NCBI GenBank assembly: GCA_024680795.1
Contig: JAILBR010000063.1
Span: 1-59,606, forward strand
From: Bacilli bacterium
GTDB lineage: Bacteria; Bacillota_I; Bacilli_A; RFN20; CAG-826
Direction: 5' to 3'
DNA length: 59,606 nucleotides
In this document: piece after piece, positions 1 through 59,606 of the stretch
Layout of the letters: each line of letters begins with the position of its first letter
Position numbering within the stretch: the first letter of the stretch is position 1
The notes under the pieces: model-generated
What the model was told of the DNA's origin: nothing
The model's database searches: none
Seen by the model: the letters and a program-made list of their open reading frames with translations, nothing else
Made by a program: the position numbers and the translations under genes

Positions 1-1480
1 ACTTCAAAGCTTTCTTATATTGTTCGATTGTGTAATACATGCCAATCGTACAGTGTCTAGCGTAGAAATACGCTTCGCCTTTCTTTAGACGCACATCTAA
101 TTCTAGAAGATGTTGCTCTAATCTTCTAGCATCTTTTTCATCTAGTTCTTTTGGAATATAGCTGACTGCTAGTTCGGCTTTTTCTGGTTCTGGTTCTGGA
201 AGTTCCTTAATAACTGAAACTTCTTGAACTTTCTTTTCTACTACAGTAGAAACTTCTTTCTTCTTTTCTTCCTCGACTGTCTTTTCTTCCTTGACAGGTT
301 CTGGCTCAACTTGTGGTTCTTCTTCAACAACTGGAATTGGCTCCATTTCTTCTTCTTTTTCCTCTTCAGGCTCGTCGAATAATGAAACAGTTTCCACTTT
401 CTTTTCTTCTACTGGGGTTGGTTTTGGTTTTTCTTCTACCTTTTTAACTTCAGGAACTGGAGCAGGTTTTTCTTCCTTAACAGGTTCATCAGTTTTGAAG
501 AAGTCATTTCTTATCTCGCTAGCGAGATATTCTTTCATGACATCATAGACATCATCTAAATTATGATCGAATAAAGAAACAAATGGAGACACTAAATAAG
601 TGACATCCGCACTATTTCTAACATCAGAGAAGATTCTATTTAAAGAACTTTCTTTTTCTAACGCAAAAGGTTCAATTGGTAACAAGACTCCAAATTCCCA
701 CATTGAGAAGTGAGCAAAAACGCTTTTAGCGAGTAAAAAAGCGATTTCTTGATTGAAATCATTAAAAGGATAAACGTATAAGACGTAATAATAAGTGATT
801 AAAGCTTTATTTAATGGACTGAGGGTACTAGATTCAATAAATGAGAATAAAGATTCCATCATAGGTTCAACTAAACGGCATGGGGCTTTGCTATAGCTAC
901 GTCCGACAAGAGCTATTGAGCCTAAATCATTGATATCACTATCTCTATAAAAGTAGGTTAGTTCAGAAATTCCAGTGACTCTCGAATATAATTCCGCTAA
1001 AAAATCGACATCGATCTTATTGACATATCTTTCTTGGATAAATTGAAGCGCACTATAGTAATTTAAGAGTCTCTCTTCATTTTCATCGAATGGGTTTTCA
1101 GAAGTAATAACTCTTCTTAGTCTTTGGCCATCAATTTCAATATTTAGATATTTGGATAATGATTCCAAAGCGTTAGATTCTAAAGTTAAGGTGAAATGTT
1201 GTTTATTTCCGTTGACCTCGCTTAGCTTATTAAAATCATTTAAAAGCTTAACTAGCTTACTTTCTACTTGGAGACATTTGCTTGCAAGAGTTGGATATAA
1301 ACATAAGTTTAAATTTCTTCCCCCGATATCTTTTAAGGATAAAACATTATTAAATGTGGAACGATAGTTAACAACTTTCTTCCACATGTCATCTGGAACA
1401 ACGATGCCTAGCTCGTTGCCCATCTCTTTACGAGATGTATATTTAAGTTCTGTAAACTCAATCGCATTATCTTTTGGCAT
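1..1480 (-). CDS. Fic-fold protein with degenerate active site, acidic Pro/Glu/Lys linker and probable C-terminal HTH (3'-truncated by window edge; absent from ORF track)
   Basis: Manual translation from ATG at 1480 (GAGG upstream): MPKDNAIEFTELKYTSRKE...LSPLNKALITYYYVLYVYPFNDFNQEIAFLL..., which aligns with the Fic consensus LHPLxxAAxxHxxFxxIHPFxDGNGRxxRLL. The frame stays open to base 1 (...RHCTIGMYYTIEQYKKALK). Confidence 0.75.
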   Translation of the reverse strand, partial: MPKDNAIEFTELKYTSRKEMGNELGIVVPDDMWKKVVNYRSTFNNVLSLKDIGGRNLNLCLYPTLASKCLQVESKLVKLLNDFNKLSEVNGNKQHFTLTLESNALESLSKYLNIEIDGQRLRRVITSENPFDENEERLLNYYSALQFIQERYVNKIDVDFLAELYSRVTGISELTYFYRDSDINDLGSIALVGRSYSKAPCRLVEPMMESLFSFIESSTLSPLNKALITYYYVLYVYPFNDFNQEIAFLLAKSVFAHFSMWEFGVLLPIEPFALEKESSLNRIFSDVRNSADVTYLVSPFVSLFDHNLDDVYDVMKEYLASEIRNDFFKTDEPVKEEKPAPVPEVKKVEEKPKPTPVEEKKVETVSLFDEPEEEKEEEMEPIPVVEEEPQVEPEPVKEEKTVEEEKKKEVSTVVEKKVQEVSVIKELPEPEPEKAELAVSYIPKELDEKDARRLEQHLLELDVRLKKGEAYFYARHCTIGMYYTIEQYKKALK

Positions 1481-1538
1481 AAATCTTTACCTCTGCTTTT
1501 ATTTTAATCGAATATATCTTGTTATACAAGCATTAACT

Positions 1539-1570
1539 AAAAAACTACTAATTATTCACTAACTAGTAGT
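1539..1570 (-). terminator. Intrinsic terminator after lepA
   Basis: Minus strand ACTACTAGTTA-GTGAA-TAATTAGTAGT followed by a T run. Confidence 0.7.
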
Positions 1571-1572
1571 CT

Positions 1573-3384
1573 TTATTCTTCGTCATCTATAGCGAGGATT
1601 GACATGAATGCTTCTTGTGGAACTTCGACAGATCCAACCTTCTTCATCCTCTTCTTTCCTTCTTTTTGTTTCTCTAGAAGTTTCTTCTTACGTGAGATAT
1701 CACCGCCATAACATTTAGCAAGAACGTCTTTCCTAACTGCTTTAACATCCACACGTGCAATTATCTTTCCACCGATAGCAGCTTGAATTGGGATTTCGAA
1801 TTGCTGTCTAGGAATAACGGTTTTTATCTTTCTAATAATTGCTAAACCACGATTATAAGCATTTGGTCTATATACTATAGAGCTAAGCGCATCGACCACT
1901 TGTCCATTTAATAAGACATCCATTTTTACTAGGTCATTTGGACGATAAATAGATAGCTCATAGTCGAAGGAAGCATATCCTTTTGTGTAGCTCTTTAATT
2001 TATCAAAGAAATTGTAAACAATTTCCGCAAGAGGAAGTTCATAAACCAAAATCATTCTAGTGTCATCGAAGTACTGTAAATCTTGATATAGTCCTCTTCT
2101 TTCTTGGCATAATTCCATGATTGGACCAACATATTCTTTTGGAGTCATGATTTCCGCTCTGACATATGGCTCTTCGATTCTATCAATCTTAGATGAGTCA
2201 GGAAGTTCAGCAGGATTATCAATCCTCATCATCGTTCCGTCAGTTAAATAAACGTGATAAATGACGCTTGGAGCGGTCAAAATAAGGTCAAGATCATATT
2301 CTCTTTCAAGTCTTTCTTGGATGACATCCATATGTAATAGTCCTAAGAAGCCACATCTAAATCCAAAGCCTAAGGCTTGAGATGTCTCTGGAACAAATTG
2401 TAAGGATGCATCGTTTAATTCTAACTTTTCCAAAGCATCTTTAAGATCTTGATAATCATCACTTTCAACAGGATATAAGCCACAGTACACCATCGGATTG
2501 ATATCTCGATATCCAGGTAATGCTTCTTTAGCAGGATTGTCAAAACATGTGACAGTATCACCAGGTCTAACATCTTTGATGTCTTTAATTTGTGCGCAAA
2601 TATATCCGACTTGTCCGCACTTGAGCTCTTTGAGCTTAAGTTCATCAGGAGTTCTAATGCCGAGTTCGGTTACAAAGTAATCTTTTCCCGATTGCATCAA
2701 CTTAATGTGGTCTCCAACGGATACACTGCCGTCTTTTATTCTTACAAGAATAACAACACCACGATATGGATCATAGTAACTATCAAATATTAGAGCTTTT
2801 AAAGGAGCATTTTCATCTCCATTAGGAGCAGGAATCTCTTTAACAATTGCTTCTAATAGTTCATGAATATGAAAGCCGGTCTTAGCGGATACTTCCACAC
2901 TCTTTTCACTCGAGATACCAATACGTTTTTCGATTTCTTCTCTAGCCCATTCTGGCATCGCACTAGGTAAATCAACTTTGTTGATTACTGGTAAAATTTC
3001 TAAGTCGTTATCCACTGCTAAATAGACATTAGCAAGTGTTTGAGCTTCTACTCCTTGGGTGGCATCCACTACTAAAACTGCACCTTCACACGCAGCTAAG
3101 GAACGTGACACTTCATAAGTGAAGTCAACATGCCCAGGAGTGTCAATTAAGTTGAAGATATATGTCTCACCATCATCGGCGGTGTAGGATAATGTAACCG
3201 CATTTAATTTGATGGTAATTCCTCTTTCTCTTTCTAGGTCCATTGAATCCAAAATCTGGTCTTTCATCTCACGAGAAGAGATAGCACCAGTCGACTCTAA
3301 AATACGATCAGCTAGCGTGGACTTGCCATGATCGATATGAGCGATGATTGAGAAGTTTCTTGTTTTCTTTTGATTGAATTCCAT
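1573..3384 (-). CDS. lepA: Elongation factor 4 (LepA)
   Basis: [28 protein letters not shown]-terminal [30 protein letters not shown]. Confidence 0.99.
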
Positions 3385-3410
3385 ATTTTTCGAGAAATTA
3401 TAACACTATA

Positions 3411-5747
3411 TTAGTGTTTAAAAAACTTTTTTATCGTTTTATTTAAATCATCCGTGTTCATAATGACCTCATAATCCTTCCATTCATCTCTAAAGAGGTC
3501 TTGATACGCTCTAGTCATATATCTCTCATCGATAAGAAGAGCGACACCACGGTCATTTTCGCTTCTGATTAATCTTCCCACCGCCTGCATGATTTTATTC
3601 ATACCCGGGAAAACATAGGCGTAATTATATCCATCTAAGTCTATAGACTTAAAGTATTCCACTATCTTGTTACTTTCATAATTAATTTTGCTTAGTCCAA
3701 TACCAACAATGACTAGTCCAATTAATCTATCACTTACTAGATCAATTCCTTCACCAAACGCTCCTCCAACAATCGCTAGAGCGACATGTGTGCTATTAGG
3801 ATTCTCTTGGAAGTTAGCTAAAAATAATTCCTTATCGTAGTCAGACATATCTTTCTTTTGCACATGCAAAGTAACATCAGTAGGCAAATCTAGATATTCA
3901 AGCAGTCTTTCTTGATATTCATAGCTAGGGAGATAAACAAAGTAGTTACCGACTTTATGTGAAATAAATGCCTTGATATAATCAGCAACTTCTTGATACG
4001 TCTTTTCTCTATTTTTATATTTAATCGATATTTTAGGTGCCACTAAAATCTTTAGATTTTCGCTTGGGAAAGGAGAGTCTAAAGACAAGCGAGGGGAATT
4101 ACTATCTCCACCCAAAACATTGATATAGTAGTCGATTGGAGATAAGGTTGCAGAGAATAATACCGCGCCTTTAATACGATTTAAAATGCTTTTTAGATAT
4201 TTAGAAGCATCTAGGCATAGAAGATTTAAAGTTAAACTGCCTTCTTCGACGTGAACATAAAATAAGTAGTTATCTGAGAATAATTCAGATATTCTCTTAA
4301 AGCGATTGACTTCCAAATATAATGATGTCATCTCTTTAGAGATGTCCTTGTTGTCTTCTTTGTTAACTTCTTGATAAGTATTTACAAAATATTCCAAGTC
4401 ACGCATATCTTTGATATCTAGATCAATAAATTCGTGCTCGCCATCTTCAAGTTCTTCGTATCTAGAAAACATCTTTTTCATTCTGGAAAGCATAGTTTTA
4501 AGTTTTTTATTCTTTGTGCCACGTAAACTCTTCTTCGCATCATCAAGATATTTTCTATCTAAAGATGCGCTATACATATCTCTACTTCTTGAGATAAGGT
4601 TATGTGCCTCATCCACCAAAGCTAGATAATGGCTAGAGTCTTCATCAAAGAACCTTTTCATATATGAAACAGGGTCAAATAGATAGTTATAGTCACAAAT
4701 AATAACGTCAGAAAATAGAGATAAATCTAGTTCAAACTCAAAGGGACAAATCTCATATTTCTTTGCCATATAGACAATAGTCTCATAGTCGAAATCATCA
4801 AAAGAAAGTAGAGATTCTTTGATGACATTTTTGATTTTGTTATAGTAGCCTCTGGCAAATGGACATTCGTCAGGATTACACGCTGATTCTTTGCAAAAGC
4901 AAATCTTCTCCTTGGCGGTTATTAAAATATTAGTTAAAAATAATCCGTTTTCTTTTAAAATCTTAACGGCGTTATGAGCGTTAAGTTTTCCACTATTTTT
5001 GGCTGTAAGATAAAAAATCTTAGCCTTTTCATCATCTTTAATCGCTTTGATAAAAGGATATAAGGTTGACATCGTCTTTCCAATGCCGGTTGGAGCTTCT
5101 ACAAAGAAAGAACCACCATTAATTGCAACCGAATAAGAATATTTAGCTAATTCTCTTTGACCTTTGCGATAGTTATCAAATGGGAAATCAAGGGTAGCAA
5201 TCGTCTTATCACGGTTCTCCATTGCCCTTAAAATAATGTTATAAAATTCGATATATTCGCTGACTAGATCATAGATATCTCTCTCTAAATCATCAAATAA
5301 GAATGTATAGCTATCGAATAATTTCTCACTGGTTTTGCCTTGTCTGATATATGTTAATTTTACTGATATAGACGAAAGTTTTCTCTCTTTTGCAAATAGA
5401 TATGCATAGCATTTTGCTTGGCCTAGATGCCATTCAATATTCGCATCTCTAAACTCTTTTAAATCGATGACAGTTGTCTTAATTTCATCAATTGTGTATT
5501 CACCATCTTTGACGATGATGCCATCTGCTCTACCTTGTAATGTGACAGCAATTTCATCAACCATGATTGTATCTTTTAAAGGGTATTCAGAGATATAATC
5601 ATCTCCTTGTTTAGATTGATATAAAGCATGCAACAATGTGCCTTCTTGCATCGAAGAACGATTAAAAATGCGATTATCGATATCGCCTTTTCTTAAAAGA
5701 AAGTCCACTAGTTGGTGGACGGAAAGTTCAATCTTTTTTTCTTTCAT
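3411..5747 (-). CDS. XPD/DinG-family Fe-S DNA helicase with N-terminal RecB/Cas4-like PD-(D/E)xK nuclease domain
   Basis: Nuclease: GTLLH...GRADG...IDEIKT...QAKCYAY. Helicase: EAPTGIGKT, Cys cluster KICFC..CNPDECP..CPFE, DEAHN, SATLSP, QAVGRLIRSENDRG. Confidence 0.88.
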   Translation of the reverse strand: MKEKKIELSVHQLVDFLLRKGDIDNRIFNRSSMQEGTLLHALYQSKQGDDYISEYPLKDTIMVDEIAVTLQGRADGIIVKDGEYTIDEIKTTVIDLKEFRDANIEWHLGQAKCYAYLFAKERKLSSISVKLTYIRQGKTSEKLFDSYTFLFDDLERDIYDLVSEYIEFYNIILRAMENRDKTIATLDFPFDNYRKGQRELAKYSYSVAINGGSFFVEAPTGIGKTMSTLYPFIKAIKDDEKAKIFYLTAKNSGKLNAHNAVKILKENGLFLTNILITAKEKICFCKESACNPDECPFARGYYNKIKNVIKESLLSFDDFDYETIVYMAKKYEICPFEFELDLSLFSDVIICDYNYLFDPVSYMKRFFDEDSSHYLALVDEAHNLISRSRDMYSASLDRKYLDDAKKSLRGTKNKKLKTMLSRMKKMFSRYEELEDGEHEFIDLDIKDMRDLEYFVNTYQEVNKEDNKDISKEMTSLYLEVNRFKRISELFSDNYLFYVHVEEGSLTLNLLCLDASKYLKSILNRIKGAVLFSATLSPIDYYINVLGGDSNSPRLSLDSPFPSENLKILVAPKISIKYKNREKTYQEVADYIKAFISHKVGNYFVYLPSYEYQERLLEYLDLPTDVTLHVQKKDMSDYDKELFLANFQENPNSTHVALAIVGGAFGEGIDLVSDRLIGLVIVGIGLSKINYESNKIVEYFKSIDLDGYNYAYVFPGMNKIMQAVGRLIRSENDRGVALLIDERYMTRAYQDLFRDEWKDYEVIMNTDDLNKTIKKFFKH

Positions 5748-5748
5748 G

Positions 5749-6687
5749 TTACTTCAGCACTTTGCCTACCAAATCACGGTTGCCGTTAATAAAGGGCTTA
5801 TAGTCCATTTTATTTTTACCCTCTTTTTGGATAATTAAGAGGTTCAATAATCCATTAATGGTTTGTAAATATAAGCCACCTTTATCAGCTTTTACTATTT
5901 CACCAACTTGGCCAATAATATCATCACTAACGATTGAAGATTTGTAAATCTTAAACTTTTGTTCATCTAAGTATAAATATGCTCCTGGTTCGTCACTAAG
6001 GGCTCTTATATAACCAAATAGCTGTTCTTTTGTTTTGTTTAAATCTAGTTTTTCTTCTTCTGGCTTGATGGTTGGACAAAACGTCACTAAAGATTCATCT
6101 TGTGGTTCACCAGGAAGTTCTCCATTTATGTATTTTGGTAACGCTCTTCTGATTAAAGTTAAAGCAGCATCACCCATCTTATTAAATAAACTGGTTGAAT
6201 TGTCTTCGCTAGAAATTTCCACTAGTTCTTTATCATACATTTCCCCAGCGTCCATCTCTTTGACCATCTTCATTAAAGTCATGCCAGTCACTTTTTCATT
6301 ATTGATTAAAGCGTATTGAATCGGAGCAGCTCCACGATATTTTGGAAGTAAACTTCCATGGAGATTGATACATCCAATAGTTGGAATATCCAATAGACCT
6401 TGAGGGACGATTTGACCATACGCTAAAGTGACAATTACATCAGGAGCGAGGTCTTTAACAAATTCATATTCTTTTCTTATTTTCTCTGGTTGATAGACCG
6501 GGATATTATGTTCTAAGGCTACTACTTTAGTAGGGACAGGCATCAAAATCTTCTTTCTGCCGACCGGACGATCAGGTTGAGCGATCAAAGCCACAATATT
6601 AAAGCCATCTTCAATTAATCCTTTGAAGACTTTGGCACTGATGTCTGGAGTTCCCATAAAGATGATTCTAGCTTTTTTACTATCCAT
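5749..6687 (-). CDS. fmt: Methionyl-tRNA formyltransferase
   Basis: IIFMGTPD, QPDRPVGR, INLHGSLLPKYRGAAPIQ. Confidence 0.98.
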   Translation of the reverse strand: MDSKKARIIFMGTPDISAKVFKGLIEDGFNIVALIAQPDRPVGRKKILMPVPTKVVALEHNIPVYQPEKIRKEYEFVKDLAPDVIVTLAYGQIVPQGLLDIPTIGCINLHGSLLPKYRGAAPIQYALINNEKVTGMTLMKMVKEMDAGEMYDKELVEISSEDNSTSLFNKMGDAALTLIRRALPKYINGELPGEPQDESLVTFCPTIKPEEEKLDLNKTKEQLFGYIRALSDEPGAYLYLDEQKFKIYKSSIVSDDIIGQVGEIVKADKGGLYLQTINGLLNLLIIQKEGKNKMDYKPFINGNRDLVGKVLK

Positions 6688-6773
6688 AATTCTTAAGCCT
6701 TGGACATTATAACGTAAAAATATAAGTTTTTATAGTTATATATAAAAGAAGCAAGTAAAATAGATATGCATTT

Positions 6774-7235
6774 ATGAAGTATTTAGTGGTAAGTGACGCA
6801 CATGGGAATGTCGAATTAATGCAAGAACTAGTCAAAGAATATCCAAAAGTAGATGGATATCTCGACGCTGGCGATAGCATGTCCGATAGTTATTCCATCC
6901 AACCTTTTAGGTCAGTCAAAGGGAACTGCGATTATTTTCCTTTTGATGAAAAAGCCTTAATTAGAAATAAAGGTGGCAATATCTTTATGAGACATCTACC
7001 CTACATCTCTATGCAAGAGAGTAACGACATCACTATCTTTATCCACGGACATACTCATCGATATAAGATTGAGCAAAAAGACAAGTTGATTGTCTTATGC
7101 CCGGGAGCGTTATCTCGTCCACGTGACGATTCTAATGGCAGTTTTGCGATTTTAGATATCAAAGAGGGAGAAATAAATATCGATATCATCGATGTTTTCA
7201 CAAAAAAGATACTATTAAATTTTCATTTAATGTAA
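6774..7235 (+). CDS. YfcE/YsnB-family metallophosphoesterase
   Basis: SDAHGN, AGD, VKGNCD, HGHTH, PGALSRPR motifs. Confidence 0.9.
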   Translation: MKYLVVSDAHGNVELMQELVKEYPKVDGYLDAGDSMSDSYSIQPFRSVKGNCDYFPFDEKALIRNKGGNIFMRHLPYISMQESNDITIFIHGHTHRYKIEQKDKLIVLCPGALSRPRDDSNGSFAILDIKEGEINIDIIDVFTKKILLNFHLM

Positions 7236-7260
7236 AATAATCATTTGAGGAGGGAACAAC

Positions 7261-9252
7261 ATGTATCCTGAATATAAGAAAGTTAAAGCATGTGCAGAAG
7301 AAGCTAACTTACTTCTCAACACATCAAAAACAATGGAAGACATATTCAATCTTTCCACCGGAAGAAATGTTGGTAGAACCGCAGTCACCTACATCAACTC
7401 CAAAGGTAAATTAAAAAAGTACAATTATTCACGTTTTAGAAAGCACGCCTACGAAATCGGCTCCATCCTTTCTAACTTCATGATTCAGCAACCTAAAAAT
7501 GTCCCAATCGTGTTAAAGGCCGCTAATGGACCACACTGGGGCGAAATCTTCTGGGCCATCTTAATGTGTGGTTATAAACCACTATTAATCGATGCTAAAA
7601 CAAGTAAAGAAGGCACAGAAAACTTAATTAGACAAGCGAAAGCTGCTGCTATCATAACTGATGATTCATATAATTATGAAGTTCAAAAGTTCTCATTGCA
7701 TGACATCTTAGAAGAAAAATCTACTTATTCATTCTCCCCAATATGGGAAAACGAAGTCATCTTCTGTTCCAGTGGTACTACTGGTGACGTCAAAATGATG
7801 GTCTTCAATGGCGAAAACTTATGCTGCCAAATCTTAGCGGCATTAGATTTTGCAGAAACAAGTAAAGATTTACTTTATCCAAAATCAATGGGACCATTAA
7901 AAGTCTTAGCAATGATTCCATTCCACCACATCTTTGGTTTTGTGGCAACCTTCCTATGGTACTTCTATTATGGCGCAAACTTCGTGTTTGTCCGTTCCTT
8001 AGCACCAAGCGAAGTTCAGTCAATCTCTCAAAGAGTTGGTGTTACTCACGTCTTCTCTGTCCCACTATTCTGGGATGCAATGGCCCAAGGCATTGAAAGA
8101 CAAAAGAATATGGAAACTCCTGCTAAACAAGCCTATATTAACCAATTAATTGGTTATAACACCGGCAAAATCTCTAGAGCAGAAGCTGGACCATATAAGA
8201 CAGTTCAAAAAGTCTTACAATCTAAATTATTAGGTACAAAAGTTAAATTCTGTATCTCTGGTGGTGGCTACTTAAGTGGTAAAACACAAACTGTCATCAA
8301 TGGTATCGGTTATCCTTTATATAACGGATATGGTATGACCGAAATCGGTATTACTTCTGTTGAACTTTCACCAGTCGTTGAAACCAGATTAAAAGGATCT
8401 ATTGGTATTCCATTCCATGGCGTTTCTTATAAAATCGTCTCTAATGGCAAAGATAAGAAAACTGGCGAATTATGGATTAAGAGTGGCATCACTCACGTCA
8501 GAGAAATTATCGGTGGGGTCGAAAAAGAAACCGAACTCGATAAAGAAGGATATTTCGCAAGTGGCGATATCGCAGAAGTCGACGCAACTAATAGATATTA
8601 CTTAAAAGGTCGTATTAAAGATATCATCATTAACGCTGATGGTGAAAATATCTATCCAGATGAACTTGAAATTTATTTCAGAAAATTAAAACACGTCAAT
8701 AACTTATGTGTTTTAGGTATCAATGTCAAAGGCACAACCAACCAAAAGATTGTCTGTGCATTCGAAGTCGACAATAGCATCAGCGATGCTGAACTCGAAG
8801 AACTCAAAAAAGAAGCAAAGGCTATCGGCCAAGACTTACCAAAAGGCACAAAGATTACCGACTTCTACTTCGCAAGGAAGAAACTCCCAATTGCTAACAA
8901 CATGAAAGTTAAACGTTTCGTGGTTAAGAAAGCAATCGAATCAAAATCTGAAGATTACATCTCATTCGATTATAAGAAAGAAACTAAATCCAGCAAGACT
9001 TTCGATCAAAAGACTGTCGAAACCATCTTAGAACCAATGAGAGAAATCTTCTCTAAAATCCTCATTCTTCCAAAATTCAAAATCGAAGATGATGCACACT
9101 GGGTCAATGATTTAGGTGGCGATTCCATGAGTTATGTGGAATTAATCACCACAGTTCAAGAACGCTTTGATGTCGTTATCCCAGAAGAATTATATGGACA
9201 ACTTGCAACTGTTAACGACTTTACAGAAGAAGTTGCAAAACTTTTGAAGTAA
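7261..9252 (+). CDS. AMP-binding long-chain acyl ligase fused to C-terminal acyl carrier protein domain
   Basis: A3 motif FCSSGTTGDVK, GYGMTE, SGD, GRIKD. The C-terminal DLGGDSMSYVEL is a phosphopantetheine-attachment motif. Strong SD (GAGGAGG). Confidence 0.88.
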   Translation: MYPEYKKVKACAEEANLLLNTSKTMEDIFNLSTGRNVGRTAVTYINSKGKLKKYNYSRFRKHAYEIGSILSNFMIQQPKNVPIVLKAANGPHWGEIFWAILMCGYKPLLIDAKTSKEGTENLIRQAKAAAIITDDSYNYEVQKFSLHDILEEKSTYSFSPIWENEVIFCSSGTTGDVKMMVFNGENLCCQILAALDFAETSKDLLYPKSMGPLKVLAMIPFHHIFGFVATFLWYFYYGANFVFVRSLAPSEVQSISQRVGVTHVFSVPLFWDAMAQGIERQKNMETPAKQAYINQLIGYNTGKISRAEAGPYKTVQKVLQSKLLGTKVKFCISGGGYLSGKTQTVINGIGYPLYNGYGMTEIGITSVELSPVVETRLKGSIGIPFHGVSYKIVSNGKDKKTGELWIKSGITHVREIIGGVEKETELDKEGYFASGDIAEVDATNRYYLKGRIKDIIINADGENIYPDELEIYFRKLKHVNNLCVLGINVKGTTNQKIVCAFEVDNSISDAELEELKKEAKAIGQDLPKGTKITDFYFARKKLPIANNMKVKRFVVKKAIESKSEDYISFDYKKETKSSKTFDQKTVETILEPMREIFSKILILPKFKIEDDAHWVNDLGGDSMSYVELITTVQERFDVVIPEELYGQLATVNDFTEEVAKLLK

Positions 9253-9272
9253 TAATAATTTAAAAATTATAA

Positions 9273-9301
9273 TTGCATTATCATTACACTTTTAGTATGA
9301 T
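9273..9301 (+). promoter_or_regulatory. SigA-type promoter of rpsT
   Basis: TTGCAT-17 nt-TATGAT. Confidence 0.6.
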
Positions 9302-9337
9302 AATCAGCGACGCAAAAAAGAAGGTAAAATAAGAAAC

Positions 9338-9601
9338 ATGGCAAACATCAAATCACAAATCAAACGCAATCGTACAAACGAAGTCGCTCGTCAAAGAAAC
9401 AAATCTGCTAAGAGCGCAGTTAGAAACGCAATCAAAAAAGTCAAAGTAGCTGTTGAAGCAAAAGACTTAGAAAAAGCAGAATTAGCTTTAAAGCAAGCAT
9501 TACGTTTAATTGACAAATCTGTCTCTGATGGTATCCAACACAAAAATACCGCTGCAAGACAAAAGAGCGAAATTCAAAGACTTGTTAATTCTTTAAAATA
9601 A
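9338..9601 (+). CDS. rpsT: 30S ribosomal protein S20
   Basis: MANIKSQIKR...HKNTAARQKS. Confidence 0.99.
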   Translation: MANIKSQIKRNRTNEVARQRNKSAKSAVRNAIKKVKVAVEAKDLEKAELALKQALRLIDKSVSDGIQHKNTAARQKSEIQRLVNSLK

Positions 9602-9610
9602 TTACAGTTC

Positions 9611-10594
9611 TTAATTGCGTTTAAATTTAAGTAAAAATAATTCAAAAGCGTAAAAGCGGTCAACTCGACCGCTTTTTATTTCGAGGTCAAGGTTAAATAA
9701 ATCGTCTAAAGTACGGTTAACTGCTTTTTCACTTATCAAAGATAAGGATTTAGAAATAGCAAAAACTCTACCTGGTTTAATCTTTAATTCTTTAGCGGCT
9801 TCATCGGCGGTCATCTTTTTGACTCTTAAAAGATATCTAATTTGATTAATCATTCTAAACTGGTTAGCGAGTTGGCCGATCAAAGTCACTGGTTCAACAT
9901 TAGACACTCTTAAATCTCTAAATAAGTTAATCGCATCGGTATTTCTACCTTCTACTAGATAGTTTTGGATTAAGAAAGCATTATCATCTAACTTTCTAGT
10001 CACCATTTTAACGACGTCTTGATATCTGATGTGATCTGTATATAAAGTCAATTTTTCGATGCTATTTTTAAATAAAGCAACATCTCCATCAGTGCGGGCT
10101 GCTAACTCTCTTAAAGCATCTTTATCGATAACGATATTATATTTTTTTGTATAGGCGGCTATATATTCTAGAAAACTTTTTTCATCTGGGTCAGCAATCT
10201 CGATAACTTTAGTTTTTTCTTTTAATAAAGAAACAATCTCACCTTTTTCATCGATGCTGTCGGATGGAACTGATAATATAAAAGTCACTTCTTCCTCACC
10301 ATTTTCAGAAGAGATATAGTCTTTTAAAACTTGATAATCTTGATCAGCGTCGATTTTATTTTTTGGTTTTGGTTTAAGAAGGAAGTAGCAGTTTTCTAAA
10401 GACACTACTTTCTTATCATAACCTAAAGATACATAACGGCATTCATCTACTGCATCTTGCACCAAGATGTTATTTCCATCTAATTTGACATAGTTAAATT
10501 CATCAATCGTCATTCCTTCTAAGAACGCTTTAGTAATTTTCTTAATCTGACTTTTGATGGTTGGAGATTGGTTGCCGTAAATAAAATAAATCAT
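9611..10594 (-). CDS. holA: DNA polymerase III delta subunit
   Basis: Starts MIYFIYG (ATG 10594), EKLTLY, C-terminal DLEIKSG...FELF. Convergent with rpsT and near comEC, as is usual in Bacillota. Confidence 0.9.
   Translation of the reverse strand: MIYFIYGNQSPTIKSQIKKITKAFLEGMTIDEFNYVKLDGNNILVQDAVDECRYVSLGYDKKVVSLENCYFLLKPKPKNKIDADQDYQVLKDYISSENGEEEVTFILSVPSDSIDEKGEIVSLLKEKTKVIEIADPDEKSFLEYIAAYTKKYNIVIDKDALRELAARTDGDVALFKNSIEKLTLYTDHIRYQDVVKMVTRKLDDNAFLIQNYLVEGRNTDAINLFRDLRVSNVEPVTLIGQLANQFRMINQIRYLLRVKKMTADEAAKELKIKPGRVFAISKSLSLISEKAVNRTLDDLFNLDLEIKSGRVDRFYAFELFLLKFKRN
9652..9677 (+). terminator. rpsT terminator embedded antisense in the holA 3' coding region
   Basis: AAAAGCGGTC-AACTC-GACCGCTTTTT. 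Confidence 0.7.
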
Positions 10595-10660
10595 GTCCTT
10601 AATATTATATATAAAAAAATGAACACAATGGTTCATCTTTTTAAAATTGTTTTCTTGAGC

Positions 10661-11254
10661 TTAGTCAGCCTTAGATTCTTCAACAGGTTCTTCTTCTATT
10701 TCAGGCTCCACTTCCACGACTTCTGGTTTTGGAGTTAAGTCCGCCCCATATTCAGCGAAGAGGGATAATAGAATCATACAAACTGCGTAGAATAATCCAC
10801 CCGATAGATGGAATTGCATATTATCAAAGTTCATTTGGAAAATAGCTTGTAATATTCCTTTTACAATTCCTGTAGTAGCAAGCAAACCAACAGTTACCGC
10901 CGCATTAACAATGGAGTTAATTCTCATCTTCTTTACGATTTCATGGTCGAATGGAGTTCCAACTTTGATTTCTTCTTCGAAGAATCTTTGGTTGAAATAA
11001 GACAAGAAGATATAAGCACCACATCCTAATAATCCAATTGTCATCGCGGTAAATATCACTGGGAATGGGGCGTTATTTTCCGCCATTAATTCTGCAATTG
11101 TTTTGCCTTCATGGACAACAATATTTTTGATGATAGGTAAAACAATCATACCAGTTAGGCATGCTGCTGATGCAACGATAAAAATAACAAATAATACGAG
11201 GCAAACGATACGCATTATTTTTGCTAATACTTGAATAATTTTGAGTGATCTCAT
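10661..11254 (-). CDS. Hypothetical 4-TM membrane protein (DUF2975-like) with acidic tail
   Basis: Four hydrophobic segments, GTPF motif, C-terminal FAEYGADL. Confidence 0.6.
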   Translation of the reverse strand: MRSLKIIQVLAKIMRIVCLVLFVIFIVASAACLTGMIVLPIIKNIVVHEGKTIAELMAENNAPFPVIFTAMTIGLLGCGAYIFLSYFNQRFFEEEIKVGTPFDHEIVKKMRINSIVNAAVTVGLLATTGIVKGILQAIFQMNFDNMQFHLSGGLFYAVCMILLSLFAEYGADLTPKPEVVEVEPEIEEEPVEESKAD

Positions 11255-11877
11255 TTTGACATCTCCTTTAATTTCTTAAAATTCTCACGATCCTTTTCAG
11301 TAATCTTTCTAATCACTTTGCAAGGATTTCCCGCTGCAAAAGAGTTCGGTTCAATATCTTTTAAGACGACAGAGCCCGCCCCGATTACTGAACCACTACC
11401 AATTTTAACACCGCCACAAACGACGACATTACTAGCAATCCAACAGTTATCACCAATTTCGATTGGAGCACCATATTCATCATCGGTAAAATATCCCTTA
11501 TCTTTATTGATATAAAGATTTCTATCTAAATAATGCATTGGATGAAGCGGAGTCACAAGCGTTACATTAACACCCATAAAGACATTATTTCCTATTTTGA
11601 TTGGGCATGTATCTAGGACTGTAAAATTAAAATTAGCATAGCTATTCTCTCCAAAAGAAGTAAAACAGCCATAATCAAATTGGATTGGACCTTGTAAATA
11701 TATTTTTTCCCAGCCTTTAATGCCTAGTTCTTTTAATATTTCTCTTCGGCGTGGATTGGTTTCTTCTAAAGAATTATATTCGTTACAAAGCTTATGGGCT
11801 TTTCTACGTAGTTGCACTAATTCTTCATTGTTTGAATCATATATCAAACCTTTTAACATTTTCTCTTTTTCAGTCAT
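11251..11877 (-). CDS. maa: Maltose/galactoside O-acetyltransferase
   Basis: MTEKEKML.G..Y, FDYG, hexapeptide repeats IGDNCWI..., AGNPCKVIR. Confidence 0.88.
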   Translation of the reverse strand: MTEKEKMLKGLIYDSNNEELVQLRRKAHKLCNEYNSLEETNPRRREILKELGIKGWEKIYLQGPIQFDYGCFTSFGENSYANFNFTVLDTCPIKIGNNVFMGVNVTLVTPLHPMHYLDRNLYINKDKGYFTDDEYGAPIEIGDNCWIASNVVVCGGVKIGSGSVIGAGSVVLKDIEPNSFAAGNPCKVIRKITEKDRENFKKLKEMSK

Positions 11878-11899
11878 ACATATATTTTATTTATATATT

Positions 11900-13906
11900 T
11901 TAAATAAAGGAATAATTTATTGTTCCTTCCATATCAGTTCTTCTAATTGTCACTTTGTTTTTCTTTAAAATATTCACTACTTCTTGATGAGGGTGACCAA
12001 ATTTATTGTTCTTCCCACATGAGATAATTGCCTCTTTAGGCTGGATATGTTTGATAAAAGCGTCGCTTGTTGATGTTTTAGAGCCATGGTGTCCAACCTT
12101 TAGATAGTCCGTTCTTAGATTTGGATAATCTTTGATAATTTGACTTTCTATCTTTTTAGGAGCGTCACCCATAATAAGAAACGAATATCCCTTTAGTGTA
12201 AAACCAATTACCAGGGAGTAATCATTTTCTTCTTCCCACAAACTTGGGTAGTTATTGTAATTATATAGAACTAAATTTCCTATAATAATAGGAAAATATT
12301 GATAATCTCTCTGATAATTATAAACCACAAAGTTTTTAATTAGACTATCTCTAGCCCCATAATGATCAAAATCATCATGTGTGGTGATTAGTAAATCAAT
12401 ATGATAAATTTGCTCACTTTTTAGATATGGAATTAAAGAAGAAGTCGCTAAATCAGTGTACGTTAATCCACCAGTATCTATCATCACTGTCACATTTTTA
12501 TCATGGATAAGACAAGAATCACCTTGGCCAACATTTATAAACGTTACCGAAGAATAGATAAGTGGTTTTAAAGGAACTAGATATAAAATCCCCAAAGAAG
12601 AAGATAAAAGTAAAAGCCATTTATAAATTTCAATAAAACCAATCGAAATGAAATATAAGATAACTAGATAAACTGTTTCATAGATGACTTTTAAATATAT
12701 CCCTCCACTAGGGGCATAAATCTTAAAACATATTGGCTTAATAAATAGCAACATGTCTTTTAGAAATTGACAATACCCATTTAATAATGGGTAGAGGGGT
12801 ACCCCGATGAAAGATATCAGCGAAAGTACCCCAAATAATATTAGTAAAGGGGATAGCAAGATCTGTAAAAAGAAAGAAATTGGTGATATCTCATGGTAGT
12901 AATCGATTGCGAAAGGAACAAACGATATAGCTACAATAACTGGAATTAATATCTTTAGATATTTACGCTTAATTCTTTTGAATGAGGATATAGAGAAGAC
13001 AATAACTAGCGGAATAAAAAAAGAAAGAAAGAAGCTATCTTGATAAGCGAGATGGTAATCTAATAAGAGAAAACCTATCGCTAAAAATGATAATAATTCC
13101 AGATAAGAAAACTTACTTTTTAACGGATACTTATTAACCCACTTTAGCACATTAATTAGTAAGAATTTGATGACAACAAAGCGCGGAAAGGTGAAAGCAC
13201 TATAAATGGCAAATAAAGTTAGACCACCAAGAATAGAGTATTTTTCTTTTACCTTTAAAGATAGTAAGAAAATGAATATAGAAAGGAATGCTTCTAGATA
13301 TATCCCGCTATTGGAAATCAGTCTAGCGAGATGTAGATCTCTAAAAATTGATGTTGATTCTTCACTTTCCGATATTCCAAAAAGCAAAGAACTTATTAGT
13401 GCTTTTGTATCATTATCAAAATGAGACAAATAATCTTTCCGCACTTTGTTAATCTTGATTGGATTAGCGAATTTTATTTCACTACTAGTAACAATGAACT
13501 GGCTATAGACACCTTTGCTATTTAAATACTCTTTAAAATTAAAACTAGATTCCGTCGTAGAAAAATCGAGTTCTGATTTATACCCTTTTAAAACTATAAT
13601 GTCTCCTATTTCATGAGCGTGCGCTTTCTCATAAACATAGAGTTTTTCTAGCCCACTAGAAGCGATGTAATAATTTTCTTTGACCTCTACGATAAGGGAT
13701 TGATAAGTGCTTTTATTATAGTTCGGCCTGATAAAAGAAATACCAATCCCAACAAGTAGAGTAGCAAGCGCCACTAATCCAACTTTCTTTTTGAAACGAT
13801 AAAAGCTAAAAGCAATTATCGCGATTGATTCGATAATTCCAAGTACGTATGCGATTCGAAAATTTATTCCTATATATAATGATAGGAAAATAACGAATAG
13901 TATCAC
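11900..13906 (-). CDS. comEC: Competence protein ComEC (membrane domain + metallo-beta-lactamase domain)
   Basis: Multi-TM N-terminal region; NVGQGD, IDTG, THDDFDH, MGDA, KVGHHGS, ISCG.NN.FGHPH; coupled to comEA. Confidence 0.93.
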   Translation of the reverse strand: MILFVIFLSLYIGINFRIAYVLGIIESIAIIAFSFYRFKKKVGLVALATLLVGIGISFIRPNYNKSTYQSLIVEVKENYYIASSGLEKLYVYEKAHAHEIGDIIVLKGYKSELDFSTTESSFNFKEYLNSKGVYSQFIVTSSEIKFANPIKINKVRKDYLSHFDNDTKALISSLLFGISESEESTSIFRDLHLARLISNSGIYLEAFLSIFIFLLSLKVKEKYSILGGLTLFAIYSAFTFPRFVVIKFLLINVLKWVNKYPLKSKFSYLELLSFLAIGFLLLDYHLAYQDSFFLSFFIPLVIVFSISSFKRIKRKYLKILIPVIVAISFVPFAIDYYHEISPISFFLQILLSPLLILFGVLSLISFIGVPLYPLLNGYCQFLKDMLLFIKPICFKIYAPSGGIYLKVIYETVYLVILYFISIGFIEIYKWLLLLSSSLGILYLVPLKPLIYSSVTFINVGQGDSCLIHDKNVTVMIDTGGLTYTDLATSSLIPYLKSEQIYHIDLLITTHDDFDHYGARDSLIKNFVVYNYQRDYQYFPIIIGNLVLYNYNNYPSLWEEENDYSLVIGFTLKGYSFLIMGDAPKKIESQIIKDYPNLRTDYLKVGHHGSKTSTSDAFIKHIQPKEAIISCGKNNKFGHPHQEVVNILKKNKVTIRRTDMEGTINYSFI

Positions 13907-14439
13907 GCGTGTAGAATTACGTATCCTCTGATCTTCTTATAAGTCGCTGGTCCAATGCCATAAACTTCTTGAAGTTGCTCTAGAGTGGAGAATAAACCAG
14001 TTTCGGTGCGATAAGTGATGATTGAATTCGCTATCGTGCTAGTTATTCCATTAACTTTTGATAAGGTTTCAGCATCATCGCTGTTGATATTGGCCTTTGC
14101 CACTTGTTCACTACTACAAATATCGGTCGCGTCAAATAAAGAAGCGATGTAATATGTAGAGCCATTAACAAGTTCAGCGGTCTCATAATACGCTCTAGCA
14201 TCAGCAGAACTTGTCACTCCTCCTGCTGCTTCTAGAAGATCACCGATGGTTTTTCCTTCTTCCAAAGTATAATTGCCAGGTTTATAAACTTCACCTTCTA
14301 CAGTCACGGTAAAAGTTGAGTTAGAAACCTCAGTGACGGCCGCGCCATTATTGACAATGCCAACTTTCGGATCAAGGACGAGAAATGTAGCGATAACCAC
14401 CACGGTTACAACTACAACTCCGATTAAGATTTTAACCAT
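13903..14439 (-). CDS. comEA: Competence DNA receptor ComEA
   Basis: N-terminal TM, SLBB (VEGEVYKPGNY...AAGG), HhH motifs (NINS...VNGI...VYGIGPATY). Confidence 0.92.
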   Translation of the reverse strand: MVKILIGVVVVTVVVIATFLVLDPKVGIVNNGAAVTEVSNSTFTVTVEGEVYKPGNYTLEEGKTIGDLLEAAGGVTSSADARAYYETAELVNGSTYYIASLFDATDICSSEQVAKANINSDDAETLSKVNGITSTIANSIITYRTETGLFSTLEQLQEVYGIGPATYKKIRGYVILHA

Positions 14440-14441
14440 TT

Positions 14442-14479
14442 AAAAAACCTCCCTTCATTAAACTAATAGGAGGTTTTTT
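14442..14479 (-). terminator. Hairpin/terminator after greA that overlaps the comEA Shine-Dalgarno
   Basis: Minus strand AAAAAACCTCC-16 nt-GGAGGTTTTTT, then AA and the comEA ATG. Confidence 0.7.
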
Positions 14480-14512
14480 CGATTTTATGACCAAAAAATT
14501 TAACTTTTTTTC

Positions 14513-14989
14513 TTAAGCGCCGATTTTGATAATCTCAACTTGGTACTGAACTTTGCCTTTGACATCTACGATGTCACCTAAAGATTTGCCAATAAGTGCT
14601 TCTCCAAGAGGGCTGGCGTTAGAAATTTTGTGATTGAATGGGTCACTCTCAATTGTACCGACAATCATGAACTGTTCTTCTTTGCCTGTATTGAGGAATT
14701 TGACAGTCACGACAGAGCCTAATGCAACCTTATTTCCCTTCTTTTTTCCGCCTTCTTCATCGATAATAATGCAGTTAGCAAGAATGTTTTCAATTTGTTT
14801 AATTCTGCCTTCAACTTCTGCTTGTCTATTTCTAGCTGCATCATAGTCAGCATTTTCACTTAAGTCGCCTTGCGCACGTGCTTCTGCTAATTGTCTTTTA
14901 ACTTCATCACGGGTAACGTTAATAAGTTGTTCGTATTCTTCTTCTAATCTTCTTTTACCTTCTTTGGTTAATTGTGTCTTTTCTGACAT
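14513..14989 (-). CDS. greA: Transcription elongation factor GreA
   Basis: EARAQGDLSENADYDAA, ISNASPLGEALIG. Confidence 0.98.
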   Translation of the reverse strand: MSEKTQLTKEGKRRLEEEYEQLINVTRDEVKRQLAEARAQGDLSENADYDAARNRQAEVEGRIKQIENILANCIIIDEEGGKKKGNKVALGSVVTVKFLNTGKEEQFMIVGTIESDPFNHKISNASPLGEALIGKSLGDIVDVKGKVQYQVEIIKIGA

Positions 14990-15064
14990 AGTCTTACCTC
15001 ACGTTTCAACGTATATTATATCGATATGTAATAAATACTTCCATAAATATTTTTAGAAAATATT

Positions 15065-15325
15065 TTACTTATCTTGGAATTCGTTTTCTTCGATGTAAGC
15101 GTTGAAAACTTCTTCCACTTCTTCATATTCTTCGTCATCTGTTACTTCAAAAAGTTCGCCAGCATCAGTATATTCAAATACCATAATCTCTTCCGGACTA
15201 CCTTTTTCAAAGCAGAAAACGTATTTCTTTCCTCTTTCTTCATGTTCGTATGTGAACAAAATCTCTAGGAGTACTTCGTTACCATCTTCATCGGTAACCA
15301 CTAATTCTTTTTCATTTAATTCCAT
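15065..15325 (-). CDS. DUF1292 family acidic protein
   Basis: DEDGNE...F, DDEEYEEVEEVF; follows ruvX. The SD GGAGG supports the start at 15325. Confidence 0.85.
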   Translation of the reverse strand: MELNEKELVVTDEDGNEVLLEILFTYEHEERGKKYVFCFEKGSPEEIMVFEYTDAGELFEVTDDEEYEEVEEVFNAYIEENEFQDK

Positions 15326-15326
15326 T

Positions 15327-15752
15327 TTACTTTCCTCCATTCACCCTGATATAGAAATCAAGGATTTCACATGCCGCAAGACGATCAACACTTTCTTTTC
15401 TTTGCTTATGAGAAACATTTAAGTCACTAAGTGTCTTATGAGCGGAAACACTAGTTAATCTTTCGTCTTGCAAATATATTTTAAGATTTGCATCTTCATT
15501 AGACAAATCTTCCGCAAATTTTCTTGAGCTTTGTGCTCTAAATCCTTCGCTTCCGTCCATGTTTATTGGTAAACCAATAACAATATTTTTGATTCCAGTC
15601 GAAGCAACTACTTCATGGACACGTTTACGTGCTTGTGAATAAGCTTCCTTTGGAAATCTAAATGTCTCCAAACCATGGACAAAGCCAAGTGAATCACTTG
15701 TGGCAATTCCTAAAGTAACAGTTCCTAAATCAAGACCGATATATTTTTCCAT
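15327..15752 (-). CDS. ruvX: Holliday junction resolvase-like / pre-16S rRNA nuclease RuvX (YqgF)
   Basis: GLDLG, VIGLPINMDG, DERLTS, DRLAA. Confidence 0.96.
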   Translation of the reverse strand: MEKYIGLDLGTVTLGIATSDSLGFVHGLETFRFPKEAYSQARKRVHEVVASTGIKNIVIGLPINMDGSEGFRAQSSRKFAEDLSNEDANLKIYLQDERLTSVSAHKTLSDLNVSHKQRKESVDRLAACEILDFYIRVNGGK

Positions 15753-18373
15753 TACTTAATAAATTCCTTTACAAAATCAATCGCTTCTTTAACTTTGGAA
15801 CTATCTTTTCCAGCGCCGCTAGCGAAGTCAGGTTTTCCGCCACCAGAGCCACCTAATAAGCCCGCAACTTGTCTCATAATGTCACCAGCGCGATACTTTT
15901 TAAGTGCTTCGCCATTTACACTACAAATAATTGGAAGTGTGCCATTATCATCACCGATTAAAATGATGATTGAATCTTTGTGGTTATTCTTTAATTTATC
16001 AAGTAGAGAAACTAAGGAATTACGATTAGCGTCCTTGATAAATTTAACAAGTAGTTCATATCCATCGAGTTGGATAAACTCATTATTGATGGCGTTAGCT
16101 TCACTATGAGCGAGCTTATTCATCAAAACTTCCATTTGTTTCTTAACTAATTGACGATCGTTGAGCATGCTGCCAAGTCTAGCGTTGACTTCAAAGATTG
16201 AGCCAGCAGATAAAACTTTCTTAACTTGGTTTAACATATTCTCGCGTTTTTTGAGAAGTTCATAAGCATAGATTGATGTTCTTGCCACAATACGTCTGAC
16301 ACCACTAGCGACACTTTCTTCGCTTTCAATCACAAAGATACCGATATCTTGAGTGTTCTTAACATGAGTGCCACCACAGAATTCTTTACTGACGTCACCA
16401 AAGCACACAACTCTAACGACATCGCCATATTTTTCATCAAATAAGGCTTTAGCGCCAATCTTTCTTGCTTCGTCGATAGAAAGAACTTTAGTTTCTTCTT
16501 CGATAGCTTGGCTAATCCAAAGGTTAACCTTCTTCTCCACTGTAGCGATTTCTTCTTCGCTCATCTTATTAAAGTGTGAGAAGTCAAAATGAATATATTC
16601 ATCACAAACATAACTACCTTTTTGAGCGATGTGGTCACCAAGCACTTCAGTTAAAGCACTTTGTAATAAGTGAACTGAACTATGGTTTCTGGTGATAAGT
16701 TTTCTTCTATAGTCATCAACTTTCAATGTAACCTTATCGCCAACTTTTAATTCTCCAAAGAGAATAGAGATAGAATGTAAGTGCTGCTTATTTGGAGCCT
16801 TATTAACACTTTCAACTTTGGCTTGTAAATCCTTACCAATCACTAGACCAGTATCAGATACTTGACCGCCGCTTTCCGCATAGAAAGGAGTTTCTTTAAA
16901 GATAACTTGTCCTTCTTCTTCATTTAAGGCATCAACTTTAACGCCATCTTTAAATAAGCCGATAACTTCAGTTTCGATTTCGAGTTTATCGTAATTAAAG
17001 ACTGATTCATCCTTGAAATTCATCAAGTCAATTGATTGTTTATTCATCGATTGCAAGTCACCTCTAGCGCTTCTTGCTCTCTCTTTTTGTTTGTTCATTT
17101 CATCATTGAACTCATTCATGTCGACTTCCATGCCATTTTCTTCCGCAATTTCTAAAGTTAATTCTTTAGGGAAGCCGAATGTATCGTATAGTTTAAAGAC
17201 ATCACGGCCAGAAAGAATTCTTTGTTGAATTTCATTAGCCTTTTCGATGAGATCGTTTAATAATGAAACGCCATTTTCGATTGTCTTTAAGAATTTAGCT
17301 TCTTCAGCCTTGATTAATTTCTTAATAAAGTCCGCGTGTTCTAATAGATATGGGTAGAAGTCCTTCATAATTTCAATCACGACATCCACTAATTCATATA
17401 AGAATGGGTGATAAATTCCTAAAACACGACCGAATCTTTCCGCACGTCTTACTAACCTACGTAAAACGTAGCCTCTGCCTTCATTAGAGAATACTTCACC
17501 ATCAGCGATGGCAAATGTAACTGCTCTAATATGGTCGGCGATAACTCTGAAGGCCATTTTATTTTCTTCATATTTCTTGCCAGACATCTCTTGCACTTTT
17601 TCGATGATTGGCCAGAACAAATCGGTTTCAAAGTTAGATTCAGTGCCTTGCATGACACAAGCAAATCTCTCTAGACCAGCACCAGTATCGATGTTTTTGC
17701 TTGGAAGTTCTTTATATTCGCTTCTTGGCTTTCCTGGTTCTGCATTAAATTGAGAGAATACAATATTCCAAATTTCGATATATCTATCGTTTTCCATATC
17801 GTTTCTTAATAAATCTAAGCCGATATGATTTGGATCGTATTTTTCACCTCTATCAAAATAAATCTCTGTGTCAGGTCCACATGGTCCTTCACCAATTTCC
17901 CAGAAATTTCCTTCTAATGGAATGAGATGATCTTCACTGATTCCAGCGTTCATCCAGCATTTCTTTGTATCCAAATCATCAGGGAAATACGTGATATATA
18001 ACTTTTCCTTTGGAAAAGCAAAATACTTTTCATCAGTTAATAATTCAACCGCCCAAGGAATGACTTCATTTCTAAAATAATCACCAATAGAGAAATTACC
18101 AAGCATTTCAAAAAATGTATGGTGTCTATCAGTACGACCAACGTTTTCAATATCGTTAGTTCTAATTGATTTTTGTGCGTTGGTGATTCTTCTACTTGGT
18201 GGTACTTCACTGCCATCAAAATATTTCTTTAAAGCCGCAACACCAGCGTTAATCCATAATAAGGTTGGGTCATTTTTTGGAATAAGAGAGCTACCTGGTT
18301 CGATATGGTGTCCTTTGCTTTCAAAGAACTTAAGCCAAGTGTTTCTAATTTCGCTTCCTGACATCTTTTTCAT
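15752..18373 (-). CDS. alaS: Alanine--tRNA ligase
   Basis: DPTLLWINAG, HHTFFEMLGNFS, DTGAGLER, editing motifs HSSVH and CGGTH, C-terminal GGSGGG. Confidence 0.99.
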   Translation of the reverse strand: MKKMSGSEIRNTWLKFFESKGHHIEPGSSLIPKNDPTLLWINAGVAALKKYFDGSEVPPSRRITNAQKSIRTNDIENVGRTDRHHTFFEMLGNFSIGDYFRNEVIPWAVELLTDEKYFAFPKEKLYITYFPDDLDTKKCWMNAGISEDHLIPLEGNFWEIGEGPCGPDTEIYFDRGEKYDPNHIGLDLLRNDMENDRYIEIWNIVFSQFNAEPGKPRSEYKELPSKNIDTGAGLERFACVMQGTESNFETDLFWPIIEKVQEMSGKKYEENKMAFRVIADHIRAVTFAIADGEVFSNEGRGYVLRRLVRRAERFGRVLGIYHPFLYELVDVVIEIMKDFYPYLLEHADFIKKLIKAEEAKFLKTIENGVSLLNDLIEKANEIQQRILSGRDVFKLYDTFGFPKELTLEIAEENGMEVDMNEFNDEMNKQKERARSARGDLQSMNKQSIDLMNFKDESVFNYDKLEIETEVIGLFKDGVKVDALNEEEGQVIFKETPFYAESGGQVSDTGLVIGKDLQAKVESVNKAPNKQHLHSISILFGELKVGDKVTLKVDDYRRKLITRNHSSVHLLQSALTEVLGDHIAQKGSYVCDEYIHFDFSHFNKMSEEEIATVEKKVNLWISQAIEEETKVLSIDEARKIGAKALFDEKYGDVVRVVCFGDVSKEFCGGTHVKNTQDIGIFVIESEESVASGVRRIVARTSIYAYELLKKRENMLNQVKKVLSAGSIFEVNARLGSMLNDRQLVKKQMEVLMNKLAHSEANAINNEFIQLDGYELLVKFIKDANRNSLVSLLDKLKNNHKDSIIILIGDDNGTLPIICSVNGEALKKYRAGDIMRQVAGLLGGSGGGKPDFASGAGKDSSKVKEAIDFVKEFIK

Positions 18374-18395
18374 TGAGATTTACCTCCTAAACATA

Positions 18396-18600
18396 TAAAA
18401 ACGTTCCTATATAGGAACGAATTAAATCCGCGATACCATCCTACTTCCTATCTTCTTTATGAAGATAGACTCTTGATTTTAGCTATTTCGTTAGCCTAAC
18501 GGTGGCATTACCCACGTGACAGGGAGTGGCCCATTTATCTCTATTTACGTCTTCGCAGCTAACGACGCTCTCTTAGAAATAGAATATAAACTTCTTTCCC
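18396..18600 (-). promoter_or_regulatory. T-box riboswitch (Ala) leader of alaS
   Basis: Minus strand: stem I GGGAAAG...AGAGAG...GCTGCGA...GG-GCC-ACTCCC with Ala specifier GCC at 18530-18528; T-box AAGTAGGATGGTATCGCGG; terminator CGTTCCTATATAGGAACG-TTTTT (18419-18397). Confidence 0.9.
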
Positions 18601-18640
18601 TCGGTTAGTAATAATACATTATTACCAATTTCTAAGCAAT

Positions 18641-18674
18641 AGAAAAAGATGAGATTTTATTCTCTCATCTTTCT
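18641..18674 (-). terminator. Terminator after rubredoxin
   Basis: AAAGATGAGA/TCTCATCTTT inverted repeat with a T run. Confidence 0.75.
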
Positions 18675-18680
18675 AATTAA

Positions 18681-18839
18681 CTATTCTTCTTTAGCGAATG
18701 CATCTTTACCCATGCCACACCATGGACAGACATAATCTTCTGGAAGATCCTCGAATTTTGTGCCTGGAGCAATACCGTTATCTGGATCGCCTTTTTCTTC
18801 ATCGTAGACGAATCCACATGCTGTACAAACGTATTTCAT
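18681..18839 (-). CDS. Rubredoxin (52 aa; below ORF-track cutoff)
   Basis: Manual translation [52 protein letters not shown]; SD AAGGAG. Confidence 0.97.
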
Positions 18840-18871
18840 TTTCTTTCTCCTTTTATTTATCTATAAATAAG

Positions 18872-20680
18872 TTATTTAATTTCTTCAAAGTCAGCCGCGC
18901 CATGTTTGCATAATGGACAGATGATATCTTCTGGAAGAGTATCGCCTTCATAAACATAGCCACAAACCTTACAGACATAGCCTTTTTTCTTGCCAGTATC
19001 TGGTTTTGGTTTGACATTAGCTTGATAGTAATTATATGTCATGGTTTCAATATTATTGATAATCTTACTTTCAGTAACATCACATATAAACATGCCATGC
19101 GTTCCTAAATCAACATATTGAGCAACTTTTAATGAGAAGAAGGAATTAATGCTGTTAGATAAGACCACTAAGCCATTTTCACTTCTCACCACTTCTTGGC
19201 CATCAAATTTATTGACATTCTTACCAGATTGGAAACCAAATTGTTGGAAGACGCTGAATGGAGCGCTGGTATTTAAGCAGTTAACATTTAAGATGCCAGT
19301 CTTTTTAATCACATCATGTGAATAGTTGAGCTTATTGATGTTGACCGCCACTCTTAAAGGAGTATCGGTTAATTGACTAACTGTATTGACGATAAGACCA
19401 TTATCTTTGTTACCATCGTTGGAGGTGACAACATATAAACCATAGCCAATCTTGAATAAAGCTTTCGGATCAAGTTCAGGAGCTTTTTCTTCTTTTAACT
19501 CTTTGACTGCTTTATATTCTTCAGAAATCTTATCAGCGAGTTGTTGGAGTTGTTGTCTACTGTTATCATCTAAAGATGATAAGATTCTCACTGTTGGTTC
19601 TAAAATTGTGACATTCTTGCAACCTGCTAGTTTGTCTTTAATGACTTTAGCCGCCATTGGAGCCCATGTACCATTTTCAATGATACCAATTTGTTTATTT
19701 TGGAAATTTCTTTCTAATAAGTGATCGATAAATGTATGCATGAATGGGAAAATTCCAGCGTTATATGTAGTTGTTGCTAAGATAATCTTTCCATATCTAA
19801 ATGCATCTTCGACACATTCTGCCATATCATCTCTCGCTAAATCACTTACTGCCACTTTTGGAGTGCCATTAGCCTTTAATAATTCTGCCATTTCTAAAGC
19901 AGCTTCTTTGGTGTGACCGTAAACTGATGTATAGAAGATAGCGACACCTTCAGATTCGGTCTTATAGCTACTCCAAATATCATATTGTTTTAAATAATGA
20001 GATAAATCGCCACTTAAGATTGGTCCATGTAATGGACAAATAGTTTGAATTTCAATAGATGCTGCTTTCTTTAAGACAGCTTGAACTTGTGGGCCATATT
20101 TACCGACGATACCGATATAATATCTTCTAGCTTCGCAGTCCCATCCTTCAGGATCTTCGATGTCTAATGCGCCAAATTTACCAAAGGCATCAGCAGAGAA
20201 TAACACTTTGCCAGTGCTATCGTATGTGAACATAACTTCTGGCCAGTGCACCATAGGTGCAAAGACAAATGTTAAGACGTGTTTTCCTAAATTCAAGGAA
20301 TCGCCTTCATTAACTTCTACACGATGTGGGATTTCTTCGTGGAAGAATTGCTCCATCATCTTGAAAGTTTTAGCGTTACCAACCACAAATGCATCTGGAT
20401 ATGCCTTTAAGAAATTCATGATGTTTGCAGAATGGTCTGGCTCCATATGTTGAACGATTAAGTAATTCGGTTTTCTATCACCTAAAACTTCCTTAATATT
20501 TTTTAACCATTCATCGGTAAAATGTTGGTCAACAGTGTCCATGACTGCGATAAACTCATCCATGATGACATAGGAGTTATACGCCATACCATTTGGTACA
20601 ACATATTGTCCTTCAAATAAATCGACTTGATGATCGTTTACACCAACATAATAGATATCGTTTGTGATGTTTTTCTTCAT
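18872..20680 (-). CDS. fprA: Flavodiiron protein (FprA) with fused flavin reductase and rubredoxin-like domains (class D-type)
   Basis: HMEPDH, PMVHWPE, SADAFG, CPLHG; flavodoxin SVYGHT; flavin reductase IGYGLYVVT...GTH; CKVCGY...CPLCKH. Confidence 0.92.
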   Translation of the reverse strand: MKKNITNDIYYVGVNDHQVDLFEGQYVVPNGMAYNSYVIMDEFIAVMDTVDQHFTDEWLKNIKEVLGDRKPNYLIVQHMEPDHSANIMNFLKAYPDAFVVGNAKTFKMMEQFFHEEIPHRVEVNEGDSLNLGKHVLTFVFAPMVHWPEVMFTYDSTGKVLFSADAFGKFGALDIEDPEGWDCEARRYYIGIVGKYGPQVQAVLKKAASIEIQTICPLHGPILSGDLSHYLKQYDIWSSYKTESEGVAIFYTSVYGHTKEAALEMAELLKANGTPKVAVSDLARDDMAECVEDAFRYGKIILATTTYNAGIFPFMHTFIDHLLERNFQNKQIGIIENGTWAPMAAKVIKDKLAGCKNVTILEPTVRILSSLDDNSRQQLQQLADKISEEYKAVKELKEEKAPELDPKALFKIGYGLYVVTSNDGNKDNGLIVNTVSQLTDTPLRVAVNINKLNYSHDVIKKTGILNVNCLNTSAPFSVFQQFGFQSGKNVNKFDGQEVVRSENGLVVLSNSINSFFSLKVAQYVDLGTHGMFICDVTESKIINNIETMTYNYYQANVKPKPDTGKKKGYVCKVCGYVYEGDTLPEDIICPLCKHGAADFEEIK

Positions 20681-20692
20681 ATACTTTTTTCC

Positions 20693-21199
20693 TTATCTTT
20701 TAATCCAGGCTTGGAGTTTAGCGTCAATATCATTGACTTCGCTGCCCTTGCAAGCAAATCCATTTTTAATAATCGCACCTCTAGCCGCTCCTCTTAATTC
20801 GAGTTCTGCTAAGCCGAGCGCGCCTTCTTCATTGGTGGCAAAAGGATAAATGGTTTTGCCCATGAATGAATAAGAGCTTAAAAAGGTAGCAACAACACGT
20901 GGATAAGTTCTCCACCAGCAAGGGAATCCAAGATAAATAACATCGTATTCATCTAGATTTTCTTTTGGGTTTTGGAAAGGAACTTTTGCGTTTTCTTGAT
21001 CCTCTCTTCTACTCCTTGCTACACATTCTTCGTAATTTGCAGGATATGGGTCAACTGGAAGCAATTTATAAAGTTCTGCATCCAATAACTTGGCGATTTT
21101 TTCAGCAACAATCTCGGTGAAACCTTTGCTGATGTATTCCATTTCACCGTTAACACTATTTTCTCCGGTTCGAGAAAAGTAGACTACTAATGTTTTCAT
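20693..21199 (-). CDS. Flavodoxin
   Basis: LVVYFSRTGEN, YDVIYLGFPCWW, PFATNE. Confidence 0.9.
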   Translation of the reverse strand: MKTLVVYFSRTGENSVNGEMEYISKGFTEIVAEKIAKLLDAELYKLLPVDPYPANYEECVARSRREDQENAKVPFQNPKENLDEYDVIYLGFPCWWRTYPRVVATFLSSYSFMGKTIYPFATNEEGALGLAELELRGAARGAIIKNGFACKGSEVNDIDAKLQAWIKR

Positions 21200-21252
21200 T
21201 ATGTATATACCTCAATAGGTATTATGCCAAATATTTAGTTTTTTTGCATTAA

Positions 21253-21278
21253 TAAAAGTGCTCAAATTAAAGAGCACT
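21253..21278 (-). terminator. Terminator after membrane protein gene
   Basis: AGTGCTC/GAGCACT stem followed by a T run on the minus strand. Confidence 0.55.
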
Positions 21279-21303
21279 AATTATTAATTAACCTATAATT
21301 GAA

Positions 21304-21987
21304 CTATTCAGCCTTTTCTTCTTTTTCTTCTTCAGGGGCTGGTTCTTCTTCTTTAGCTTCCTCTGGTTCAGCTTCTGGTTCTGGTTCAGGTTCAGCTGCT
21401 TGTTGAGGAGCAGGTTGTTCTTGTTGTTGCATTGGCATCACTGATGATAATAATATCGCGGCAAATAATGCATATAAAACTAAATTGATAACACTAATTT
21501 CGCCCAAGCCAACTGAATTACCTCTTAAATCAAAGACAAGATCTAAAAGCAAAGCTAAAACGAATATAGAAGCAAACATAGATGCAATTCTGTATAAGAC
21601 ATTTTTGTTAACAAGTCTGGCGACAACATAGAATCCAGAAATTGCTAAAGAAGCAATCATACTAATGATTGAAATTGTCCATGCTGTTGGTCCATATAAA
21701 TCATAGTAGTTAATGAGGACAAATAGAAAACGTAAGAACATAAATAATGTAAATATATCAACAGAAAGAATTTCTAGAACCATTTTGAAACGCGCTGGTA
21801 GTTTACTACCAACAATAAGTCCGATAATTCCAGTTGCTATATAATAGCAAGCAAATATTACTCCAAGGATACCCAATGCAAGGAAATAACCATTTTGCGA
21901 ATCGAGGCTGTTCAAATAAATTAAGAACAATAAAGCACCGAAAATAATCGAAATAAATGGCTTAATAATGTCATAAACTTTTTTCAT
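21304..21987 (-). CDS. Hypothetical 6-TM membrane protein with acidic Pro/Glu tail
   Basis: Six hydrophobic segments; the SD AAGGAG supports the start at 21987. Confidence 0.7.
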   Translation of the reverse strand: MKKVYDIIKPFISIIFGALLFLIYLNSLDSQNGYFLALGILGVIFACYYIATGIIGLIVGSKLPARFKMVLEILSVDIFTLFMFLRFLFVLINYYDLYGPTAWTISIISMIASLAISGFYVVARLVNKNVLYRIASMFASIFVLALLLDLVFDLRGNSVGLGEISVINLVLYALFAAILLSSVMPMQQQEQPAPQQAAEPEPEPEAEPEEAKEEEPAPEEEKEEKAE

Positions 21988-22061
21988 AAAATATTTCTCC
22001 TTATTAGAGTCATTATACACCAATGAATGTAAAATAGTTATATTTTATTTATATGAGGAAT

Positions 22062-22090
22062 AAAAAAGATTTGCCATTAGGACAAACCTC
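22062..22090 (-). terminator. Terminator after mnmA
   Basis: Minus strand GAGGTTTGTC-CTAAT-GGCAAATCTT then TTTT. Confidence 0.65.
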
Positions 22091-22113
22091 ATTATTTTAA
22101 ATATTAAACTAGA

Positions 22114-23244
22114 CTAAATATCTGTTCTTTTTCCCTTATAGTAAGTGGAATCTATTAACCCACCACCAAGGCAGATATCTCCATCATATAAAACCGCTGC
22201 TTGACCAGTAGTAACACTTTTATATGGTTCATCATAAATAAGTTCAATCTCATCTTCGCCTAAATAATGGATGGTTACACCATTATCTTGTTGTCGATAT
22301 CTAAATTTAGCGTTGATATGACTGTTATCTTTTGGAGGAATAGAGATAAAATTCAAACTCTTAACAATACATCTATCGGATAAAAGATATTCATTTTCGT
22401 CTCCACTAGCGACATATAAAATGTTTTTCTTAATGTCCTTTTTACAAACAAACCATCCCTTAGCAACTTCGCCAGAGATACCACCGATACCTAGGCCTTT
22501 TCTTTGTCCAATTGTATAATACATGACTCCGTCATGTCTACCAATAACTCTTCCGGTTTCAATATCAACGATATCACCTTTTTTAGCAGGGATATAATTC
22601 TTTAAAAATTCTTTAAAGTGTCTTTCACCAATAAAGCAGACTCCGGTAGAATCTTTCTTATCAGCAATTTCTAAATCTAATTCATGCGCTATTTTTCTCA
22701 CTTCAGCTTTATCGATATCTCCTAGTGGGAATAGAGCATATTTTAACTGCTCTTGGCTAATTTGATTTAGGAAATAAGTTTGGTCTTTATTTTGGTCATA
22801 ACTCTTACATAAGTAAGCAACACCATCTTTATCCACTCTTTTGGCGTAGTGACCCATGGCAATCATATCGAAACTCTGATCGAGAGCAAATTTTAAGAAA
22901 GCATCAAACTTTATATATTTATTACAAAATATATCAGGGTTAGGAGTTCTACCTGCTTCATATTCTCTAATGAGATAAGTAAATACTTCATCCCAATACT
23001 CTTTGACAAAGTCAATTCTTAATAGAGGAATACCTAACTTTTTAGCAGTTGCCACAGCATCATCATAATCAGCCTCTTGTGGGCATTGACTATTATTGAT
23101 GGTGGGGTTACCTAAATAATCTCCATTAGCAAGAGCATCCCAATTACGCATAAAACAGCCAGAGACGTCGTATCCTTGCTTTTTAAGCAAATAGGCCGCC
23201 ACTGCGCTATCTACACCACCAGAAAGTCCCACTAAGATTTTCAT
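22114..23244 (-). CDS. mnmA: tRNA 2-thiouridylase MnmA
   Basis: SGGVDS, TPNPDIFCN, KDQTYFL, DSTGVCFIGE, YTIGQRKG. Confidence 0.98.
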   Translation of the reverse strand: MKILVGLSGGVDSAVAAYLLKKQGYDVSGCFMRNWDALANGDYLGNPTINNSQCPQEADYDDAVATAKKLGIPLLRIDFVKEYWDEVFTYLIREYEAGRTPNPDIFCNKYIKFDAFLKFALDQSFDMIAMGHYAKRVDKDGVAYLCKSYDQNKDQTYFLNQISQEQLKYALFPLGDIDKAEVRKIAHELDLEIADKKDSTGVCFIGERHFKEFLKNYIPAKKGDIVDIETGRVIGRHDGVMYYTIGQRKGLGIGGISGEVAKGWFVCKKDIKKNILYVASGDENEYLLSDRCIVKSLNFISIPPKDNSHINAKFRYRQQDNGVTIHYLGEDEIELIYDEPYKSVTTGQAAVLYDGDICLGGGLIDSTYYKGKRTDI

Positions 23245-23699
23245 TCGTTAAATAATTCCTTACTATCAAGCATGATGGTAAATGGTCCATCATTCACACT
23301 GTGGACAAGCATATCAGCACCAAATACGCCAGTTGATATGCCTTTTCCAAATTGATGTTCTAATTCTTCATTAAAATAGTTATATAATTCTTCGGCTTCA
23401 TGAGGCCTCATCGCATCGACGAAAGAAGGTCTCCTTCCACCTTTTGTATTTGCGTAAAGAGTAAATTGGCTAACTGATAAAATGCTGCCGTTAACATCAT
23501 AAATCGATAAATTAATCTGACGATGCTCATCTGCAAAGACACGTAATTTTAAGATCTTATCAATCATTTTATCAACAATGTCTTTATTATCGGTATCGGT
23601 AAAACCGATAAGTAAAAGGTAACCATGGTTAATTTGTCCCACAGTTTTACCTAATATTTCAACACTTGCACTTTTAACAGTTTGAACTAATACTCTCAT
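23241..23699 (-). CDS. dtd: D-aminoacyl-tRNA deacylase
   Basis: VSQFTL, GRRPSF, NDGPFT. Confidence 0.97.
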   Translation of the reverse strand: MRVLVQTVKSASVEILGKTVGQINHGYLLLIGFTDTDNKDIVDKMIDKILKLRVFADEHRQINLSIYDVNGSILSVSQFTLYANTKGGRRPSFVDAMRPHEAEELYNYFNEELEHQFGKGISTGVFGADMLVHSVNDGPFTIMLDSKELFNE

Positions 23700-23700
23700 T

Positions 23701-25002
23701 TTAATCAACGATTTCTCTAATCACTGGTTGAGCGTAAACAACTTCGTCAACGATTTCATATGCACCTTTGATTTGGTTGATTGCTTCTTCATAATTATCT
23801 TTATTTGTATAGGCTGTGCATAATAAATCACCTTTTTCAACATATGCACCGACCTTATTTGTTAAATAAACACCGGCGGACATATCAATCTTGTCTTCTA
23901 ATGTTTCTCTACCCGCACCTAATTTCATGGCGGCGACACCAATTTCTAAAGCATCACATTTCTTAATATAGCCGGTTTTCTCTGCTCTAATTTCAATAGC
24001 TTTTGAACTAACTTCAAATTTTTCTGGATGACGAATGCAATCGACATCTCCGCCTTGTGCCTCAACCATTTGGCAAAGCTTTTCAAAAGCACTACCATCT
24101 TCGATAACACTCTTTAATTTTGCTTTAGCTTCCTCTCTAGTCTTACAAATATTAGCTTGAACGAGCATGATGCTACCTGAAGTAAAACATAATTCCATTA
24201 AATCTTCTGGACCATTGCCTTGTAAAGAAGCAATAGCTTCTTTGATTTCTAAGGAATTACCAACCGCTCTACCTAATGGCTCGCTCATATCACTTAAAAC
24301 AGCAACAGTATTTCTATTCAAACTCTTGCCGATATTGACCATAGTTCTTGCGAGTTCTCTAGCACTTTCCATGTTCTTCATGAAAGCGCCTTCACCAACA
24401 GTGACATCTAATAAAATAGCATCAGTACCACTAGCGAGTTTCTTACTCATAACACTAGCGGCAATTAGAGGGATAGATTCAACAGTGCCAGTTACATCTC
24501 TTAGAGCATAAAGTTTCTTATCAGCAGGAACTAAAGACTTGGTTTGTCCGATAATAGCGATGCCGATATCGTTAACTTGTTTCACCATTTCTTCTTTAGT
24601 TTTAGCGATGTTCATGCCTGGAATGGATTCTAATTTATCTAAAGTACCACCAGTATGTCCTAAACCTCTGCCACTCATTTTGGCAAGTTTAGCGCCACAA
24701 GCAGCAACCATTGGTCCTAAGACAATACTTGTTTTATCGCCAACACCACCAGTTGAGTGTTTGTCTACTTTAACACCAGCGATATCACTTAAATCAATGA
24801 CTTCACCACTATATTCCATCGCATCAGTCAAAGTCGCAATTTCTCTTTTGGTCATACCTTTAAATAAGATAGCCATCGCCATTGCGCTTGATTGATAATC
24901 AGGAATTGATCCTTCTGTATATCCTTTAATCCAGAAACGAATTTCTTCATCAGTTAATTCATTTCCTTCACGTTTTTTAATGATTAAATCTACCATTCTC
25001 AT
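23701..25002 (-). CDS. pdp: Pyrimidine-nucleoside phosphorylase
   Basis: DKHSTGGVGDK, KMSGRGLGHTGGTLDKLESIPG; SD GAGGTG before MRMVD. Confidence 0.97.
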   Translation of the reverse strand: MRMVDLIIKKREGNELTDEEIRFWIKGYTEGSIPDYQSSAMAMAILFKGMTKREIATLTDAMEYSGEVIDLSDIAGVKVDKHSTGGVGDKTSIVLGPMVAACGAKLAKMSGRGLGHTGGTLDKLESIPGMNIAKTKEEMVKQVNDIGIAIIGQTKSLVPADKKLYALRDVTGTVESIPLIAASVMSKKLASGTDAILLDVTVGEGAFMKNMESARELARTMVNIGKSLNRNTVAVLSDMSEPLGRAVGNSLEIKEAIASLQGNGPEDLMELCFTSGSIMLVQANICKTREEAKAKLKSVIEDGSAFEKLCQMVEAQGGDVDCIRHPEKFEVSSKAIEIRAEKTGYIKKCDALEIGVAAMKLGAGRETLEDKIDMSAGVYLTNKVGAYVEKGDLLCTAYTNKDNYEEAINQIKGAYEIVDEVVYAQPVIREIVD

Positions 25003-25110
25003 AAGATGCACCTCACAAAATATTATTATAACATAATAAAAAGTCATTTAATACTATGTAATAAATAACTTTTGCTTTAACTATATTTTTAAATATTCAA
25101 ATAACTAAAA

Positions 25111-25905
25111 CTAGTCTATAATTTTGAGCTTTTTAAGAGCGTCTTTTACCCCATGATTCCAGACATGAGTGGTCACTATTGATGCATTTTCTTTTGACTC
25201 ATCTTTGCCGTTTTCCATACAAATAGAAGTTCCAACTTCTTTAAACATCGATATATCAGCGACATCATCACCAAAGGCAATCGCGTTCTCCTTCTTATAA
25301 CCGAAATAATCAATAACGAATTTGACACTTTCACCTTTATCATGAATGACATCTAAAACATCGACACCATAATCATGGAATCTAAAATAGTTAACTTCCT
25401 TTGGAAGTTCTTGAACCAATATTTCATCATATTCTTTTCCCGCAAATAGCATGGCGGAGATGACATGACGGTTATGGTAATCTTCGACTGGTGGCACTTC
25501 TTCATAAAAAGATTCAAAAACAAAATCCACCATTTCATTTTTAGGAGCGATTAAAAATCTAGAAAAAGGTTCTGTTGCTTCTAAAGTTAAACCATGAGAT
25601 AACACTACTTCACAAATCTTTTCAAAAATTGAAGGGGTAATTGGTTTTTCATTAATCACTTTATTTTGATAAAGTGTGAGGCCGCCATTACATAAAATCA
25701 TCCCATCTGGTGTGATTAAATCTAATAAGCCAATTTGTTTAACTGTATGTAATGGTCTAGCGGTACAAAGAAAAACTTTTATCCCTTTTTCTTGTACCTT
25801 TTTAAGTGCGTTTATCGATTCAACATCAAAGACATGATCACCATTAGAATGGTCAAAAATGGTCCAGTCGATATCAGTAAAGATGATTTTATAATCTTTT
25901 TTCAT
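25111..25905 (-). CDS. Cof-type HAD hydrolase
   Basis: DIDWT, CTAR, DKG, FGDDVADISM. Confidence 0.88.
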   Translation of the reverse strand: MKKDYKIIFTDIDWTIFDHSNGDHVFDVESINALKKVQEKGIKVFLCTARPLHTVKQIGLLDLITPDGMILCNGGLTLYQNKVINEKPITPSIFEKICEVVLSHGLTLEATEPFSRFLIAPKNEMVDFVFESFYEEVPPVEDYHNRHVISAMLFAGKEYDEILVQELPKEVNYFRFHDYGVDVLDVIHDKGESVKFVIDYFGYKKENAIAFGDDVADISMFKEVGTSICMENGKDESKENASIVTTHVWNHGVKDALKKLKIID

Positions 25906-25949
25906 ATGTGAATACTCTATCACAAGTCTGATTATGTTATAATCCTTTT

Positions 25950-27236
25950 ATGACATTTAAGGAAAATCTCTTAGAATTTTTAACCTTAGAAGATGCTGAT
26001 AAGTTGCTTGATAGTCTTAAACTAGAAGATTATCATGCAGTTTTATTAAATCCAAAAAAGATAAATAAAGAATATTTTATCTCATTATTTCCTCATGTCA
26101 CCTCCCATCCATATGTCGAAAATGCTTTTATCTATGATAAGAATGAATATCCACTAGGAAAAAGCATTTATCATGAATTAGGATATTTTTATCTTCAAGA
26201 GCCTTCAGCGATGATGGTCTCTTCCTTATTAAATATATCTAAAGATGATTTAGTGCTAGATTTATGCGCCGCTCCTGGAGGGAAATCAATCGGAGCGAGT
26301 TTTAAACTCGATGGTACTGGTCTCATTATTTCTAACGATTTATCTAGGCCAAGATGTAGCCTCATCGTTGAAAATGCGGAAAGACTGGGCTTAGAAAACC
26401 TTTTAATCGTTAATAATGATTTTGAAAAGATTTATCAAGATTATTTAGAAAAGTTTGATGTCATCATTTTAGATGCTCCATGTTCAGGAAGTGGGATGTT
26501 TAGAAAAGACGATAAGATGATTGCGGATTGGTCAATAAACAAAGTTTATAAGTTTGCAGAAATCCAAAAATCTCTTATTAACATCGCTTATCAAATGCTT
26601 AAACCAGGCGGGACTTTATCGTATTCTACTTGTTCTTATTCTATAGAAGAAGACGAAGAAGTCATCGAATATCTCTTATCAAATACGGATGCCGAAATAT
26701 TGCCTCTACCATATATAAAGAAAGCTTATATAAATAAGAATAAGCCAATCGGAATTAGAATGATGCCGTCTAATTTTAGTGGAGAAGGTCAATATATATG
26801 TCAGATCAAAAAACCAGGAAACAAAAAACCAACAGCTTATGAAAATAGCAATAAATATAAAAAAGAACTTCCTTCTTCTTTAGAAGACAAAGACGTTCAA
26901 AAATATGGTAACACTTATTTCTATTTAAATAATGCGATTAAAGTTAAAGGTCTTAATATCGTTAGATATGGAGTCAAAATCGGCGAAGATAATAAAAACA
27001 TTTTTAGATTTGATCTCCACTACGCAAGAGTTGGAAATAGAAAAGATTTACCTTCTATCGAACTAAATCTTGATGAAGTTAAAGAATATCTATACGGAAA
27101 TGTGATTAGAAAATCTAACCCATATAAAGGCTATATTTATCTCATTTATCAAAATAACCCCATCGATATTGCAAAAACCGACGGGGAACAAATCAAAAAT
27201 TATTATCCAAAAGGATTAAGAAAAAGGTTCAATTAA
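25950..27236 (+). CDS. rsmF: RsmF/NOL1-family rRNA m5C methyltransferase
   Basis: YLQEPSAM, DLCAAPGGKS, DAPCSGSGMFRK, YSTCS, C-terminal KNYYPKGLR. Confidence 0.93.
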   Translation: MTFKENLLEFLTLEDADKLLDSLKLEDYHAVLLNPKKINKEYFISLFPHVTSHPYVENAFIYDKNEYPLGKSIYHELGYFYLQEPSAMMVSSLLNISKDDLVLDLCAAPGGKSIGASFKLDGTGLIISNDLSRPRCSLIVENAERLGLENLLIVNNDFEKIYQDYLEKFDVIILDAPCSGSGMFRKDDKMIADWSINKVYKFAEIQKSLINIAYQMLKPGGTLSYSTCSYSIEEDEEVIEYLLSNTDAEILPLPYIKKAYINKNKPIGIRMMPSNFSGEGQYICQIKKPGNKKPTAYENSNKYKKELPSSLEDKDVQKYGNTYFYLNNAIKVKGLNIVRYGVKIGEDNKNIFRFDLHYARVGNRKDLPSIELNLDEVKEYLYGNVIRKSNPYKGYIYLIYQNNPIDIAKTDGEQIKNYYPKGLRKRFN

Positions 27237-28018
27237 TAAACGCGATTGAACCTATATTTTTTATAAGTTGATTTTGCCATTACAGCATTATCTTTTAATC
27301 TAACGTTGAAGGTTAATTCTCTTTGAATGCGAGAATGGACGATTTTCGCCACATCTTCTGTTGTTAATCCTTCGTATTCTTCCTTATAAATCGGAGGTAA
27401 GAATTTGATATGGATCGGATAAGATTTAAGTGAATGCTTGGTGCTTAATAAACGGAAAGAACCATAATTAACCACTGGCACAATTGGAACACCAGCTTTC
27501 ATCGCTGCTCTAAAGGTGCCGTGATGAAACTCTGGAATAATTGCGAGTTGATCTTTATTCCTTGTTCCTTCTGGGAAGATAAACCAGTTCATCTCGTTAT
27601 TTCTAAGTGAATCTTGCACCTTCATCATCACCTTTAATTGTTGTTTTAAGTCATCTCTTTTTAAGAAGAGACCACCGCCAATTTCTAACATCTTACCAAC
27701 AATTGGATACTTTTGGATTTCCACTTTTCCTAAGAATGCAATTGGTTTTTCAAAGACTTTAAAATATGGTAATGGATCAGTGCTAGAAAGGTGATTTGCG
27801 AAATAGCAACTTGCTACTTCAGGCATATTTTCTTTTCCTTCAACATAGATATCCGCTTTTAAAATATCATCTGCTTTAGAGATGAGTTTTTTGACTTTAG
27901 CATATCTCTTATCAATAGGAATTTCTTTTATCTTTTTATGATAAGAAATGACCCAGCCAAAGTAAGCGACAATCGCGCGAGGCAACATTCTAAGAATTGT
28001 TTGTATTAAATGCCACAT
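27233..28018 (-). CDS. plsC: 1-acyl-sn-glycerol-3-phosphate acyltransferase
   Basis: NHLSSTD, FPEGTR, PIVPV. Confidence 0.9.
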   Translation of the reverse strand: MWHLIQTILRMLPRAIVAYFGWVISYHKKIKEIPIDKRYAKVKKLISKADDILKADIYVEGKENMPEVASCYFANHLSSTDPLPYFKVFEKPIAFLGKVEIQKYPIVGKMLEIGGGLFLKRDDLKQQLKVMMKVQDSLRNNEMNWFIFPEGTRNKDQLAIIPEFHHGTFRAAMKAGVPIVPVVNYGSFRLLSTKHSLKSYPIHIKFLPPIYKEEYEGLTTEDVAKIVHSRIQRELTFNVRLKDNAVMAKSTYKKYRFNRVY

Positions 28019-28020
28019 AA

Positions 28021-30093
28021 TTATTTAAGTAAGAAAATGTTCACTGATCCCGCTGCGGATATGAAGTTTTTAACGATGTATTCCTTATTAGGTATACCAG
28101 CACCCGAGAGATAAAGGGTTAAATAATCATCAAATTCAATTTGTTGTAATTTATCGGTTGGATTAACGATAATTACAGCCTTTTTACTAATGTCTAGATA
28201 TTTAGGATCTCTAACTGCGATAGAAAGAACGCCACTAGGAAGTTGGAACATGTCAAACGCTTTTAAAATATCGCCTGCTTTACGAAGAGTGAATAAGCTA
28301 GAGAATTTCTTTCTAATCTTTATTAGATCAACCAAGAGATTAATCATGTCTTTTCTTTCTTCAACAAGCTTCCAATCCATATTATTGATGCCTTTGACAT
28401 TATAAGTATTATCTAAACCACACTTAGATAAGCCAATCTCTTGTCCCATATGAATAAATGGAACACCAAGAGCAAATATCAAAAGTGAATTAGCAAATTT
28501 TACTCTCTTTAATATTTCGTTTTTGTCATCATAGATGCATGCTAATTTGTCGTAGATAGTTTGATTATCATGACATTCAACATAGTTAATTGATTGGCAT
28601 GTATCTTGGAATTTATTATTAATAACGCTACCAAGTAAAACGTGTTCGACAGGTGTTTTATATTCTAAATTTCCAGAAACATATCCCTTTTCTTCATGGT
28701 TAAATGTTGAACCTTTGATAAGATCTCTAAATGAATCATTAAAGAAGGCAATGCCTGGAAGTTTATCAGCGTTAACCATCGATGATTTTTTGTCTTCAGG
28801 TAGGTTAGTGCCCATATGCCAGCCTTCACCATAGAACATGATGTTTGGTTTTATTTCTTTAGCAGCGGCAAAAGCTTCATTTGTCGTATCAACATCAATT
28901 AAACCGAGAAGGTCAAATCTGAAGCCATCGATATCAAATGTCTCAATTAAATATTTAATAGAGTCAATGATGATTTTTCTCGCCATTTTCTTTTCAGAGG
29001 CAAAATCATTTCCGCATCCCGAAGCATTACAGACTTTATTCTTGTATCTTCTAAAGTAATAGAAAGGTACATTAGCCTGGAATCCAGTATTGATATAATC
29101 ATATAAATGATTATAAACAACATCTAGAATCACTTTTATATCATTTTTATGTAGTTCGTTAACTAAATTCTTAAATTCAATTAAACGACTAATTGGATCT
29201 TCTGGGAAAGAAGAATAGCTACCTTCTAGGCAGAAGAACCCAACTGGGTCATAACCCCAGTTATAAACATCTTTTAATAAGTCGTCACCAGTCGCGAAAT
29301 CTAAAACTGGTAAAAGTTGGACATGAGTAATGCCAAGTTTCTTTAAATAATCGATTTTTTCGATTAATCCTGTATATGTACCAGGATGTTCAACATCCGC
29401 AGTTTCGGTAAAATCACGGATTGATAATTCGTAAATTATAGCTTCATTATAATTTTCAGTTTTTGTTGGCGGTTCCACTTTACCCATCGATTTGACGATA
29501 TCTAAGTCTAAAACCACAGAATATTCACTATTTAAACTAGTGCCTTTTGCATATGGATCAAGGATTTGATGTTCTCTACCATTAACCCTCACCATATAAG
29601 CGTATTTCTTATTGAATAAGTCACCCTTTAATCTTAAAGAGAACACTCCGTGTTCTTCTCTATTCATCTCATAAAGAAGGAAGGAATTTTCTTGTTCTTT
29701 CTTTTCGAGTTTTAAATAGACTTTATCGCTGAGAGGTGACCAGACTTTAAATAAAGATGAAGAAGGCGAATAAGTCACACCTAAATCATCACCTTCGTAG
29801 GCATAATATTCATCAAATTCTGGAGTTAACACATAATTGTCATAATCTAGATAGACACTTTCGTCTTCACTAGACATAACGCGATAGTCAAATCCTAATT
29901 CGATTTCTTCTCGACAAATAAGTTTGACTTCAGGAATTGAAGTACGATGATTAATCTCTTTTCTCAAAGATAGTCTTTGGTTCTCTTTAATTAAGTAGAA
30001 ATCAACATTATCTACACTGGAATAAGTCGAAATGTAGACAATCGAGATCTCATGAGCGTTAATTAAAGAGGCATGCAGTAAATTTTTTCTCAT
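28021..30093 (-). CDS. pulA: Type I pullulanase / glycogen debranching enzyme (GH13), cytoplasmic
   Basis: YNWGYDP, DVVYNH, GFRFDLLG, YGEGW, YVECHDN; no signal peptide. Confidence 0.93.
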   Translation of the reverse strand: MRKNLLHASLINAHEISIVYISTYSSVDNVDFYLIKENQRLSLRKEINHRTSIPEVKLICREEIELGFDYRVMSSEDESVYLDYDNYVLTPEFDEYYAYEGDDLGVTYSPSSSLFKVWSPLSDKVYLKLEKKEQENSFLLYEMNREEHGVFSLRLKGDLFNKKYAYMVRVNGREHQILDPYAKGTSLNSEYSVVLDLDIVKSMGKVEPPTKTENYNEAIIYELSIRDFTETADVEHPGTYTGLIEKIDYLKKLGITHVQLLPVLDFATGDDLLKDVYNWGYDPVGFFCLEGSYSSFPEDPISRLIEFKNLVNELHKNDIKVILDVVYNHLYDYINTGFQANVPFYYFRRYKNKVCNASGCGNDFASEKKMARKIIIDSIKYLIETFDIDGFRFDLLGLIDVDTTNEAFAAAKEIKPNIMFYGEGWHMGTNLPEDKKSSMVNADKLPGIAFFNDSFRDLIKGSTFNHEEKGYVSGNLEYKTPVEHVLLGSVINNKFQDTCQSINYVECHDNQTIYDKLACIYDDKNEILKRVKFANSLLIFALGVPFIHMGQEIGLSKCGLDNTYNVKGINNMDWKLVEERKDMINLLVDLIKIRKKFSSLFTLRKAGDILKAFDMFQLPSGVLSIAVRDPKYLDISKKAVIIVNPTDKLQQIEFDDYLTLYLSGAGIPNKEYIVKNFISAAGSVNIFLLK

Positions 30094-30095
30094 AA

Positions 30096-32780
30096 TTATC
30101 CTATTAGCTCATCACTAGTAACTATATAATCGCTTCCATCATCTCCGTCACCATGAACAAGAACTTTGCAACCTTTGGTTGCACCATCTTGTATGGTTGA
30201 GACAATGCCTTCTTTTTGGAGTCTGGAAAAGAATTTTCCCGCTCTATTAAATCCAACCGCGCATTCTCTTTGGATTTTACTCATTGAAACAAATTGTTGA
30301 GTCATAACCCACGCTTTAATGGATTGATATTTTTCTTCTTCAGCAGCGTCTTTTTCTTTTTCAACTTCGCCACTGGTTACCATTTGAGTGCCTACCTCCT
30401 TCGAATGGTCAACTAAATCTAAATAATTTTCATCATAAACAGTTTCGTAATGTTCTTTTAAATAACCGACGATACGGCTAATTTCACGATTTTGGATATA
30501 ACACCCTTGTAAACGTGTTAAACCAACACGGCTCACCAAAGGTGATTGAACAAGCATATCGCCTTTACCTAAAAGTTTTTCTGCTCCACCTTCACCTAAA
30601 ATAGTCATGGAATCAGTATAGCTAGAAGTCATTAAAGCAACGTGAGTTGGTAAGTTACCTTTAATAACGCCAGTAATAACGTTTGTGGAAGGACGTTGAG
30701 TAGATATTAACATATGGATACCAGCCGCTCTGGCTTTTTGAGCGATAGAAACAACTGGTTGAGAAATCTCTTTACAAGTATCGACTAAATCAGCGTATTC
30801 ATCTAAAACAGCGATGATATATGGCATAGTTTCTTCGTTATGCTCTCTAGCCCATTCATTATATTGTTTGATATTTGAACAGCTATCAGCGATAGCAAAT
30901 TTCTCATATCTATCATTCATTTCATCAGCGAGTTTTGACATCATCACTTTCGCTTTAGCAGCTTCGGTGATAATTGGACATAGTAAGTGTGGCATATCAC
31001 GATACTTCGTCATTTCCACTTTCTTAGGATCCACTAAAACGATCTTTAAATCATCAGGAGAAACTCTCATGATTAAAGTGGCGATAATTGAGTGAATATA
31101 GATGGATTTACCACTTCCAGTGGTACCAGCCACAAGTAAGTGTGGGAATTCATCAAAATCAGCTGCGACAACATTACCAGAAATATTTTTACCAAATCCC
31201 ACAGAAAGCATGTGCTTATTGACATCTGGCAAAGCTTCAAATACTTCTTTAAAGCCGACAGTGGTTATTGTGACATTAGGAATTTCTAATCCAGAGAATG
31301 TTTCACCTTGAACAATTGCTGTAAATCTAGCGTTAACACCGCCGAGACGTAATGAGATGTCATCGACTAATTTTTCAACTTTAGAAACAGACACGTTAGC
31401 GTCATATTCGATATTAAATCTAGTTACACTAGATCCGATTGTGTAGCTCGTACATCTAGCGCCAACACCGAAATCATTTAAGACTTGGTTAATAGCCACC
31501 ATTCTTTCTTCGGCAGCGCGTGCATTTTTTTCAGTAGCTTCACTAGTTTCATATGTATCTAAAAGACTTGGACTTGGTGGAATCCAAACCACTCTTTCTT
31601 TCTTTTTCTTCACTTCAGGAACTGGTTGAGGTTGAACTGGTTGTCTAACTACAGGTTCTTCAAAAACTGGCTGTTGTCTAATAAGTTCTTCATCTAATTG
31701 AGGTTTAGAGACTTCTTGTGGCTTATTATAGTTAACTTCTTCCACTTCAAGTTCTTCACCAGTTTGAATAGGTCCATTCGAATAAAAGTCATCTAAAGAT
31801 GTTACTTCTTCTTCCACTGGTTGCTCTTGAACTTCTTCTTTAACAGGTTCTTCAACTTGTTGATATGTATTATTGACTTGTTGTCTTTCAAATTCGCTTG
31901 GCATCACTTTGGTTTCAGCAGGCATGTCGGTCTTACCAAAAACTAGAGGAGTAAACTCACTATTTTCAACAGGTAAAACTTGTTTTACATAAGCTTCATC
32001 AAGAGATAATGTGGCGTCTTGATTATAATCGCCATCATGTTCACTAAAGGTTGGATCTTCTGGCTCAAAACCATATTGGACACGGAAATTGTCATTAGTG
32101 ATTTCATCTGGTTCATTTTCTAAAGGAACAATTTCCACTTCTTCCTCTTTCTCTTCTTCCTTTTCCGCTTCTTGGATACGTTTTACACGACGTTTGGCTA
32201 GGCTTACTTCATTACCACTTCTAATTGCTCTTACTAAATGGATGATTGGCCTAATTAATAATAAGCCTACGCCTAATAAAACTAAGATGATTGCTAAGGC
32301 AAAAACGGCGGCTTCGTTAGCGATTAAACCCGCTAATAATATATAAATAAGTCCTCCACCCCAATAATTTCCGGTGGTGAAAGTATTAATGATTGTATCT
32401 TGATAATATGTCGCAAGTTGACCATTATAATTAGCCACCATATCCGCTAAAGGAGTATTAAAAGGAATATTATTAACTTTCATCATGATGCCACCCATCA
32501 AGAAGACGAGGCCAATAAAAGTAACAGCGATTCCTAATCTAGGAATAATGGTGTGAAATTTAAGCTTTTGACCAGCGACAATTCGATAAACGCCTTTAAT
32601 CACAAGTAATAAACATAAGAAATAATAACTAGCGCCAAATAAATATAAAGGAACAAAGGCTAATGTTCTTGCTACTTTACCGACATTAAGCGCTAAGACA
32701 ATCGCGAAAAGAACGTAGAAGGTTCCTTTTACGATGTTTTCAAGTCTAGGTGATATTTTATTTTTCTTAATCTCGCTCAT
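30096..32780 (-). CDS. ftsK: DNA translocase FtsK/SpoIIIE
   Basis: N-terminal TMs, acidic linker, PHLLVAGTTGSGKS, DPKKVE, AEKLLGKGDML, gamma domain SKIQRE..GFNRA. Confidence 0.96.
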   Translation of the reverse strand: MSEIKKNKISPRLENIVKGTFYVLFAIVLALNVGKVARTLAFVPLYLFGASYYFLCLLLVIKGVYRIVAGQKLKFHTIIPRLGIAVTFIGLVFLMGGIMMKVNNIPFNTPLADMVANYNGQLATYYQDTIINTFTTGNYWGGGLIYILLAGLIANEAAVFALAIILVLLGVGLLLIRPIIHLVRAIRSGNEVSLAKRRVKRIQEAEKEEEKEEEVEIVPLENEPDEITNDNFRVQYGFEPEDPTFSEHDGDYNQDATLSLDEAYVKQVLPVENSEFTPLVFGKTDMPAETKVMPSEFERQQVNNTYQQVEEPVKEEVQEQPVEEEVTSLDDFYSNGPIQTGEELEVEEVNYNKPQEVSKPQLDEELIRQQPVFEEPVVRQPVQPQPVPEVKKKKERVVWIPPSPSLLDTYETSEATEKNARAAEERMVAINQVLNDFGVGARCTSYTIGSSVTRFNIEYDANVSVSKVEKLVDDISLRLGGVNARFTAIVQGETFSGLEIPNVTITTVGFKEVFEALPDVNKHMLSVGFGKNISGNVVAADFDEFPHLLVAGTTGSGKSIYIHSIIATLIMRVSPDDLKIVLVDPKKVEMTKYRDMPHLLCPIITEAAKAKVMMSKLADEMNDRYEKFAIADSCSNIKQYNEWAREHNEETMPYIIAVLDEYADLVDTCKEISQPVVSIAQKARAAGIHMLISTQRPSTNVITGVIKGNLPTHVALMTSSYTDSMTILGEGGAEKLLGKGDMLVQSPLVSRVGLTRLQGCYIQNREISRIVGYLKEHYETVYDENYLDLVDHSKEVGTQMVTSGEVEKEKDAAEEEKYQSIKAWVMTQQFVSMSKIQRECAVGFNRAGKFFSRLQKEGIVSTIQDGATKGCKVLVHGDGDDGSDYIVTSDELIG

Positions 32781-32830
32781 GCTTTTTTATTATACGCGTA
32801 AGCGCATAAGTCGTTCAATAAAAAGAAAGA

Positions 32831-32853
32831 AAAAAAGCACAAAAATTGTGCTT
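32831..32853 (-). terminator. Terminator after RNase J gene
   Basis: AGCACAA/TTGTGCT stem followed by a T run on the minus strand. Confidence 0.6.
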
Positions 32854-32873
32854 CTCTTATTTCTATATTTTTT

Positions 32874-34568
32874 TTATTCTTCGGAGATGATAATTATCGG
32901 ATCAACGAATGGTTCACGACCATTTTCTCTTCTGATAAATTTTCTTACTCTTTCTTTAATAAGCATTTTGGTATCTTCGAAATCAGAGTTACCATTTCTT
33001 AACGCTGCTGTCACTTCTTCCACATAGATTTGCGAGACAGATTTTAATAATGGTTCAGCTTCTCTAGAGAAAACAAATCCTCTCATTTGGCAGTCCGGTC
33101 CCGCCACAATTTTATTTTCTTTTAAAGAAACTGTGGAAGCAATAATGACCGCTCCATCAACTGCTAATTTATTTCTAATTTCTACGGCTTCATCGGATTT
33201 TTTAGCGACACCTTTACCATCAACAAGCATTGGAGTGATGTCAACACCTGTCACTTCATTTGGTAAAATAACTGGCCTTTTATCTTTTTCAAAGATAAGT
33301 TGCATGCCATTATCAAGGACAAAGACATTCATATGGTTGAGGCCAATACCTAAAGCAAGAGATAGCTTAGCGTTTTCCATAATGTTAGTGTAGTTACCTC
33401 TGACTGGCCAATAATATTTAGGTCTAAACATATTAAGCATGAATCTTAAGTCATCTTCGCAAGCGTGCATCGCTGAGACATCTTTGCCTTTAAGCCACAC
33501 AACTTCGCAACCCGTACGATAGACATTATCCATGCTTCTTGTCGCTGCGGTTTCATAACTTGGACGAGGAACAGCAACATTAATAAAGACATCAGTTGGC
33601 TCGACCACTAATCTTGAATCAGCGTTTCTGCCCATACTTAAGGAAGAGATTTCATCAAAAATATCATCAGAATGACCAACCATCAAAATAACGAGATCAC
33701 TCTTTCTCACTCTTAATAAATCTTCTCTTTTTAAGATGTCATCATTAGTTAATTGCACGCCATTACCTTCCATTACTATGGAACGAAGTACTTCTTCAGT
33801 ATATTTGTCATAGCAGAATAACTTCTTATTATATTTACGAATTAGTCTAGCAATTTCTCTTAATCTATACATATTTTGCCAATAGCAAACAATGTATATT
33901 CTTTTTCCGGATTTGAAATATTTTTCGATTCTATCACTAATACGATGTTTTGGTGAACAATATCCGGTAATACCAGCTGATTTAGATTCCGCCATTAAAA
34001 GGAAAGTTTGCTCTTTAGCAAGTTCACTTGCCGCTGCTAAATCAAAACGGTAATTTAGTTCATCAGTAGCAAAATTAATAATGTAGTCACTAGTAAAGAC
34101 AATATTTCCTTGATCGGTAGAAATTGCAACGCCAAAAGAGTTAGCGGCGTTATGACATGTCTGGAAAAAAGTCACATTACGTCCAGCGATTACACGTTTA
34201 TCACTTGGATTGACCACTTCAAAGTCAAACGGGACATTCTCATAGTGATGAATGAATAATTGTCCTAGCATAACTGCTCTAGTAGAAGCGGTACAATAAA
34301 TCTTTGCTGGTGCTTTCCTATAGACGAATTTAAGAGCGCCAACACTTTCATCATGACCATGAGTCATGATATAGGCTCTAATTCTATTTTTATTCTTAAT
34401 GAGATAGTCAAAGTTAGGGATAATGCAGTCGACACCAAGAAAAGTTTTATCAGGTAAAGAAATACCTGCATCTAATACGAAAATATCCTCGTTTATTTCA
34501 ACGATATAACAATCTCTTCCGCTCTCGTCTAAACCACCAAGAGCAAAAACCTTAATCTTGTCTGACAT
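32874..34568 (-). CDS. rnj: Ribonuclease J (J2-like, degenerate metal motif)
   Basis: ALGGLDE, THGHDESVG, C-terminal DGAVI...GPD...RGFVF. Confidence 0.88.
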   Translation of the reverse strand: MSDKIKVFALGGLDESGRDCYIVEINEDIFVLDAGISLPDKTFLGVDCIIPNFDYLIKNKNRIRAYIMTHGHDESVGALKFVYRKAPAKIYCTASTRAVMLGQLFIHHYENVPFDFEVVNPSDKRVIAGRNVTFFQTCHNAANSFGVAISTDQGNIVFTSDYIINFATDELNYRFDLAAASELAKEQTFLLMAESKSAGITGYCSPKHRISDRIEKYFKSGKRIYIVCYWQNMYRLREIARLIRKYNKKLFCYDKYTEEVLRSIVMEGNGVQLTNDDILKREDLLRVRKSDLVILMVGHSDDIFDEISSLSMGRNADSRLVVEPTDVFINVAVPRPSYETAATRSMDNVYRTGCEVVWLKGKDVSAMHACEDDLRFMLNMFRPKYYWPVRGNYTNIMENAKLSLALGIGLNHMNVFVLDNGMQLIFEKDKRPVILPNEVTGVDITPMLVDGKGVAKKSDEAVEIRNKLAVDGAVIIASTVSLKENKIVAGPDCQMRGFVFSREAEPLLKSVSQIYVEEVTAALRNGNSDFEDTKMLIKERVRKFIRRENGREPFVDPIIIISEE

Positions 34569-34653
34569 ATGCTCTCCCCTATTGTCTATCAAATAAAAAT
34601 AGCACTATTATTGTAGCACTATTTTCATATATTGATGAATATTTTTATAAAAA

Positions 34654-34995
34654 TTATTCAATTTCTTTGGTGATAACGATATCGCTACCAGTTCCAAGGA
34701 CATCTTTAATGACGACATCACCGATATGAGTTGGAGCGTTAACGCTAACCTTCTCTATCTCTTCCATGACCTTGAAAATTAAGCCTTTTGGAACACTGAC
34801 GGAAGTCTTAACCGAAACGACGCAATTCTCTCTATTTTTGACTCTCACAATTGAGGTAATCATTCTTTTTGGATTGGTCATTTCATCGACTGCGTATTTA
34901 GCGCCTCTTGGGCAGCTATTTCCAGTGACATTAAGATCATCATCAATCGTTAAACGACAGCCTCTAGGACAGACAATACATGTTAATTCTTTCAT
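34654..34995 (-). CDS. DUF1667 family CxxC protein
   Basis: TCIVCPRGC...GNSCPRG...NPKR, VSVKT. Confidence 0.85.
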   Translation of the reverse strand: MKELTCIVCPRGCRLTIDDDLNVTGNSCPRGAKYAVDEMTNPKRMITSIVRVKNRENCVVSVKTSVSVPKGLIFKVMEEIEKVSVNAPTHIGDVVIKDVLGTGSDIVITKEIE

Positions 34996-34996
34996 T

Positions 34997-36253
34997 TTAT
35001 TTTCTCTCCTCCAAACCGACAACGATTTCATTTCCGTTTATTTTATCGAGTTGTTCTTTCTTGAGTTTGATCATTACCATTTCGCTTGGAATAAGGACTG
35101 GTTTCATCACTTTACTAACCACTTCTTCGCCATCTTTGATGGAGACAAAAACATTTTGAATTGGTCTTCTCACTCTAAATTTTAATGTGACTGATTCAGC
35201 ATTTTTGTCTGTAATAGTCTGAGGAATGACATATCCAATGCCATCTCCAGGTTTAACAGCGACCATCGCATTTTTATTTAGTTCACCTTTGATATATTTT
35301 GCGGCACCGCGACCTGCATCTCTGCCTTCATCAGTGACAAAGTCGACAACGTCATGAACATGTAAACAGTTACCACAAGCAAAGACACCAGCTAAAGATG
35401 TTTCAAAGGCATCATTAACTTTCGCACCTCTAGTAGAACCTAACTCAACTTTGAGTTTTTCTAATAAAGAAACATAAGGGACTAAACCGATGGAAAGCAA
35501 GAGAGTATCACACTCAAATTCCATCTCGGTTCCAGGGATGAATTTCATCTTATCATCAACCGCGCTTAAGATGACTTTTTCTACTCTACCATTTTTACCT
35601 ACAACTTTACTAACGCTTCTAGATAAATATAGAGGAATGTCATAGTCAGTCAAACATTGAGCAATATTACGGTTTAAACCATTGGAATATGGCATAAGTT
35701 CGCTAACACAGAGGACTTTTGCACCTTCTAAGGTCATACGACGAGCCATAATAAGTCCAATATCACCACTTCCTAAGATGACTACTCTCTTACCAGCGAG
35801 TAGGCCATGAATATTTAAATATTTTTGAGCAGCACCAGCGGTAATAATACCAGCGCATCTATCGCCTGGAAGTTGGATATGACCAGCATTTCTTTCATAA
35901 CATCCAGTAGCAAAGACGATTGCTTTAGCTTGGACTTCAACAACACCATCTTCTTCGTTTGAATAAGTGATGACTTTGTCTTTTGTAATATCGAGAACTA
36001 AAGCGTTCAAACGATATTCAATACCTAATTCTAAGACTTGGTCGACGAATCTTTGTAAATATTCAGGACCTGTCAATTCTTCTTTAAATTCGGTTAAACC
36101 GAATCCGTTATGAATACATTGATTTAAAATACCACCGAGGCGGTCATCTTTTTCTAAGATTAAAATGTCATCGACACCATTTTTCTTGGCTTCGATAGCC
36201 GCTGCCATACCAGCAGAGCCACCACCGATAACTACAAGGTCTCTTTTAACCAT
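34997..36253 (-). CDS. FAD/NAD(P)-dependent pyridine nucleotide-disulfide oxidoreductase
   Basis: GGGSAG, GGILNQCIHNGFG, GSGDIGLIMARR, CGNCLHVHD; start MVKRD. Confidence 0.88.
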   Translation of the reverse strand: MVKRDLVVIGGGSAGMAAAIEAKKNGVDDILILEKDDRLGGILNQCIHNGFGLTEFKEELTGPEYLQRFVDQVLELGIEYRLNALVLDITKDKVITYSNEEDGVVEVQAKAIVFATGCYERNAGHIQLPGDRCAGIITAGAAQKYLNIHGLLAGKRVVILGSGDIGLIMARRMTLEGAKVLCVSELMPYSNGLNRNIAQCLTDYDIPLYLSRSVSKVVGKNGRVEKVILSAVDDKMKFIPGTEMEFECDTLLLSIGLVPYVSLLEKLKVELGSTRGAKVNDAFETSLAGVFACGNCLHVHDVVDFVTDEGRDAGRGAAKYIKGELNKNAMVAVKPGDGIGYVIPQTITDKNAESVTLKFRVRRPIQNVFVSIKDGEEVVSKVMKPVLIPSEMVMIKLKKEQLDKINGNEIVVGLEERK

Positions 36254-37679
36254 TTTTGACCTCCTCGAGAATGATTTCGCTACCATCTCTATCCCATTTG
36301 ATTTCTGTTGGGGATACGCCATAATGTTTAGCTAATAATAAAGTGACAACTGGTGAACAGAATCCACCTTGGCACTTACCAAATCCCGCTCTCACTCTCT
36401 TTTTTACTGCTTTAACAGTATAAGGAGGGACAGAACGATCAAACAAATCTTCGATTTCACCTAAAGAAACTTTTTCGCAGCTACAAACCACTTTGCCATA
36501 ATTTGGATTTTTATTAATTAAAGCATTTCTTTCTTCGTGACTGAGTTCGTTAAGTCTAACATATCTTCTGACTTGTTTCTTATAGTCTTTTTTCTCTTCT
36601 AAAATTAATAATTTTGATAAATAATTATCAAATACGTATTCGGCAATCGCTGGAGCGCTGACTAAGCCAGGAGATTCGATACCAGCGACATTGATGAAAT
36701 ATTTATTGGTTTTCGCAGGTTCCAAAATAAAGTCATGTCTTGTTGAAGTTGGTCTAATACCAGAGAAGACACGAATCACTTGGTTAAATGGAATAGAAGG
36801 GATTAAATCAACTGCTTGACTTCTAACATTAGCTAAAGTCATGGAGTCAGTTGAGAAATCATCTTCATCTTCGACTAGTTCGCTACTTGGGCCAACAATA
36901 TAGTTATTACTACTTGTTAAACTAACAAGTACACCTTTGCCTTTTTCACTTGGCAAAGGGAAAATAACGTGGTTAACAAGTCCTAAATCATAGTGATCTA
37001 AAACAAAATATTCACCTTTTCTTGGAGTGAGATGCCAATCGACATCTTCCACCATACGAGCAATCTTTTCACTACCTAAACCAGCAGCGTTCACCACTAA
37101 TTTAGATTGATAATTGCCTTTAGTTGTTTTGACTATAAAGCGGTCATCGACATAGTCGATAGCTTGCACTTCTTCATCTAATCTGAGTTCGACCCCATTA
37201 TCCACCGCATTTTCTACGCAGTGTATAACTAAGTTAAATGGATCGATAATTCCAGCGGTTGGAGCGAGTAATCCACCCAAAGCAGCGCTTGATACATTTG
37301 GTTCTAACTCCTTAAGCTCTTCTTTGGATAAAATTCTTGCTTCCACACCATTCTCTTCACTTCTTTTTAGTAAGTCTTGAAGAGTCGCTAATTGTTTTTC
37401 ATTAGTGGCAACGGTGATTGAACCAATACGATAGAAATGGACATCCAAATCTTCAGCGATTTCATCATACATCGCATTGCCACGAACGTTCAATTTTGCT
37501 TTCAAAGTCCCAGGAACTGGGTCATATCCACTGTGGATAATAGCGCTGTTCGCGTTACTGGTGACATTACCGACATCGTTTTCTCTATCTAGAAGCAATA
37601 CTTTGAGATTGTATCTAGATAATTTACGGGCGATAAAAGCACCTGATACGCCAGCACCAATAATTAAAACGTCATACAT
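36246..37679 (-). CDS. FAD-dependent oxidoreductase (glycerol-3-phosphate dehydrogenase GlpA-like) with C-terminal BFD-like [2Fe-2S] domain
   Basis: GAGVSG, TSNANSAIIHSGYD, GIESPGL, CSCE...RAGFGKCQGGFC. Confidence 0.85.
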   Translation of the reverse strand: MYDVLIIGAGVSGAFIARKLSRYNLKVLLLDRENDVGNVTSNANSAIIHSGYDPVPGTLKAKLNVRGNAMYDEIAEDLDVHFYRIGSITVATNEKQLATLQDLLKRSEENGVEARILSKEELKELEPNVSSAALGGLLAPTAGIIDPFNLVIHCVENAVDNGVELRLDEEVQAIDYVDDRFIVKTTKGNYQSKLVVNAAGLGSEKIARMVEDVDWHLTPRKGEYFVLDHYDLGLVNHVIFPLPSEKGKGVLVSLTSSNNYIVGPSSELVEDEDDFSTDSMTLANVRSQAVDLIPSIPFNQVIRVFSGIRPTSTRHDFILEPAKTNKYFINVAGIESPGLVSAPAIAEYVFDNYLSKLLILEEKKDYKKQVRRYVRLNELSHEERNALINKNPNYGKVVCSCEKVSLGEIEDLFDRSVPPYTVKAVKKRVRAGFGKCQGGFCSPVVTLLLAKHYGVSPTEIKWDRDGSEIILEEVKNG

Positions 37680-37738
37680 ACGGAATTATTATACATTTCT
37701 ACTTATTCTAAAATCTAGGATTTTAATATTAAAGGCGT

Positions 37739-37768
37739 AAAAAAAGAAGCTATCAATCGATAACTTCT
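37739..37768 (-). terminator. Terminator after pnp
   Basis: Minus strand AGAAGTTATC-GATT-GATAGCTTCT followed by a T run. Confidence 0.75.
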
Positions 37769-37778
37769 TAATTATTTT

Positions 37779-40001
37779 TTACTTTTTGAACTTTCTTGGG
37801 CCCTTGATGGATTTATCTGGGCGTTGGTTATGTTCAATTCTTCTACCTTCTTTAAGTGGACGATGATTTTCTTCTCCACCATCAGCAGGTTTTTCCATGA
37901 ATTCTTTCGCGGAAACTTTGACTTTACCCTTTTCATCGATTTCGATGACTCTCACTTTGAGTTTGTCACCGACTTTGACGACGTCACTAGCCTTATTGAT
38001 ATATCCCCAACCTAAGCGAGAGACATGGCATAAGCCTTCAACGTTACCGAAGAGGTGAACGAATGCCCCATAATCTTCAACACGGGTAACTTCGCCTTCG
38101 TAGTCTTCACCAACTTTAGCTTCTCTAACGATATCAAGGATGATTTGTTTTGCCTTGTTGATGACTTCTCTATCCATATGGTATAAGGTGACTTGTCCGC
38201 TATCTTCGATATCAATTTTGATATTGTCACATTGAGCGATGATTTCGTTAATAACTTTACCACCAGTACCGATGACTTCTCTAATCTTGTCTTCATCAAT
38301 GAAGAATGTATCCATCTTAGGAGCGTATTTGCCGACATCTGGTCTTGGTTCCGCAATTGCTTGCTTCATCACTTCTCTAATCTTAGCACGTGCGACATTA
38401 GCTTGCGCTAAAGCTTCACGTAAGACTTCTTTTGTGACACCTTTGATTTTGATATCCATTTGTAAAGCGGTAATACCTTTTTCTGTACCTGCAACTTTGA
38501 AGTCCATATCACCAAAGTGATCTTCTAAGCCTTGGATATCAGTTAAGATTGTGTATGGATGTTTGCCATCTAATGGTCCGCTAGAGATTAAGCCCATAGC
38601 GATACCACTGACTATACCTTTAATAGGTACACCAGCTGCCATTAAGGACATACAGCTTGCACAGATAGAAGCTTGAGAAGATGAACCGTTAGATTCAACA
38701 ACTTCTGCCACAGTTCTAATTGTGTATGGGAATTCTTCTGCGCTTGGGATAACGTATGATAACGCTCTTTCGCCTAAAGCACCATGTCCGATTTCTCTTC
38801 TACCAGGAGCGCCCATTCTACCAACTTCACCAACAGAGTATGGTGGGAAGTTATAATGATGCATCCAGTGTCTAGTTTCTTCATCGGTTAAGTTATCGAT
38901 GATTTGTTCATCACTCTTTGCCCCTAATGTAGTGACAGAGATGACTTGAGTTTGACCACGGGTGAACATCGCAGAACCATGAGTTCTTGGCAATAAATCG
39001 ACTTGAGCGTCCAAAGGACGAATTTCATCAACTTTACGTCCATCTGGTCTAATCTTTTCATCAGTGATAAGTCTTCTGACTTCTTTAGCCACTAATTTTT
39101 CAAGGGTTTCATTAACCATGTGCATGGTCTTTTGATGAGTCTTTTCATCTGGATAGCTTCTTGTATCGTAATCGTCGATGATTTCATTTTTAATCGCATC
39201 GATTGCGTCTTGTCTTTCTAATTTATCAAAGATAGAAATAGCTTTAACTAATCTAGCTTCACTTCTTTCAGTGACATCTTTTTCGATGACTGGATCACAG
39301 ACATATAAATCGATGTGACGTTTTTCTTTACCGATTTCTTTGATGATGGATTCTTGCCATTTACATAACTTTTTGATGGCTTCGTGACCAAACATTAAGG
39401 CTTCGAGCATATCTTCTTCGCTGACTTGATCGGCACCTGCTTCAACCATGTTGATCGCTTCTTTGGTACCAGCAACAGCGAGATTGATGTCTGATTTTGC
39501 TTTTTCGTCTACTGTTGGGTTGATGATTAATTTGCCATCAACTCTACCGACATAAACACCAGCGATAGGACCATCAAATGGAATATCAGAGATTCCTAAT
39601 GCTAAGGATGAACCTAACATAGCGGTCATTTCTGGGGTGCAGTCTAAGTCAACTGACATAACAGTGTTGACGATTTGAACTTCATTTCTGAAGCCCTCTG
39701 AGAACATAGGTCTAATTGGTCTATCAATTAGTCTGGCTGTTAAGGTAGCATGTTCTCCTGCTTTACCTTCTCTTCTTAAGAACGAGCCTGGAATCTTGCC
39801 AACTGCGTATTGTTTTTCTTCATAACCAACTGTTAGAGGGAAGAAATCGCCTTCTTTTGGCAAATCGCTCGCACACACTGTGGAAAGAACTACTGTTTCG
39901 TTGAGTCTGACAAGAACAGCGCCGTCAGCTTGTTTAGCAATTTCGCCTGCTTCAACAACGAACTTCTTTCCTTCGAATTCTAATTCGAATACTCTTTTCA
40001 T
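37779..40001 (-). CDS. pnp: Polyribonucleotide nucleotidyltransferase
   Basis: FFPLTV, RLIDRPIRP, RREIGHG, SNGSSS, GDMDFKVAGT, KH and S1 domains. Confidence 0.99.
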   Translation of the reverse strand: MKRVFELEFEGKKFVVEAGEIAKQADGAVLVRLNETVVLSTVCASDLPKEGDFFPLTVGYEEKQYAVGKIPGSFLRREGKAGEHATLTARLIDRPIRPMFSEGFRNEVQIVNTVMSVDLDCTPEMTAMLGSSLALGISDIPFDGPIAGVYVGRVDGKLIINPTVDEKAKSDINLAVAGTKEAINMVEAGADQVSEEDMLEALMFGHEAIKKLCKWQESIIKEIGKEKRHIDLYVCDPVIEKDVTERSEARLVKAISIFDKLERQDAIDAIKNEIIDDYDTRSYPDEKTHQKTMHMVNETLEKLVAKEVRRLITDEKIRPDGRKVDEIRPLDAQVDLLPRTHGSAMFTRGQTQVISVTTLGAKSDEQIIDNLTDEETRHWMHHYNFPPYSVGEVGRMGAPGRREIGHGALGERALSYVIPSAEEFPYTIRTVAEVVESNGSSSQASICASCMSLMAAGVPIKGIVSGIAMGLISSGPLDGKHPYTILTDIQGLEDHFGDMDFKVAGTEKGITALQMDIKIKGVTKEVLREALAQANVARAKIREVMKQAIAEPRPDVGKYAPKMDTFFIDEDKIREVIGTGGKVINEIIAQCDNIKIDIEDSGQVTLYHMDREVINKAKQIILDIVREAKVGEDYEGEVTRVEDYGAFVHLFGNVEGLCHVSRLGWGYINKASDVVKVGDKLKVRVIEIDEKGKVKVSAKEFMEKPADGGEENHRPLKEGRRIEHNQRPDKSIKGPRKFKK

Positions 40002-40118
40002 TTCTTTTTTCTTCTTTCTTCTAAAAAAACACATAACGCAAGTATCTTATCAATAGATAACCTAAAATGAAAGTAAAATATTTATTATTTTTCATGAAAA
40101 ATTATATCTTTATTAAGT

Positions 40119-41171
40119 CTAACCTCTGATTTTATCGATCGTTCCTGCGATGACATCGTAGAAATTTTCAATAAAGGCGTGACAATATTTTTGATTTTCT
40201 TCTGGATGAGTAACTGAGCTTTTATCATTAACACCAATCACATAATATCCAGCTTCATAAGCGGTCTTTTCGGCGGTTATCATATCTTCAAAAACCACTA
40301 CTTGGTTTCTACTTAGACCAAATCTTTGGGAGATTTTATCATAAATCTCTGGAGAGTCTTTGCCTTCTTTGCAGCTATTGACATCCATAACAAGAGAAAA
40401 ATATTTATGGATATCTAAGCGCATTAAGCATGGGAGATATAATTCCTCGCTATTCGCGGTTGCTAAAGCAATAATCACTCCATCATCGTGAAGTTTTTCT
40501 AATAGGCCTAATGCATTTTCCTTTAAAGAAATGTGTTTCTTATATGCTTCTAAGGCTGCATCATTCCATTCTTGGATGATATCTTCGATATTTTCGTTAG
40601 GTACATATTTCTCTTTTGTTAATTTGGCAGCGCCTAATAAACCAACATGAGCAATTTCTTTTCCATATGTCGGTGGCACTTCCATCCCTCTTTTTGTAAA
40701 AAACAAAGTATCAATATCTGCCCATAGGGATGTGGAATCAATCAAAGTCCCATCCAAATCAAAGATTGCGAGTTTGATATCATTCTCAAATATTTTAGCA
40801 ACTTGGTATCTCCTATAGAGATGGTCTTTTTGAGTAAGTAGCCTAATCTTAATGGCTATCACCATATGACCTTGTTGTCTTTCCTTGGGATAATAAAGTT
40901 CCATATCCTTTGGATCTGCTACTTCATCTTCCTTATAGCCTAAAGAAATCTTGTTGTAATGCTTATATAACTGTTCAAAACTATCGTAATAAACAACTGA
41001 ATCCACAAAACATAAAAGTTTTTCACCAGTCTCTTTATTAGTGAATTCGATTAATTCCCCCAGCGATATGTAGTTTTTTTCTTTGTCTAAAAGACGCATC
41101 TCAATTGTTTTACGTCCTTCTTTAATTGCTTGAAATGGTTCGTTATATAAATTCAAGTAATTAACAAACAT
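40119..41171 (-). CDS. ASCH domain fused to HAD-family phosphatase
   Basis: N-terminal PFQAIKEGRKTIEMRLLD (ASCH GxKxxExR); C-terminal FDLDGTLIDS, ATAN, GKDSPEIY, FEDM. Confidence 0.85.
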   Translation of the reverse strand: MFVNYLNLYNEPFQAIKEGRKTIEMRLLDKEKNYISLGELIEFTNKETGEKLLCFVDSVVYYDSFEQLYKHYNKISLGYKEDEVADPKDMELYYPKERQQGHMVIAIKIRLLTQKDHLYRRYQVAKIFENDIKLAIFDLDGTLIDSTSLWADIDTLFFTKRGMEVPPTYGKEIAHVGLLGAAKLTKEKYVPNENIEDIIQEWNDAALEAYKKHISLKENALGLLEKLHDDGVIIALATANSEELYLPCLMRLDIHKYFSLVMDVNSCKEGKDSPEIYDKISQRFGLSRNQVVVFEDMITAEKTAYEAGYYVIGVNDKSSVTHPEENQKYCHAFIENFYDVIAGTIDKIRG

Positions 41172-42343
41172 TAGATTTTTAAATCCCCTTCTTTAATGAG
41201 GTTAAATTTTCTAAATAAGAAATCGATACCAAACACTAATACGGCAGGGAAAACGATTTGCATACCAAATATCGAGAACCAGGTTAACCAGTTATCAACA
41301 CCCATCGAGGTAATTGTGCCAATCTGTCCCACTAATCCGGCAGTGCCCATACCCGCAGAACTACCCATACATACGGTTTTAACTAAGCAGGTAGAAATTG
41401 GACCTAAAATTGCACTAGCAATAATGGTTGGAAGCCAAATTATTGGCTTTTTCAATATATTCTTAAACTGTAACATCGACGTTCCGATGCCAACAGAAAT
41501 CATCATTCCGACGTTATTATCTTTTCTAGATTGAACAGCGAAACCAATCATTTGACATGAACAGCCGATAACCGCCGCTCCACTAGCGATAAATAGTCCT
41601 TGATATGCGCTTGGGTCCGCTCCAGCAGGTAATGTAAAGACCATGGCGGCAATCGCAGCACTGCTGATTGGGGCGGTTAAAGCCATACCCATCAAAACCG
41701 CGACAATGATACCCATCACAAATGGGACAGTTGTTGTTCCTGCATTGACAAGCCACTGTATAGCGTAGGTGACATATATAGCCGGATATCTAATCCCAAG
41801 GGATAGAAATAATCCTATAGTTAGTCCAAATAAAGGCACCAAAATGATATCGACCGGTGTCTTCTTTTTTAAGACAAATTTGATAGCAAGAGCGACCAAA
41901 ATACAGACGATATAGATGGTTAATGGATCACCAATTGTGAAGTTAGCACCTAGATGTTCCACTCCACCTGGATTAGTGACAAAAGTTGTGCTTAACGAAA
42001 AACAGGCTGCACATTCGCCAACTGCAGCAAGAACAATCGTTTTTAATGGATCAAATTTTAAGGCTAAAGCTATGCCCACGCCGATACCAGCGCCAGTGAT
42101 GTATTGAAGAATCTTCGCTAAACCAATCCAGCTTTTTCCATCTGCACTATGACCATTTAGGATATTGACAAAGAAATCGCAGAAAGGATTTCCACTTCCA
42201 TAACCAAATAAAGTGCCAATTGTGCCAAATATTGTACCGATGATCAAAGTGGCAAATAAGCCATAAGCCATCCCATTAAGTGTCTTGATAAAGAAATCAA
42301 GAATCACGTCTTTTTTACTTTGTTGTTCTACTACTTGTTCCAT
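41171..42343 (-). CDS. PTS EIIC-like (EIIC_2) membrane transporter
   Basis: LNGMAYGLFATLIIG, LTAPISSAA, GIGTSMLQ, AGMGTAGLVG. Confidence 0.85.
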   Translation of the reverse strand: MEQVVEQQSKKDVILDFFIKTLNGMAYGLFATLIIGTIFGTIGTLFGYGSGNPFCDFFVNILNGHSADGKSWIGLAKILQYITGAGIGVGIALALKFDPLKTIVLAAVGECAACFSLSTTFVTNPGGVEHLGANFTIGDPLTIYIVCILVALAIKFVLKKKTPVDIILVPLFGLTIGLFLSLGIRYPAIYVTYAIQWLVNAGTTTVPFVMGIIVAVLMGMALTAPISSAAIAAMVFTLPAGADPSAYQGLFIASGAAVIGCSCQMIGFAVQSRKDNNVGMMISVGIGTSMLQFKNILKKPIIWLPTIIASAILGPISTCLVKTVCMGSSAGMGTAGLVGQIGTITSMGVDNWLTWFSIFGMQIVFPAVLVFGIDFLFRKFNLIKEGDLKI

Positions 42344-42523
42344 TTTTCTCGATTAAACCTTTACGAAATATTATGGTAAATTGCACCCTCATTGTAAAGA
42401 TTTTTTGCACATATATTTCATATAGATATGGGGCAAAACATAATCTACATTTTCCTCTTGAAATGCTTTTTCAAACGAGTTATTAAATCAAGTTAAGTTT
42501 GCTTATTGCGACGCGTAATAAAA

Positions 42524-42551
42524 TTGACATCTTTGATGATTTTTGTATTAA
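42524..42551 (+). promoter_or_regulatory. Putative SigA promoter
   Basis: TTGACA-16 nt-TATTAA upstream of the ORF at 42717. Confidence 0.35.
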
Positions 42552-42716
42552 CTTTTTCAATAAATGCGTTTAAAAATTTTTAATCTTTTCGACATTGTTT
42601 AGACTACAATCAAAAAAAATCGCTTTTTTTCTTTCGATGTAATCAGCACTTTTTATATTTGTTGTTGTAATTAATTAGTAATTAAACTAGTATATATCTA
42701 GGATTTTTTGGAAATT

Positions 42717-43058
42717 ATGAAGAATAAAAAGATTTTATGGATCGCTCTTATCTCCCTTGATGTCGCTGTGACAGTATTCCTATTTGTCATTCACATCATC
42801 ATGTTAAGCAACATTATCGGTAAGACTCCAGAACAAGTTAATGAACTAACCGGCTTAGTTGGTACTCTTGCAAAGAACACCACTTTATACCTCTGTGCGT
42901 TTGTTATTCCTACATTCGTGATACTCGCTGCGAATATCGTTGGCTTAGTTATCTATGTCAGAAAACAAACCAAGAAAGAAGCTGTTAAAGTTGAGGACTT
43001 AACTGATGAACAAAAAGAAGCCCTCAAACAAGAACTTCTCAAAGATTTAAACAAGTAA
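42717..43058 (+). CDS. Hypothetical 2-TM membrane protein
   Basis: Two hydrophobic helices and a charged C-terminal helix; followed by a terminator. Confidence 0.7.
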   Translation: MKNKKILWIALISLDVAVTVFLFVIHIIMLSNIIGKTPEQVNELTGLVGTLAKNTTLYLCAFVIPTFVILAANIVGLVIYVRKQTKKEAVKVEDLTDEQKEALKQELLKDLNK

Positions 43059-43081
43059 CAAGATATATAAATTCTCCTTCT

Positions 43082-43111
43082 AAAAAGCATCGGTTGAACT
43101 CGATGCTTTTT
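43082..43111. terminator. Bidirectional terminator
   Basis: AAAAAGCATCG...CGATGCTTTTT between convergent genes. Confidence 0.8.
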
Positions 43112-43154
43112 CTTTTATATACGCACGCAAATGCGGGTACATACTATATGTATA

Positions 43155-43769
43155 TTATCTTTTATAAACTAATGTTTCCGGGTGCGAGAATTCTAGCTTT
43201 ATATCTTTATGGGGATTAAGCATTAAATTAAGTGATCCAGGGATAAGTTCATCATTAAGTTTGGAATTGAATTTAAGTCCAGTACGATAAGGGACAAAAC
43301 CACACTTTTCTTGCACTCTTTTACTTTGTAAATTGAAATCGTAATGACCGCATAATAGGAAATCATAATCTAAGACGTCAAATAGGTAATTTACGACACA
43401 TTTGACCGCTTCGGGCATAATTCCCTGCCCCCAATATGGTTTAGCTAATACGTAGCCGATTTCTCTCCCTCTTAAAGAGGCGAACTCTGTTAACTTACCT
43501 TCAGCGTCACATTCTTCTATTCCTAAAGAGCCAATCACCTTGTTATCGGCTTTATGAACGATAGCAAATGTATGTTTTTCTCTAATAAACTTATCCAATC
43601 TATATTTTGATTCGTTTTTATCCGGATGATGAGGCCAGCCCGCCATTTCACCAACGCCGGGAACAGAAGCATATTCAAAAAAATCATCAAGATCTTCTTG
43701 ACGGAATATTCTTAAGATCAACCTATCGGTTTCTAATACGATATTTGTGACATCAATTTCAGCATTCAT
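43155..43769 (-). CDS. RimJ/RimL-type GNAT N-acetyltransferase
   Basis: LETDRLILR, EIGYVL..YWGQGIMPEA, N.QSKRVQEKCGF. Confidence 0.9.
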   Translation of the reverse strand: MNAEIDVTNIVLETDRLILRIFRQEDLDDFFEYASVPGVGEMAGWPHHPDKNESKYRLDKFIREKHTFAIVHKADNKVIGSLGIEECDAEGKLTEFASLRGREIGYVLAKPYWGQGIMPEAVKCVVNYLFDVLDYDFLLCGHYDFNLQSKRVQEKCGFVPYRTGLKFNSKLNDELIPGSLNLMLNPHKDIKLEFSHPETLVYKR

Positions 43770-43818
43770 ACTATCTAGTTTACTAGCGATTAAAATAATG
43801 TCCACTATTTCAATAAAC

Positions 43819-43852
43819 AAAAAAAGACCAACGGAGCAATTTCCATTGGTCT
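43819..43852 (-). terminator. Terminator closing the large operon
   Basis: Minus strand AGACCAATGGA...TCCGTTGGTCT followed by a T run, 13 nt after the EAL gene stop. Confidence 0.8.
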
Positions 43853-43865
43853 AGATATTATATAT

Positions 43866-46800
43866 CTATCTATTGTGGCTGATTAATGCACTGATGAAGT
43901 CCGCACGGGATAGAGGCTTATAGAAGTGATAACCTTGCATCATCATATTCTCATCGAAGTCACGTAAAATCGTGAATTGAGCGCTGTTTTCAACACCAAC
44001 GACTGAAACACCGATGCCGACTTCTTTCGCGTTAAAGACGATATCTTTAACTGCGTTAAATCTCGTGCCATCTGTATCGACCTTATAAATGAGGTCTCTA
44101 GCGATCTTGACTTCCTTAAATCCGAGTTCTTTAAGTTTTTCAACACCGATATATCGGCCGGTATATCTATCGACCGAGAACATGATGTGTGCACTACTAA
44201 GTTGTTGTGACATCTTTTGAATCTCATCGATATGGCTTGGAATAATCTCTTCTGGAATTTCAAATGATAGGAAGTTATTCGGGAATTTATAAGTATCATT
44301 AAGTTTGACGACACCTTGTAATAAGTTCAGGTCTTTTAAGTAGGTACTATCGACGTTAATTGCGATACGTTCAAGATTATTAATTTTGAATACACTATTT
44401 CCATATTCTTTATACATGTTACCGATGAAGTTGATAATCGCTTCGGTAATGAGGTTAGTCTTGCCTTCTTGCTCAGCGATACGAGAGATTTCTTCTGCGT
44501 TAAACATCGCGTTAGAATAGACGTTATTGATACGTAACAAGATTTCAGCTCCAAAGATCTTCTTATCTTTAGCCTTAACGATAGGTTGAAGATTAACACT
44601 AGAGAAGCTACCGGAGAATTCTTGTTCGATAACAGAAATGATGAATTCACGCTTAGAAGCACTTCTAGAAATCTTATGGTCATAGAAGTAAATGAAGTCT
44701 TTACCTCTTTCATGCTCGCCATGATGATAGAAGTCATTAACGTGCTTCATAAAGTCTTCGGCGTTCGCATAACCACTTGGCCATCTAAGTGGCAAATAAG
44801 TGAGCTTTAAAATGTCCTCGTTAGTGCCATCATCTAATAACTGTTTCTTTGAAAGTTCATAAATCTTTTCGCAAGTATTGATAACGTCAACGTGACCAAC
44901 ATTATGTAATAATAAGGCGATGCATTCGTTGTTATATGCATATAATTCGTCTGTGCCTAATTCATCTTTTAAGTTTCTTAAGAAACTTCTAATCGCGAAT
45001 AATGTGCCTTCACTACCTTGTTTTTCTAATAATGTTTCAATATTATCAATCGCTAATAAGAGGACATAGCCACGACCATTAACGTAATAGGAGTTACGGA
45101 TATTTTGATATAAGGCAAGATAAGAATTGATTAATAAGTCTTTATCGAATAAGTCACCGTTTAAATCACCTTGAGTTAGTCTTTCCACTAAAACAGAACG
45201 GATGCGACTCTTATGCTCATTTAAGGTTAAAGAGGCTTCATAATTGGCTTTACGATGGGTGAATTCTTTCTTTTTAAAAGTATGCATTGGACAGTCGCTA
45301 CAAGGCTTTTCTAATCCAAATAAGGCTTTATAACATAATTCCCCTTCTTTTAAGGATGGGAAGACAGTTTTTAAGTCTTTAGAGAAATACTTAAGTTCAT
45401 AGCTCTTATCATCGACTTTATATAAAGAGTAATCGGTTAAAGACATTAAATATTCGTTTTCATTACGATATTCTTCAATCGATTTATTCTTCTTAGTTAA
45501 TTCGAAATAATGTTTAACTCTTAAACAGATGATAAATAGTGATTCTCTAATATATGAATCGAGAATCAAATCTTTGTTATTTCTATTAAAGAAATAAATG
45601 ACTGCATCAATGTTATTTTCAATGCCGCGATAGACATAATAGAAGCCACTGCTGATACCATATAAATCTAAATCACGTCCAATATAGATGGAAGCATGTA
45701 ATCTCTTAGAGAAGAAATAAGAAGAATCAAAATCGGTAGCCTGGGCTAAAGAGCGAACAAAGTTACCATCCACCGCTTTTCCCTTAAATAGTTTAGAACT
45801 TTGGTTAGATAATAATTGAGTGTAAATACCAAGTTCATCATTATGAAAAATGATGCCGATATCATCGATATCGAGATAGTTGCCAAGATCGGTAAATAAA
45901 TCAGCGATCATCTTTTGGTCTTTAGCTTTTTGACCATAATCGTAAGTCAATTCATCGAGTTGATCTAATAAAGAAGACATGTAGTTAACATTCATCGCAT
46001 CAGAAAGCATTAAGCTCTTACCAGCGTTCTTCTTGATACGTTTTGGCATATAGAAGTTAACAACTTTGCCTTGTCTTTTCGCATATCTTAAGTCACTTAA
46101 TAATTCATCAACATCACTATAAGGGTAAGCGACAATCGCATATTTAGCGGAGATATATCTTAATCCTTCAAAGTCACGGATTGTTAAGCTGGAGTCACGG
46201 ATAACAGATATAATCTGTTCTTCCACTCTTGATAGAGAATCAATGACTGGTAAATAAATGAGTAAGGAGTTAATTTTCTCACGGTAAGCGAATAGCACTC
46301 CAGTATAATCACCAAATAAATCAGTGAAAACTTTGACTAAATATTTCTTATCGTTTTCATTTAAGGTTAATAAATCGACCGAGAAACTAACATCCACCAA
46401 AACATTACGGTAGCTTTGTGAAAGCATGATGATGTTTGGAAGTTCTTTTTCAAAAGATTCAAAAGTGACGATATTTAAATCTCGATCGACATATTGAAGT
46501 TTTAAATTGGAATAATCTGGCTTAGTAGTGATGATATAAGCACAATCGAATTTAGACTGTAAAACATCGATCTTATCGTTTAAATCATCGATTTCGTTAA
46601 CACCAGTTTTTGGATATTTATAAAATTTATAACTACCACTTAAGAAGCTATCATAGTTCTTTCTAGTGATAGTAAATAAAGAGTTATATTGGCTAAAATA
46701 TAGTCTTCTATATAAGTAGATGGAAACGATTACATAGGCAATCGCTAAAACTCCAGTAAAGACAAAGTATAAGATATAGAATACGCTTAATCCAGTCGAA

Positions 46801-46916
46801 ACATAACAAATCGCCATGATGATAGAAAGGATTAAATCGAAAGATAAAATCGAGACAGGAATAATAACAGTTTGTAACAAACTTTGTCTAATCGATACTT
46901 CTTTTTTATTCATCAT
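43866..46916 (-). CDS. Membrane-bound multidomain sensor: 2 TM, degenerate GGDEF-like, GAF-like, Cys-rich PAS-like, degenerate GGDEF, degenerate EAL
   Basis: LQPIV...GAEILLR, INVDS, FEIPE, VDRYTG (in place of DDFGTG), VVGVEN (in place of EGVE), MQGYHFYKP; CYKALFGLEKPCSDCP; the SD GGAGG supports the start at 46916. Confidence 0.8.
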   Translation of the reverse strand: MMNKKEVSIRQSLLQTVIIPVSILSFDLILSIIMAICYVSTGLSVFYILYFVFTGVLAIAYVIVSIYLYRRLYFSQYNSLFTITRKNYDSFLSGSYKFYKYPKTGVNEIDDLNDKIDVLQSKFDCAYIITTKPDYSNLKLQYVDRDLNIVTFESFEKELPNIIMLSQSYRNVLVDVSFSVDLLTLNENDKKYLVKVFTDLFGDYTGVLFAYREKINSLLIYLPVIDSLSRVEEQIISVIRDSSLTIRDFEGLRYISAKYAIVAYPYSDVDELLSDLRYAKRQGKVVNFYMPKRIKKNAGKSLMLSDAMNVNYMSSLLDQLDELTYDYGQKAKDQKMIADLFTDLGNYLDIDDIGIIFHNDELGIYTQLLSNQSSKLFKGKAVDGNFVRSLAQATDFDSSYFFSKRLHASIYIGRDLDLYGISSGFYYVYRGIENNIDAVIYFFNRNNKDLILDSYIRESLFIICLRVKHYFELTKKNKSIEEYRNENEYLMSLTDYSLYKVDDKSYELKYFSKDLKTVFPSLKEGELCYKALFGLEKPCSDCPMHTFKKKEFTHRKANYEASLTLNEHKSRIRSVLVERLTQGDLNGDLFDKDLLINSYLALYQNIRNSYYVNGRGYVLLLAIDNIETLLEKQGSEGTLFAIRSFLRNLKDELGTDELYAYNNECIALLLHNVGHVDVINTCEKIYELSKKQLLDDGTNEDILKLTYLPLRWPSGYANAEDFMKHVNDFYHHGEHERGKDFIYFYDHKISRSASKREFIISVIEQEFSGSFSSVNLQPIVKAKDKKIFGAEILLRINNVYSNAMFNAEEISRIAEQEGKTNLITEAIINFIGNMYKEYGNSVFKINNLERIAINVDSTYLKDLNLLQGVVKLNDTYKFPNNFLSFEIPEEIIPSHIDEIQKMSQQLSSAHIMFSVDRYTGRYIGVEKLKELGFKEVKIARDLIYKVDTDGTRFNAVKDIVFNAKEVGIGVSVVGVENSAQFTILRDFDENMMMQGYHFYKPLSRADFISALISHNR

Positions 46917-47652
46917 CGCTTCTACCTCCAAATAAGACGTCATTACGTCCGATATCGCCGATAGAGGAGACAACTGCCTTACCTAAAGATACATATTTGT
47001 CTAAGACAAATAAATATTTTTCGACATCCCAGCCTTTGCCTAATTCTTTTTCTACCACACGGATGGAAACGATTGGTACATCGTATAATTGTCCACTGAT
47101 CACCACTCCTCCAGTCGCGTTATCGACAGTCGCGGCTTTATCTAAATTGAGGAGTTCAAAATTATCTTTTATCTTTTCTAAGTTCGCGTTACTAAAATCA
47201 TTGCATGATAAGAAAGTGACAACTTTTGGGTTGATATAAGCACGTTTATTAAGTGCGTCACTTAAATAACCAATTAAGTCGTTTTGCACTTTATATTCAG
47301 GTCCAAAACCAGGAACTTGGCCTAAGACGACATTGTTATCGTTAATTTGATCAACATCAATATTAATCACTCGATTAGCGATCACAATATCTCCACTTTT
47401 TAATCCCTTGGTTAAAGAGACGCATCTTCCTACGACATAGGCTAAATCAATATGATAATGGTTAAAGATATAACTCGAAAGAGCAGAAGAAAGAATAGTT
47501 GTATAACAGCTATCAACGACAACAACTTCTTGGTTAAAGATAGTGCCGACGGAGATGACGTATTTTCTTAGTACCGTACTATCTTGACGGTTAGACATGA
47601 TGCTTTGAAAATATAAAACATCATCATGATTCGTACCAAAAATCGCAATCAC
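46906..47652 (-). CDS. MTA/SAH nucleosidase (PNP_UDP_1)-fold protein, probably catalytically inactive
   Basis: MIAIFG, LKSGDIVIA...IDVD...LGQVPG, DVPIVSIRVV match the MtnN layout; EME is DNA and SD is EK; GTG start overlaps the upstream TAG. Confidence 0.75.
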   Translation of the reverse strand: MIAIFGTNHDDVLYFQSIMSNRQDSTVLRKYVISVGTIFNQEVVVVDSCYTTILSSALSSYIFNHYHIDLAYVVGRCVSLTKGLKSGDIVIANRVINIDVDQINDNNVVLGQVPGFGPEYKVQNDLIGYLSDALNKRAYINPKVVTFLSCNDFSNANLEKIKDNFELLNLDKAATVDNATGGVVISGQLYDVPIVSIRVVEKELGKGWDVEKYLFVLDKYVSLGKAVVSSIGDIGRNDVLFGGRSDDE

Positions 47653-49199
47653 TATTGTCCCCTCTCTTTCTTTTCAAATTTGTTATTCTTTAAGAGTTCT
47701 TCAAATTCATTAAGTGGTAAAGGTTTGGAATAATAGAATCCTTGAATCGTATCGATATGCATTTTCTTTAAGATATCGACTTGTTCTTGACTATCAACAC
47801 CTTCGATGATGACTTCGATTTCATTTGTGTGACCTAATTCAGTTAAAAGTTTAACGATTGAACGAGTCTTCTCGTCTTCGACGAGTAAGTCAGAGAATGA
47901 TTTATCGATTTTAATCGCATCGAAAGGAATTTTTCTTAAGTTATCAATACCAGAATAACCAACACCAAAGTCATCCATCAAAACTCTAATACCGATATCT
48001 TTAAGTTTTTTAATGATGGAAATAGAGATAAATTGGTTAGCCTGACTGGTTGTTTCAGTAATTTCCACTTCCACGAGATGAGGTGGAACTTTATATTTAT
48101 CTAATAATTCTAAGACGTGATCAATAAAGCCAGTCGCGTAGAATTCATAAATAGAGAAGTTAACAGATACTGGGATAACTCTTCTACCTCTTTTAATCTC
48201 TTCTGATAAGTTCTTTAAAGCGAGTTCAAAAATATAGTTATCGATTAAAGAGATAAGACCAGCGGACTCAGCTTTGCCGATAAACATACCAGGAGTTAAT
48301 AAGCCATGTTTAGGAGAGTTCCATCTCGCTAAAGCTTCACAAGAGATGAACTTTCTCTCTATGAGAGAATATTTAGGTTGATAGTAGATGATAAATTCGT
48401 TGTTACGAAGGGCTTCTTCGATTTCATAGATATCATCTCTATTCGTTTCTTTTCTAAATGATTTATTGAAATATGTATAAGTTTCAAAGTTACTTTCAGC
48501 GACATTTCTAGCTAAGAAAGAGTCTTCAACCGCTCCCGTGATATTTTCGCCTTCAATGATTTCTTTAATGCCATAGAAAGGTTGAACATAAACTTTAAAG
48601 CTCTTCTCTTTCACGATTCGATAAACGTTACTAGAAATAGAATTGACGATTTCTGGAATTTTCTTCTCGTCATCACTAAATAGACAGAGCAAGAAAACTC
48701 CACGGTTAAAGCCATAGGCGTTATCCCTAGAAGAATAGGTACCTTTTCTTACGAAAAAGTCTTCTAAGAATAATGAAACGTTATAGTTAAGATTCATCAT
48801 CATATCACTATTAAAGCTATTAGAAGCAACCTTTAAACTGGTGCAGCTAAAGGCAATGATAAATTGTCTTCTCTTTTTAAGTCTTCTTTTTTTAGATAAA
48901 AATGAGACTCTAGTTTTAAATGCTTCAAGATTATAGAAAGTAGTTTTATGACCTAAGGTATAGCTATTTTCCATCTCTAATGTTTTAAAGAAACGACCTT
49001 GAGTGAAGAACTGTTTAAGAGACTCAGTTAAACCAATCGAAGAAGCAATAGCGAATATAATAATTAAAACTTGCCATAATTCATGACGTTCCGCCTTATT
49101 GTTAACAGAGATTAAAATAGCCGCAGTAAAAGATAACACTAAAGCGATAAAACAAATGGAAGCAAGAATTAAGTAGCGATATAAGGCTCTATTTTTCAT
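47652..49199 (-). CDS. Membrane-bound c-di-GMP phosphodiesterase (2 TM, degenerate GGDEF, intact EAL)
   Basis: YYQPK, EALARW, VSVNFS, EVEITET, MDDFGVGYS, KIDKSF, IEGVD, IQGFYYSKP. Confidence 0.92.
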   Translation of the reverse strand: MKNRALYRYLILASICFIALVLSFTAAILISVNNKAERHELWQVLIIIFAIASSIGLTESLKQFFTQGRFFKTLEMENSYTLGHKTTFYNLEAFKTRVSFLSKKRRLKKRRQFIIAFSCTSLKVASNSFNSDMMMNLNYNVSLFLEDFFVRKGTYSSRDNAYGFNRGVFLLCLFSDDEKKIPEIVNSISSNVYRIVKEKSFKVYVQPFYGIKEIIEGENITGAVEDSFLARNVAESNFETYTYFNKSFRKETNRDDIYEIEEALRNNEFIIYYQPKYSLIERKFISCEALARWNSPKHGLLTPGMFIGKAESAGLISLIDNYIFELALKNLSEEIKRGRRVIPVSVNFSIYEFYATGFIDHVLELLDKYKVPPHLVEVEITETTSQANQFISISIIKKLKDIGIRVLMDDFGVGYSGIDNLRKIPFDAIKIDKSFSDLLVEDEKTRSIVKLLTELGHTNEIEVIIEGVDSQEQVDILKKMHIDTIQGFYYSKPLPLNEFEELLKNNKFEKKERGQ

Positions 49200-50124
49200 T
49201 GTCTTTCTTCTCCTTTGATTTATTTAGCATCTCTTCTAATAACTCTTTCTTTAGACGTTCTCTATCTTTATTAGATATTTTATCTAATGATTTCACACTA
49301 CCCTTAGTTTCTGTCACTGGAGCTTCTTCTGCATCTTTTAAGGCTCTTAAGATATCAATAATCGAGGTAATAATTAGATAGGCAGCTGGGATAAGTAAGA
49401 AGATTAATAATCCAATTGGACTAGATAGAATCTTAAATACTTGTCCTAAAAATGGGGAATTAACTTTCACCACTCCTAAAAGTTGTTCGTAAGTAAGAAT
49501 TTGATATTGTTCTTTCTTACGATAGCTTTCTCCACCTTCTTCTCCTTCAGTGGTATTAATACCAGCAGTCACGAAATAATATTTTCCTTCGATTTGATGA
49601 ATTTCGAAAAGTCTATGGGTCATGACTTGGTTAGAGACAACTTCGCTCCAATTGTTTTGCCAATCAGGGTTATCACGTGGGCATACACTCGACCAACTTC
49701 TATTATTCATAAAGGTTAAGTCGATTTTCGCATTCGCTCCTCCATTACTATTGAAGCGATTAACGATATCTTCTTCTTTTTCTAGATAGGTGACGATTGC
49801 GGTGTTAACTGGATATTCAGGCTCCATAGAATCAGTTAAGACCACGAAACTACCGAATCCTAATCTAATTTGTTGGTTATAATGCTCTTTCGCATGCACC
49901 ATTCCATCGATTTGGCCAACTAAAACGATGACAAAGAAGACGCCAAAGATACCAGTTAAGATCCATTCGATAATCACTCTGGCCTTGCTCTTCTTCTTTT
50001 TCTTCTTTTTACCTGTTTCTTCAACATTTTCAGTAACCACTTCGGTTGGGGTTACTTCAGGATTAGGAAGAGATTCGTTATTATTTTGTTCTTCGGTTAT
50101 TTCAACTTTTTCTTCGTCGATCAT
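49189..50124 (-). CDS. sipW: SipW-type (S26B/Sec11-like) signal peptidase I
   Basis: TM, then FVVLTDSMEP (Ser), VMTHRL (His), GVVKVNSPFLG and a C-terminal TM (GLLIFLLIPA). Confidence 0.8.
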   Translation of the reverse strand: MIDEEKVEITEEQNNNESLPNPEVTPTEVVTENVEETGKKKKKKKSKARVIIEWILTGIFGVFFVIVLVGQIDGMVHAKEHYNQQIRLGFGSFVVLTDSMEPEYPVNTAIVTYLEKEEDIVNRFNSNGGANAKIDLTFMNNRSWSSVCPRDNPDWQNNWSEVVSNQVMTHRLFEIHQIEGKYYFVTAGINTTEGEEGGESYRKKEQYQILTYEQLLGVVKVNSPFLGQVFKILSSPIGLLIFLLIPAAYLIITSIIDILRALKDAEEAPVTETKGSVKSLDKISNKDRERLKKELLEEMLNKSKEKKDNEK

Positions 50125-52790
50125 AATTTAACAATCTTACCTCCTAACTCTTTTTTTATTTTCTTAGCGAGATTATAGTCGTCAAACACATGAGCGTCTT
50201 CTTTCATCTCACTAAAGTTATCTTTGGATACATAATATCCGCTTAAAGTCTTCACAATAAATCTGCCTGGAATTGGTTCTTCTTTGACCTTCTCCCTAGG
50301 TTTACGTTCTTTTTTAGTCGTCTCAGAGGCAGTTTTTTCCTCCTTCTCCATAGGAGAAGAATTCCCCTCTTTTTCTTCATTATCTTCTAAAACATCATCA
50401 TTAGAAGCGTTTACTTCTTCATTTATAGGTCCTTGTTCTTGAGATTGTTCATCATTAGATTCTTCTTGTTGAGGTTCATCATTTTTAACCCACATTTCGT
50501 TTTGTGGTTGTTCTTCCTCTGCCACTTCTTCTTGAGGATTATCTTCTTGAGTTGGAACTTCCTCTACTGGTTGTTCTTCCACTTTTTCTTCTTCAGGTTG
50601 AATTCCTTCCTCTACTGGTTGTTCTTCTTGAGGTTGAACGTCTTCGCCATTATTTTCTTCTATAACAGAATTTTCTTCTTGCGGTTTCTCTTGAGATGGT
50701 TCTTCATCAATATTTTCTTCTTGAGGTTGTTCTTCGGATAGAACTTCTTCTTCCACTGGTTGTTCTTGAATTTGTTCCTCACTTAAAACATCATTAGAAG
50801 CTTCTTCTTGTGCAGATTCCTCTTGTTGAGGTTGTCCATCGACTGGTTGCTCTTCTAGAGATGTTTCTTCTTCAGCTGATGTATCTTCTACTTGAGCATT
50901 TGATTCTTCATTCAAAGGCTCTTCTTGAACTTCAGAAGGTTGTTTTTCACCAATAGGAGATTCCTGAACTTCCTCTTGAGGCTCTTCTACTTCAGGAGCA
51001 GGTTGCTCTTCCTCTTGTTGAGGTTGTTCTTCCTTAGCTGGTTCTTCAGAAACGTTTTCTTCTTGAACTTGTTCATTTTCAGAAGGTTGTTCTTCTAAGA
51101 TAGACTCTTCTTGAGGTTCATTATTAACGCTTTCGATTTCTTTATTTTCTTCGACCTGTTCTTCTTTTTGAGGCTTGCTTAAAATAGGCTCATCTGGTTT
51201 ATTTTCTACTGGAGCTTCTTTCTTTTTACGGCCTCTCTTCTTTTCTTCTTTTGGAGCAACTTCTTCAGTTTTTTCAACTGGTTCATTTATAACTGGTTCA
51301 ACTGGAAGAGGTTGTTCTTCTGACTGATTTTGAGGTTGTTCTTGAGGAGCAGGCTCTTCAACAGGTTTTTGTTTTTCTTTTTGAACTTTATATTTTTGCT
51401 TTTTCGCTTCTTTATCTTTTTTGGCTTGCTCTTTAACGATTTGTTTTTCGCCTTTCGCAGCAGCGATAAGTTCTTGTCTCTTCTTTTCAATACGAGCAAG
51501 TTCTTCGTTAGCGATAGCCATCAAACGTTTTTCTTCTTCAGCGCGATCTTCTTCAGCAAACACTTTCAAAAGTTCTTGGACATATTTTTCCCAGTTGTCG
51601 TTTTCTCTGATCTTTCTTCTAAGAAGTTTTTCAATCTCTTGGAGTTCCTTCTTACGAGTGGCTTTTAATTTATATTCACCTTGATAATATAGTTTTTCAT
51701 ATTTATCAGGGTGTAAAGGCAAGCCTAAATGACCGAGATTATCTAAATATTTACGGTATTCTTCATCTACTCGGACAAATTCTAAAGTACCGGTTAAAGG
51801 TTCACCGAAAGTAAATATCTCATCATCAATACTGGTCATCACTTTTGGTTTATGAGTTTTAGAGACAGTTTTGATGTCTTTCATTTCTGTTTCTGTCTTT
51901 AAAGACAGATATTCAGTTAAGAATAGATAATTTAATTCCGCTAAATCTTCGTCTGTAAAGTTTTTATAAGCTTCATCTACTTTATAATTCACACCTAAAG
52001 AAGAGAATCTTTCGATAAATAATAAAGTTTTATAACAGTGATGATATTTAGGGTTCTTTCTGATGATGTTAGTTTGTAAGATTGGTTTACGAACATCTCT
52101 TTCGTTTTTGAGTTTCTTCATGAATGGAGAATTATAGTAATAGAAAATATATTCTCTCATCTTTAAGATACGGTCGATATAGCCTTGGCTTTTAATCGCA
52201 ATATCATCATCAGTTTCTTTTTTAACTCTGATTTTGGTTTCGATTTCTACTTCTTCTCCACCGACTTGAGTGTTGGTTTTTAAATACATCACTTCTTCCA
52301 TATGGAGAGGAATCATTCTTTGAATATATTCATATCTCTTTTCTACGAATAACACTAAACGTCTAATGAAAGTAGCGATAAATCTATTTTCATAAGTGTT
52401 CATATTATCTTCGTTAGAGTGAGATAAGATTTTAGAAGGGACAACATTATTTTGTTCGTCGACTTCTTTAATATATTGAGTGTGGCTTGCTAAATGTTGA
52501 ACGCTTTCCCCATCAATTTTTTTAGCAAGTTCAACAGGGACAACATTACTTTCTTGTTTAGTGACTTGTTTTGGGTTATTAACGATTTCACCAAGGTCAT
52601 ATAAACAATCTTCCACAACATCAATCCAAGATGAATCAAATAAGGAAGATTCATAACGATGGTAGCGTAAGAAAGAATTCTTTCCTTTTAAGAAAGAAAG
52701 GTAGATATCGTCAAAAGTTTTATCTTTATTCAAAGAAGAAACTTTATCGAGATATTTATAAAAAAGTTGTTTCTTAGTCGCTTTTGCCAT
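50121..52790 (-). CDS. DUF2357/McrC-N-like protein with coiled coil, long acidic disordered region and small C-terminal domain
   Basis: IVNNPK, VQHLASH, PSKIL..DNMNTYENRFIATFI, TNIIRKNPKY; lies directly downstream of the McrB-like gene. Confidence 0.65.
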   Translation of the reverse strand: MAKATKKQLFYKYLDKVSSLNKDKTFDDIYLSFLKGKNSFLRYHRYESSLFDSSWIDVVEDCLYDLGEIVNNPKQVTKQESNVVPVELAKKIDGESVQHLASHTQYIKEVDEQNNVVPSKILSHSNEDNMNTYENRFIATFIRRLVLFVEKRYEYIQRMIPLHMEEVMYLKTNTQVGGEEVEIETKIRVKKETDDDIAIKSQGYIDRILKMREYIFYYYNSPFMKKLKNERDVRKPILQTNIIRKNPKYHHCYKTLLFIERFSSLGVNYKVDEAYKNFTDEDLAELNYLFLTEYLSLKTETEMKDIKTVSKTHKPKVMTSIDDEIFTFGEPLTGTLEFVRVDEEYRKYLDNLGHLGLPLHPDKYEKLYYQGEYKLKATRKKELQEIEKLLRRKIRENDNWEKYVQELLKVFAEEDRAEEEKRLMAIANEELARIEKKRQELIAAAKGEKQIVKEQAKKDKEAKKQKYKVQKEKQKPVEEPAPQEQPQNQSEEQPLPVEPVINEPVEKTEEVAPKEEKKRGRKKKEAPVENKPDEPILSKPQKEEQVEENKEIESVNNEPQEESILEEQPSENEQVQEENVSEEPAKEEQPQQEEEQPAPEVEEPQEEVQESPIGEKQPSEVQEEPLNEESNAQVEDTSAEEETSLEEQPVDGQPQQEESAQEEASNDVLSEEQIQEQPVEEEVLSEEQPQEENIDEEPSQEKPQEENSVIEENNGEDVQPQEEQPVEEGIQPEEEKVEEQPVEEVPTQEDNPQEEVAEEEQPQNEMWVKNDEPQQEESNDEQSQEQGPINEEVNASNDDVLEDNEEKEGNSSPMEKEEKTASETTKKERKPREKVKEEPIPGRFIVKTLSGYYVSKDNFSEMKEDAHVFDDYNLAKKIKKELGGKIVKL
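50290..51370 (-). repeat. Low-complexity coding repeats (EEQPVEE/QPQEE)
   Basis: Recurrent (c)tactggttgttcttc and ttcttgaggttg units encoding Glu/Gln/Pro-rich repeats. Confidence 0.7.
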
Positions 52791-52804
52791 AAGTCACTTT
52801 CTAA

Positions 52805-54328
52805 CTAGTTATTCTTTAATAAGTTTTCAATATAAGAATGAGCCATATGGAAATTGCCTTTGCCATATAACTTATCTAAATATGTATCAAGTTCTTTTAA
52901 TTGGTCTTTTAAGAAGGCGATATTTAAGGATTCAAATTTCTTTAAAATCTTGTTAGTGAAAATGAAATCAAATCCATCACTTTCAGTACCACCACAAGCG
53001 ATAAATGTTGGGATGAAGTCATCTAATTGTTTTAAAATACGGTTACCAAAGGCCAATCTGAATTTCTTAATAACAAAGTTATCAAGGTCTTCAAATTTCT
53101 TAAGCATATCCGCGGAGATGCCATATTGCTTTTTAGCTTCTGCAAATAAGGAAACTAGTTGAGCGTAAGGAACACTGATTGGTTCAGTTTCTACCGCGTC
53201 AAATGGTCTTCCTTTATCATCGAAGAACAATGAGATAGCACGGTCATAAACCTTATCAGCGATGGTAAATGTTGAGTCATCGTTATTCGCTGTTCCGAAG
53301 AAGTAGACGTTTTGAGGAATTAATAACTTACCTTCTTTGAGGTGTTTTGGATCACTTGGGTCAATAGAAGGAATTAAGTCAATTGTCCAGTCTTCAAAGT
53401 CTCTTTTTTCCATGACGGATAAGAATTCAGCGAAATAATATTCAATACGGGCTAAGTTCATTTCATCGAGGACGATGATATCTAAGTCTTTACGGTAGGT
53501 AGTGACATATAACGCTTTTAAGAATTCAGATTCGTTGAATTTCTTAGTGAATTCGTTATAGTAACCTAAAAGTTCACTTCTATCTTTCCATGATGGTTGG
53601 ACAGGAATGATTTCGCTATCAAATGAGAAGAATTTACCAAGGGCGTACGCTAAAGAAGTTTTACCAGTACCAGAGATACCTTCTAAGATGATGAGTTTTG
53701 AGGTTGCTAAGCCAGCGAATAATTGTCTAATAACATCAATACGGTAATATAGGCCTAATTTACTAGCAGCGTAGTTTCTAAAGCTATTACATAACTCTTC
53801 TAATGATAAACCCTCTTTAAACATGATCGCGGTATTCACGTCTTCATAAGCTTGGTCAACACGGGTAAGTTTTGGGAATCTAGAAGAGATTTGATCGATA
53901 ACTTCTTGATCTTCTTTTTGATAAGCACCTTCTTCAGGTTTTAAACCCATATAACCAGTCTTTAAGTTTAAGATTTTATCTTTTTCTTGAATGGCTTGAT
54001 ATAATTCGTAGTTAAGTCTTTCGACTTGATTTCTTAGTTCATCTTTATCGAGTTCTTTTCTGACAAATCTCACATATTTTCTTATTAATAAGAAAAGTCC
54101 GTATAAAATCGCACCAATTAAACCGATAAAGAAAAGTAAGAAGATAACCCAGAAGAACCATCCCCAGAAACCAAAAGTACCATTATAGGCGCCAAAAATG
54201 GAGTTGTAATTATCAAAATTGCCTGGCACTCTTTCCCAAGGTTTTACCCAAGCAGTATTAAGGAAAACACCGAGGTCTGTAAAGAAGGCCACAAGTAGTT
54301 CACGTAAGTAATTAAAGTATGCTTCCAT
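52805..54328 (-). CDS. McrB-like AAA+ GTPase/ATPase with N-terminal transmembrane anchor and coiled coil
   Basis: ILEGISGTGKT, IPVQPSWKD.SELLGYYN, LDEMNLARIEYYFAEFLS, FFGTANNDDST..IADKVYDRA; TM WGWFFWVIFLLFFIGLIGAILYGLFLLI. Confidence 0.88.
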   Translation of the reverse strand: MEAYFNYLRELLVAFFTDLGVFLNTAWVKPWERVPGNFDNYNSIFGAYNGTFGFWGWFFWVIFLLFFIGLIGAILYGLFLLIRKYVRFVRKELDKDELRNQVERLNYELYQAIQEKDKILNLKTGYMGLKPEEGAYQKEDQEVIDQISSRFPKLTRVDQAYEDVNTAIMFKEGLSLEELCNSFRNYAASKLGLYYRIDVIRQLFAGLATSKLIILEGISGTGKTSLAYALGKFFSFDSEIIPVQPSWKDRSELLGYYNEFTKKFNESEFLKALYVTTYRKDLDIIVLDEMNLARIEYYFAEFLSVMEKRDFEDWTIDLIPSIDPSDPKHLKEGKLLIPQNVYFFGTANNDDSTFTIADKVYDRAISLFFDDKGRPFDAVETEPISVPYAQLVSLFAEAKKQYGISADMLKKFEDLDNFVIKKFRLAFGNRILKQLDDFIPTFIACGGTESDGFDFIFTNKILKKFESLNIAFLKDQLKELDTYLDKLYGKGNFHMAHSYIENLLKNN

Positions 54329-54332
54329 AATT

Positions 54333-55448
54333 TTAAATCTCCATGTCTCTATAGATTCTAAAGCTTAATCCAGCTTTGAATCCTGCACCCATCACTTGAT
54401 TGACTGAATCTAAATCCCATCCTTCGATATATAAGGCGACACCGACTTTAGTTGGGGTATTAGCCTTAACTGGAAAAAAGAATTTGACATCGCTTTGTTT
54501 AAAGTCTTCTGGGATATAACGTTGTTCTTTAGCGATTTCCACTCCATTAGCAAGTGATTGTTCTAAGTTGAACCTCTTCACACCAGCTTCATGGCTAGCG
54601 TTGAAGACATTTGGTTCTCCTTCATATGTTGAATCTGCATCAAACGCTTCATCATATATGATTTTGCTACGGTCATTGACCTCACCATACACCACTTCGA
54701 ATTTTTCATCGTTTTTGTTGTAATGGTCATATTTATGATTGAAGGTGTTATCAAGAATTCCTCCTAATAGCACTTCTTCTTCATTATGATTTGGATCAAC
54801 GACTGCGTAATCGTAATTTCCTTCATCGTTTTCACAAAGTATAGAAAATCTCATCGCGTTAGGTAAGTTTGCTAATCTCTCTCTGATTTCTTCCTCTGTG
54901 TGAACGATAACATTTTCATTTTGCTCATGTCTTTTTATCTCGTCTTCACGCACTTCTTGCGCGTACGCGTTATTAAAAAGAGCATTTTGCTTGATGTATG
55001 TGGCGGATTCTTCTGTATCATCCGCTTTGATGGTCACATACACATTATCTTCACTAAAGAGATAGACTTCTTGATAAAAATATCCACCATGAGACTCGAC
55101 AAGTCGAGGGGTGCCATATTCGTCAAAAGGCACTAATGTGGTATAGGAGCTATCATAAAATATCGGTTCGTTATGGCCTTCGACATTTAACCAATTATTT
55201 TGGTACATAGTCGATACAGGAAAATAACGTTGTACTTCGTGTAATTCGTCGTATGATAACTCTTCTTTAAAAGAATCTAAATCTGTTGAGGTAGAAATGA
55301 GAAGTTCTCTATCACCATCAAGTCTAATATCAATAGCCTCGATAGCGAGCCTGTTACTTGCAGAATACCAAGCTAGAGAGACAGAAACTGCATTAAGCGC
55401 GATTAACCCTGTTAATAAACCAATAAGGATAATCTTGTTTGCTTTCAT
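54333..55448 (-). CDS. Secreted protein with SipW-class signal peptide (fibre subunit paralog 4)
   Basis: Signal ending VSLA|WY; FPVST, AMRFSI, VVYG, ALYIEGWD, terminal FKAGLSF. Confidence 0.7.
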   Translation of the reverse strand: MKANKIILIGLLTGLIALNAVSVSLAWYSASNRLAIEAIDIRLDGDRELLISTSTDLDSFKEELSYDELHEVQRYFPVSTMYQNNWLNVEGHNEPIFYDSSYTTLVPFDEYGTPRLVESHGGYFYQEVYLFSEDNVYVTIKADDTEESATYIKQNALFNNAYAQEVREDEIKRHEQNENVIVHTEEEIRERLANLPNAMRFSILCENDEGNYDYAVVDPNHNEEEVLLGGILDNTFNHKYDHYNKNDEKFEVVYGEVNDRSKIIYDEAFDADSTYEGEPNVFNASHEAGVKRFNLEQSLANGVEIAKEQRYIPEDFKQSDVKFFFPVKANTPTKVGVALYIEGWDLDSVNQVMGAGFKAGLSFRIYRDMEI

Positions 55449-55450
55449 TT

Positions 55451-56578
55451 CTAAACTTTGTTAATTTCAAATTGTAAACCGAGGTTGAAACTATATCCTG
55501 CCGCTTCATCGATCACGACATGATCCCAACCTTCTAAAAATATTGTTAATGTGGAATATCCAATCGCTATTTCACTATTGGCAGTGATTGTGACTGGCAT
55601 ACCACCAGAATAGCTATTACCATCATAATCTGGGAATACTGTTCTTTTTGTTTCGTATTCGGCTACTCCACGAATTACTGAATTCATATTGGCAGTGAAA
55701 ATATCTTTCAAGTGACGAGAACAGAACGTAGTTCTGCCGGTATCACCAGTGCCATTAACAGTACCATCATTTGGAGCGCTTGCTGGATCAACTGCATAGC
55801 CAGTATCACTATGTGTTAATGTGCCACTTGCAATTTCTCCATAAACATACTCTTTGCGAGTACTTGGATTGTAGTCATAAAATCCATCTCCGTTTAAGTC
55901 TAAAGGACCACAAACAGAAGTTTCGCCTGCAACTGCTTCATTTGAGCTAGGATTAAACAAATATCTCGTATCATTTGTTACATCATCAATAAATACACGT
56001 AGGGCTTTATCAATATCATGTCCTGAGGCTGCTGTTTCAGTTGAAGTAATCCATATCTCTTTTTGTTTAACAGGGCGTTCTTGATTATCTAGAACCCTAA
56101 ATGCAAATGGAAGTACTAAGTAGTTCTTAAGTGCAGCAGGATTCTTAACTCTATATTCTCCATCTTCTGTACTACATTCTGGGGCTTGATAAAGAGTTAA
56201 ATCATCATCACCACTTCTAGCTAAACTAGAAACAGGGGAAAGTTTATTAATAGCATAAGATGTGTTATCTAAATAGGCTCTAATCATGTCGCTGGTAAAA
56301 CCAGTAGCAGCACGATTCCAGACGATTTTATGGCCATCAACTGTTTGTTTGGTGAGATTAAATGTCGAGATTTCTTCATTAGTGAAGTATTCGTCATCAT
56401 CAACAAGACCAACTTCTAGTTGAACAGAACTACGAACTGCAGTTCCGGTAAAAGATAGTCTAACTGCTGAGTTATATGCGTACCAAGCAAGAGTCCCTGC
56501 GATGGAACCAACAAATCCAAGTAGCGTCAATGCAGTGGATCCAGCAACGAATAGATTAATCTTTTTAGATAGTCTCAT
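55451..56578 (-). CDS. Secreted protein with SipW-class signal peptide (paralog 3)
   Basis: GTLA|WYAYN; LSPVS, ALRVFI, GPLDLNGDG, IFLEGWD, FNLGLQF. Confidence 0.75.
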   Translation of the reverse strand: MRLSKKINLFVAGSTALTLLGFVGSIAGTLAWYAYNSAVRLSFTGTAVRSSVQLEVGLVDDDEYFTNEEISTFNLTKQTVDGHKIVWNRAATGFTSDMIRAYLDNTSYAINKLSPVSSLARSGDDDLTLYQAPECSTEDGEYRVKNPAALKNYLVLPFAFRVLDNQERPVKQKEIWITSTETAASGHDIDKALRVFIDDVTNDTRYLFNPSSNEAVAGETSVCGPLDLNGDGFYDYNPSTRKEYVYGEIASGTLTHSDTGYAVDPASAPNDGTVNGTGDTGRTTFCSRHLKDIFTANMNSVIRGVAEYETKRTVFPDYDGNSYSGGMPVTITANSEIAIGYSTLTIFLEGWDHVVIDEAAGYSFNLGLQFEINKV

Positions 56579-56650
56579 GCCAACCTCCTTTCCCCTGTAA
56601 TATTTATTATTAAGATATGAAAATTTTTGTTAGATTAAATGATGAAATAA

Positions 56651-58264
56651 TTATTTGTTGAAGGCATCTTTGCCGACATCAAATGTCATACCGAAACGGA
56701 AACCAGCTCCGTCAGTATTTTCTCCACTCCAAGTTGGAACTTCGATATTTCCAAATGAAGTAAATTTGTAATATGTTTTTTCATTATGAGCGAGGTTATT
56801 TCCGCTTGCTTTGATGTAGTTGCCATTAGCATCTTGTGTGTAGAACTTGCTAACATCTTTGCTACCAGCTGGTAACCAATTACCAAGAGCGTCTTGTAAT
56901 TCGGTTGTAACCACTTCTGCATTTTCACCAGCAGACTTTTTGACATAATATGTCTTGCCCGCTAATGCTTTATGATTTGCATCCATATCATCTACTGTAA
57001 CTGCAAGATAGTTATCACCATCTTTTATAAACATAGCAGAAACATCTTTTGCAAATTGAATATTTGCAGTTTCGTTCTTGACGATTCTTGTAAAGTACTT
57101 AGTGCCATCAACAGCGAGTTTTTCGACTTCTAAGTTGACCTTTTCATGATTCAAACCATTTAACTTATAAGTATCAGCCGGAATAATTGCACCAACATCT
57201 AACTTTAATGGTCTGTAATGCAATGAGAAGTAAGATTTCTCAGGATCAGCTTTGCCGGTAGCGGCTTCATAGTCGCCATGTCCATCTTCAATAAAGTATC
57301 CTTCCACATTTTGTGGTTGAACATCATAAGAAGGAATGTAGACAATTTCGTTTGATTCGATGGTTTGACTATCTAAATCCATATCCCATCCTTCAAACCA
57401 AAGTGTCACTGTAACTTTTGAGAAACCAGTTTCTGATGTATGGAATAAGACTTTATCCATATTGGAAACATCCCATTCGTCATAGTTATCGTTAACTCTT
57501 GTAGCAACTAAATCGCTTGCTTTTTTAGCGGTTTGGTATTCACCTTCATTACCATAGACAACTTGCTTGTCACGGTTAGCGTTACCTTCGTAACCACCTT
57601 TGCGATCAGCTTTTTCATCTCCATCTAAGTCTAAAGCGCCAAATAACTCTAAGTTTTCGACACCGTTCTTAGAAAGTAAGAGATTTTTGTTAACAGCACC
57701 ATCGCCTTCATCATCGATTGCTAAGTGAACTCTTAAGCCATCGATGATTGAGCCTGCGCCTGCTTCTACATAATTTTCTAATAAGAAGTTAGATAAGAAT
57801 ACAGGAACTGACACTTGTTTCAAACCATTGCCAGTATTTTCAACATCCATTGCTCTGAATTCAACAGTGTATTGGATGTAATCATGCTCTTTATCAGCTT
57901 GTTCATAAACTTCATCATAACTACCAAGATTAGTAGCATATGCGTTTTCTGAAGCATCTGGGTTTTTATAAGCTTGATCTGGTAATTTATCATTTGCTTC
58001 AAGTTTACCAAAGGTAACAGGAGTAATAAGGGCTTTATTCTCACGTTCGCCGATTAAATCAGCGGTGATGAGATCTCTAGTCCATTCGCCTCCTTGTTTT
58101 CTTATTTGTAAGATTCCAGTTTCAGCAACACCAGTGCCAATCACGGTTGTACTGACTCTAGTATTGTATTGGAACCAAGCAAGAGTTCCACTTAACGCCG
58201 CAACGAAAGATAAAGCTGCAGCAGTTGATAACGAAGAAACAACAAGTTTTTTGCTAATTTTCAT
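56651..58264 (-). CDS. Secreted protein with SipW-class signal peptide and repeat insert (paralog 2)
   Basis: SD AAAGGAG before MKISKK at 58264; GTLA|WFQYNT; DYIQYTV, GLRVHL, GALDLDGD, LWFEGWD, FRFGMTF. Confidence 0.78.
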   Translation of the reverse strand: MKISKKLVVSSLSTAAALSFVAALSGTLAWFQYNTRVSTTVIGTGVAETGILQIRKQGGEWTRDLITADLIGERENKALITPVTFGKLEANDKLPDQAYKNPDASENAYATNLGSYDEVYEQADKEHDYIQYTVEFRAMDVENTGNGLKQVSVPVFLSNFLLENYVEAGAGSIIDGLRVHLAIDDEGDGAVNKNLLLSKNGVENLELFGALDLDGDEKADRKGGYEGNANRDKQVVYGNEGEYQTAKKASDLVATRVNDNYDEWDVSNMDKVLFHTSETGFSKVTVTLWFEGWDMDLDSQTIESNEIVYIPSYDVQPQNVEGYFIEDGHGDYEAATGKADPEKSYFSLHYRPLKLDVGAIIPADTYKLNGLNHEKVNLEVEKLAVDGTKYFTRIVKNETANIQFAKDVSAMFIKDGDNYLAVTVDDMDANHKALAGKTYYVKKSAGENAEVVTTELQDALGNWLPAGSKDVSKFYTQDANGNYIKASGNNLAHNEKTYYKFTSFGNIEVPTWSGENTDGAGFRFGMTFDVGKDAFNK

Positions 58265-58342
58265 AACTTGTCTCCTTTCGGTTATGTATGTAGTATGTGC
58301 GCTATATAAATATAGCAATTAAATATTAATTATTAATGATGA

Positions 58343-59500
58343 TTAAGCTTTGAATGCATCAGAAGATACATTAAATGTCATACCTAATTGGAATTTTGCT
58401 CCATCAGTATTTAAGCCACTCCACATTGGGACGGTGACAGCGGCATTCTTTGTGTAATAATATGATTTACCATCAGCTTTTGATCCAGCTGTTAATGCAG
58501 CAGTTGCAGCATAACGATCTGCATATTTTCCTTCAACATCAGATTCAGCAGCTGGTTTTTCAGCAGTAATGTGTTGGATTTCTTTTTGTAAGTTAGTGCT
58601 GTTTTCCCAACCTTCTAACCAAACTGTAACAACTAATTTAGAAGCATGGTCAGCGGTTGTAGGTGTAGTGACGATCAATTTACCAGCATCATCTGTAATA
58701 ACACCATTTGCGTCAGGTGTATTGATTAATGATGATGGAGCAATTGTTGTTTGAGTACGTGTATCTGTACCATATGTGACAACATCATCTCTATTAGCAG
58801 ACCATTCATAACCACCAATTCTATCAGCGATGCCGTCATCATCGCAGTCTAATTTGCCGAATAATGGGAGAGCAGCTTTTGCTGTTTTAGAAATCAAATA
58901 ATTTCTATCAGGCGAGACCGAAGTAGAATCATCGTAACATGCGATGTGAACTCTTAAACCTTCAGCAATAACACCAGAATCGACATTGTTTAATACGAAG
59001 TCTGTTAAATAGACTTTTTCAGCAGTTAATGTGAATCCACCAGTTGCATTATCAACAGTTCTGCCTCTTAAGTAGACAGTATATTGAATGTAATCAGTTG
59101 CGACTGCAGCTTGATAAACATCTGCGTATGCGCCAGGAGCATGTCCTCCTCCAGCGTCTTTTGCTGCTCTATTTAGAGCAGAGTTTGGGTTTTTATAGGC
59201 AGTACCTGATAAAGCACTGGAAGCGGTTTGATTTGCACCAGTTTCCCATGTGATTGGGGTAATGTTTAAATCAGTAGCAATGCCTAATTCTGAGGATGTT
59301 AAATCTCTTTTAAATCCTGTAGTTGCGCTTGTAGCACTGATATCAAGAACACCAGTTTCAGCAACGTTCATGCCGATTAAAGATGTTCTAACAGCGGTAT
59401 TGTATTGGTACCACGCAACAGTACCGGAAATCGCGCCAACTAATGACACGCCTAATGCGGTTGACAAGGAAGAGATAATAATCTTTTTACTAATTTTCAT
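58343..59500 (-). CDS. Secreted protein with SipW-class signal peptide (paralog 1, Ala/Thr-rich)
   Basis: GTVA|WYQYNT; DYIQYTV, GLRVHI, GKLDCDDDG, VWLEGWE, FQLGMTF. Confidence 0.78.
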   Translation of the reverse strand: MKISKKIIISSLSTALGVSLVGAISGTVAWYQYNTAVRTSLIGMNVAETGVLDISATSATTGFKRDLTSSELGIATDLNITPITWETGANQTASSALSGTAYKNPNSALNRAAKDAGGGHAPGAYADVYQAAVATDYIQYTVYLRGRTVDNATGGFTLTAEKVYLTDFVLNNVDSGVIAEGLRVHIACYDDSTSVSPDRNYLISKTAKAALPLFGKLDCDDDGIADRIGGYEWSANRDDVVTYGTDTRTQTTIAPSSLINTPDANGVITDDAGKLIVTTPTTADHASKLVVTVWLEGWENSTNLQKEIQHITAEKPAAESDVEGKYADRYAATAALTAGSKADGKSYYYTKNAAVTVPMWSGLNTDGAKFQLGMTFNVSSDAFKA

Positions 59501-59606
59501 ATGCGTTTATTTCAACTCCTAATTTTAATTTTGCACTTATAGGTGCTTCTTCTTCGATACTGGATTGAGGATCCCATCCTTCAAGCCAGAAGACGATTGT
59601 GTACCT
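59490..59606 (-). CDS. C-terminal fragment of a fifth paralog (5'-truncated by window edge; absent from ORF track)
   Basis: Manual translation RYTIVFWLEGWDPQSSIEEEAPISAKLKLGVEINAYEN*; the stop overlaps the next start by 11 nt. Confidence 0.8.
   Translation of the reverse strand, partial: RYTIVFWLEGWDPQSSIEEEAPISAKLKLGVEINAYEN

Follow-up and report, generated by a model that had tools for sequence, protein, structure and literature searches.

ER-type signal peptidases that are encoded together with their secreted substrates are known from the tapA-sipW-tasA operon of Bacillus subtilis and from the camelysin (CalY) loci of B. cereus, and to our knowledge neither TasA nor the bundling pili of Archaea need an NTPase. 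In Clostridioides difficile, c-di-GMP riboswitches control pilin and adhesin genes. Loci of the TasA superfamily have been described in both Archaea and Bacteria (AbpA, AbpX, Tafi; bioRxiv 10.64898/2026.01.04.697558). An McrB-like GTPase fused to an FtsB-like transmembrane (TM) helix and a coiled coil was reported by Bell et al. (eLife 2024; PMC11090510), who named the combination CoCoPALM in a single paragraph and deferred its study.

Here we compare with these systems a locus from a 59,606-nucleotide stretch of Bacilli DNA (the window). A sequence-only reading had put its gene combination forward as a candidate undescribed system; that claim fails, as section 7 of PMC11090510 had already named it, and the locus is a real member of CoCoPALM, a named but unexplored system. 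As described there, the McrB-like GTPase is of the NxD type and carries a TM segment and a coiled coil at its N-terminus, a coiled-coil McrC homologue is encoded next to it, and genes of the signal peptidase family are associated with the pair. The subunit family, the pair of anchored and cleavable subunits, the c-di-GMP riboswitches and the EAL/MTAN-like/EAL tail, all found here, do not appear in the accessible text of PMC11090510.

As in C. difficile, an aptamer lies, in relatives of the locus, directly upstream of genes for a probable surface structure; the targets there belong to type IV pili or are cut by sortase, and here they are SipW substrates joined to McrBC relatives. The tapA-sipW-tasA and CalY loci likewise have a dedicated peptidase, a similar motif at the signal-peptide end and, next to the main subunits, one with an accessory or anchoring role; in contrast to the present system, which nearly always has a GTPase pair, they have no NTPase, and the subunits studied here lack a significant match beyond the signal region, in a host that is probably without a wall. 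The McrBC type IV restriction system of E. coli (PDB 6hz4, 6ut6, 7vsr) shares the AAA+ GTPase core and the DUF2357 partner (the N-terminal part of McrC), but here a membrane anchor replaces the DNA-binding domain and a PD-(D/E)xK nuclease is not detected. In TasA-superfamily loci, too, subunit genes occur together with those for signal peptidase I and for tip, minor and anchor components, and in Bacteria with those for c-di-GMP enzymes, whereas an ATPase or GTPase is never mentioned in the available text of that study (10.64898/2026.01.04.697558).

The ORF calls in the window give 11 genes, all on the minus strand, spanning 59606 to 43866 (Table 1). The junctions are an 11-nt overlap (sub0/sub1), gaps of 78 (sub1/sub2), 72 (sub2/sub3), 2 (sub3/sub4), 4 (sub4/B) and 14 nt (B/C), a 4-nt ATGA overlap (C/SipW-like), an 11-nt overlap (SipW-like/EAL1), a 1-nt TAGTG overlap (EAL1/MTAN-like) and another 11-nt overlap (MTAN-like/EAL2), with translation of sub2 starting at the ATG at 58264. 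The array ends in one strong terminator hairpin (−19.2 kcal/mol, z −4.72, equalled by 0/200 shuffles). The sequence-only reading had proposed this same-strand array with a single terminator at its end, and its overlaps and gaps agree with ours. The gene sub0 is cut by the contig end, so the window stops before the upstream region, and the assembly holds no continuation. Beyond the operon the genomic context is housekeeping (PNPase, RNase J, FtsK). The host is probably a wall-less bacterium of the gut or rumen, from a lineage that lacks FtsW/RodA (0/24 family genomes).

Table 1. Features of the operon in the window.
Feature	Positions	Strand	Description
sub0	59490-59606	(-)	C-terminal 38 aa only; WLEGWD motif at end
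sub1	58343-59500	(-)	385 aa; N-terminal signal GTVAWYQYN, C-terminal WLEGWE; in fastest-evolving pair
sub2	56651-58264	(-)	537 aa; sub1 paralogue; longer insert ahead of C-terminal segment
sub3	55451-56578	(-)	375 aa; motifs GTLAWYAYN and FLEGWD
sub4	54333-55448	(-)	371 aa; motifs SLAWYSASN and YIEGWD; directly upstream of B
B, TM-McrB-like	52805-54328	(-)	Hydrophobic segment 50-86, heptad-rich ~87-125, AAA+ from ~200
C, DUF2357 protein	50121-52790	(-)	DUF2357 ~36-290, helix 370-469, acidic E/Q/P-rich tail 471-835
SipW-like	49189-50124	(-)	ER-type signal peptidase, two TM segments, Ser99 and His170
EAL1	47652-49199	(-)	Membrane-bound EAL phosphodiesterase
MTAN-like	46906-47652	(-)	Divergent PNP_UDP_1 protein
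EAL2	43866-46916	(-)	Large membrane sensor, degenerate EAL domain
Intrinsic terminator	43815-43852	(-)	43852-43825 plus T-run; closes operon; best on strand

Linkage of the GTPase pair to SipW and secreted proteins

B has at least 589 relatives, of which the best 80 were used; one of the 80 had no ORF call. In the other 79 loci, C follows B in 76, SipW adjoins B or C in 73 (in the window it lies two genes downstream of B), 71 have subunit genes and 65 contain the four parts together, the remaining 14 being mostly short contigs. A set of 16 loci from the genomes of relatives, which has at least two records in common with the 79, shows the same gene order in 11. Upstream of SipW-B-C, the most frequent run consists of an anchored and then a cleavable subunit (21 loci); the commonest core is a TM-anchored subunit, a cleavable subunit, SipW, the McrB-like and lastly the McrC-like protein. 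The linkage spans Bacilli, Acholeplasma-type and Clostridia MAGs. In five same-genus genomes that lack B, the sub3 type is missing from all five and SipW is found in two.

The sequence-only reading had named a B/DUF2357 pair occurring mostly away from the SipW cluster as the outcome that would speak against it; the neighbourhood search found the opposite, with the pair tied to SipW and the secreted cluster. Insertion of an McrBC-like pair into an unrelated SipW operon, for which one could cite the paralogous pairs of B and C that lack SipW and subunits in some relatives (L037, L040, L041, L043), is hardly conceivable: it is contradicted by the SipW adjacency counted above, which recurs in several starred clades of the tree of B and under several taxonomic labels, and the stand-alone pairs have other N-termini, with an identity of 35–45% that is limited to the GTPase domain. 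The gene combination is not due to chance.

The McrB-like GTPase and its McrC-like partner

The GTPase B matches AAA_5 (5.3e-6) and McrB NF008457 (1.5e-5), and its profile matches E. coli McrB at 1e-6. Its Walker A (GISGTGKTS) and Walker B (VLDEMN) motifs and the signature residues of N348-x-D350-D351 are invariant in 81 sequences, as is T346, while position 349 is variable, giving an NxD-form signature; in an ungapped HMMER alignment D351 stands opposite the Asp of E. coli NTAD, so that the acting Asp cannot be picked from sequence alone. No other protein of the operon is as conserved as B (73–76% within the genus), and judging by these features it looks like an active enzyme. On its N-terminus no DNA-binding family was matched, the region holding instead the membrane segment and a charged, heptad-rich coiled-coil stretch. 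The reported FtsB homology of this region was not reproduced, as FtsB/DivIC models matched 0/10 N-terminal fragments of B (the best hit being FtsL_2 with one fragment, E 0.039).

After removal of the acidic tail, C matches DUF2357 at 7.9e-8 (32.3 bits vs a cut-off of 23.3); the full-length protein, tail included, gave no family match. DUF2357 was detected in 60/81 members of the C family, all 30 of the nearest Atlas clusters are DUF2357, and the structure matches a 289-aa DUF2357-only protein (TM 0.64/0.75). Past residue 370 the AF2 model contains a single long helix only, and a small C-terminal domain is found in near relatives only. The family search, which covered the C proteins, detected a nuclease family, PD-(D/E)xK included, in 0/81 members, and no other family was recurrent there. 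C is thus McrC-like, with no detectable nuclease domain.

These features bear on a role in defence or conflict, where surface remodelling or secreted effectors would be linked to a sensor of foreign nucleic acid that derives from McrBC. According to section 7 of PMC11090510, the branch to which B belongs also includes the predicted RNA-targeting CoCoNuT systems. The GTPase domain of B hits PDC-M26A, a PADLOC candidate, at 4.2e-41, and the subunits evolve fast. On the other hand, besides the nuclease result, which covers the C proteins, no PADLOC match was obtained for C, SipW or the subunits, the surroundings are housekeeping genes, 0/287 matches in a plasmid search cover 80% of B, and riboswitches and EAL genes connect the operon with c-di-GMP; we regard such a role as quite improbable.

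The EAL genes and c-di-GMP riboswitches

The two EAL domains were matched at 4.9e-63 and 1.3e-31. The catalytic motifs of EAL1 look intact against a motif list that we take from general knowledge, and EAL2, in which DDFG is changed to DR and EGVE to VGVE, is a candidate c-di-GMP receptor. The MTAN-like protein between them matches TIGR01704 at 1.2e-12 (47.9 bits vs a cut-off of 73.8). The EAL/MTAN-like/EAL tail is confined to one clade (23/81 rows of the B tree); EAL genes as such occur in 40 of the 79 loci (best 80 of at least 589 B relatives). The genome holds 12 GGDEF genes.

The c-di-GMP-I aptamer RF01051 exceeds the gathering threshold in 20/33 distinct related loci, including 12/13 of the clade of the window, and 20/27 aptamers precede a subunit gene by less than 400 nt; Clostridia-type loci rarely have one (1/6 and 2/7). 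For the operon of the window, whose upstream part is missing, an aptamer was found neither in the window nor elsewhere in the assembly. In the one locus that was inspected (L028), the aptamer's 3' end doubles as the left arm of the terminator, and the riboswitch looks like an ON switch. The c-di-GMP control proposed earlier is supported by the EAL genes and by the aptamers of relatives, the riboswitches being a new regulatory link for CoCoPALM. Elsewhere in the same genome, other riboswitch-controlled genes carry the same type of signal, among them genes for adhesin-looking proteins of ~1500 aa.

Secreted subunits, SipW and the proposed surface structure

The fragment of sub0 is 51–71% identical to the C-termini of 267–330 aa proteins of relatives, TM-anchored subunits that lack the A-W-[FY] motif and have a c-di-GMP-I riboswitch ahead. 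The suspected paralogy of the secreted proteins was confirmed for sub1 and sub2 (3.5e-57, 42% identity), sub1 and sub3 (4e-10) and sub4 and sub3 (3e-9). A search with sub3 finds 333 representatives at E<=0.001, and the sub3 family is related to the small subunits of distant loci (hhalign 99.1%, 1.2e-18); within the genus, sub1 retains an identity of 30–34%. By sequence comparison the secreted proteins are one fast-evolving family with predicted signal peptides of the SipW class: a K-rich segment and a hydrophobic stretch followed by T-[AG]-T-[YF]-A-W-[FY], a motif present in 128/279 HMM matches. At the sequence level, links to TasA and camelysin are weak and restricted to the signal-peptide region. 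The top NCBIfam family, TIGR04088, was matched by 7/72 subunits (best 7e-4) and PF12389 of Pfam by 3/72, in the N-terminal part only; family-profile searches with the four full subunits of the window found no family at E<=0.01, PDB profile searches with subunit sequences found no match, and the nearest named Atlas cluster scores only 0.83. The AF2 model of sub3 is beta-rich with an N-terminal helix (pLDDT 90.5, pTM 0.86), with low confidence after the predicted cleavage site (blocks 31-50, pLDDT 54–59), which would suit a donor strand without its partner.

The SipW-like peptidase matches NF046067 (SipW) at 7.8e-9, under the cut-off of that model, and its profile matches SEC11 (SEC11C) at 5.5e-21; a charged helix forms its cytoplasmic C-terminal tail. 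Neither S99 nor H170 varies among 65 sequences. The Asp of the GDN box is needed in SipW and Sec11, and in the window GIN replaces GDN, with Ile at the Asp position; across the 65 sequences this position is D in 40 and I, V, T, K or N in 25, of which 24 are the copy downstream of C. In three same-genus genomes the operon copy is the sole SipW-type gene, and a separate LepB-type peptidase is encoded elsewhere in the genome.

We consider it probable that this CoCoPALM operon encodes a surface structure of several subunits, most likely a fibre, built of Sec-exported paralogues that a dedicated SipW-like peptidase would cut free of an N-terminal membrane anchor, with B and C as obligatory components at the cytoplasmic face. 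Weighed against this are the weak TasA links, the NTPase-free TasA and archaeal pili, the GIN of SipW, the aptamer not found for the operon of the window, the rarity of riboswitches in Clostridia-type loci and the FtsB homology that was not reproduced. Alternatively, SipW could process proteins of the cell surface or of a coat, either adhesins or a wall-less cell's S-layer-like cover, with B/C as a regulatory GTPase switch or quality control of their membrane release. Pointing that way are the riboswitch-controlled ~1500 aa proteins of the same genome, which share the kind of signal and are adhesin-like rather than pilin-like, the size of the full subunits in the window (371–537 aa vs 200–330 aa in most loci) and the missing FtsW/RodA. 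Nevertheless, arrays of 2–7 paralogues in which one member is anchored and the terminal strands (W-x-E-G-x-D, then a last strand) are shared typify sets of minor and major subunits, and the low-confidence segment of sub3 is what a partnerless donor strand would give, making the coat alternative unlikely.

For a fibre, the following sequence of events can be envisaged. Judging from the aptamers found and the ON direction at the one locus inspected, high c-di-GMP in relatives would keep riboswitch P1 closed and the terminator blocked, permitting transcription from sub0 to EAL2. The subunits may insert via signal anchors and SipW would cut after the invariant Ala (T-x-A|W-[FY]), a site predicted by analogy with that of TasA and camelysin. 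The freed N-terminal segment could then serve as a donor strand, the chain growing on the motif-less, TM-anchored subunit of the sub0 type. As in McrBC, B would presumably form a hexamer with the DUF2357 domain of C as its plug, and, given the conserved adjacency, its GTP hydrolysis at the membrane may gate or organise processing, assembly or anchoring; the GTPase may have a motor role in fibre assembly, and might likewise export, assemble or retract a pilus as the sequence-only reading proposed. EAL1 would lower c-di-GMP as feedback, with the degenerate EAL2 possibly sensing it.

In its most specific form, which we hold possible but doubtful, this model would make the McrBC-derived membrane GTPase ring and its nuclease-less McrC-like plug the energy-using core of an uncharacterised class of fibre machinery, coupling GTP hydrolysis to the steps in which TasA-like donor-strand fibres are processed by SipW, assembled or anchored, under direct activation by c-di-GMP riboswitches. 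If this is true, such a class of fibre machinery would be widespread in the Bacillota of gut and rumen and in their wall-less relatives.

Operon architecture and the GTPase pair

Eleven minus-strand genes fill the final 15.8 kb of the window (see the table), an entire contig whose source assembly spans 1.33 Mb and is 74% complete. Gene calls and family matches bear out the gene-level account given by the sequence-only reading, and the gene coordinates return the same set of junctions, including the 78-nt sub1/sub2 gap (from the ATG at 58264).

Features of the operon at the end of the window (B, membrane-anchored McrB-like GTPase; C, McrC-like DUF2357 protein; sub0–sub4, secreted paralogous subunits)
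Feature	Position	Strand	Description or basis
sub0, 3′ end only (gene cut by contig end)	59490–59606	−	ORF reading
sub1–sub4		−	four complete paralogous secreted-protein genes, after sub0
B		−	507 aa; one long hydrophobic segment (50–86) and AAA+ domain
C		−	889 aa; without membrane segment
SipW-like peptidase		−	311 aa; two membrane segments
EAL1, divergent MTAN-like protein, then EAL2		−	EAL2 is a 1016-aa membrane protein with the EAL domain at its end
Strong terminator closing the operon	43852–43825	−	terminator search and folding

No hairpin beyond chance is present in the gaps that follow sub1 (78 nt, z −0.15) and sub2 (72 nt, z −0.09), and the genes downstream of the operon are of the housekeeping type (GNAT, PTS EIIC, PNPase, RNase J, FtsK). 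A tblastn search of the source assembly for the missing 5′ part of the operon matched only the window's own end. In two bovine-gut metatranscriptome runs the fraction of sampled words present was 0.10 and 0.06, and the contigs of these two runs, 90–99% alike to the window and probably derived from related strains, touched 25 and 21 of its 30 bins. Single contigs span sub4/B (54107–54659), B/C (52464–52829) and EAL1/MTAN-like (47627–47910), although contigs from RNA libraries are no proof of transcription and may stem from DNA.

Taken alone, B yields weak matches (AAA_5 at 5.3e-6, the McrB model at 1.5e-5), while a profile built from 81 B relatives and compared with solved structures has E. coli McrB as its sole match (1e-6). 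The Walker A and Walker B motifs and the signature T346-A-N348-x-D350-D351 are invariant among these relatives, and B is apparently an active GTPase. None of 287 matches in a plasmid search with B was full-length, and the 'longer' search for fused forms of B revealed no SipW fusion. One metagenome protein of 1088 aa (P0272), probably a chimera of assembly, does combine parts resembling C, B and a subunit, in an order opposite to that in the operon.

Full-length C has no Pfam match. Without its acidic tail it matches DUF2357 at 32.3 bits (cut-off 23.3), a cut-off also passed by 60 of 81 C relatives; all 30 of its nearest Atlas clusters are DUF2357, and residues 36–287 superpose on a 289-aa DUF2357-only protein. 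The AF2 model (pLDDT 86.4) comprises an alpha/beta domain, a disordered stretch (320–341) and a single helix (370–469), and Asp and Glu together make up 34% of residues 471–835. A PDB profile search gave a myosin coiled coil as the best match (0.19), and no nuclease family was found in C or its 81 relatives. C is a McrC-like partner without detectable nuclease. Its C-terminal 55 aa (50121–50285) form a small domain (IPGRFIVKT...GGKIVKL) after the acidic tail, present only in the near relatives L029, L042, L045 and L048 and diverged in L049.

Conservation of the gene combination and its prior description

B relatives occur in 37 of the 61 genomes of the order (own genome included). Among 16 loci taken from these genomes, the complete order subunits-B-C-SipW-EAL-MTAN-like-EAL is repeated both inside the genus and in a different family. 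A broader search, with one genome per species, located B relatives at 589 loci or more; the best 80 of these were fetched and their ORFs labelled with HMMs iterated from the window's proteins, giving 79 loci with a B ORF. At least two records are common to both locus sets (L053 is L028, and L048 is L042), and the relatives are not independent of one another. C directly follows B in 76 of the 79 loci, SipW lies beside the B-C pair in 73, and subunit genes are present in 71. The co-occurrence of B, C, SipW and subunits, which the sequence-only reading had proposed as one system, holds in 65 of 79 loci, and most of the 14 incomplete ones are short contigs. The commonest arrangement consists of an anchored subunit without A-W-[FY], one or more subunits with this motif, SipW, B and C, often with a second SipW. 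Stand-alone B-C pairs (L037, L040, L041, L043) represent paralogues whose N-termini differ. Among five same-genus genomes without B, none has the sub3 type, and SipW is absent in three.

EAL genes are found in 40/79 loci and the MTAN-like gene in 12/79. The EAL/MTAN-like/EAL tail is restricted, on a quick tree of 81 B sequences, to one well-supported clade of 23 rows that includes the window. The loci are labelled 'Bacilli bacterium', 'uncultured Erysipelotrichaceae', Acholeplasma, Paracholeplasma and Izemoplasmatales as well as Oscillospiraceae, Ruminococcus, Christensenellaceae and Lachnospiraceae, a few of these labels being clearly mis-binned.

The sequence-only reading had also put the combination forward as a candidate undescribed system, which is not accurate. 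In their passages on the NxD-signature branch of McrB GTPases, Bell et al. (eLife 2024, PMC11090510) describe 'another large clade', in which an FtsB-like domain, transmembrane and coiled-coil, is fused to the GTPase; this clade received the name CoCoPALM, and its study was left for a later paper. The window's locus shows three of the four features stated for CoCoPALM; FtsB homology of the N-terminal region of B was not reproduced with HMMER. The name appeared in no other relevant paper found, and a literature search on McrB/DUF2357 with SipW/TasA, including the c-di-GMP riboswitch, returned nothing besides this (CoCoNuT) paper and its preprint; the paper's supplements may hold more. Loci of the TasA superfamily, as described in a 2026 preprint (bioRxiv 10.64898/2026.01.04.697558), combine signal peptidases, tip, minor and anchor subunits and c-di-GMP enzymes; unlike for the B-bearing loci analyzed here, the passages describing them mention neither an ATPase nor a GTPase. 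Overall, the system is real and conserved. The kind to which it belongs has been named but is unexplored, and the subunit architecture and the riboswitch link (both described below) are useful additions.

Secreted subunits and their peptidase

Sequence comparison identifies sub1–sub4 as paralogues. Their K-rich N-termini are followed by a hydrophobic stretch and G-[ST]-x-A-W-Y, and near the C-terminus all four carry [LIV]-E-G-W-[DE] and then a last strand. For sub3, 333 representative relatives (E≤0.001) were retrieved from among 1.84 billion proteins. The alignment of its profile with that of the 200–330-aa subunits from distant loci (99.1% probability, E 1.2e-18) places them in one family, and the consensus ahead of the motif across 279 family matches in the fetched loci resembles a signal peptide ending in T-[AG]-T-[YF]-A-W-[FY]. 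Only two curated families are touched by the subunits, namely TIGR04088 ('SipW-dependent-type signal peptide'; 7 of 72 subunits, best 7e-4) and Peptidase_M73 (3 of 72, N-terminal part only). A search of 201 genomes for true Peptidase_M73 proteins gave six matches, all of which lie at the signal-peptide end of the profile and reach no further than its position 76. PDB profile searches with the subunits had uL23 (0.086) and Vps3 (0.52) as their best matches. The AF2 model of sub3 (pLDDT 90.5, pTM 0.86) has an N-terminal helix (2–36) and a beta-rich body, residues 31–50 being of low confidence (pLDDT 54–59). Elsewhere in the genome, a 2257-bp contig (C17:13–2167) carries an anchored-type subunit (318 aa) adjoining an A-W-Y-type subunit (398 aa, VEGWD) and is a fragment of a second same-family locus; the assembly, 74% complete, yielded only a single B gene.

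Ser99 and His170 of the dedicated SipW-like peptidase are invariant across 65 sequences, and the SipW-like profile matches both human SEC11C and human SEC11A (about 1e-20). In place of the GDN seen in 40 of the 65, the copy in the window reads GIN. The Asp of this motif is absent in the other 25 (alignment A5), in which Ser and His are retained; 24 of these copies are encoded downstream of C, and they could represent a second peptidase that has diverged, or else a paralogue that holds substrates. In three genomes of the genus (94–95% complete) the operon's SipW-type gene is the sole one, and a LepB-type peptidase is encoded elsewhere in the genome. Many SipW-like peptidases end in a conserved charged helix, (E/K)RLKxELLxEM. 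These tails hint at a contact, as do the coiled coils of B and C; an alignment-based complex prediction for B (1–507) and SipW (40–311), run without controls, was uninformative (score 0.00 against a mark of 0.32). A charged tail like that of the operon peptidase (EQKEALKQELLKDL) is also found at the C-terminus of a 116-aa membrane protein encoded at 42708–43058 (+) of the window, which scores 3.8e-10 against the SipW HMM because of this tail alone; a similar protein is encoded at C61:1873–2334, on another contig of the genome.

The c-di-GMP input and a possible mode of action

EAL1 appears to retain the EAL motifs, and EAL2 has lost several of them (DDFG to DR, EGVE to VGVE). A scan of 33 distinct loci for Rfam c-di-GMP-I aptamers (RF01051) detected them in 20, in the orientation of the operon and with 46–74 bits against a threshold of 35. 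They are present in 7/7 and 5/6 loci in two sets from the window's clade (L048 having been dropped from the second as a duplicate of L042), in 5/7 of a mixed Bacilli/Acholeplasma-type set, and in 1/6 and 2/7 of two largely Clostridia-labelled sets. Most aptamers (20 of 27) precede a subunit gene by less than 400 nt; one stands before SipW and one before an EAL gene. At four loci of the same genus (L028, L029, L030, L042) the aptamer is located between a separately terminated first subunit gene and sub0. At L028 a promoter-like site (7226–7253) stands ahead of the aptamer (7259–7342), and a downstream complement followed by a U-run pairs with the aptamer 3′ strand (−24.3 kcal/mol, z −4.42), so that ligand binding should prevent termination; judged from this one locus, the riboswitch would be an ON switch. 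Because the window's sequence breaks off within sub0, any aptamer of this operon would be located past the contig end.

Four other aptamers occur in the source assembly, and two of these precede genes whose products bear a signal of the same kind; the genome also has 12 GGDEF genes, and a PilZ search gave no match. For a genome as small as 1.33 Mb, four c-di-GMP-I riboswitches and twelve GGDEF-domain genes are a heavy c-di-GMP investment. On another contig, at C45:12279–23502, two tandem units are found, in which an aptamer (12279–12357 and 17989–18064) is followed by a GAFAWF-signal protein of 311 or 325 aa and then by a protein of ~1500 aa with a similar signal (ATASWF). They look like a second c-di-GMP-controlled surface-protein set.

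The most likely mode of action would include cleavage of the subunits after their invariant Ala and donor-strand growth on an anchored base subunit. B may form a ring at the inner membrane face, with C as its activating plug, and serve processing, assembly or anchoring; EAL1 would provide feedback and EAL2 would act as a receptor. None of 24 genomes from the family, of which many are 94–99% complete, has a match to FtsW/RodA (PF01098), as compared to 8 of 16 in the order's other families, and the lineage is probably devoid of a peptidoglycan wall. The membrane would then have to be the sole hold for any fibre, in keeping with an anchored subunit. One Mur_ligase_M match was observed in the source genome.

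The locus gives content to a bare name by providing a subunit family, a core gene order and a regulatory input, and the riboswitch link offers a simple experimental handle via raised c-di-GMP. If the GTPase pair works on the fibre, a restriction-enzyme motor would have become a device for assembly at the cell surface. This would be an NTP-driven variant of TasA-type fibres, which are thought to assemble without energy. With at least 589 loci in a single collection of species-level genomes, the system is frequent in MAGs from rumen and gut, and so may influence how cells adhere and form biofilms in these habitats.

Follow-up and report, generated by a model that had tools for sequence, protein, structure and literature searches.

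A membrane-anchored McrB-family GTPase of CoCoPALM type within a conserved operon of SipW-type signal peptidase and secreted proteins

Introduction

McrBC is a textbook restriction enzyme, and in the solved E. coli complexes the N-terminal domain of McrC plugs the ring of its partner. Among its described relatives, the CoCoNuT systems are predicted defence systems in the account of Bell et al. (eLife 2024, PMC11090510), and the same paper names, in one paragraph and two table rows, a further clade, CoCoPALM, which those passages link to pilus assembly and leave uncharacterised. There, the CoCoPALM peptidase is called SipA-like (4N31, HHpred E 8.1e-8), and a supplement table row calls the N-terminus FtsB-like (HHpred E 1.2). 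Apart from that article and its preprints, no analysis of CoCoPALM was found, and no paper on the PADLOC candidate system PDC-M26.

SipW-type peptidase genes are otherwise found beside the genes of exported fibre subunits, as in the tapA-sipW-tasA operon of B. subtilis and the sipW-bsaA-bsaB-bsaC operon of C. perfringens. According to the relevant passages of PMC11580942, a SipW-processed TasA-like protein of C. perfringens forms polymers at the membrane through donor-strand exchange, and the efficiency of secretion depends on a separate NTPase-driven machinery, the type IV pilus genes. No literature linking SipW with McrB was found in the portions of text available, and a search for TasA in Acholeplasma returned nothing relevant by title or abstract.

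The locus described here lies in a window of 59,606 nucleotides, comprising contig JAILBR010000063.1 of a Bacilli bacterium (GenBank assembly GCA_024680795.1), and its GTPase (Table 1) is a new member of the CoCoPALM kind, already named in print yet unstudied. With the published description of that clade it shares an NxD-type McrB GTPase fused to a transmembrane and coiled-coil N-terminus, a coiled coil on the McrC homologue, and an adjoining signal-peptidase-family gene. To that description it adds a cytoplasmic zipper, likely substrates marked by an A-W-[YF] motif, a ~250-aa membrane protein, and EAL/GGDEF proteins.

Table 1. Features of the operon and of its GTPase gene, by position in the window
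Feature	Position	Strand	Basis
Membrane protein with C-terminal EAL domain, 1035 aa; last gene of the conserved block	43866..46973	-	Pfam EAL E 1.3e-31; synteny
PNP_UDP_1 (nucleoside phosphorylase/nucleosidase superfamily) protein, 248 aa; conserved between the two EAL genes	46906..47652	-	Domain match; synteny
Membrane EAL-domain protein (c-di-GMP phosphodiesterase family), 515 aa; overlaps the SipW gene by 11 bases	47652..49199	-	Pfam EAL E 4.9e-63; syntenic in relatives
ER/SipW-type signal peptidase I, 311 aa; two TM segments, conserved cytoplasmic C-tail	49189..50124	-	NCBIfam SipW; SEC11 profile match; invariant S99/M100/H170
McrC-like partner, 889 aa; DUF2357 core ~47-275, single helix 370-459, 31%-Glu tail 461-815, small C-terminal module	50121..52790	-	DUF2357 match; structure model; conservation; composition
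McrB-family (AAA_5) NTPase, 507 aa, with N-terminal membrane anchor; CoCoPALM-type GTPase subunit	52805..54328	-	ORF; AAA_5, McrB and PDC-M26A matches; alignment to E. coli McrB structures
McrB signature GTANNDDST, residues 345-353	53270..53296	-	Motif scan; N348-x-D350-D351 invariant (74 sequences)
Walker B LDEMN, residues 287-291	53456..53470	-	Motif scan; L287, D288, E289, N291 invariant (74 sequences)
Walker A GISGTGKT, residues 217-224	53657..53680	-	Motif scan; invariant in homologue alignment (74 sequences)
Basic stretch and short leucine-zipper-like coiled coil, residues 84-123, cytoplasmic side	53960..54079	-	Conserved heptad positions
Trp/Phe-rich hydrophobic transmembrane segment, residues 51-82	54083..54178	-	Hydropathy
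~50-aa N-tail ahead of the TM segment, predicted extracellular	54179..54328	-	
sec371, secreted paralogue, 371 aa; N-terminal signal-anchor ending S-L-A-W-Y, beta-sandwich fold	54333..55448	-	ORF; structure model
Secreted paralogue, 375 aa; signal ...GTLAWYAY	55451..56578	-	ORF; family HMM match
Secreted paralogue, 555-aa ORF; start probably ATG at 58264 (MKISKK...)	56651..58318	-	ORF; profile match starts 58264
Secreted paralogue, 385 aa; signal ...GTVAWYQY; last gene before contig end	58343..59500	-	ORF; family HMM match

The GTPase and its membrane anchor

The GTPase is encoded by a single open reading frame, the plus-strand translation of the same interval being riddled with stops. It is a real gene and not a chance reading frame, since it has at least 8000 homologues at E <= 0.001, the best 120 of which share 72-100% identity with it across 97-100% of the length; a scan of species-representative genomes placed relatives in no fewer than 600. 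Its NTPase domain matches Pfam AAA_5 (E 5.3e-6, 26.9 bits, above the cut-off of 22), NCBIfam McrB (E 1.5e-5) and the E. coli McrB structures 6hz4, 6ut6 and 7vsr (E 7e-6 to 9.5e-6), and stays below the McrB equivalog level NF008457 (23.9 bits against a cut-off of 637). The PADLOC candidate model PDC-M26A also matches, at E 4.2e-41 and over the NTPase domain only. Residues 193-369 align to E. coli McrB with no gap across Walker A, Walker B and the signature, three motifs that the original prediction had described as intact and that are indeed located in the reading frame and invariant among 74 homologues. The N-x-D-D motif, which a scan of 80 locus homologues recovered in 76, aligns gap-free to NTAD of E. 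coli McrB, and is readable either as NxD followed by D or as NxxD; the corresponding passage of Bell et al. (PMC11090510) assigns such a signature to the NxD variant with D or E as the next residue. The product is the NTPase subunit of a CoCoPALM-type McrBC derivative.

Ahead of this domain lies one strong hydrophobic segment (Kyte-Doolittle 19-residue mean up to 2.75, centred on residues 59-77), directly followed by the basic stretch RKYVRFVRK and a heptad-periodic region. This arrangement is a family trait: a hydrophobic segment precedes Walker A in 79 of 80 homologues, at least four K/R residues fall within 15 residues after the transmembrane segment in 73 of 74, and zipper positions 98, 105, 112 and 119 are L, L, L and I in 99, 100, 66 and 89% of the 74 sequences, L105 being invariant and L98, E115 and K116 nearly so. 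Since the zipper is continuous with the NTPase and lies behind the basic patch, it must be cytoplasmic. A nucleic-acid-binding domain, whose detection here would count against the loss of DNA reading, was sought in residues 1-153 by Pfam at E up to 10 and none was found, the search returning only chance membrane-like rows. Hydropathy, the heptads and this Pfam result thus bear out the proposal that a membrane anchor and coiled coil stand in place of the DNA reader. The N-terminal module was seen only on proteins of its own family or fragments thereof (215 representatives at E <= 0.001), the full-length carriers measuring ~490-630 aa.

Compared with E. coli McrBC (6hz4, 6ut6), the locus shares the AAA+ fold, both Walker motifs and the N..D signature, as well as a partner with the McrC N-terminal domain. 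It differs in a GTPase of low similarity (E ~1e-5) that is membrane anchored and has no N-terminal DNA-binding domain, and in a partner without the PD-(D/E)xK nuclease. The noted absence of a DNA methyltransferase nearby also held for the 32 other ORFs of the window, among which only an rRNA RsmB/F and a tRNA MnmA-type enzyme appeared. The product is not a DNA restriction enzyme.

The McrC-like partner

Downstream of the GTPase gene lies that of the partner, whose anticipated DUF2357 character is confirmed by a Pfam match at E 7.7e-8. Its structure model (pLDDT 82.8) exhibits disorder after residue 300, and then a predicted single helix (residues 370-459) that is taken as the coiled coil of the McrC homologue. 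In a VIA comparison the four best matches of this model are McrC chains (Z 8.1-8.6), covering the McrC N-domain only, with model residues 47-267 aligned to E. coli McrC 3-191; Foldseek against the PDB gave no match at E <= 0.001. Comparison of homologues places the end of conservation near residue 275; some homologues are only 334-378 aa long, and the tails of partners elsewhere are rich in K/E/R repeats. Searches with the whole partner against Pfam, NCBIfam and PADLOC returned no family match, in the case of PADLOC even at E up to 0.1, and Pfam returned none for its last 75 residues. No PD-(D/E)xK or other nuclease was found by Pfam in the whole protein, its N-terminal part or the last 75 residues, residues 461-814 being judged nuclease-less by composition only.

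The pair shares with CoCoNuT (CnuB/CnuC) and PDC-M26 an NxD-type GTPase domain and coiled coils on both subunits, and resembles CoCoNuT in that McrC homologues there are often without an active nuclease. Unlike these systems, the present locus lacks a nuclease partner, whether HEPN or another, as well as RNA-binding domains and a long cytoplasmic coiled coil; in their place it has a membrane anchor and secretion-related neighbours.

A conserved operon of peptidase and secreted-protein genes

This gene neighbourhood is shared by 80 loci, which belong to Acholeplasma, Anaeroplasma, Izemoplasmatales, Erysipelotrichaceae-labelled MAGs and Clostridia, and the order of the genes is maintained between Bacilli and Clostridia. 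The partner lies directly downstream of the GTPase in 71 of the 80 (64 of the 68 with at least 1.5 kb downstream), and in two loci (L082 and L092) no detectable partner adjoins the GTPase. Where at least 4 kb is available on both sides (33 loci), the flanks hold SipW-like genes in 32, secreted paralogues in 29, a ~250-aa protein termed X in 29 and EAL genes in 24, and partner, SipW and secreted genes occur jointly in 27; the locus of Acholeplasma granularum ATCC 19168 (L054) likewise has an EAL or GGDEF-EAL gene. The GTPase is the best conserved protein of the operon, at 63-76% identity between species as against 24-57% for its neighbours.

This association extends to whole genomes. Among 41 related genomes, the same 12 hold a full-length GTPase (>=64% identity), a SipW orthologue (E <= 1.8e-45) and a secreted orthologue (E <= 2.9e-60), the other 29 falling below these levels, in a comparison where the SipW, secreted and X profiles were trained on the same 80 loci and related genomes are not independent of one another. 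Synteny across the 80 loci and the division of 12 versus 29 genomes establish the suspected link between the GTPase and the adjacent secreted-protein genes as real and conserved. Within the genus the operon GTPase is patchy (11 of 23 genomes), and the coupling of GTPase, SipW and secreted proteins is not obligate across the wider family: one genome (G018, 97% complete) has two TM-anchored relatives and a partner with no SipW or secreted match, and another (G017, 94% complete) a SipW-like gene and weak secreted matches with no GTPase.

In the window, operon genes overlap or sit 2-72 bases apart, the operon is flanked by housekeeping genes, and no mobile elements were seen around it. Domain searches found no DNA-binding output domain in the operon, and Pfam gave no match for the proteins of contigs C17 and C45. 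RNA-library contigs from two libraries of one study fall on six operon genes, although such contigs are no proof of transcription; one of them (X15 record 13, 54107-54659) spans the junction between the GTPase and sec371 genes. All four runs laid out along the window consisted of contigs, and those of the RNA libraries left stretches of the operon bare (any depth in 22 and 17 of 30 bins), contigs of this kind giving no reading of transcript level, strand or ends.

The operon peptidase matches NCBIfam SipW at E 7.8e-9, its 35.4 bits lying below the equivalog cut-off of 190. A profile of its family matches SEC11C (E 5.9e-18) and SEC11A (E 1.1e-17) in the PDB; this family profile was needed for the match, a single-sequence PDB search with the protein of the window, which carries a large insertion, having returned chance rows only. 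Residues S99, M100 and H170 are identical across all 28 sequences compared, and with both Ser and His conserved in a SEC11-like protein catalysis is plausible on sequence grounds. In contrast to the SipA-like label in the CoCoPALM passages of PMC11090510, these peptidases thus look like catalytically intact ER/SipW-type enzymes. A predicted complex of the SipW family with GTPase residues 1-145, run without controls, scored 0.00 against a mark of 0.32, which counts neither for nor against an interaction.

Four secreted paralogues share the A-W-[YF] signal motif, and W27 is invariant among 36 sequences of their family. The model of sec371 (pLDDT 85.5, pTM 0.83) has as its best fold match among 48,161 chains the TasA fibre 8aur_A (rmsd 3.9 over 141 residues), at a Z of 5.9 that is below the noise guide of the tool, followed by the S. 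acidocaldarius thread 7pnb (Z 5.5) and then by chaperone-usher pilins; Foldseek against the PDB gave no match at E <= 0.001. An Atlas lead pointed to Peptidase_M73 at 0.85. As to sequence families, Peptidase_M73 and TIGR04088 were each touched by one of the 36 members (E 0.084 and 0.023, respectively), a PDB search with the secreted-family profile returned no TasA chain, and Pfam, NCBIfam and PADLOC assigned the four proteins to no families. The modelled fold therefore resembles that of TasA weakly, and unlike TasA/camelysin the proteins are without a significant sequence match. The operon shares with tapA-sipW-tasA and sipW-bsaA-bsaB-bsaC a SipW-type peptidase gene beside exported proteins, and differs from both in its McrBC-like pair, which those two operons do not have.

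Function of the GTPase-partner pair

With the DNA-reading and DNA-cutting parts lost and the gene placed inside a conserved operon of secreted, putative fibre proteins, the GTPase probably serves fibre assembly and not defence. That a ring motor acts on a protein substrate, as originally predicted, can reasonably be inferred from this context and the missing nuclease. The best explanation, to which we would give somewhat better than even chances, is that GTPase and partner form a membrane platform, driven or gated by GTP, for the SipW-dependent assembly of fibres. The NTPase would, in analogy to McrB, assemble into a ring at the cytoplasmic side of the membrane, tethered via its N-terminal helices with the ~50-residue N-tail outside, and the McrC-like plug would activate this ring. 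GTP hydrolysis may then power or gate two SipW-dependent steps, in which signal-anchored TasA-like subunits are released and polymerise, with timing possibly set by the c-di-GMP enzymes.

A different and rather unlikely reading is that the pair acts as a nucleotide switch and not a motor, sensing c-di-GMP, the state of the envelope or how many subunits await cleavage, and toggling SipW activity or operon expression via its coiled coils. The EAL or GGDEF-EAL genes of the long-flank and A. granularum loci, the conserved cytoplasmic C-tail of the SipW proteins and the coiled coils on both GTPase and partner are consistent with such a device, as are the slow, McrC-stimulated GTPase activity of McrB and the signalling role of B. 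subtilis SipW apart from cleavage. However, the operon is devoid of a DNA-binding output domain by domain searches, and the AAA+ core is conserved very strongly, as befits a working enzyme, a property that does not separate switch from motor.

Improbable, too, is a role in phage defence or conflict, as a system derived from McrBC that guards the surface or the fibre, for instance against fibre-binding phages, with the peptidase or another neighbour as effector. McrBC ancestry speaks for it, together with the PDC-M26A match, a patchiness within the genus resembling that of accessory or defence genes, and the predicted defence role of the related CoCoNuT in the passages of PMC11090510 cited above. 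However, the PADLOC match is limited to the NTPase domain and the partner has no PADLOC model, domain searches and the partner model revealed no nuclease or other known effector domain, the surroundings are housekeeping genes free of mobile elements, and Bacilli and Clostridia have their gene order in common. Identity of the GTPase between species also remains high, whereas rapid divergence is usual for defence genes.

An AAA+ protein of membrane quality control or related to division, extracting stalled signal-anchored precursors or organising a membrane site, with the FtsB-like label reflecting real divisome kinship, is very improbable, for although AAA+ rings at membranes often extract proteins and the FtsB match that HHpred is published to give for the N-terminal part points that way, a match at E 1.2 lacks significance, the zippers lie on opposite sides (periplasmic in FtsB, cytoplasmic in the GTPase), the N-terminal module was seen only on its own family or fragments, and the family, missing from 29 of 41 related genomes, is not essential.

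Concluding remarks

Taken further, the fibre-assembly platform leads to a broader picture that we hold tentatively, its chances falling somewhat short of even: a membrane-bolted, McrBC-derived GTPase ring may be the cytoplasmic engine of an uncharacterised surface-fibre machinery, in which Sec-exported TasA-like subunits, still on their signal anchors, are handed to dedicated ER-type signal peptidases and polymerised under c-di-GMP control, and which would be widespread in gut and rumen Bacillota, including lineages where no penicillin-binding protein was found. In such lineages the fibre would need its root in the membrane itself. The GTPase family is common, its carriers including rumen and gut Bacilli and Clostridia and a culturable Acholeplasma, and the presence of a culturable carrier renders the question testable at the bench. 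A concrete model is available for this purpose, consisting of active SipW-type peptidases in place of SipA-like chaperones, a zipper on the cytoplasmic side, a partner free of nuclease, candidate substrates, a link to c-di-GMP enzymes and a pattern of co-occurrence. Because the GTPase travels with signal peptidases and fibre-like proteins, an McrBC branch with a membrane anchor in place of DNA reading and cutting would represent a defence motor co-opted for the construction of the cell surface.

The GTPase and its membrane-anchored N-terminus

The GTPase carries all three motifs named in the original prediction (see table), and its residues ~193–369 match Pfam AAA_5 (E 5.3e-6, 26.9 bits, cut-off 22), E. 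coli McrB chains 6hz4, 6ut6 and 7vsr (E 7e-6 to 9.5e-6) and, weakly, NCBIfam McrB (E 1.5e-5, 23.9 bits, equivalog cut-off 637). Sequence search returns at least 8000 homologues at E <= 0.001, the best 120 of them 72–100% identical at 97–100% length coverage and two of these named at source as 'Bacilli bacterium' and 'Erysipelotrichaceae bacterium' MAGs; judged by these matches, the gene is real and common. In the homologue alignment N348, D350 and D351 of the signature are invariant, while position 349 is N, K, R, Q or V. This N-x-D-D fits the 'NxD' branch of McrB GTPases as defined in the available portion of Bell et al. (eLife 2024, PMC11090510), in which NxD is mostly followed by Glu or a second Asp. 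The HMMER alignment to E. coli McrB has no gap from Walker A through Walker B to the signature, and opposite the E. coli NTAD it also permits an NxxD reading, the sequence being compatible with both.

The predicted membrane anchor and coiled coil are both recovered from hydropathy and homologue alignment. One strong hydrophobic segment (19-residue mean up to 2.75, centre at residues 59–77) is enclosed in an uncharged span (residues 40–82) followed by RKYVRFVRK, and at least four K/R lie within 15 residues past the span in 73 of 74 aligned homologues. Given the positive-inside rule, and because the NTPase requires cytoplasmic nucleotide, the helix would be oriented N-out/C-in with ~50 residues outside. 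Conserved heptad positions follow at L98 (99%), L105 (100%), L112 (66%) and I119 (89%), with E115 and K116 nearly invariant, making up a short zipper on the predicted cytoplasmic side, and a conserved SRFPKL..D (residues 149–158) precedes the AAA+ core. As anticipated, no DNA reader is present: Pfam detects no nucleic-acid-binding domain in residues 1–153 even at E up to 10.

A hydrophobic segment precedes Walker A in 79 of 80 homologues from species-representative genomes, the lone exception being a truncated ORF. Residues 1–200 alone, searched against 1.84 billion representatives, match 215 proteins at E <= 0.001 (87 at 1e-10), mostly fragments; the full-length ones measure ~490–630 aa, and the N-terminal module is therefore seen only on GTPase-type proteins. 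One locus (L018, G018:C1) is a family variant whose context is different from that of the window operon, with a pair of TM-anchored relatives, shorter at 419 and 468 aa and devoid of the zipper, on either side of one partner gene.

Features of the GTPase operon in the window
Feature	Position	Strand	Remark
GTPase ORF, 507 codons	52805-54328	-	single ORF; plus-strand reading stop-ridden
GISGTGKT	GTPase residues 217-224
LDEMN	GTPase residues 287-291
GTANNDDST	GTPase residues 345-353
Partner, 889 aa	50121-52790	-	next gene downstream of GTPase, 14 bases apart
Partner, last 75 residues	50124-50348		small C-terminal module
Signal peptidase (SipW), 311 aa	49189-50124	-
PNP_UDP_1 gene	46906-47652		nucleosidase/phosphorylase
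sec555, start region	58264-58318		probable ATG start at 58264, MKISKK...
Operon order		-	four paralogues (385, 555, 375, 371 aa), GTPase, partner, 311-aa signal peptidase, EAL, PNP_UDP_1, 1035-aa EAL

The McrC-like partner and the loss of reader and nuclease

Searched whole, the partner has no Pfam match; within its first 460 residues Pfam recognises DUF2357, the N-terminal domain of McrC (E 7.7e-8, 32.3 bits, cut-off 23.3), upholding the earlier proposal of a DUF2357 partner. An AlphaFold2 model built from 71 sequences (pLDDT 82.8) gave nothing at E <= 0.001 in Foldseek, with McrC chains at ranks 2 and 14. In a VIA structure comparison the top four matches are McrC chains (6ut5_G, Z 8.6; 6ut6_G, 6ut7_G and 6hz4_M, Z 8.1–8.2), a Z of ~8 being middling by the tool's guide and drawing its weight from accord with the DUF2357 match. 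The 135–144 aligned residues place model residues 47–267 on E. coli McrC 3–191, that is, on the N-domain only. Conservation over 71 partners stops near residue 275, and past residue 300 the model turns disordered ahead of a single long helix (370–459); Glu makes up 31% of residues 461–815, Gln 14% and Pro 11%. Some partners have just 334–378 aa, and tails at other loci are K/E/R-rich repeats. After the acidic tail, the last 75 residues form a small module (IPGRFIVKT..GYY.S...F......VFDD.N.A......GGK.IKL) with no Pfam match, found again in only four related loci (L012, L022, L024, L025).

Neither Pfam, the model, structure comparison, conservation nor composition reveals a PD-(D/E)xK domain in the partner. 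With neither this nor a reader domain found, the GTPase-partner pair is without the DNA reader and cutter that characterize classical McrBC. The PADLOC model PDC-M26A matches the NTPase domain only (E 4.2e-41), in the GTPase and three relatives, and no partner matches any PADLOC model. The other 32 window ORFs examined are housekeeping genes (LepA, AlaRS, PNPase, FtsK, RNase J, GreA, ComEC/ComEA and others), among which no integrase, transposase or, in line with the original prediction, DNA methyltransferase was seen.

Operon layout, conservation and co-occurrence

The operon genes all lie on the minus strand, spaced by 2–72 bases or overlapping, and the EAL (c-di-GMP phosphodiesterase family) protein after the signal peptidase is matched at E 4.9e-63. 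The PNP_UDP_1 gene is kept between both EAL genes in the window's clade. For sec555, one of the secreted paralogues (named by length), the ORF finder chose a TTG start; the family profile and the other paralogues favour an ATG 18 codons downstream, at 58264, so that its true length is probably 537 aa. Two RNA libraries from one bovine-gut study contain contigs 90–99% like parts of SipW, partner, GTPase, sec371, sec375 and sec555, one of which (X15 record 13, 54107–54659, 18 differences) spans the GTPase/sec371 junction; these give a weak hint of expression, falling short of proving transcription, and their depth gathers relatives too.

A 2257-base contig of the same genome (C17) encodes a 307-aa protein of the membrane-anchored X family (L101:46-969) and then a fifth secreted paralogue of 398 aa (L101:974-2170). 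The window, an entire contig (C8), ends 106 bases beyond the sec385 start, and in 29 of 33 long-flank loci the X protein precedes the secreted genes; C17 therefore probably supplies the upstream part that the operon lacks on C8.

The whole block is syntenic in four related genomes. A pattern scan found at least 600 GTPase relatives in species-representative genomes, of which 80 loci were kept, their labels including Erysipelotrichaceae and Bacilli MAGs, Acholeplasma granularum ATCC 19168, Anaeroplasma, Izemoplasmatales, Paracholeplasma, Oscillospiraceae, Christensenellaceae and Ruminococcus sp. CAG:488. Six loci with a Bacillota-type operon (L025, L030, L041, L050, L060, L085) carry the bin labels Bacteroides, Hallerella, Bacteroidales or Treponema, probably through binning or labelling errors and not gene transfer. 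Of the 80 loci, 71 have the partner at most 300 bases downstream of the GTPase; the figure is 64 of 68 where at least 1.5 kb is available downstream. Where at least 4 kb is available on both sides (33 loci), a SipW-like gene occurs in 32 (adjoining the GTPase-partner pair in 27), secreted paralogues in 29, the ~250-aa X protein in 29, EAL in 24, and partner, SipW and secreted genes jointly in 27. The profiles for SipW, secreted and X proteins were trained on the very loci in which these were counted. As a rough background, among 2567 ORFs of at least 60 aa in the window's genome the secreted profile hits five and the SipW profile one full-length. The A. granularum cluster also carries two GGDEF-EAL proteins. 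At 63–76% identity, against 41–57% for the partner, 34–48% for SipW and 24–43% for the secreted proteins at the same loci, the GTPase is the best-conserved operon protein.

Across 41 related genomes, a full-length GTPase (at least 64% identity), a SipW orthologue (E <= 1.8e-45) and a secreted orthologue (E <= 2.9e-60) occur in the same 12, and none at those levels in the other 29, several of them 94–98% complete; the genomes being related, this division does not amount to a statistical test. Against an obligate GTPase-SipW-secreted coupling across the family at large stand G018 (97% complete), which has two TM-anchored relatives flanking a partner and no SipW or secreted match; G012 and G022, with longer relatives of 693–704 aa; and G017 (94% complete), where one contig has a SipW-like gene together with weak secreted matches and no GTPase is found. 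The PBP transpeptidase domain PF00905 is found in none of the 25 genomes of the window's family (G000–G024; many at least 90% complete, the window's own 74%), and in nine of 16 sister-family genomes, one of which (G026) carries this operon as well. The window's lineage may lack a cell wall.

Signal peptidases and secreted paralogues

The window SipW matches NCBIfam SipW partially (E 7.8e-9, 35.4 bits, cut-off 190), and has an insertion and two predicted TM segments. A 28-member profile matches human SEC11C (E 5.9e-18) and SEC11A (E 1.1e-17), and bacterial LepB-type enzymes far more weakly (E ~0.004–0.03); S99, M100 and H170 (SMEP ... THR) are invariant in all 28. More distant loci carry a second peptidase gene immediately ahead of the GTPase, and this upstream type (n=51) keeps Ser in 94%, His in 94% and the GD aspartate in 86%. 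By these residues both types look like working ER/SipW-type enzymes. In most of the distant loci (L037–L098) the two bracket the GTPase-partner pair (e.g., L054:9076-9759 and L054:13135-13725), the 'up' type (SDSM.G...) 13–60 bases upstream of the GTPase and the 'down' type (SMEP) past the partner; the window's clade has the 'down' type only. The C-tail, on the cytoplasmic side, is conserved in the family and reads LS.ED+ERLK+ELL.EM in the window's clade. SipA is a chaperone of pilus assembly and is inactive. In the available portion of Bell et al. a representative peptidase matched SipA (4N31, HHpred E 8.1e-8; PMC11090510), and 4N31 is absent from the best 60 rows of PDB matches to the SipW profile.

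At the start of each of the four secreted paralogues a basic stretch leads into a hydrophobic helix and [ST]-[LV]-A-W-[YF], a motif we take to resemble the SipW-dependent signal of TasA and CalY; across 36 family members W27 is invariant and A26 nearly so. TIGR04088 matched one of the 36 (E 0.023), and sequence searches with the family profile and members gave no TasA link. The sec371 model (36 sequences, pLDDT 85.5, pTM 0.83) is mostly beta, and Foldseek found nothing for it. An exhaustive VIA comparison with 48,161 chains ranked the TasA fibre first (8aur_A, Z 5.9, rmsd 3.9, 141 residues) and the S. acidocaldarius 0406 thread second (Z 5.5), both below the tool's noise guide, ahead of chaperone-usher pilins and archaeal cannulae, with the P. 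calidifontis bundling pilus at rank 21. That donor-strand fibre subunits head this model-based list is suggestive only. The nearest named cluster in the protein atlas is Peptidase_M73 at 0.85, by the atlas's rules a lead. Taken as modelled, the paralogues are probably TasA-like fibre subunits.

Far from any GTPase, contig C45 of the same genome (L102:1391-12506) carries one module twice in tandem, each copy pairing a ~310-aa protein (A-F-A-W-F signal) with a following ~1500-aa protein (A-[ST]-W-F-M signal); all four proteins lack a Pfam match and may likewise serve the single SipW as substrates. In A. granularum, a 767-aa protein with an A-W-F signal (L054:14456-16759) ends in four CBM_5_12 (chitin/carbohydrate-binding) repeats, plausibly a fibre-borne adhesin.

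Clade and proposed mechanism

The architecture is surprising for an McrB, yet already named in print and otherwise unstudied: in the available portion of their paper Bell et al. name a clade CoCoPALM, leaving its treatment for a later publication (PMC11090510), and the relevant matches of a full-text search for 'CoCoPALM' were only this paper and its preprint versions, the remainder being 'coco palm' noise. All four features that Bell et al. state for CoCoPALM are found at the window's GTPase locus, and the GTPase is therefore filed as a member, an assignment that is very probably correct on sequence grounds. What stands as established is the architecture, together with reader and nuclease loss, operon conservation and co-occurrence.

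In the mechanism we propose, the NTPase domains would form a ring beneath the membrane, plugged and activated by the McrC-like core by analogy with solved McrBC. The N-terminal helices and outer tails of the GTPase would contact signal-anchored subunits and the peptidase(s) within the membrane, nucleotide hydrolysis driving or gating subunit cleavage and polymerisation, and the c-di-GMP enzymes could set the timing of these steps. The sequence observations of the original prediction are confirmed, and its reading, a ring motor acting on a protein substrate, is borne out in part only; a motor and a switch both stand as readings of the GTPase-partner pair. Whichever applies, the pair has, on a modest balance of likelihood, some role in fibre biogenesis.

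Follow-up and report, generated by a model that had tools for sequence, protein, structure and literature searches.

What is encoded by the tandem array of genes for pilin-like proteins at one end of the 59,606-nt window, which is an entire contig from a Bacilli bacterium, and to which kind of system does it belong? Because the window is the whole contig, the array is cut by the assembly; two further relatives are present on another contig of the same genome (C17, 2257 bp). The genes of the operon (Table 1) follow in the order pil0, pil1/2, pil3, pil4, McrB-like GTPase, DUF2357 McrC-like protein, SipW and EAL. At the junction of the first two, pil1 starts within the last 8 nt of pil0, or the last 11 nt if the pil0 stop codon is included; pil4 lies 2 nt from pil3 and 4 nt from the GTPase gene, and the SipW gene overlaps the McrC-like gene by 4 nt and the EAL gene by 11 nt. 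The pil2 ORF is open up to a TTG at 58318.

Table 1. Features of the array and its operon, all of which are carried on the minus strand
Feature	Coordinates	Strand	Basis and remarks
pil0, C-terminal 38 codons	59493..59606	-	Translation; first operon gene, cut at contig end
pil1, 385 aa	58343..59500	-	Variable pil1/2 class; family HMM E 7.8e-52
pil2, 537 aa from ATG	56651..58264	-	pil1/2 class; family HMM E 4.7e-48
pil3, 375 aa	55451..56578	-	Conserved single-copy class (GTLA|WYAY); 182 homologues
pil4, 371 aa	54333..55448	-	Conserved single-copy class (SLA|WYSA); family HMM E 8.6e-58
Membrane-anchored McrB-like AAA+ (AAA_5) NTPase, 507 aa	52805..54328	-	Pfam AAA_5
McrC-like protein, 889 aa	50121..52790	-	Pfam DUF2357
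SipW-type (ER/archaeal-type) signal peptidase I, 311 aa	49189..50124	-	NCBIfam SipW, TIGR02228
Membrane EAL-domain protein, 515 aa	47652..49199	-	Pfam EAL 4.9e-63; last conserved operon gene

A first-pass annotation of the array had counted at least five paralogues, a count that stands for the four complete genes but not for the fifth ORF, which shares only a C-terminal motif with them and belongs to a separate class, pil0. Pairwise BLASTP searches (pil1–pil3, E 2.8e-9; pil2–pil3, 5e-8; pil3–pil4, 2e-8; pil1–pil4, 3e-4, limited to the first 72 residues) and the 26 invariant columns of a MAFFT alignment, which include AW, P, R, G-L-D, Y-G, E-G-W and F-x-x-G-x-x-F, showed pil1–pil4 to be true paralogues, with MAFFT identities to pil1 of 44, 27, and 21% for pil2, pil3, and pil4, respectively. 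The string of colinear motifs proposed for these proteins matched all four complete sequences when written as a regular expression. As had also been proposed, pil1 and pil2 resemble each other more than they do pil3 or pil4 (BLASTP E 7e-61, 38.6% identity over 360 columns), and neither LPxTG nor a C-terminal transmembrane segment is present in the four, the sole hydrophobic segment being N-terminal. In pil1, a K-rich N-terminal region is followed by the hydrophobic segment and GTVA|WYQY (the bar marks the predicted cleavage site), and the EGWE strand is separated from the last one by a short insertion; the insertion of pil2, ahead of the last strand, is ~170 aa long. Across 142 representatives, lengths in the pil1/2 class range from 196 to 968 aa. 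The earlier suggestion of major versus minor subunits agrees with these features, in that the single-copy, conserved pil3 and pil4 set against the variable-copy, insertion-bearing pil1/2 class fit a split between shaft or adhesin and minor subunits. A profile of the four paralogues matched 1248 cluster representatives at E <= 1e-3. Pfam and NCBIfam gave no family for any of pil1–pil4, and no name or Pfam domain was found among the 120 listed of the 182 pil3 homologues. None of the family's members has been seen to be cleaved, to polymerise or to form a fibre.

The truncated fifth ORF does carry WLEGWD and KLGVEI as described, both within its 38 residues, which are followed by two stops. Its placement as a fifth paralogue was not borne out: with the four-paralogue profile, the E value of the fragment was 0.043, and the AW motif is absent from the N-termini of its orthologues (17 pil0-class sequences). 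The fragment is instead 42–74% identical to the C-termini of the ORF found just upstream of a pil1/2-class gene in 30 loci, and the pil0 HMM matches it at 1.3e-15. Proteins of the pil0 class are ~270 aa long and have a very basic N-terminal tail, one hydrophobic segment, and a C-terminal EGW/Y-D motif with the last strand. When the pil0 class was aligned with the pil3 class, only the EGW(D) motif and the last strand were aligned, with an hhalign probability of 6%; kinship of pil0 with pil1–pil4, for which this one short motif is the basis, is thus not shown. Judging from these N-termini, pil0 probably keeps an uncleaved membrane anchor.

The N-termini of pil1–pil4 had been read as those of SipW-processed, TasA-like proteins. 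This reading was sustained in part, by a SipW-type peptidase in the operon, by N-termini that match camelysin/TasA profiles and by the A|W site, but the thresholds of the families concerned were missed. With the TIGR04088 HMM for SipW-cognate signal peptides, the check that had been suggested, none of the 11 candidates in the genome was matched at E <= 10. The four proteins had no match to PF12389 (Peptidase_M73; gathering score 22.5 bits) at E <= 1, and the best PF12389 match genome-wide, the N-terminus of pil1 (11.4 bits, E 0.2), is under that cut-off, as Atlas pointers to Peptidase_M73 (0.83 and 0.87) are under the level that counts. Comparison by hhalign with 12 small proteins from Bacilli genomes, 9 of which match PF12389, gave a probability of 88% for the pil3 class (E 3.1e-6, 49 columns) and 80% for the pil1/2 class (E 1.4e-5); the match is confined to the N-terminal ~50–60 columns, which cover the signal peptide and first strand and not the body. 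The predicted cleavage site, (T/S/A)-x-A|W, has A at -1 and T, S, or A at -3 each in 141 of 142 family representatives. The Asn after the AWYxY motif varies (N or S). Two other genomes have genuine PF12389 genes in an operon of this type or no more than ~4 kb away from it.

The peptidase itself, in which there are two hydrophobic segments and an insertion, matched the NCBIfam SipW model (NF046067) at 7.8e-9 (35.4 bits; cut-off, 190) and TIGR02228 at 2e-6 (27.8 bits; cut-off, 51.85), and because the insertion is long, these matches cover only the C-terminal half. Among its homologues, the catalytic Ser (SM-x-P) is found in 26 of 26 and the His (T-H-R) in 25 of 26; since both motifs are conserved, the enzyme is predicted to work like SipW, although it is not an equivalog. 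Two other kinds of pilin were considered and rejected. Type IV pilins have a short leader that is cut before the hydrophobic helix (G|F/M...E5), and the helix is kept in the mature pilin; here, a basic N-end and a hydrophobic segment are followed by the A|W site, as read by eye. Sortase-dependent pilins do not fit six proteins without LPxTG or a C-terminal hydrophobic segment, in a 74%-complete genome in which PF04203, for a sortase gene, is without a match. The same genome has no match to PF00905 or PF01098. PF00905 was also found in none of six near-complete genomes of the same family, and the family appears to lack a cell wall.

An AlphaFold2 model of pil3 (pLDDT 84.7, pTM 0.81) is a beta-sandwich. 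When compared with 48,161 chains, its top match was the TasA fibre (8aur_A; Z 5.8, rmsd 4.0, 142 residues), followed by the Sulfolobus thread, CS17, CooA, CfaB, and the Pyrobaculum bundling pili; a second run again placed the TasA fibre first (Z 5.9; rmsd 4.0–4.1 and 142–143 residues over the two runs), with CfaB and CanA next. Z scores of 5.8–5.9 are weak, being below 8, a range that the tool calls common for unrelated folds, and Foldseek returned nothing for this model at E <= 1e-3. Within the pil3 class, residues 29–52 rank second in conservation (3.08 bits versus 2.37 for the rest), and in the monomer model they are unplaced, with pLDDT < 50. This stretch is an indirect sign that the pil proteins may polymerise by N-terminal donor-strand complementation.

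The strongest competing account is that SipW processes these proteins for the surface or for secretion without their ever polymerising; they might then be adhesins, or might coat a wall-less cell, with pil0 as their hold on the membrane. All of the evidence for export and SipW processing fits this account equally, the variable insertions of the pil1/2 class look like the display of binding modules, and the structural matches are weak. We nevertheless hold it to be unlikely, because polymerisation would more readily account for a conserved N-terminal stretch with no place in the monomer and for the enrichment of donor-strand pilins at the top of the structural matches, and because four to five co-linear classes that are kept together resemble pilus operons.

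Downstream of pil4 lie genes that were absent from the first-pass annotation, those for SipW, the McrB-like GTPase and the McrC-like protein. The McrB-like NTPase has a hydrophobic segment at 50–86, then a charged, heptad-like or coiled-coil-like stretch, and carries a Walker A (GTGKT), a Walker B (DEMN), and an NNDD signature. It scored 26.9 bits against Pfam AAA_5 (cut-off, 22) and 1.5e-5, under the cut-off, against NCBIfam McrB, and its profile matched McrB from the PDB (6hz4) at E 6.9e-5; no match to an FtsB/DivIC family was obtained for its N-terminal part at E <= 1. The invariant N348, N349, D350, and D351 are aligned by HMMER with N-T-A-D of McrB with no gap, and they can also be read as NxD plus a second D, the form described in a passage of Bell et al. 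(eLife 2024; PMC11090510). In the McrC-like protein, a conserved N-terminal region of ~450 aa with DUF2357 and a long helix is followed by ~380 aa of acidic, E/Q/P-rich low-complexity sequence and then a small conserved C-terminal piece. Its residues 1–460 scored 32.3 bits against Pfam DUF2357 (cut-off, 23.3), a family matched by 8 of 30 orthologues, and its model contains a 90-residue helix at 370–459. McrC chains matched this model with Z scores of 7.1 and 6.9, tied with generic helical bundles, and no nuclease domain was recognised, which does not prove its absence.

In 39 related loci, the NTPase gene directly follows the pil4-class gene in 35 and SipW is found in 26, the remaining loci ending earlier; an EAL gene comes next after SipW in all 26 with a SipW match. 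Twenty loci with NTPase homologues were also picked by hand from different families. In every one of the 12 in which the NTPase has its full-length membrane form, family genes, DUF2357, and one or two SipW genes are present, whereas none of the 8 with divergent forms has family genes. The pil genes are translationally coupled to those for the NTPase and its McrC-like partner, a linkage conserved across many families of Bacilli, and the operon is widespread yet unstudied. Mean column identity is 75% for the NTPase (32 orthologues) as against 33% for the pil genes. A c-di-GMP-I riboswitch (RF01051) lies upstream of pil0 in all seven relatives scanned, and from these relatives and the EAL gene it can be said that c-di-GMP probably controls expression of the operon.

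These neighbours bear on two further alternatives. The N-terminal segments might stay uncleaved, in which case the proteins would be membrane-anchored ectodomains in a fixed envelope machine with the NTPase, and SipW would have other substrates. This would accord with pil0, whose class has no cleavage motif and looks like a signal anchor, and with an NTPase that is itself membrane-anchored and tightly coupled to the pil genes. It is made improbable by the near-invariance of (T/S/A)-x-A|W and by the alignment of the A|W site with the cleavage region of the camelysin/TasA family. Alternatively, the McrB-like and McrC-like genes could be an ordinary restriction or defence module among unrelated genes for secreted proteins, with no link to the array, as the similarity to McrB, the DUF2357 domain, and the 8 of 20 loci in which divergent NTPase–DUF2357 pairs occur without family genes might suggest. 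The kept gene order (35 of 39 loci, with the other four ending early, and every full-length form), the far greater conservation of the NTPase than of the pil genes, the membrane segment in place of the McrB DNA-binding domain, the genes that overlap or are spaced 2–14 nt apart, and the lack of a recognised nuclease domain (again, absence not proven) render a chance neighbourhood very improbable. That the pil proteins are secreted enzymes (camelysin-like proteases) or solute-binding proteins is the least probable of all, for although the nearest Pfam family, PF12389, is named a metallopeptidase, no enzyme or binding-protein family was matched, the invariant columns are without His or Cys and hold none of the well-known metal-binding motifs of metalloproteases, and the model is a beta-sandwich with fibre subunits as its best matches.

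Since the SipW, membrane McrB-like GTPase, and McrC-like genes are directly downstream, the array belongs to the CoCoPALM operon type. In Bell et al. (PMC11090510), CoCoPALM is named only in passing and deferred to a later publication; its 'pilus assembly' was inferred from the likeness of a peptidase-like protein to SipA (4N31, 8.1e-8), the FtsB match reported there is itself weak (1.2), and no fibre protein is named in the parts of the main text and supplements that were searched. Its CoCoPALM GTPase carries an NxD signature in place of NxxD and is fused to an FtsB-like transmembrane and coiled-coil part. Features shared with CoCoPALM as outlined there are an McrB-like NTPase with an N-terminal hydrophobic segment and a putative coiled coil, an McrC (DUF2357) partner with a long helix, and a gene of the signal-peptidase family in the operon. 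The peptidase here keeps the catalytic Ser and His and is therefore SipW-like and not an inactive, SipA-like chaperone. What is new is a set of candidate fibre subunits for this named but uncharacterised operon type.

Likeness to TasA of Bacillus subtilis (tapA-sipW-tasA; 8aur), as it is presented in sections of PMC9245690, extends to a dedicated SipW, a signal peptide that ends in small-x-A with an aromatic residue next to it, a body of beta-sandwich fold, and no LPxTG. The pil proteins differ in being 1.5–2.5 times larger, in forming four to five classes rather than two, in not being recognised by PF12389 or TIGR04088, and in the linkage of their genes to an McrBC-derived NTPase pair and c-di-GMP elements. 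We know of neither such a pair nor such elements in the B. subtilis operon. Compared with McrBC of Escherichia coli (6hz4 and 6ut6), the AAA_5 NTPase with McrB-type motifs and the partner with the N-terminal DUF2357 domain of McrC are alike, whereas a membrane segment and putative coiled coil replace the DNA-binding domain of McrB, no nuclease domain is recognised in the partner, and the pair has a conserved chromosomal context among genes for exported proteins. BsaA/BsaB of Clostridium perfringens (sipW-bsaA-bsaB-bsaC) are likewise SipW-dependent, with several paralogues per operon, BsaA being a distant TasA relative; as parts of PMC11580942 have it, BsaA is modelled to polymerise through a disordered N-terminal stretch that undergoes donor-strand exchange, and its oligomers are reported to be membrane-anchored, whereas isopeptide-locked oligomers and a von Willebrand A protein in the operon set that system apart. 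Archaeal AbpA (Pyrobaculum bundling pili, 7ueg), the Sulfolobus thread (7pnb), and Pyrodictium CanA (7uii) combine a donor-strand beta-sandwich with signal-peptidase-I-type processing, and their loci are described in sections of PMC9245690 with neither a dedicated peptidase nor an McrBC-like pair. All three are among the top structural matches (Z 4.5–5.4), and no sequence similarity was detected between them and the pil proteins.

Taken together, the array probably supplies a CoCoPALM-type operon with its exported structural proteins, which would most likely be the building blocks of a surface fibre akin to that of TasA. In such a scheme, pil1–pil4 would be made with Sec-type signal peptides and cut by the SipW-type peptidase of the operon after (T/S/A)-x-A, leaving an aromatic N-terminus (W-Y/F), and the freed, conserved N-terminal ~20 residues would complete the beta-sandwich of a neighbour by donor-strand complementation, as in TasA. 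The pil1 and pil2 proteins, with their variable copy number and insertions, could form the exposed shaft or adhesive part, and pil3 and pil4, each single-copy and conserved, may act as adaptor, initiator, or terminator subunits. With its basic cytoplasmic tail and no cleavage motif, pil0 would be the membrane-held base of the fibre. For the NTPase pair, our guess is a role on the cytoplasmic side in assembly, anchoring, or gating. More specifically, and as a tentative proposal whose odds we put only a little above those of non-polymerising surface proteins, a hexameric membrane McrB-like NTPase with the McrC-like protein as a 'plug' might be a restriction-derived cytoplasmic motor or gate that nucleates, anchors, or drives the assembly of a TasA-like fibre via pil0, whose very basic cytoplasmic tail could come into contact with the long acidic one of the McrC-like protein. 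If this were true, the operon would represent a new class of nucleotide-driven pilus machine, switched by c-di-GMP, and would provide gut Bacilli that lack a wall with their main surface appendage.

The four complete minus-strand ORFs near the right end of the window (pil1–pil4) were compared with one another by BLASTP, which shows them to be paralogues by sequence, with E values of 7e-61 for pil1–pil2, 2.8e-9 for pil1–pil3, 5e-8 for pil2–pil3, and 2e-8 for pil3–pil4. The motifs that the first-pass annotation had described as common to them were borne out, with 26 invariant columns in the four-protein alignment, as was the absence of an LPxTG motif and of a C-terminal hydrophobic segment in each protein; the single hydrophobic segment that each does contain is N-terminal. 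Gaps between the genes are small or negative, with 2 nt between pil3 and pil4, 4 nt between pil4 and the McrB-like NTPase gene that follows it, and an overlap of the start of pil1 with the end of a truncated fifth frame. A consensus scan of positions 47000–59606 found no convincing minus-strand terminator between the pil genes and fewer promoter-like sites than in shuffled sequence (30 versus 41). The window is one complete contig of an assembly of 1.33 Mb in 72 contigs that is 74% complete.

Predicted genes of the operon and its surroundings in the window and on C17, another contig of the source genome (locus L072)
Feature	Contig	Position	Strand	Length	Remarks
Fifth frame	window	59493-59606	minus	38 residues, then two stops	runs off contig end
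pil1	window	58343-59500	minus	385 aa	
pil2	window	56651-58264	minus	537 aa	counted from ATG
pil3	window	55451-56578	minus	375 aa	
pil4	window	54333-55448	minus	371 aa	
McrB-like NTPase	window			507 aa	downstream of pil4; hydrophobic segment 50-86, coiled-coil-like stretch, AAA_5/McrB-like domain
McrC-like protein	window			889 aa	after NTPase; DUF2357 (McrC N-terminal domain) above cut-off in residues 1-460
SipW-type peptidase	window	49189-50124			four genes downstream; NCBIfam SipW 7.8e-9; archaeal-type signal peptidase I 2e-6
EAL protein	window	47652-49199	minus	515 aa	membrane; E 4.9e-63
Second EAL protein	window	43866-46973	minus	1035 aa	membrane; E 1.3e-31
pil0-class gene	C17	46-966		307 aa	HMM E 8.8e-9
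pil4-class gene	C17	974-2167		398 aa	HMM E 6.1e-37; best BLAST matches are pil4-class ORFs
NTPase-like start	C17	2186-2257		first 24 codons	cut by contig end; N-terminal resemblance by eye

The fifth frame had been counted as a further paralogue. It does carry the common motif, but its kinship to the other four is not established, because in the comparison with the pil3 class only the EGW(D) motif and the last strand align (hhalign 6%). In 30 related loci, a conserved ORF of ∼270 aa has a C-terminus that is 42–74% identical to the 38 residues of the fifth frame; the ORF, which defines the pil0 class, lies directly upstream of a pil1/2-class gene in these 30 loci. In proteins of this class, a very basic N-terminal tail is present together with a single hydrophobic segment, after which comes a G-T-F-T-V strand; the AW motif is absent from them. 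A central strand of the class matched small camelysin-like proteins with a probability of 42% (E 2.7e-4). From its sequence, pil0 looks like the only member of the set resembling an uncleaved anchor.

None of pil1–pil4 matched a family in Pfam or NCBIfam. There are 182 homologues of pil3 at E ≤ 1e-3, and no name or Pfam domain was found among the 120 of these that were listed. A profile built from the four paralogues retrieved 1248 cluster representatives at E ≤ 1e-3, with 166 at E ≤ 1e-30. N-termini were surveyed in 142 of the best 150 representatives, the other 8 being already among the pil3 homologues. All 142 contain [AS]-W-[YFWV] within residues 1–60 (median position 29); in 141 of them position −1 is A, and in 141 position −3 is T, S, or A. 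Small-x-small is the cleavage rule of type I signal peptidases. When the same profile was searched against 301 genomes, only 10 carriers were found; the first look of this genome-wide search was too coarse for so divergent a family, so local HMMs on fetched loci were used instead. Insertions in the family are sited in the loop joining the EGW strand to the last strand and differ greatly in size, members reaching up to 968 aa. In the pil1/2 class, the insertion before the last strand ranges from none to hundreds of residues. That of pil2 (56651–57350) contains several short K/G-x-Y-Y/F-like repeats. No known family was detected, with Lipocalin_10 and Invasin_D3 appearing only at E 0.11–0.55.

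Profile comparisons show that the operon joins a SipW-type gene to proteins with a predicted TasA-type N-terminus. The scores of the peptidase for both SipW and archaeal-type signal peptidase I fall under the cut-offs because of a long insertion. Among 26 aligned homologues of the peptidase, the Ser of S-M-x-P is invariant, and the His of T-H-R is present in 25, a Ser/His pair being the expectation for a SipW-type peptidase. PF12389, the camelysin/TasA family, was found in 7 of 151 Bacilli genomes searched, and 12 small proteins from the loci of these carriers, 9 of them matching PF12389, were used as a comparison set. Their N-termini end in G-T-T-Y-A-W-F-S-E-like strings. The pil3 class matched this set with an hhalign probability of 88% (E 3.1e-6, 49 columns) and the pil1/2 class with 80% (E 1.4e-5), both matches being confined to the signal peptide and first strand. 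In two carrier genomes, the PF12389 gene lies within, or ∼4 kb downstream of, the same type of operon. The family threshold of PF12389 was not reached by pil1 (11.4 bits), and the check for a SipW-dependent signal peptide with TIGR04088 that the first-pass annotation had proposed found no matches.

The AlphaFold2 model of pil3, built from a 71-row alignment, has a pLDDT of 84.7 and a pTM of 0.81, with residues 24–51 not confident. Foldseek against the PDB returned nothing at E ≤ 1e-3 for this model, and when the pil3-class alignment was used as a profile against the PDB, the one match was at chance level (E 0.041). Exhaustive alignment to 48,161 chains placed the TasA fibre (8aur_A) first, with a Z of 5.8 and an rmsd of 4.0 over 142 residues at 15% identity, followed by a Sulfolobus thread (Z 5.4), the CS17, CooA, and CfaB pilins (Z 5.3–4.9), and Pyrobaculum bundling pili (Z 4.7). 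Realignment of the Foldseek top 1000 again gave the top rank to the TasA fibre (Z 5.9), ahead of CfaB (5.1) and CanA (4.5); every one of these Z values is under the tool's level for a standout match. Donor-strand fibre subunits are nevertheless a consistent theme among these weak matches to the predicted structure. The most conserved region of the pil3 class is the C-terminal EGWD motif with the last strand, and residues 29–52, just past the predicted cleavage site, are the second most conserved part (3.08 bits versus 2.37 for the body). We infer that this conserved segment, which the monomer model leaves unplaced, would resemble a donor strand. Prediction of a mature pil1 homodimer (residues 30–385, two copies, 53-row alignment) gave an ipSAE of 0.00 in both runs, which speaks neither for nor against binding.

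Comparison of predicted genes across relatives shows a conserved linkage of the pil genes to the McrBC-like pair. The order pil1/2-class gene, pil3, pil4, NTPase, DUF2357, SipW, EAL is kept in 39 related loci, which come from MAGs of the rumen and gut and have record titles of "Bacilli," "Erysipelotrichaceae," "Candidatus Enterosoma," and "Candidatus Enteromonas," the last two of which we take to be RF39-type genera. The NTPase gene directly follows pil4 in 35 of the 39, and SipW is present in 26, the remaining loci ending earlier; pil1/2-class genes number one or two per locus. Mean column identity is 75% for the NTPase versus 33% for the pil genes. Across the class, from which 301 genomes were sampled, an NTPase match at E ≤ 1e-20 was found in 106 of 300 genomes scored, and a close full-length form (E ≤ 1e-140), counted by hand, in ∼73 of the 300. 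Twenty loci were hand-picked so as to represent different families. The 12 with a full-length form all had DUF2357 and family genes as well as one or two SipW genes, whereas none of the 8 with a divergent NTPase had family genes. Three loci with divergent NTPases in other genomes of the class (L048, L049, and L063) hold NTPase–DUF2357–NTPase triplets with no family genes or SipW nearby, and these triplets may represent a separate branch of McrBC-like systems.

For the model of the McrC-like N-terminal domain, Foldseek against the PDB found nothing at E ≤ 1e-3, and a PDB profile search with the alignment of this domain found nothing meaningful; in a wide structural search of the McrC-like model, McrC chains were listed (Z 7.1 and 6.9), but many generic helical bundles scored equally well. 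The C-terminal half of the protein (50121–51400, minus strand) contains ∼380 aa of low complexity, rich in E, Q, and P, with internal repeats, and the extreme C-terminal ∼59 aa of the protein are 69% identical in one relative (L013). The length of the ORF varies widely across loci, from ∼380 to ∼1170 aa.

Two RNA libraries of a single study yielded contigs, at least 90% alike, that cover parts of pil2, pil3, pil4, and the NTPase gene, a hint of transcription with DNA carry-over possible. One contig, from an RNA library of bovine gut (run X14) and with 18 differences in 553 bases, spans the junction of pil4 and the NTPase gene (54107–54659), a hint of co-transcription of the two genes in a close relative, again with DNA carry-over possible. 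A c-di-GMP-I riboswitch (RF01051) was found 90–180 nt upstream of pil0 in all seven relatives scanned (L006, L007, L008, L010, L028, L039, and L043), scoring 44.7–64.4 bits against a gathering score of 35. At gathering score, no Rfam family was found in the window or C17; the leader region of the operon in the window lies beyond the contig end. Both EAL genes are sited just downstream of the operon in the window, and a longer EAL paralogue also occurs upstream of the operon in relatives.

C17 is 2257 bp long, and its NTPase-like frame opens in the last 72 bases. Because pil0-class and pil4-class genes stand there before this NTPase-like start, a further copy of the system, left unassembled, is probably present in the source genome.

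Searches of the 74%-complete source genome found no PF00905 (penicillin-binding protein transpeptidase), PF01098 (FtsW/RodA, SEDS), or PF04203 (sortase). PF00905 was likewise found in none of 6 near-complete genomes of the same family versus 20 of 41 sampled from the order, the source genome included. The family looks wall-less, and peptidoglycan is described as lost repeatedly in these orders (PMC10868615). Where there is no wall, it is the membrane that must hold a fibre; an anchored pil0 and a partner machine bound to the membrane fit this.

In the proposed working of the system, SipW would cleave the pil proteins at A|W, and the cleaved subunits would polymerize by donor-strand complementation. 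The membrane base would be pil0, with pil3 and pil4 as putative adaptors; pil1/2 would form a variable shaft or adhesin, given their copy number of one or two and the variable insertion before the last strand. Control of the operon would be exerted by c-di-GMP.

Section 7 of Bell et al. (eLife 2024, PMC11090510) is on a clade of McrB GTPases of the NxD type that carry a fused FtsB-like domain with transmembrane and coiled-coil parts; the authors name them CoCoPALM and defer them to a later paper, and their supplementary file 2 bases a pilus idea on the SipA match (4N31, 8.1e-8) of a peptidase-like protein. The terms TasA, SipW, and camelysin are absent from the four searchable supplementary files, and the passages and supplements searched name no fibre-subunit candidates (PMC11090510). 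This kind of operon is already named yet uncharacterized in the searched literature, because Bell et al. name and defer it and the name in this sense was otherwise found, among the papers listed, only in their preprint, the rest being on unrelated topics. Literature searches joining DUF2357 or McrB with SipW/TasA, or for TasA-like proteins or SipW in Mollicutes-like taxa, found nothing on this system among the papers listed.

In the current view, TasA-type fibres assemble extracellularly with no energy source. A membrane-bound, McrBC-derived NTPase pair joined to TasA-type proteins in many Bacilli families points to another route by which a fibre may be built or controlled. The classes set out above, with pil0 as putative anchor, pil1/2 variable, and pil3 and pil4 conserved, supply concrete candidate proteins. 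The carriers, bacteria of the gut and rumen whose genomes are small, are abundant but uncultured, and because those in the family of the source genome appear wall-less, the product of the operon may be their main organ of adhesion or biofilm formation.
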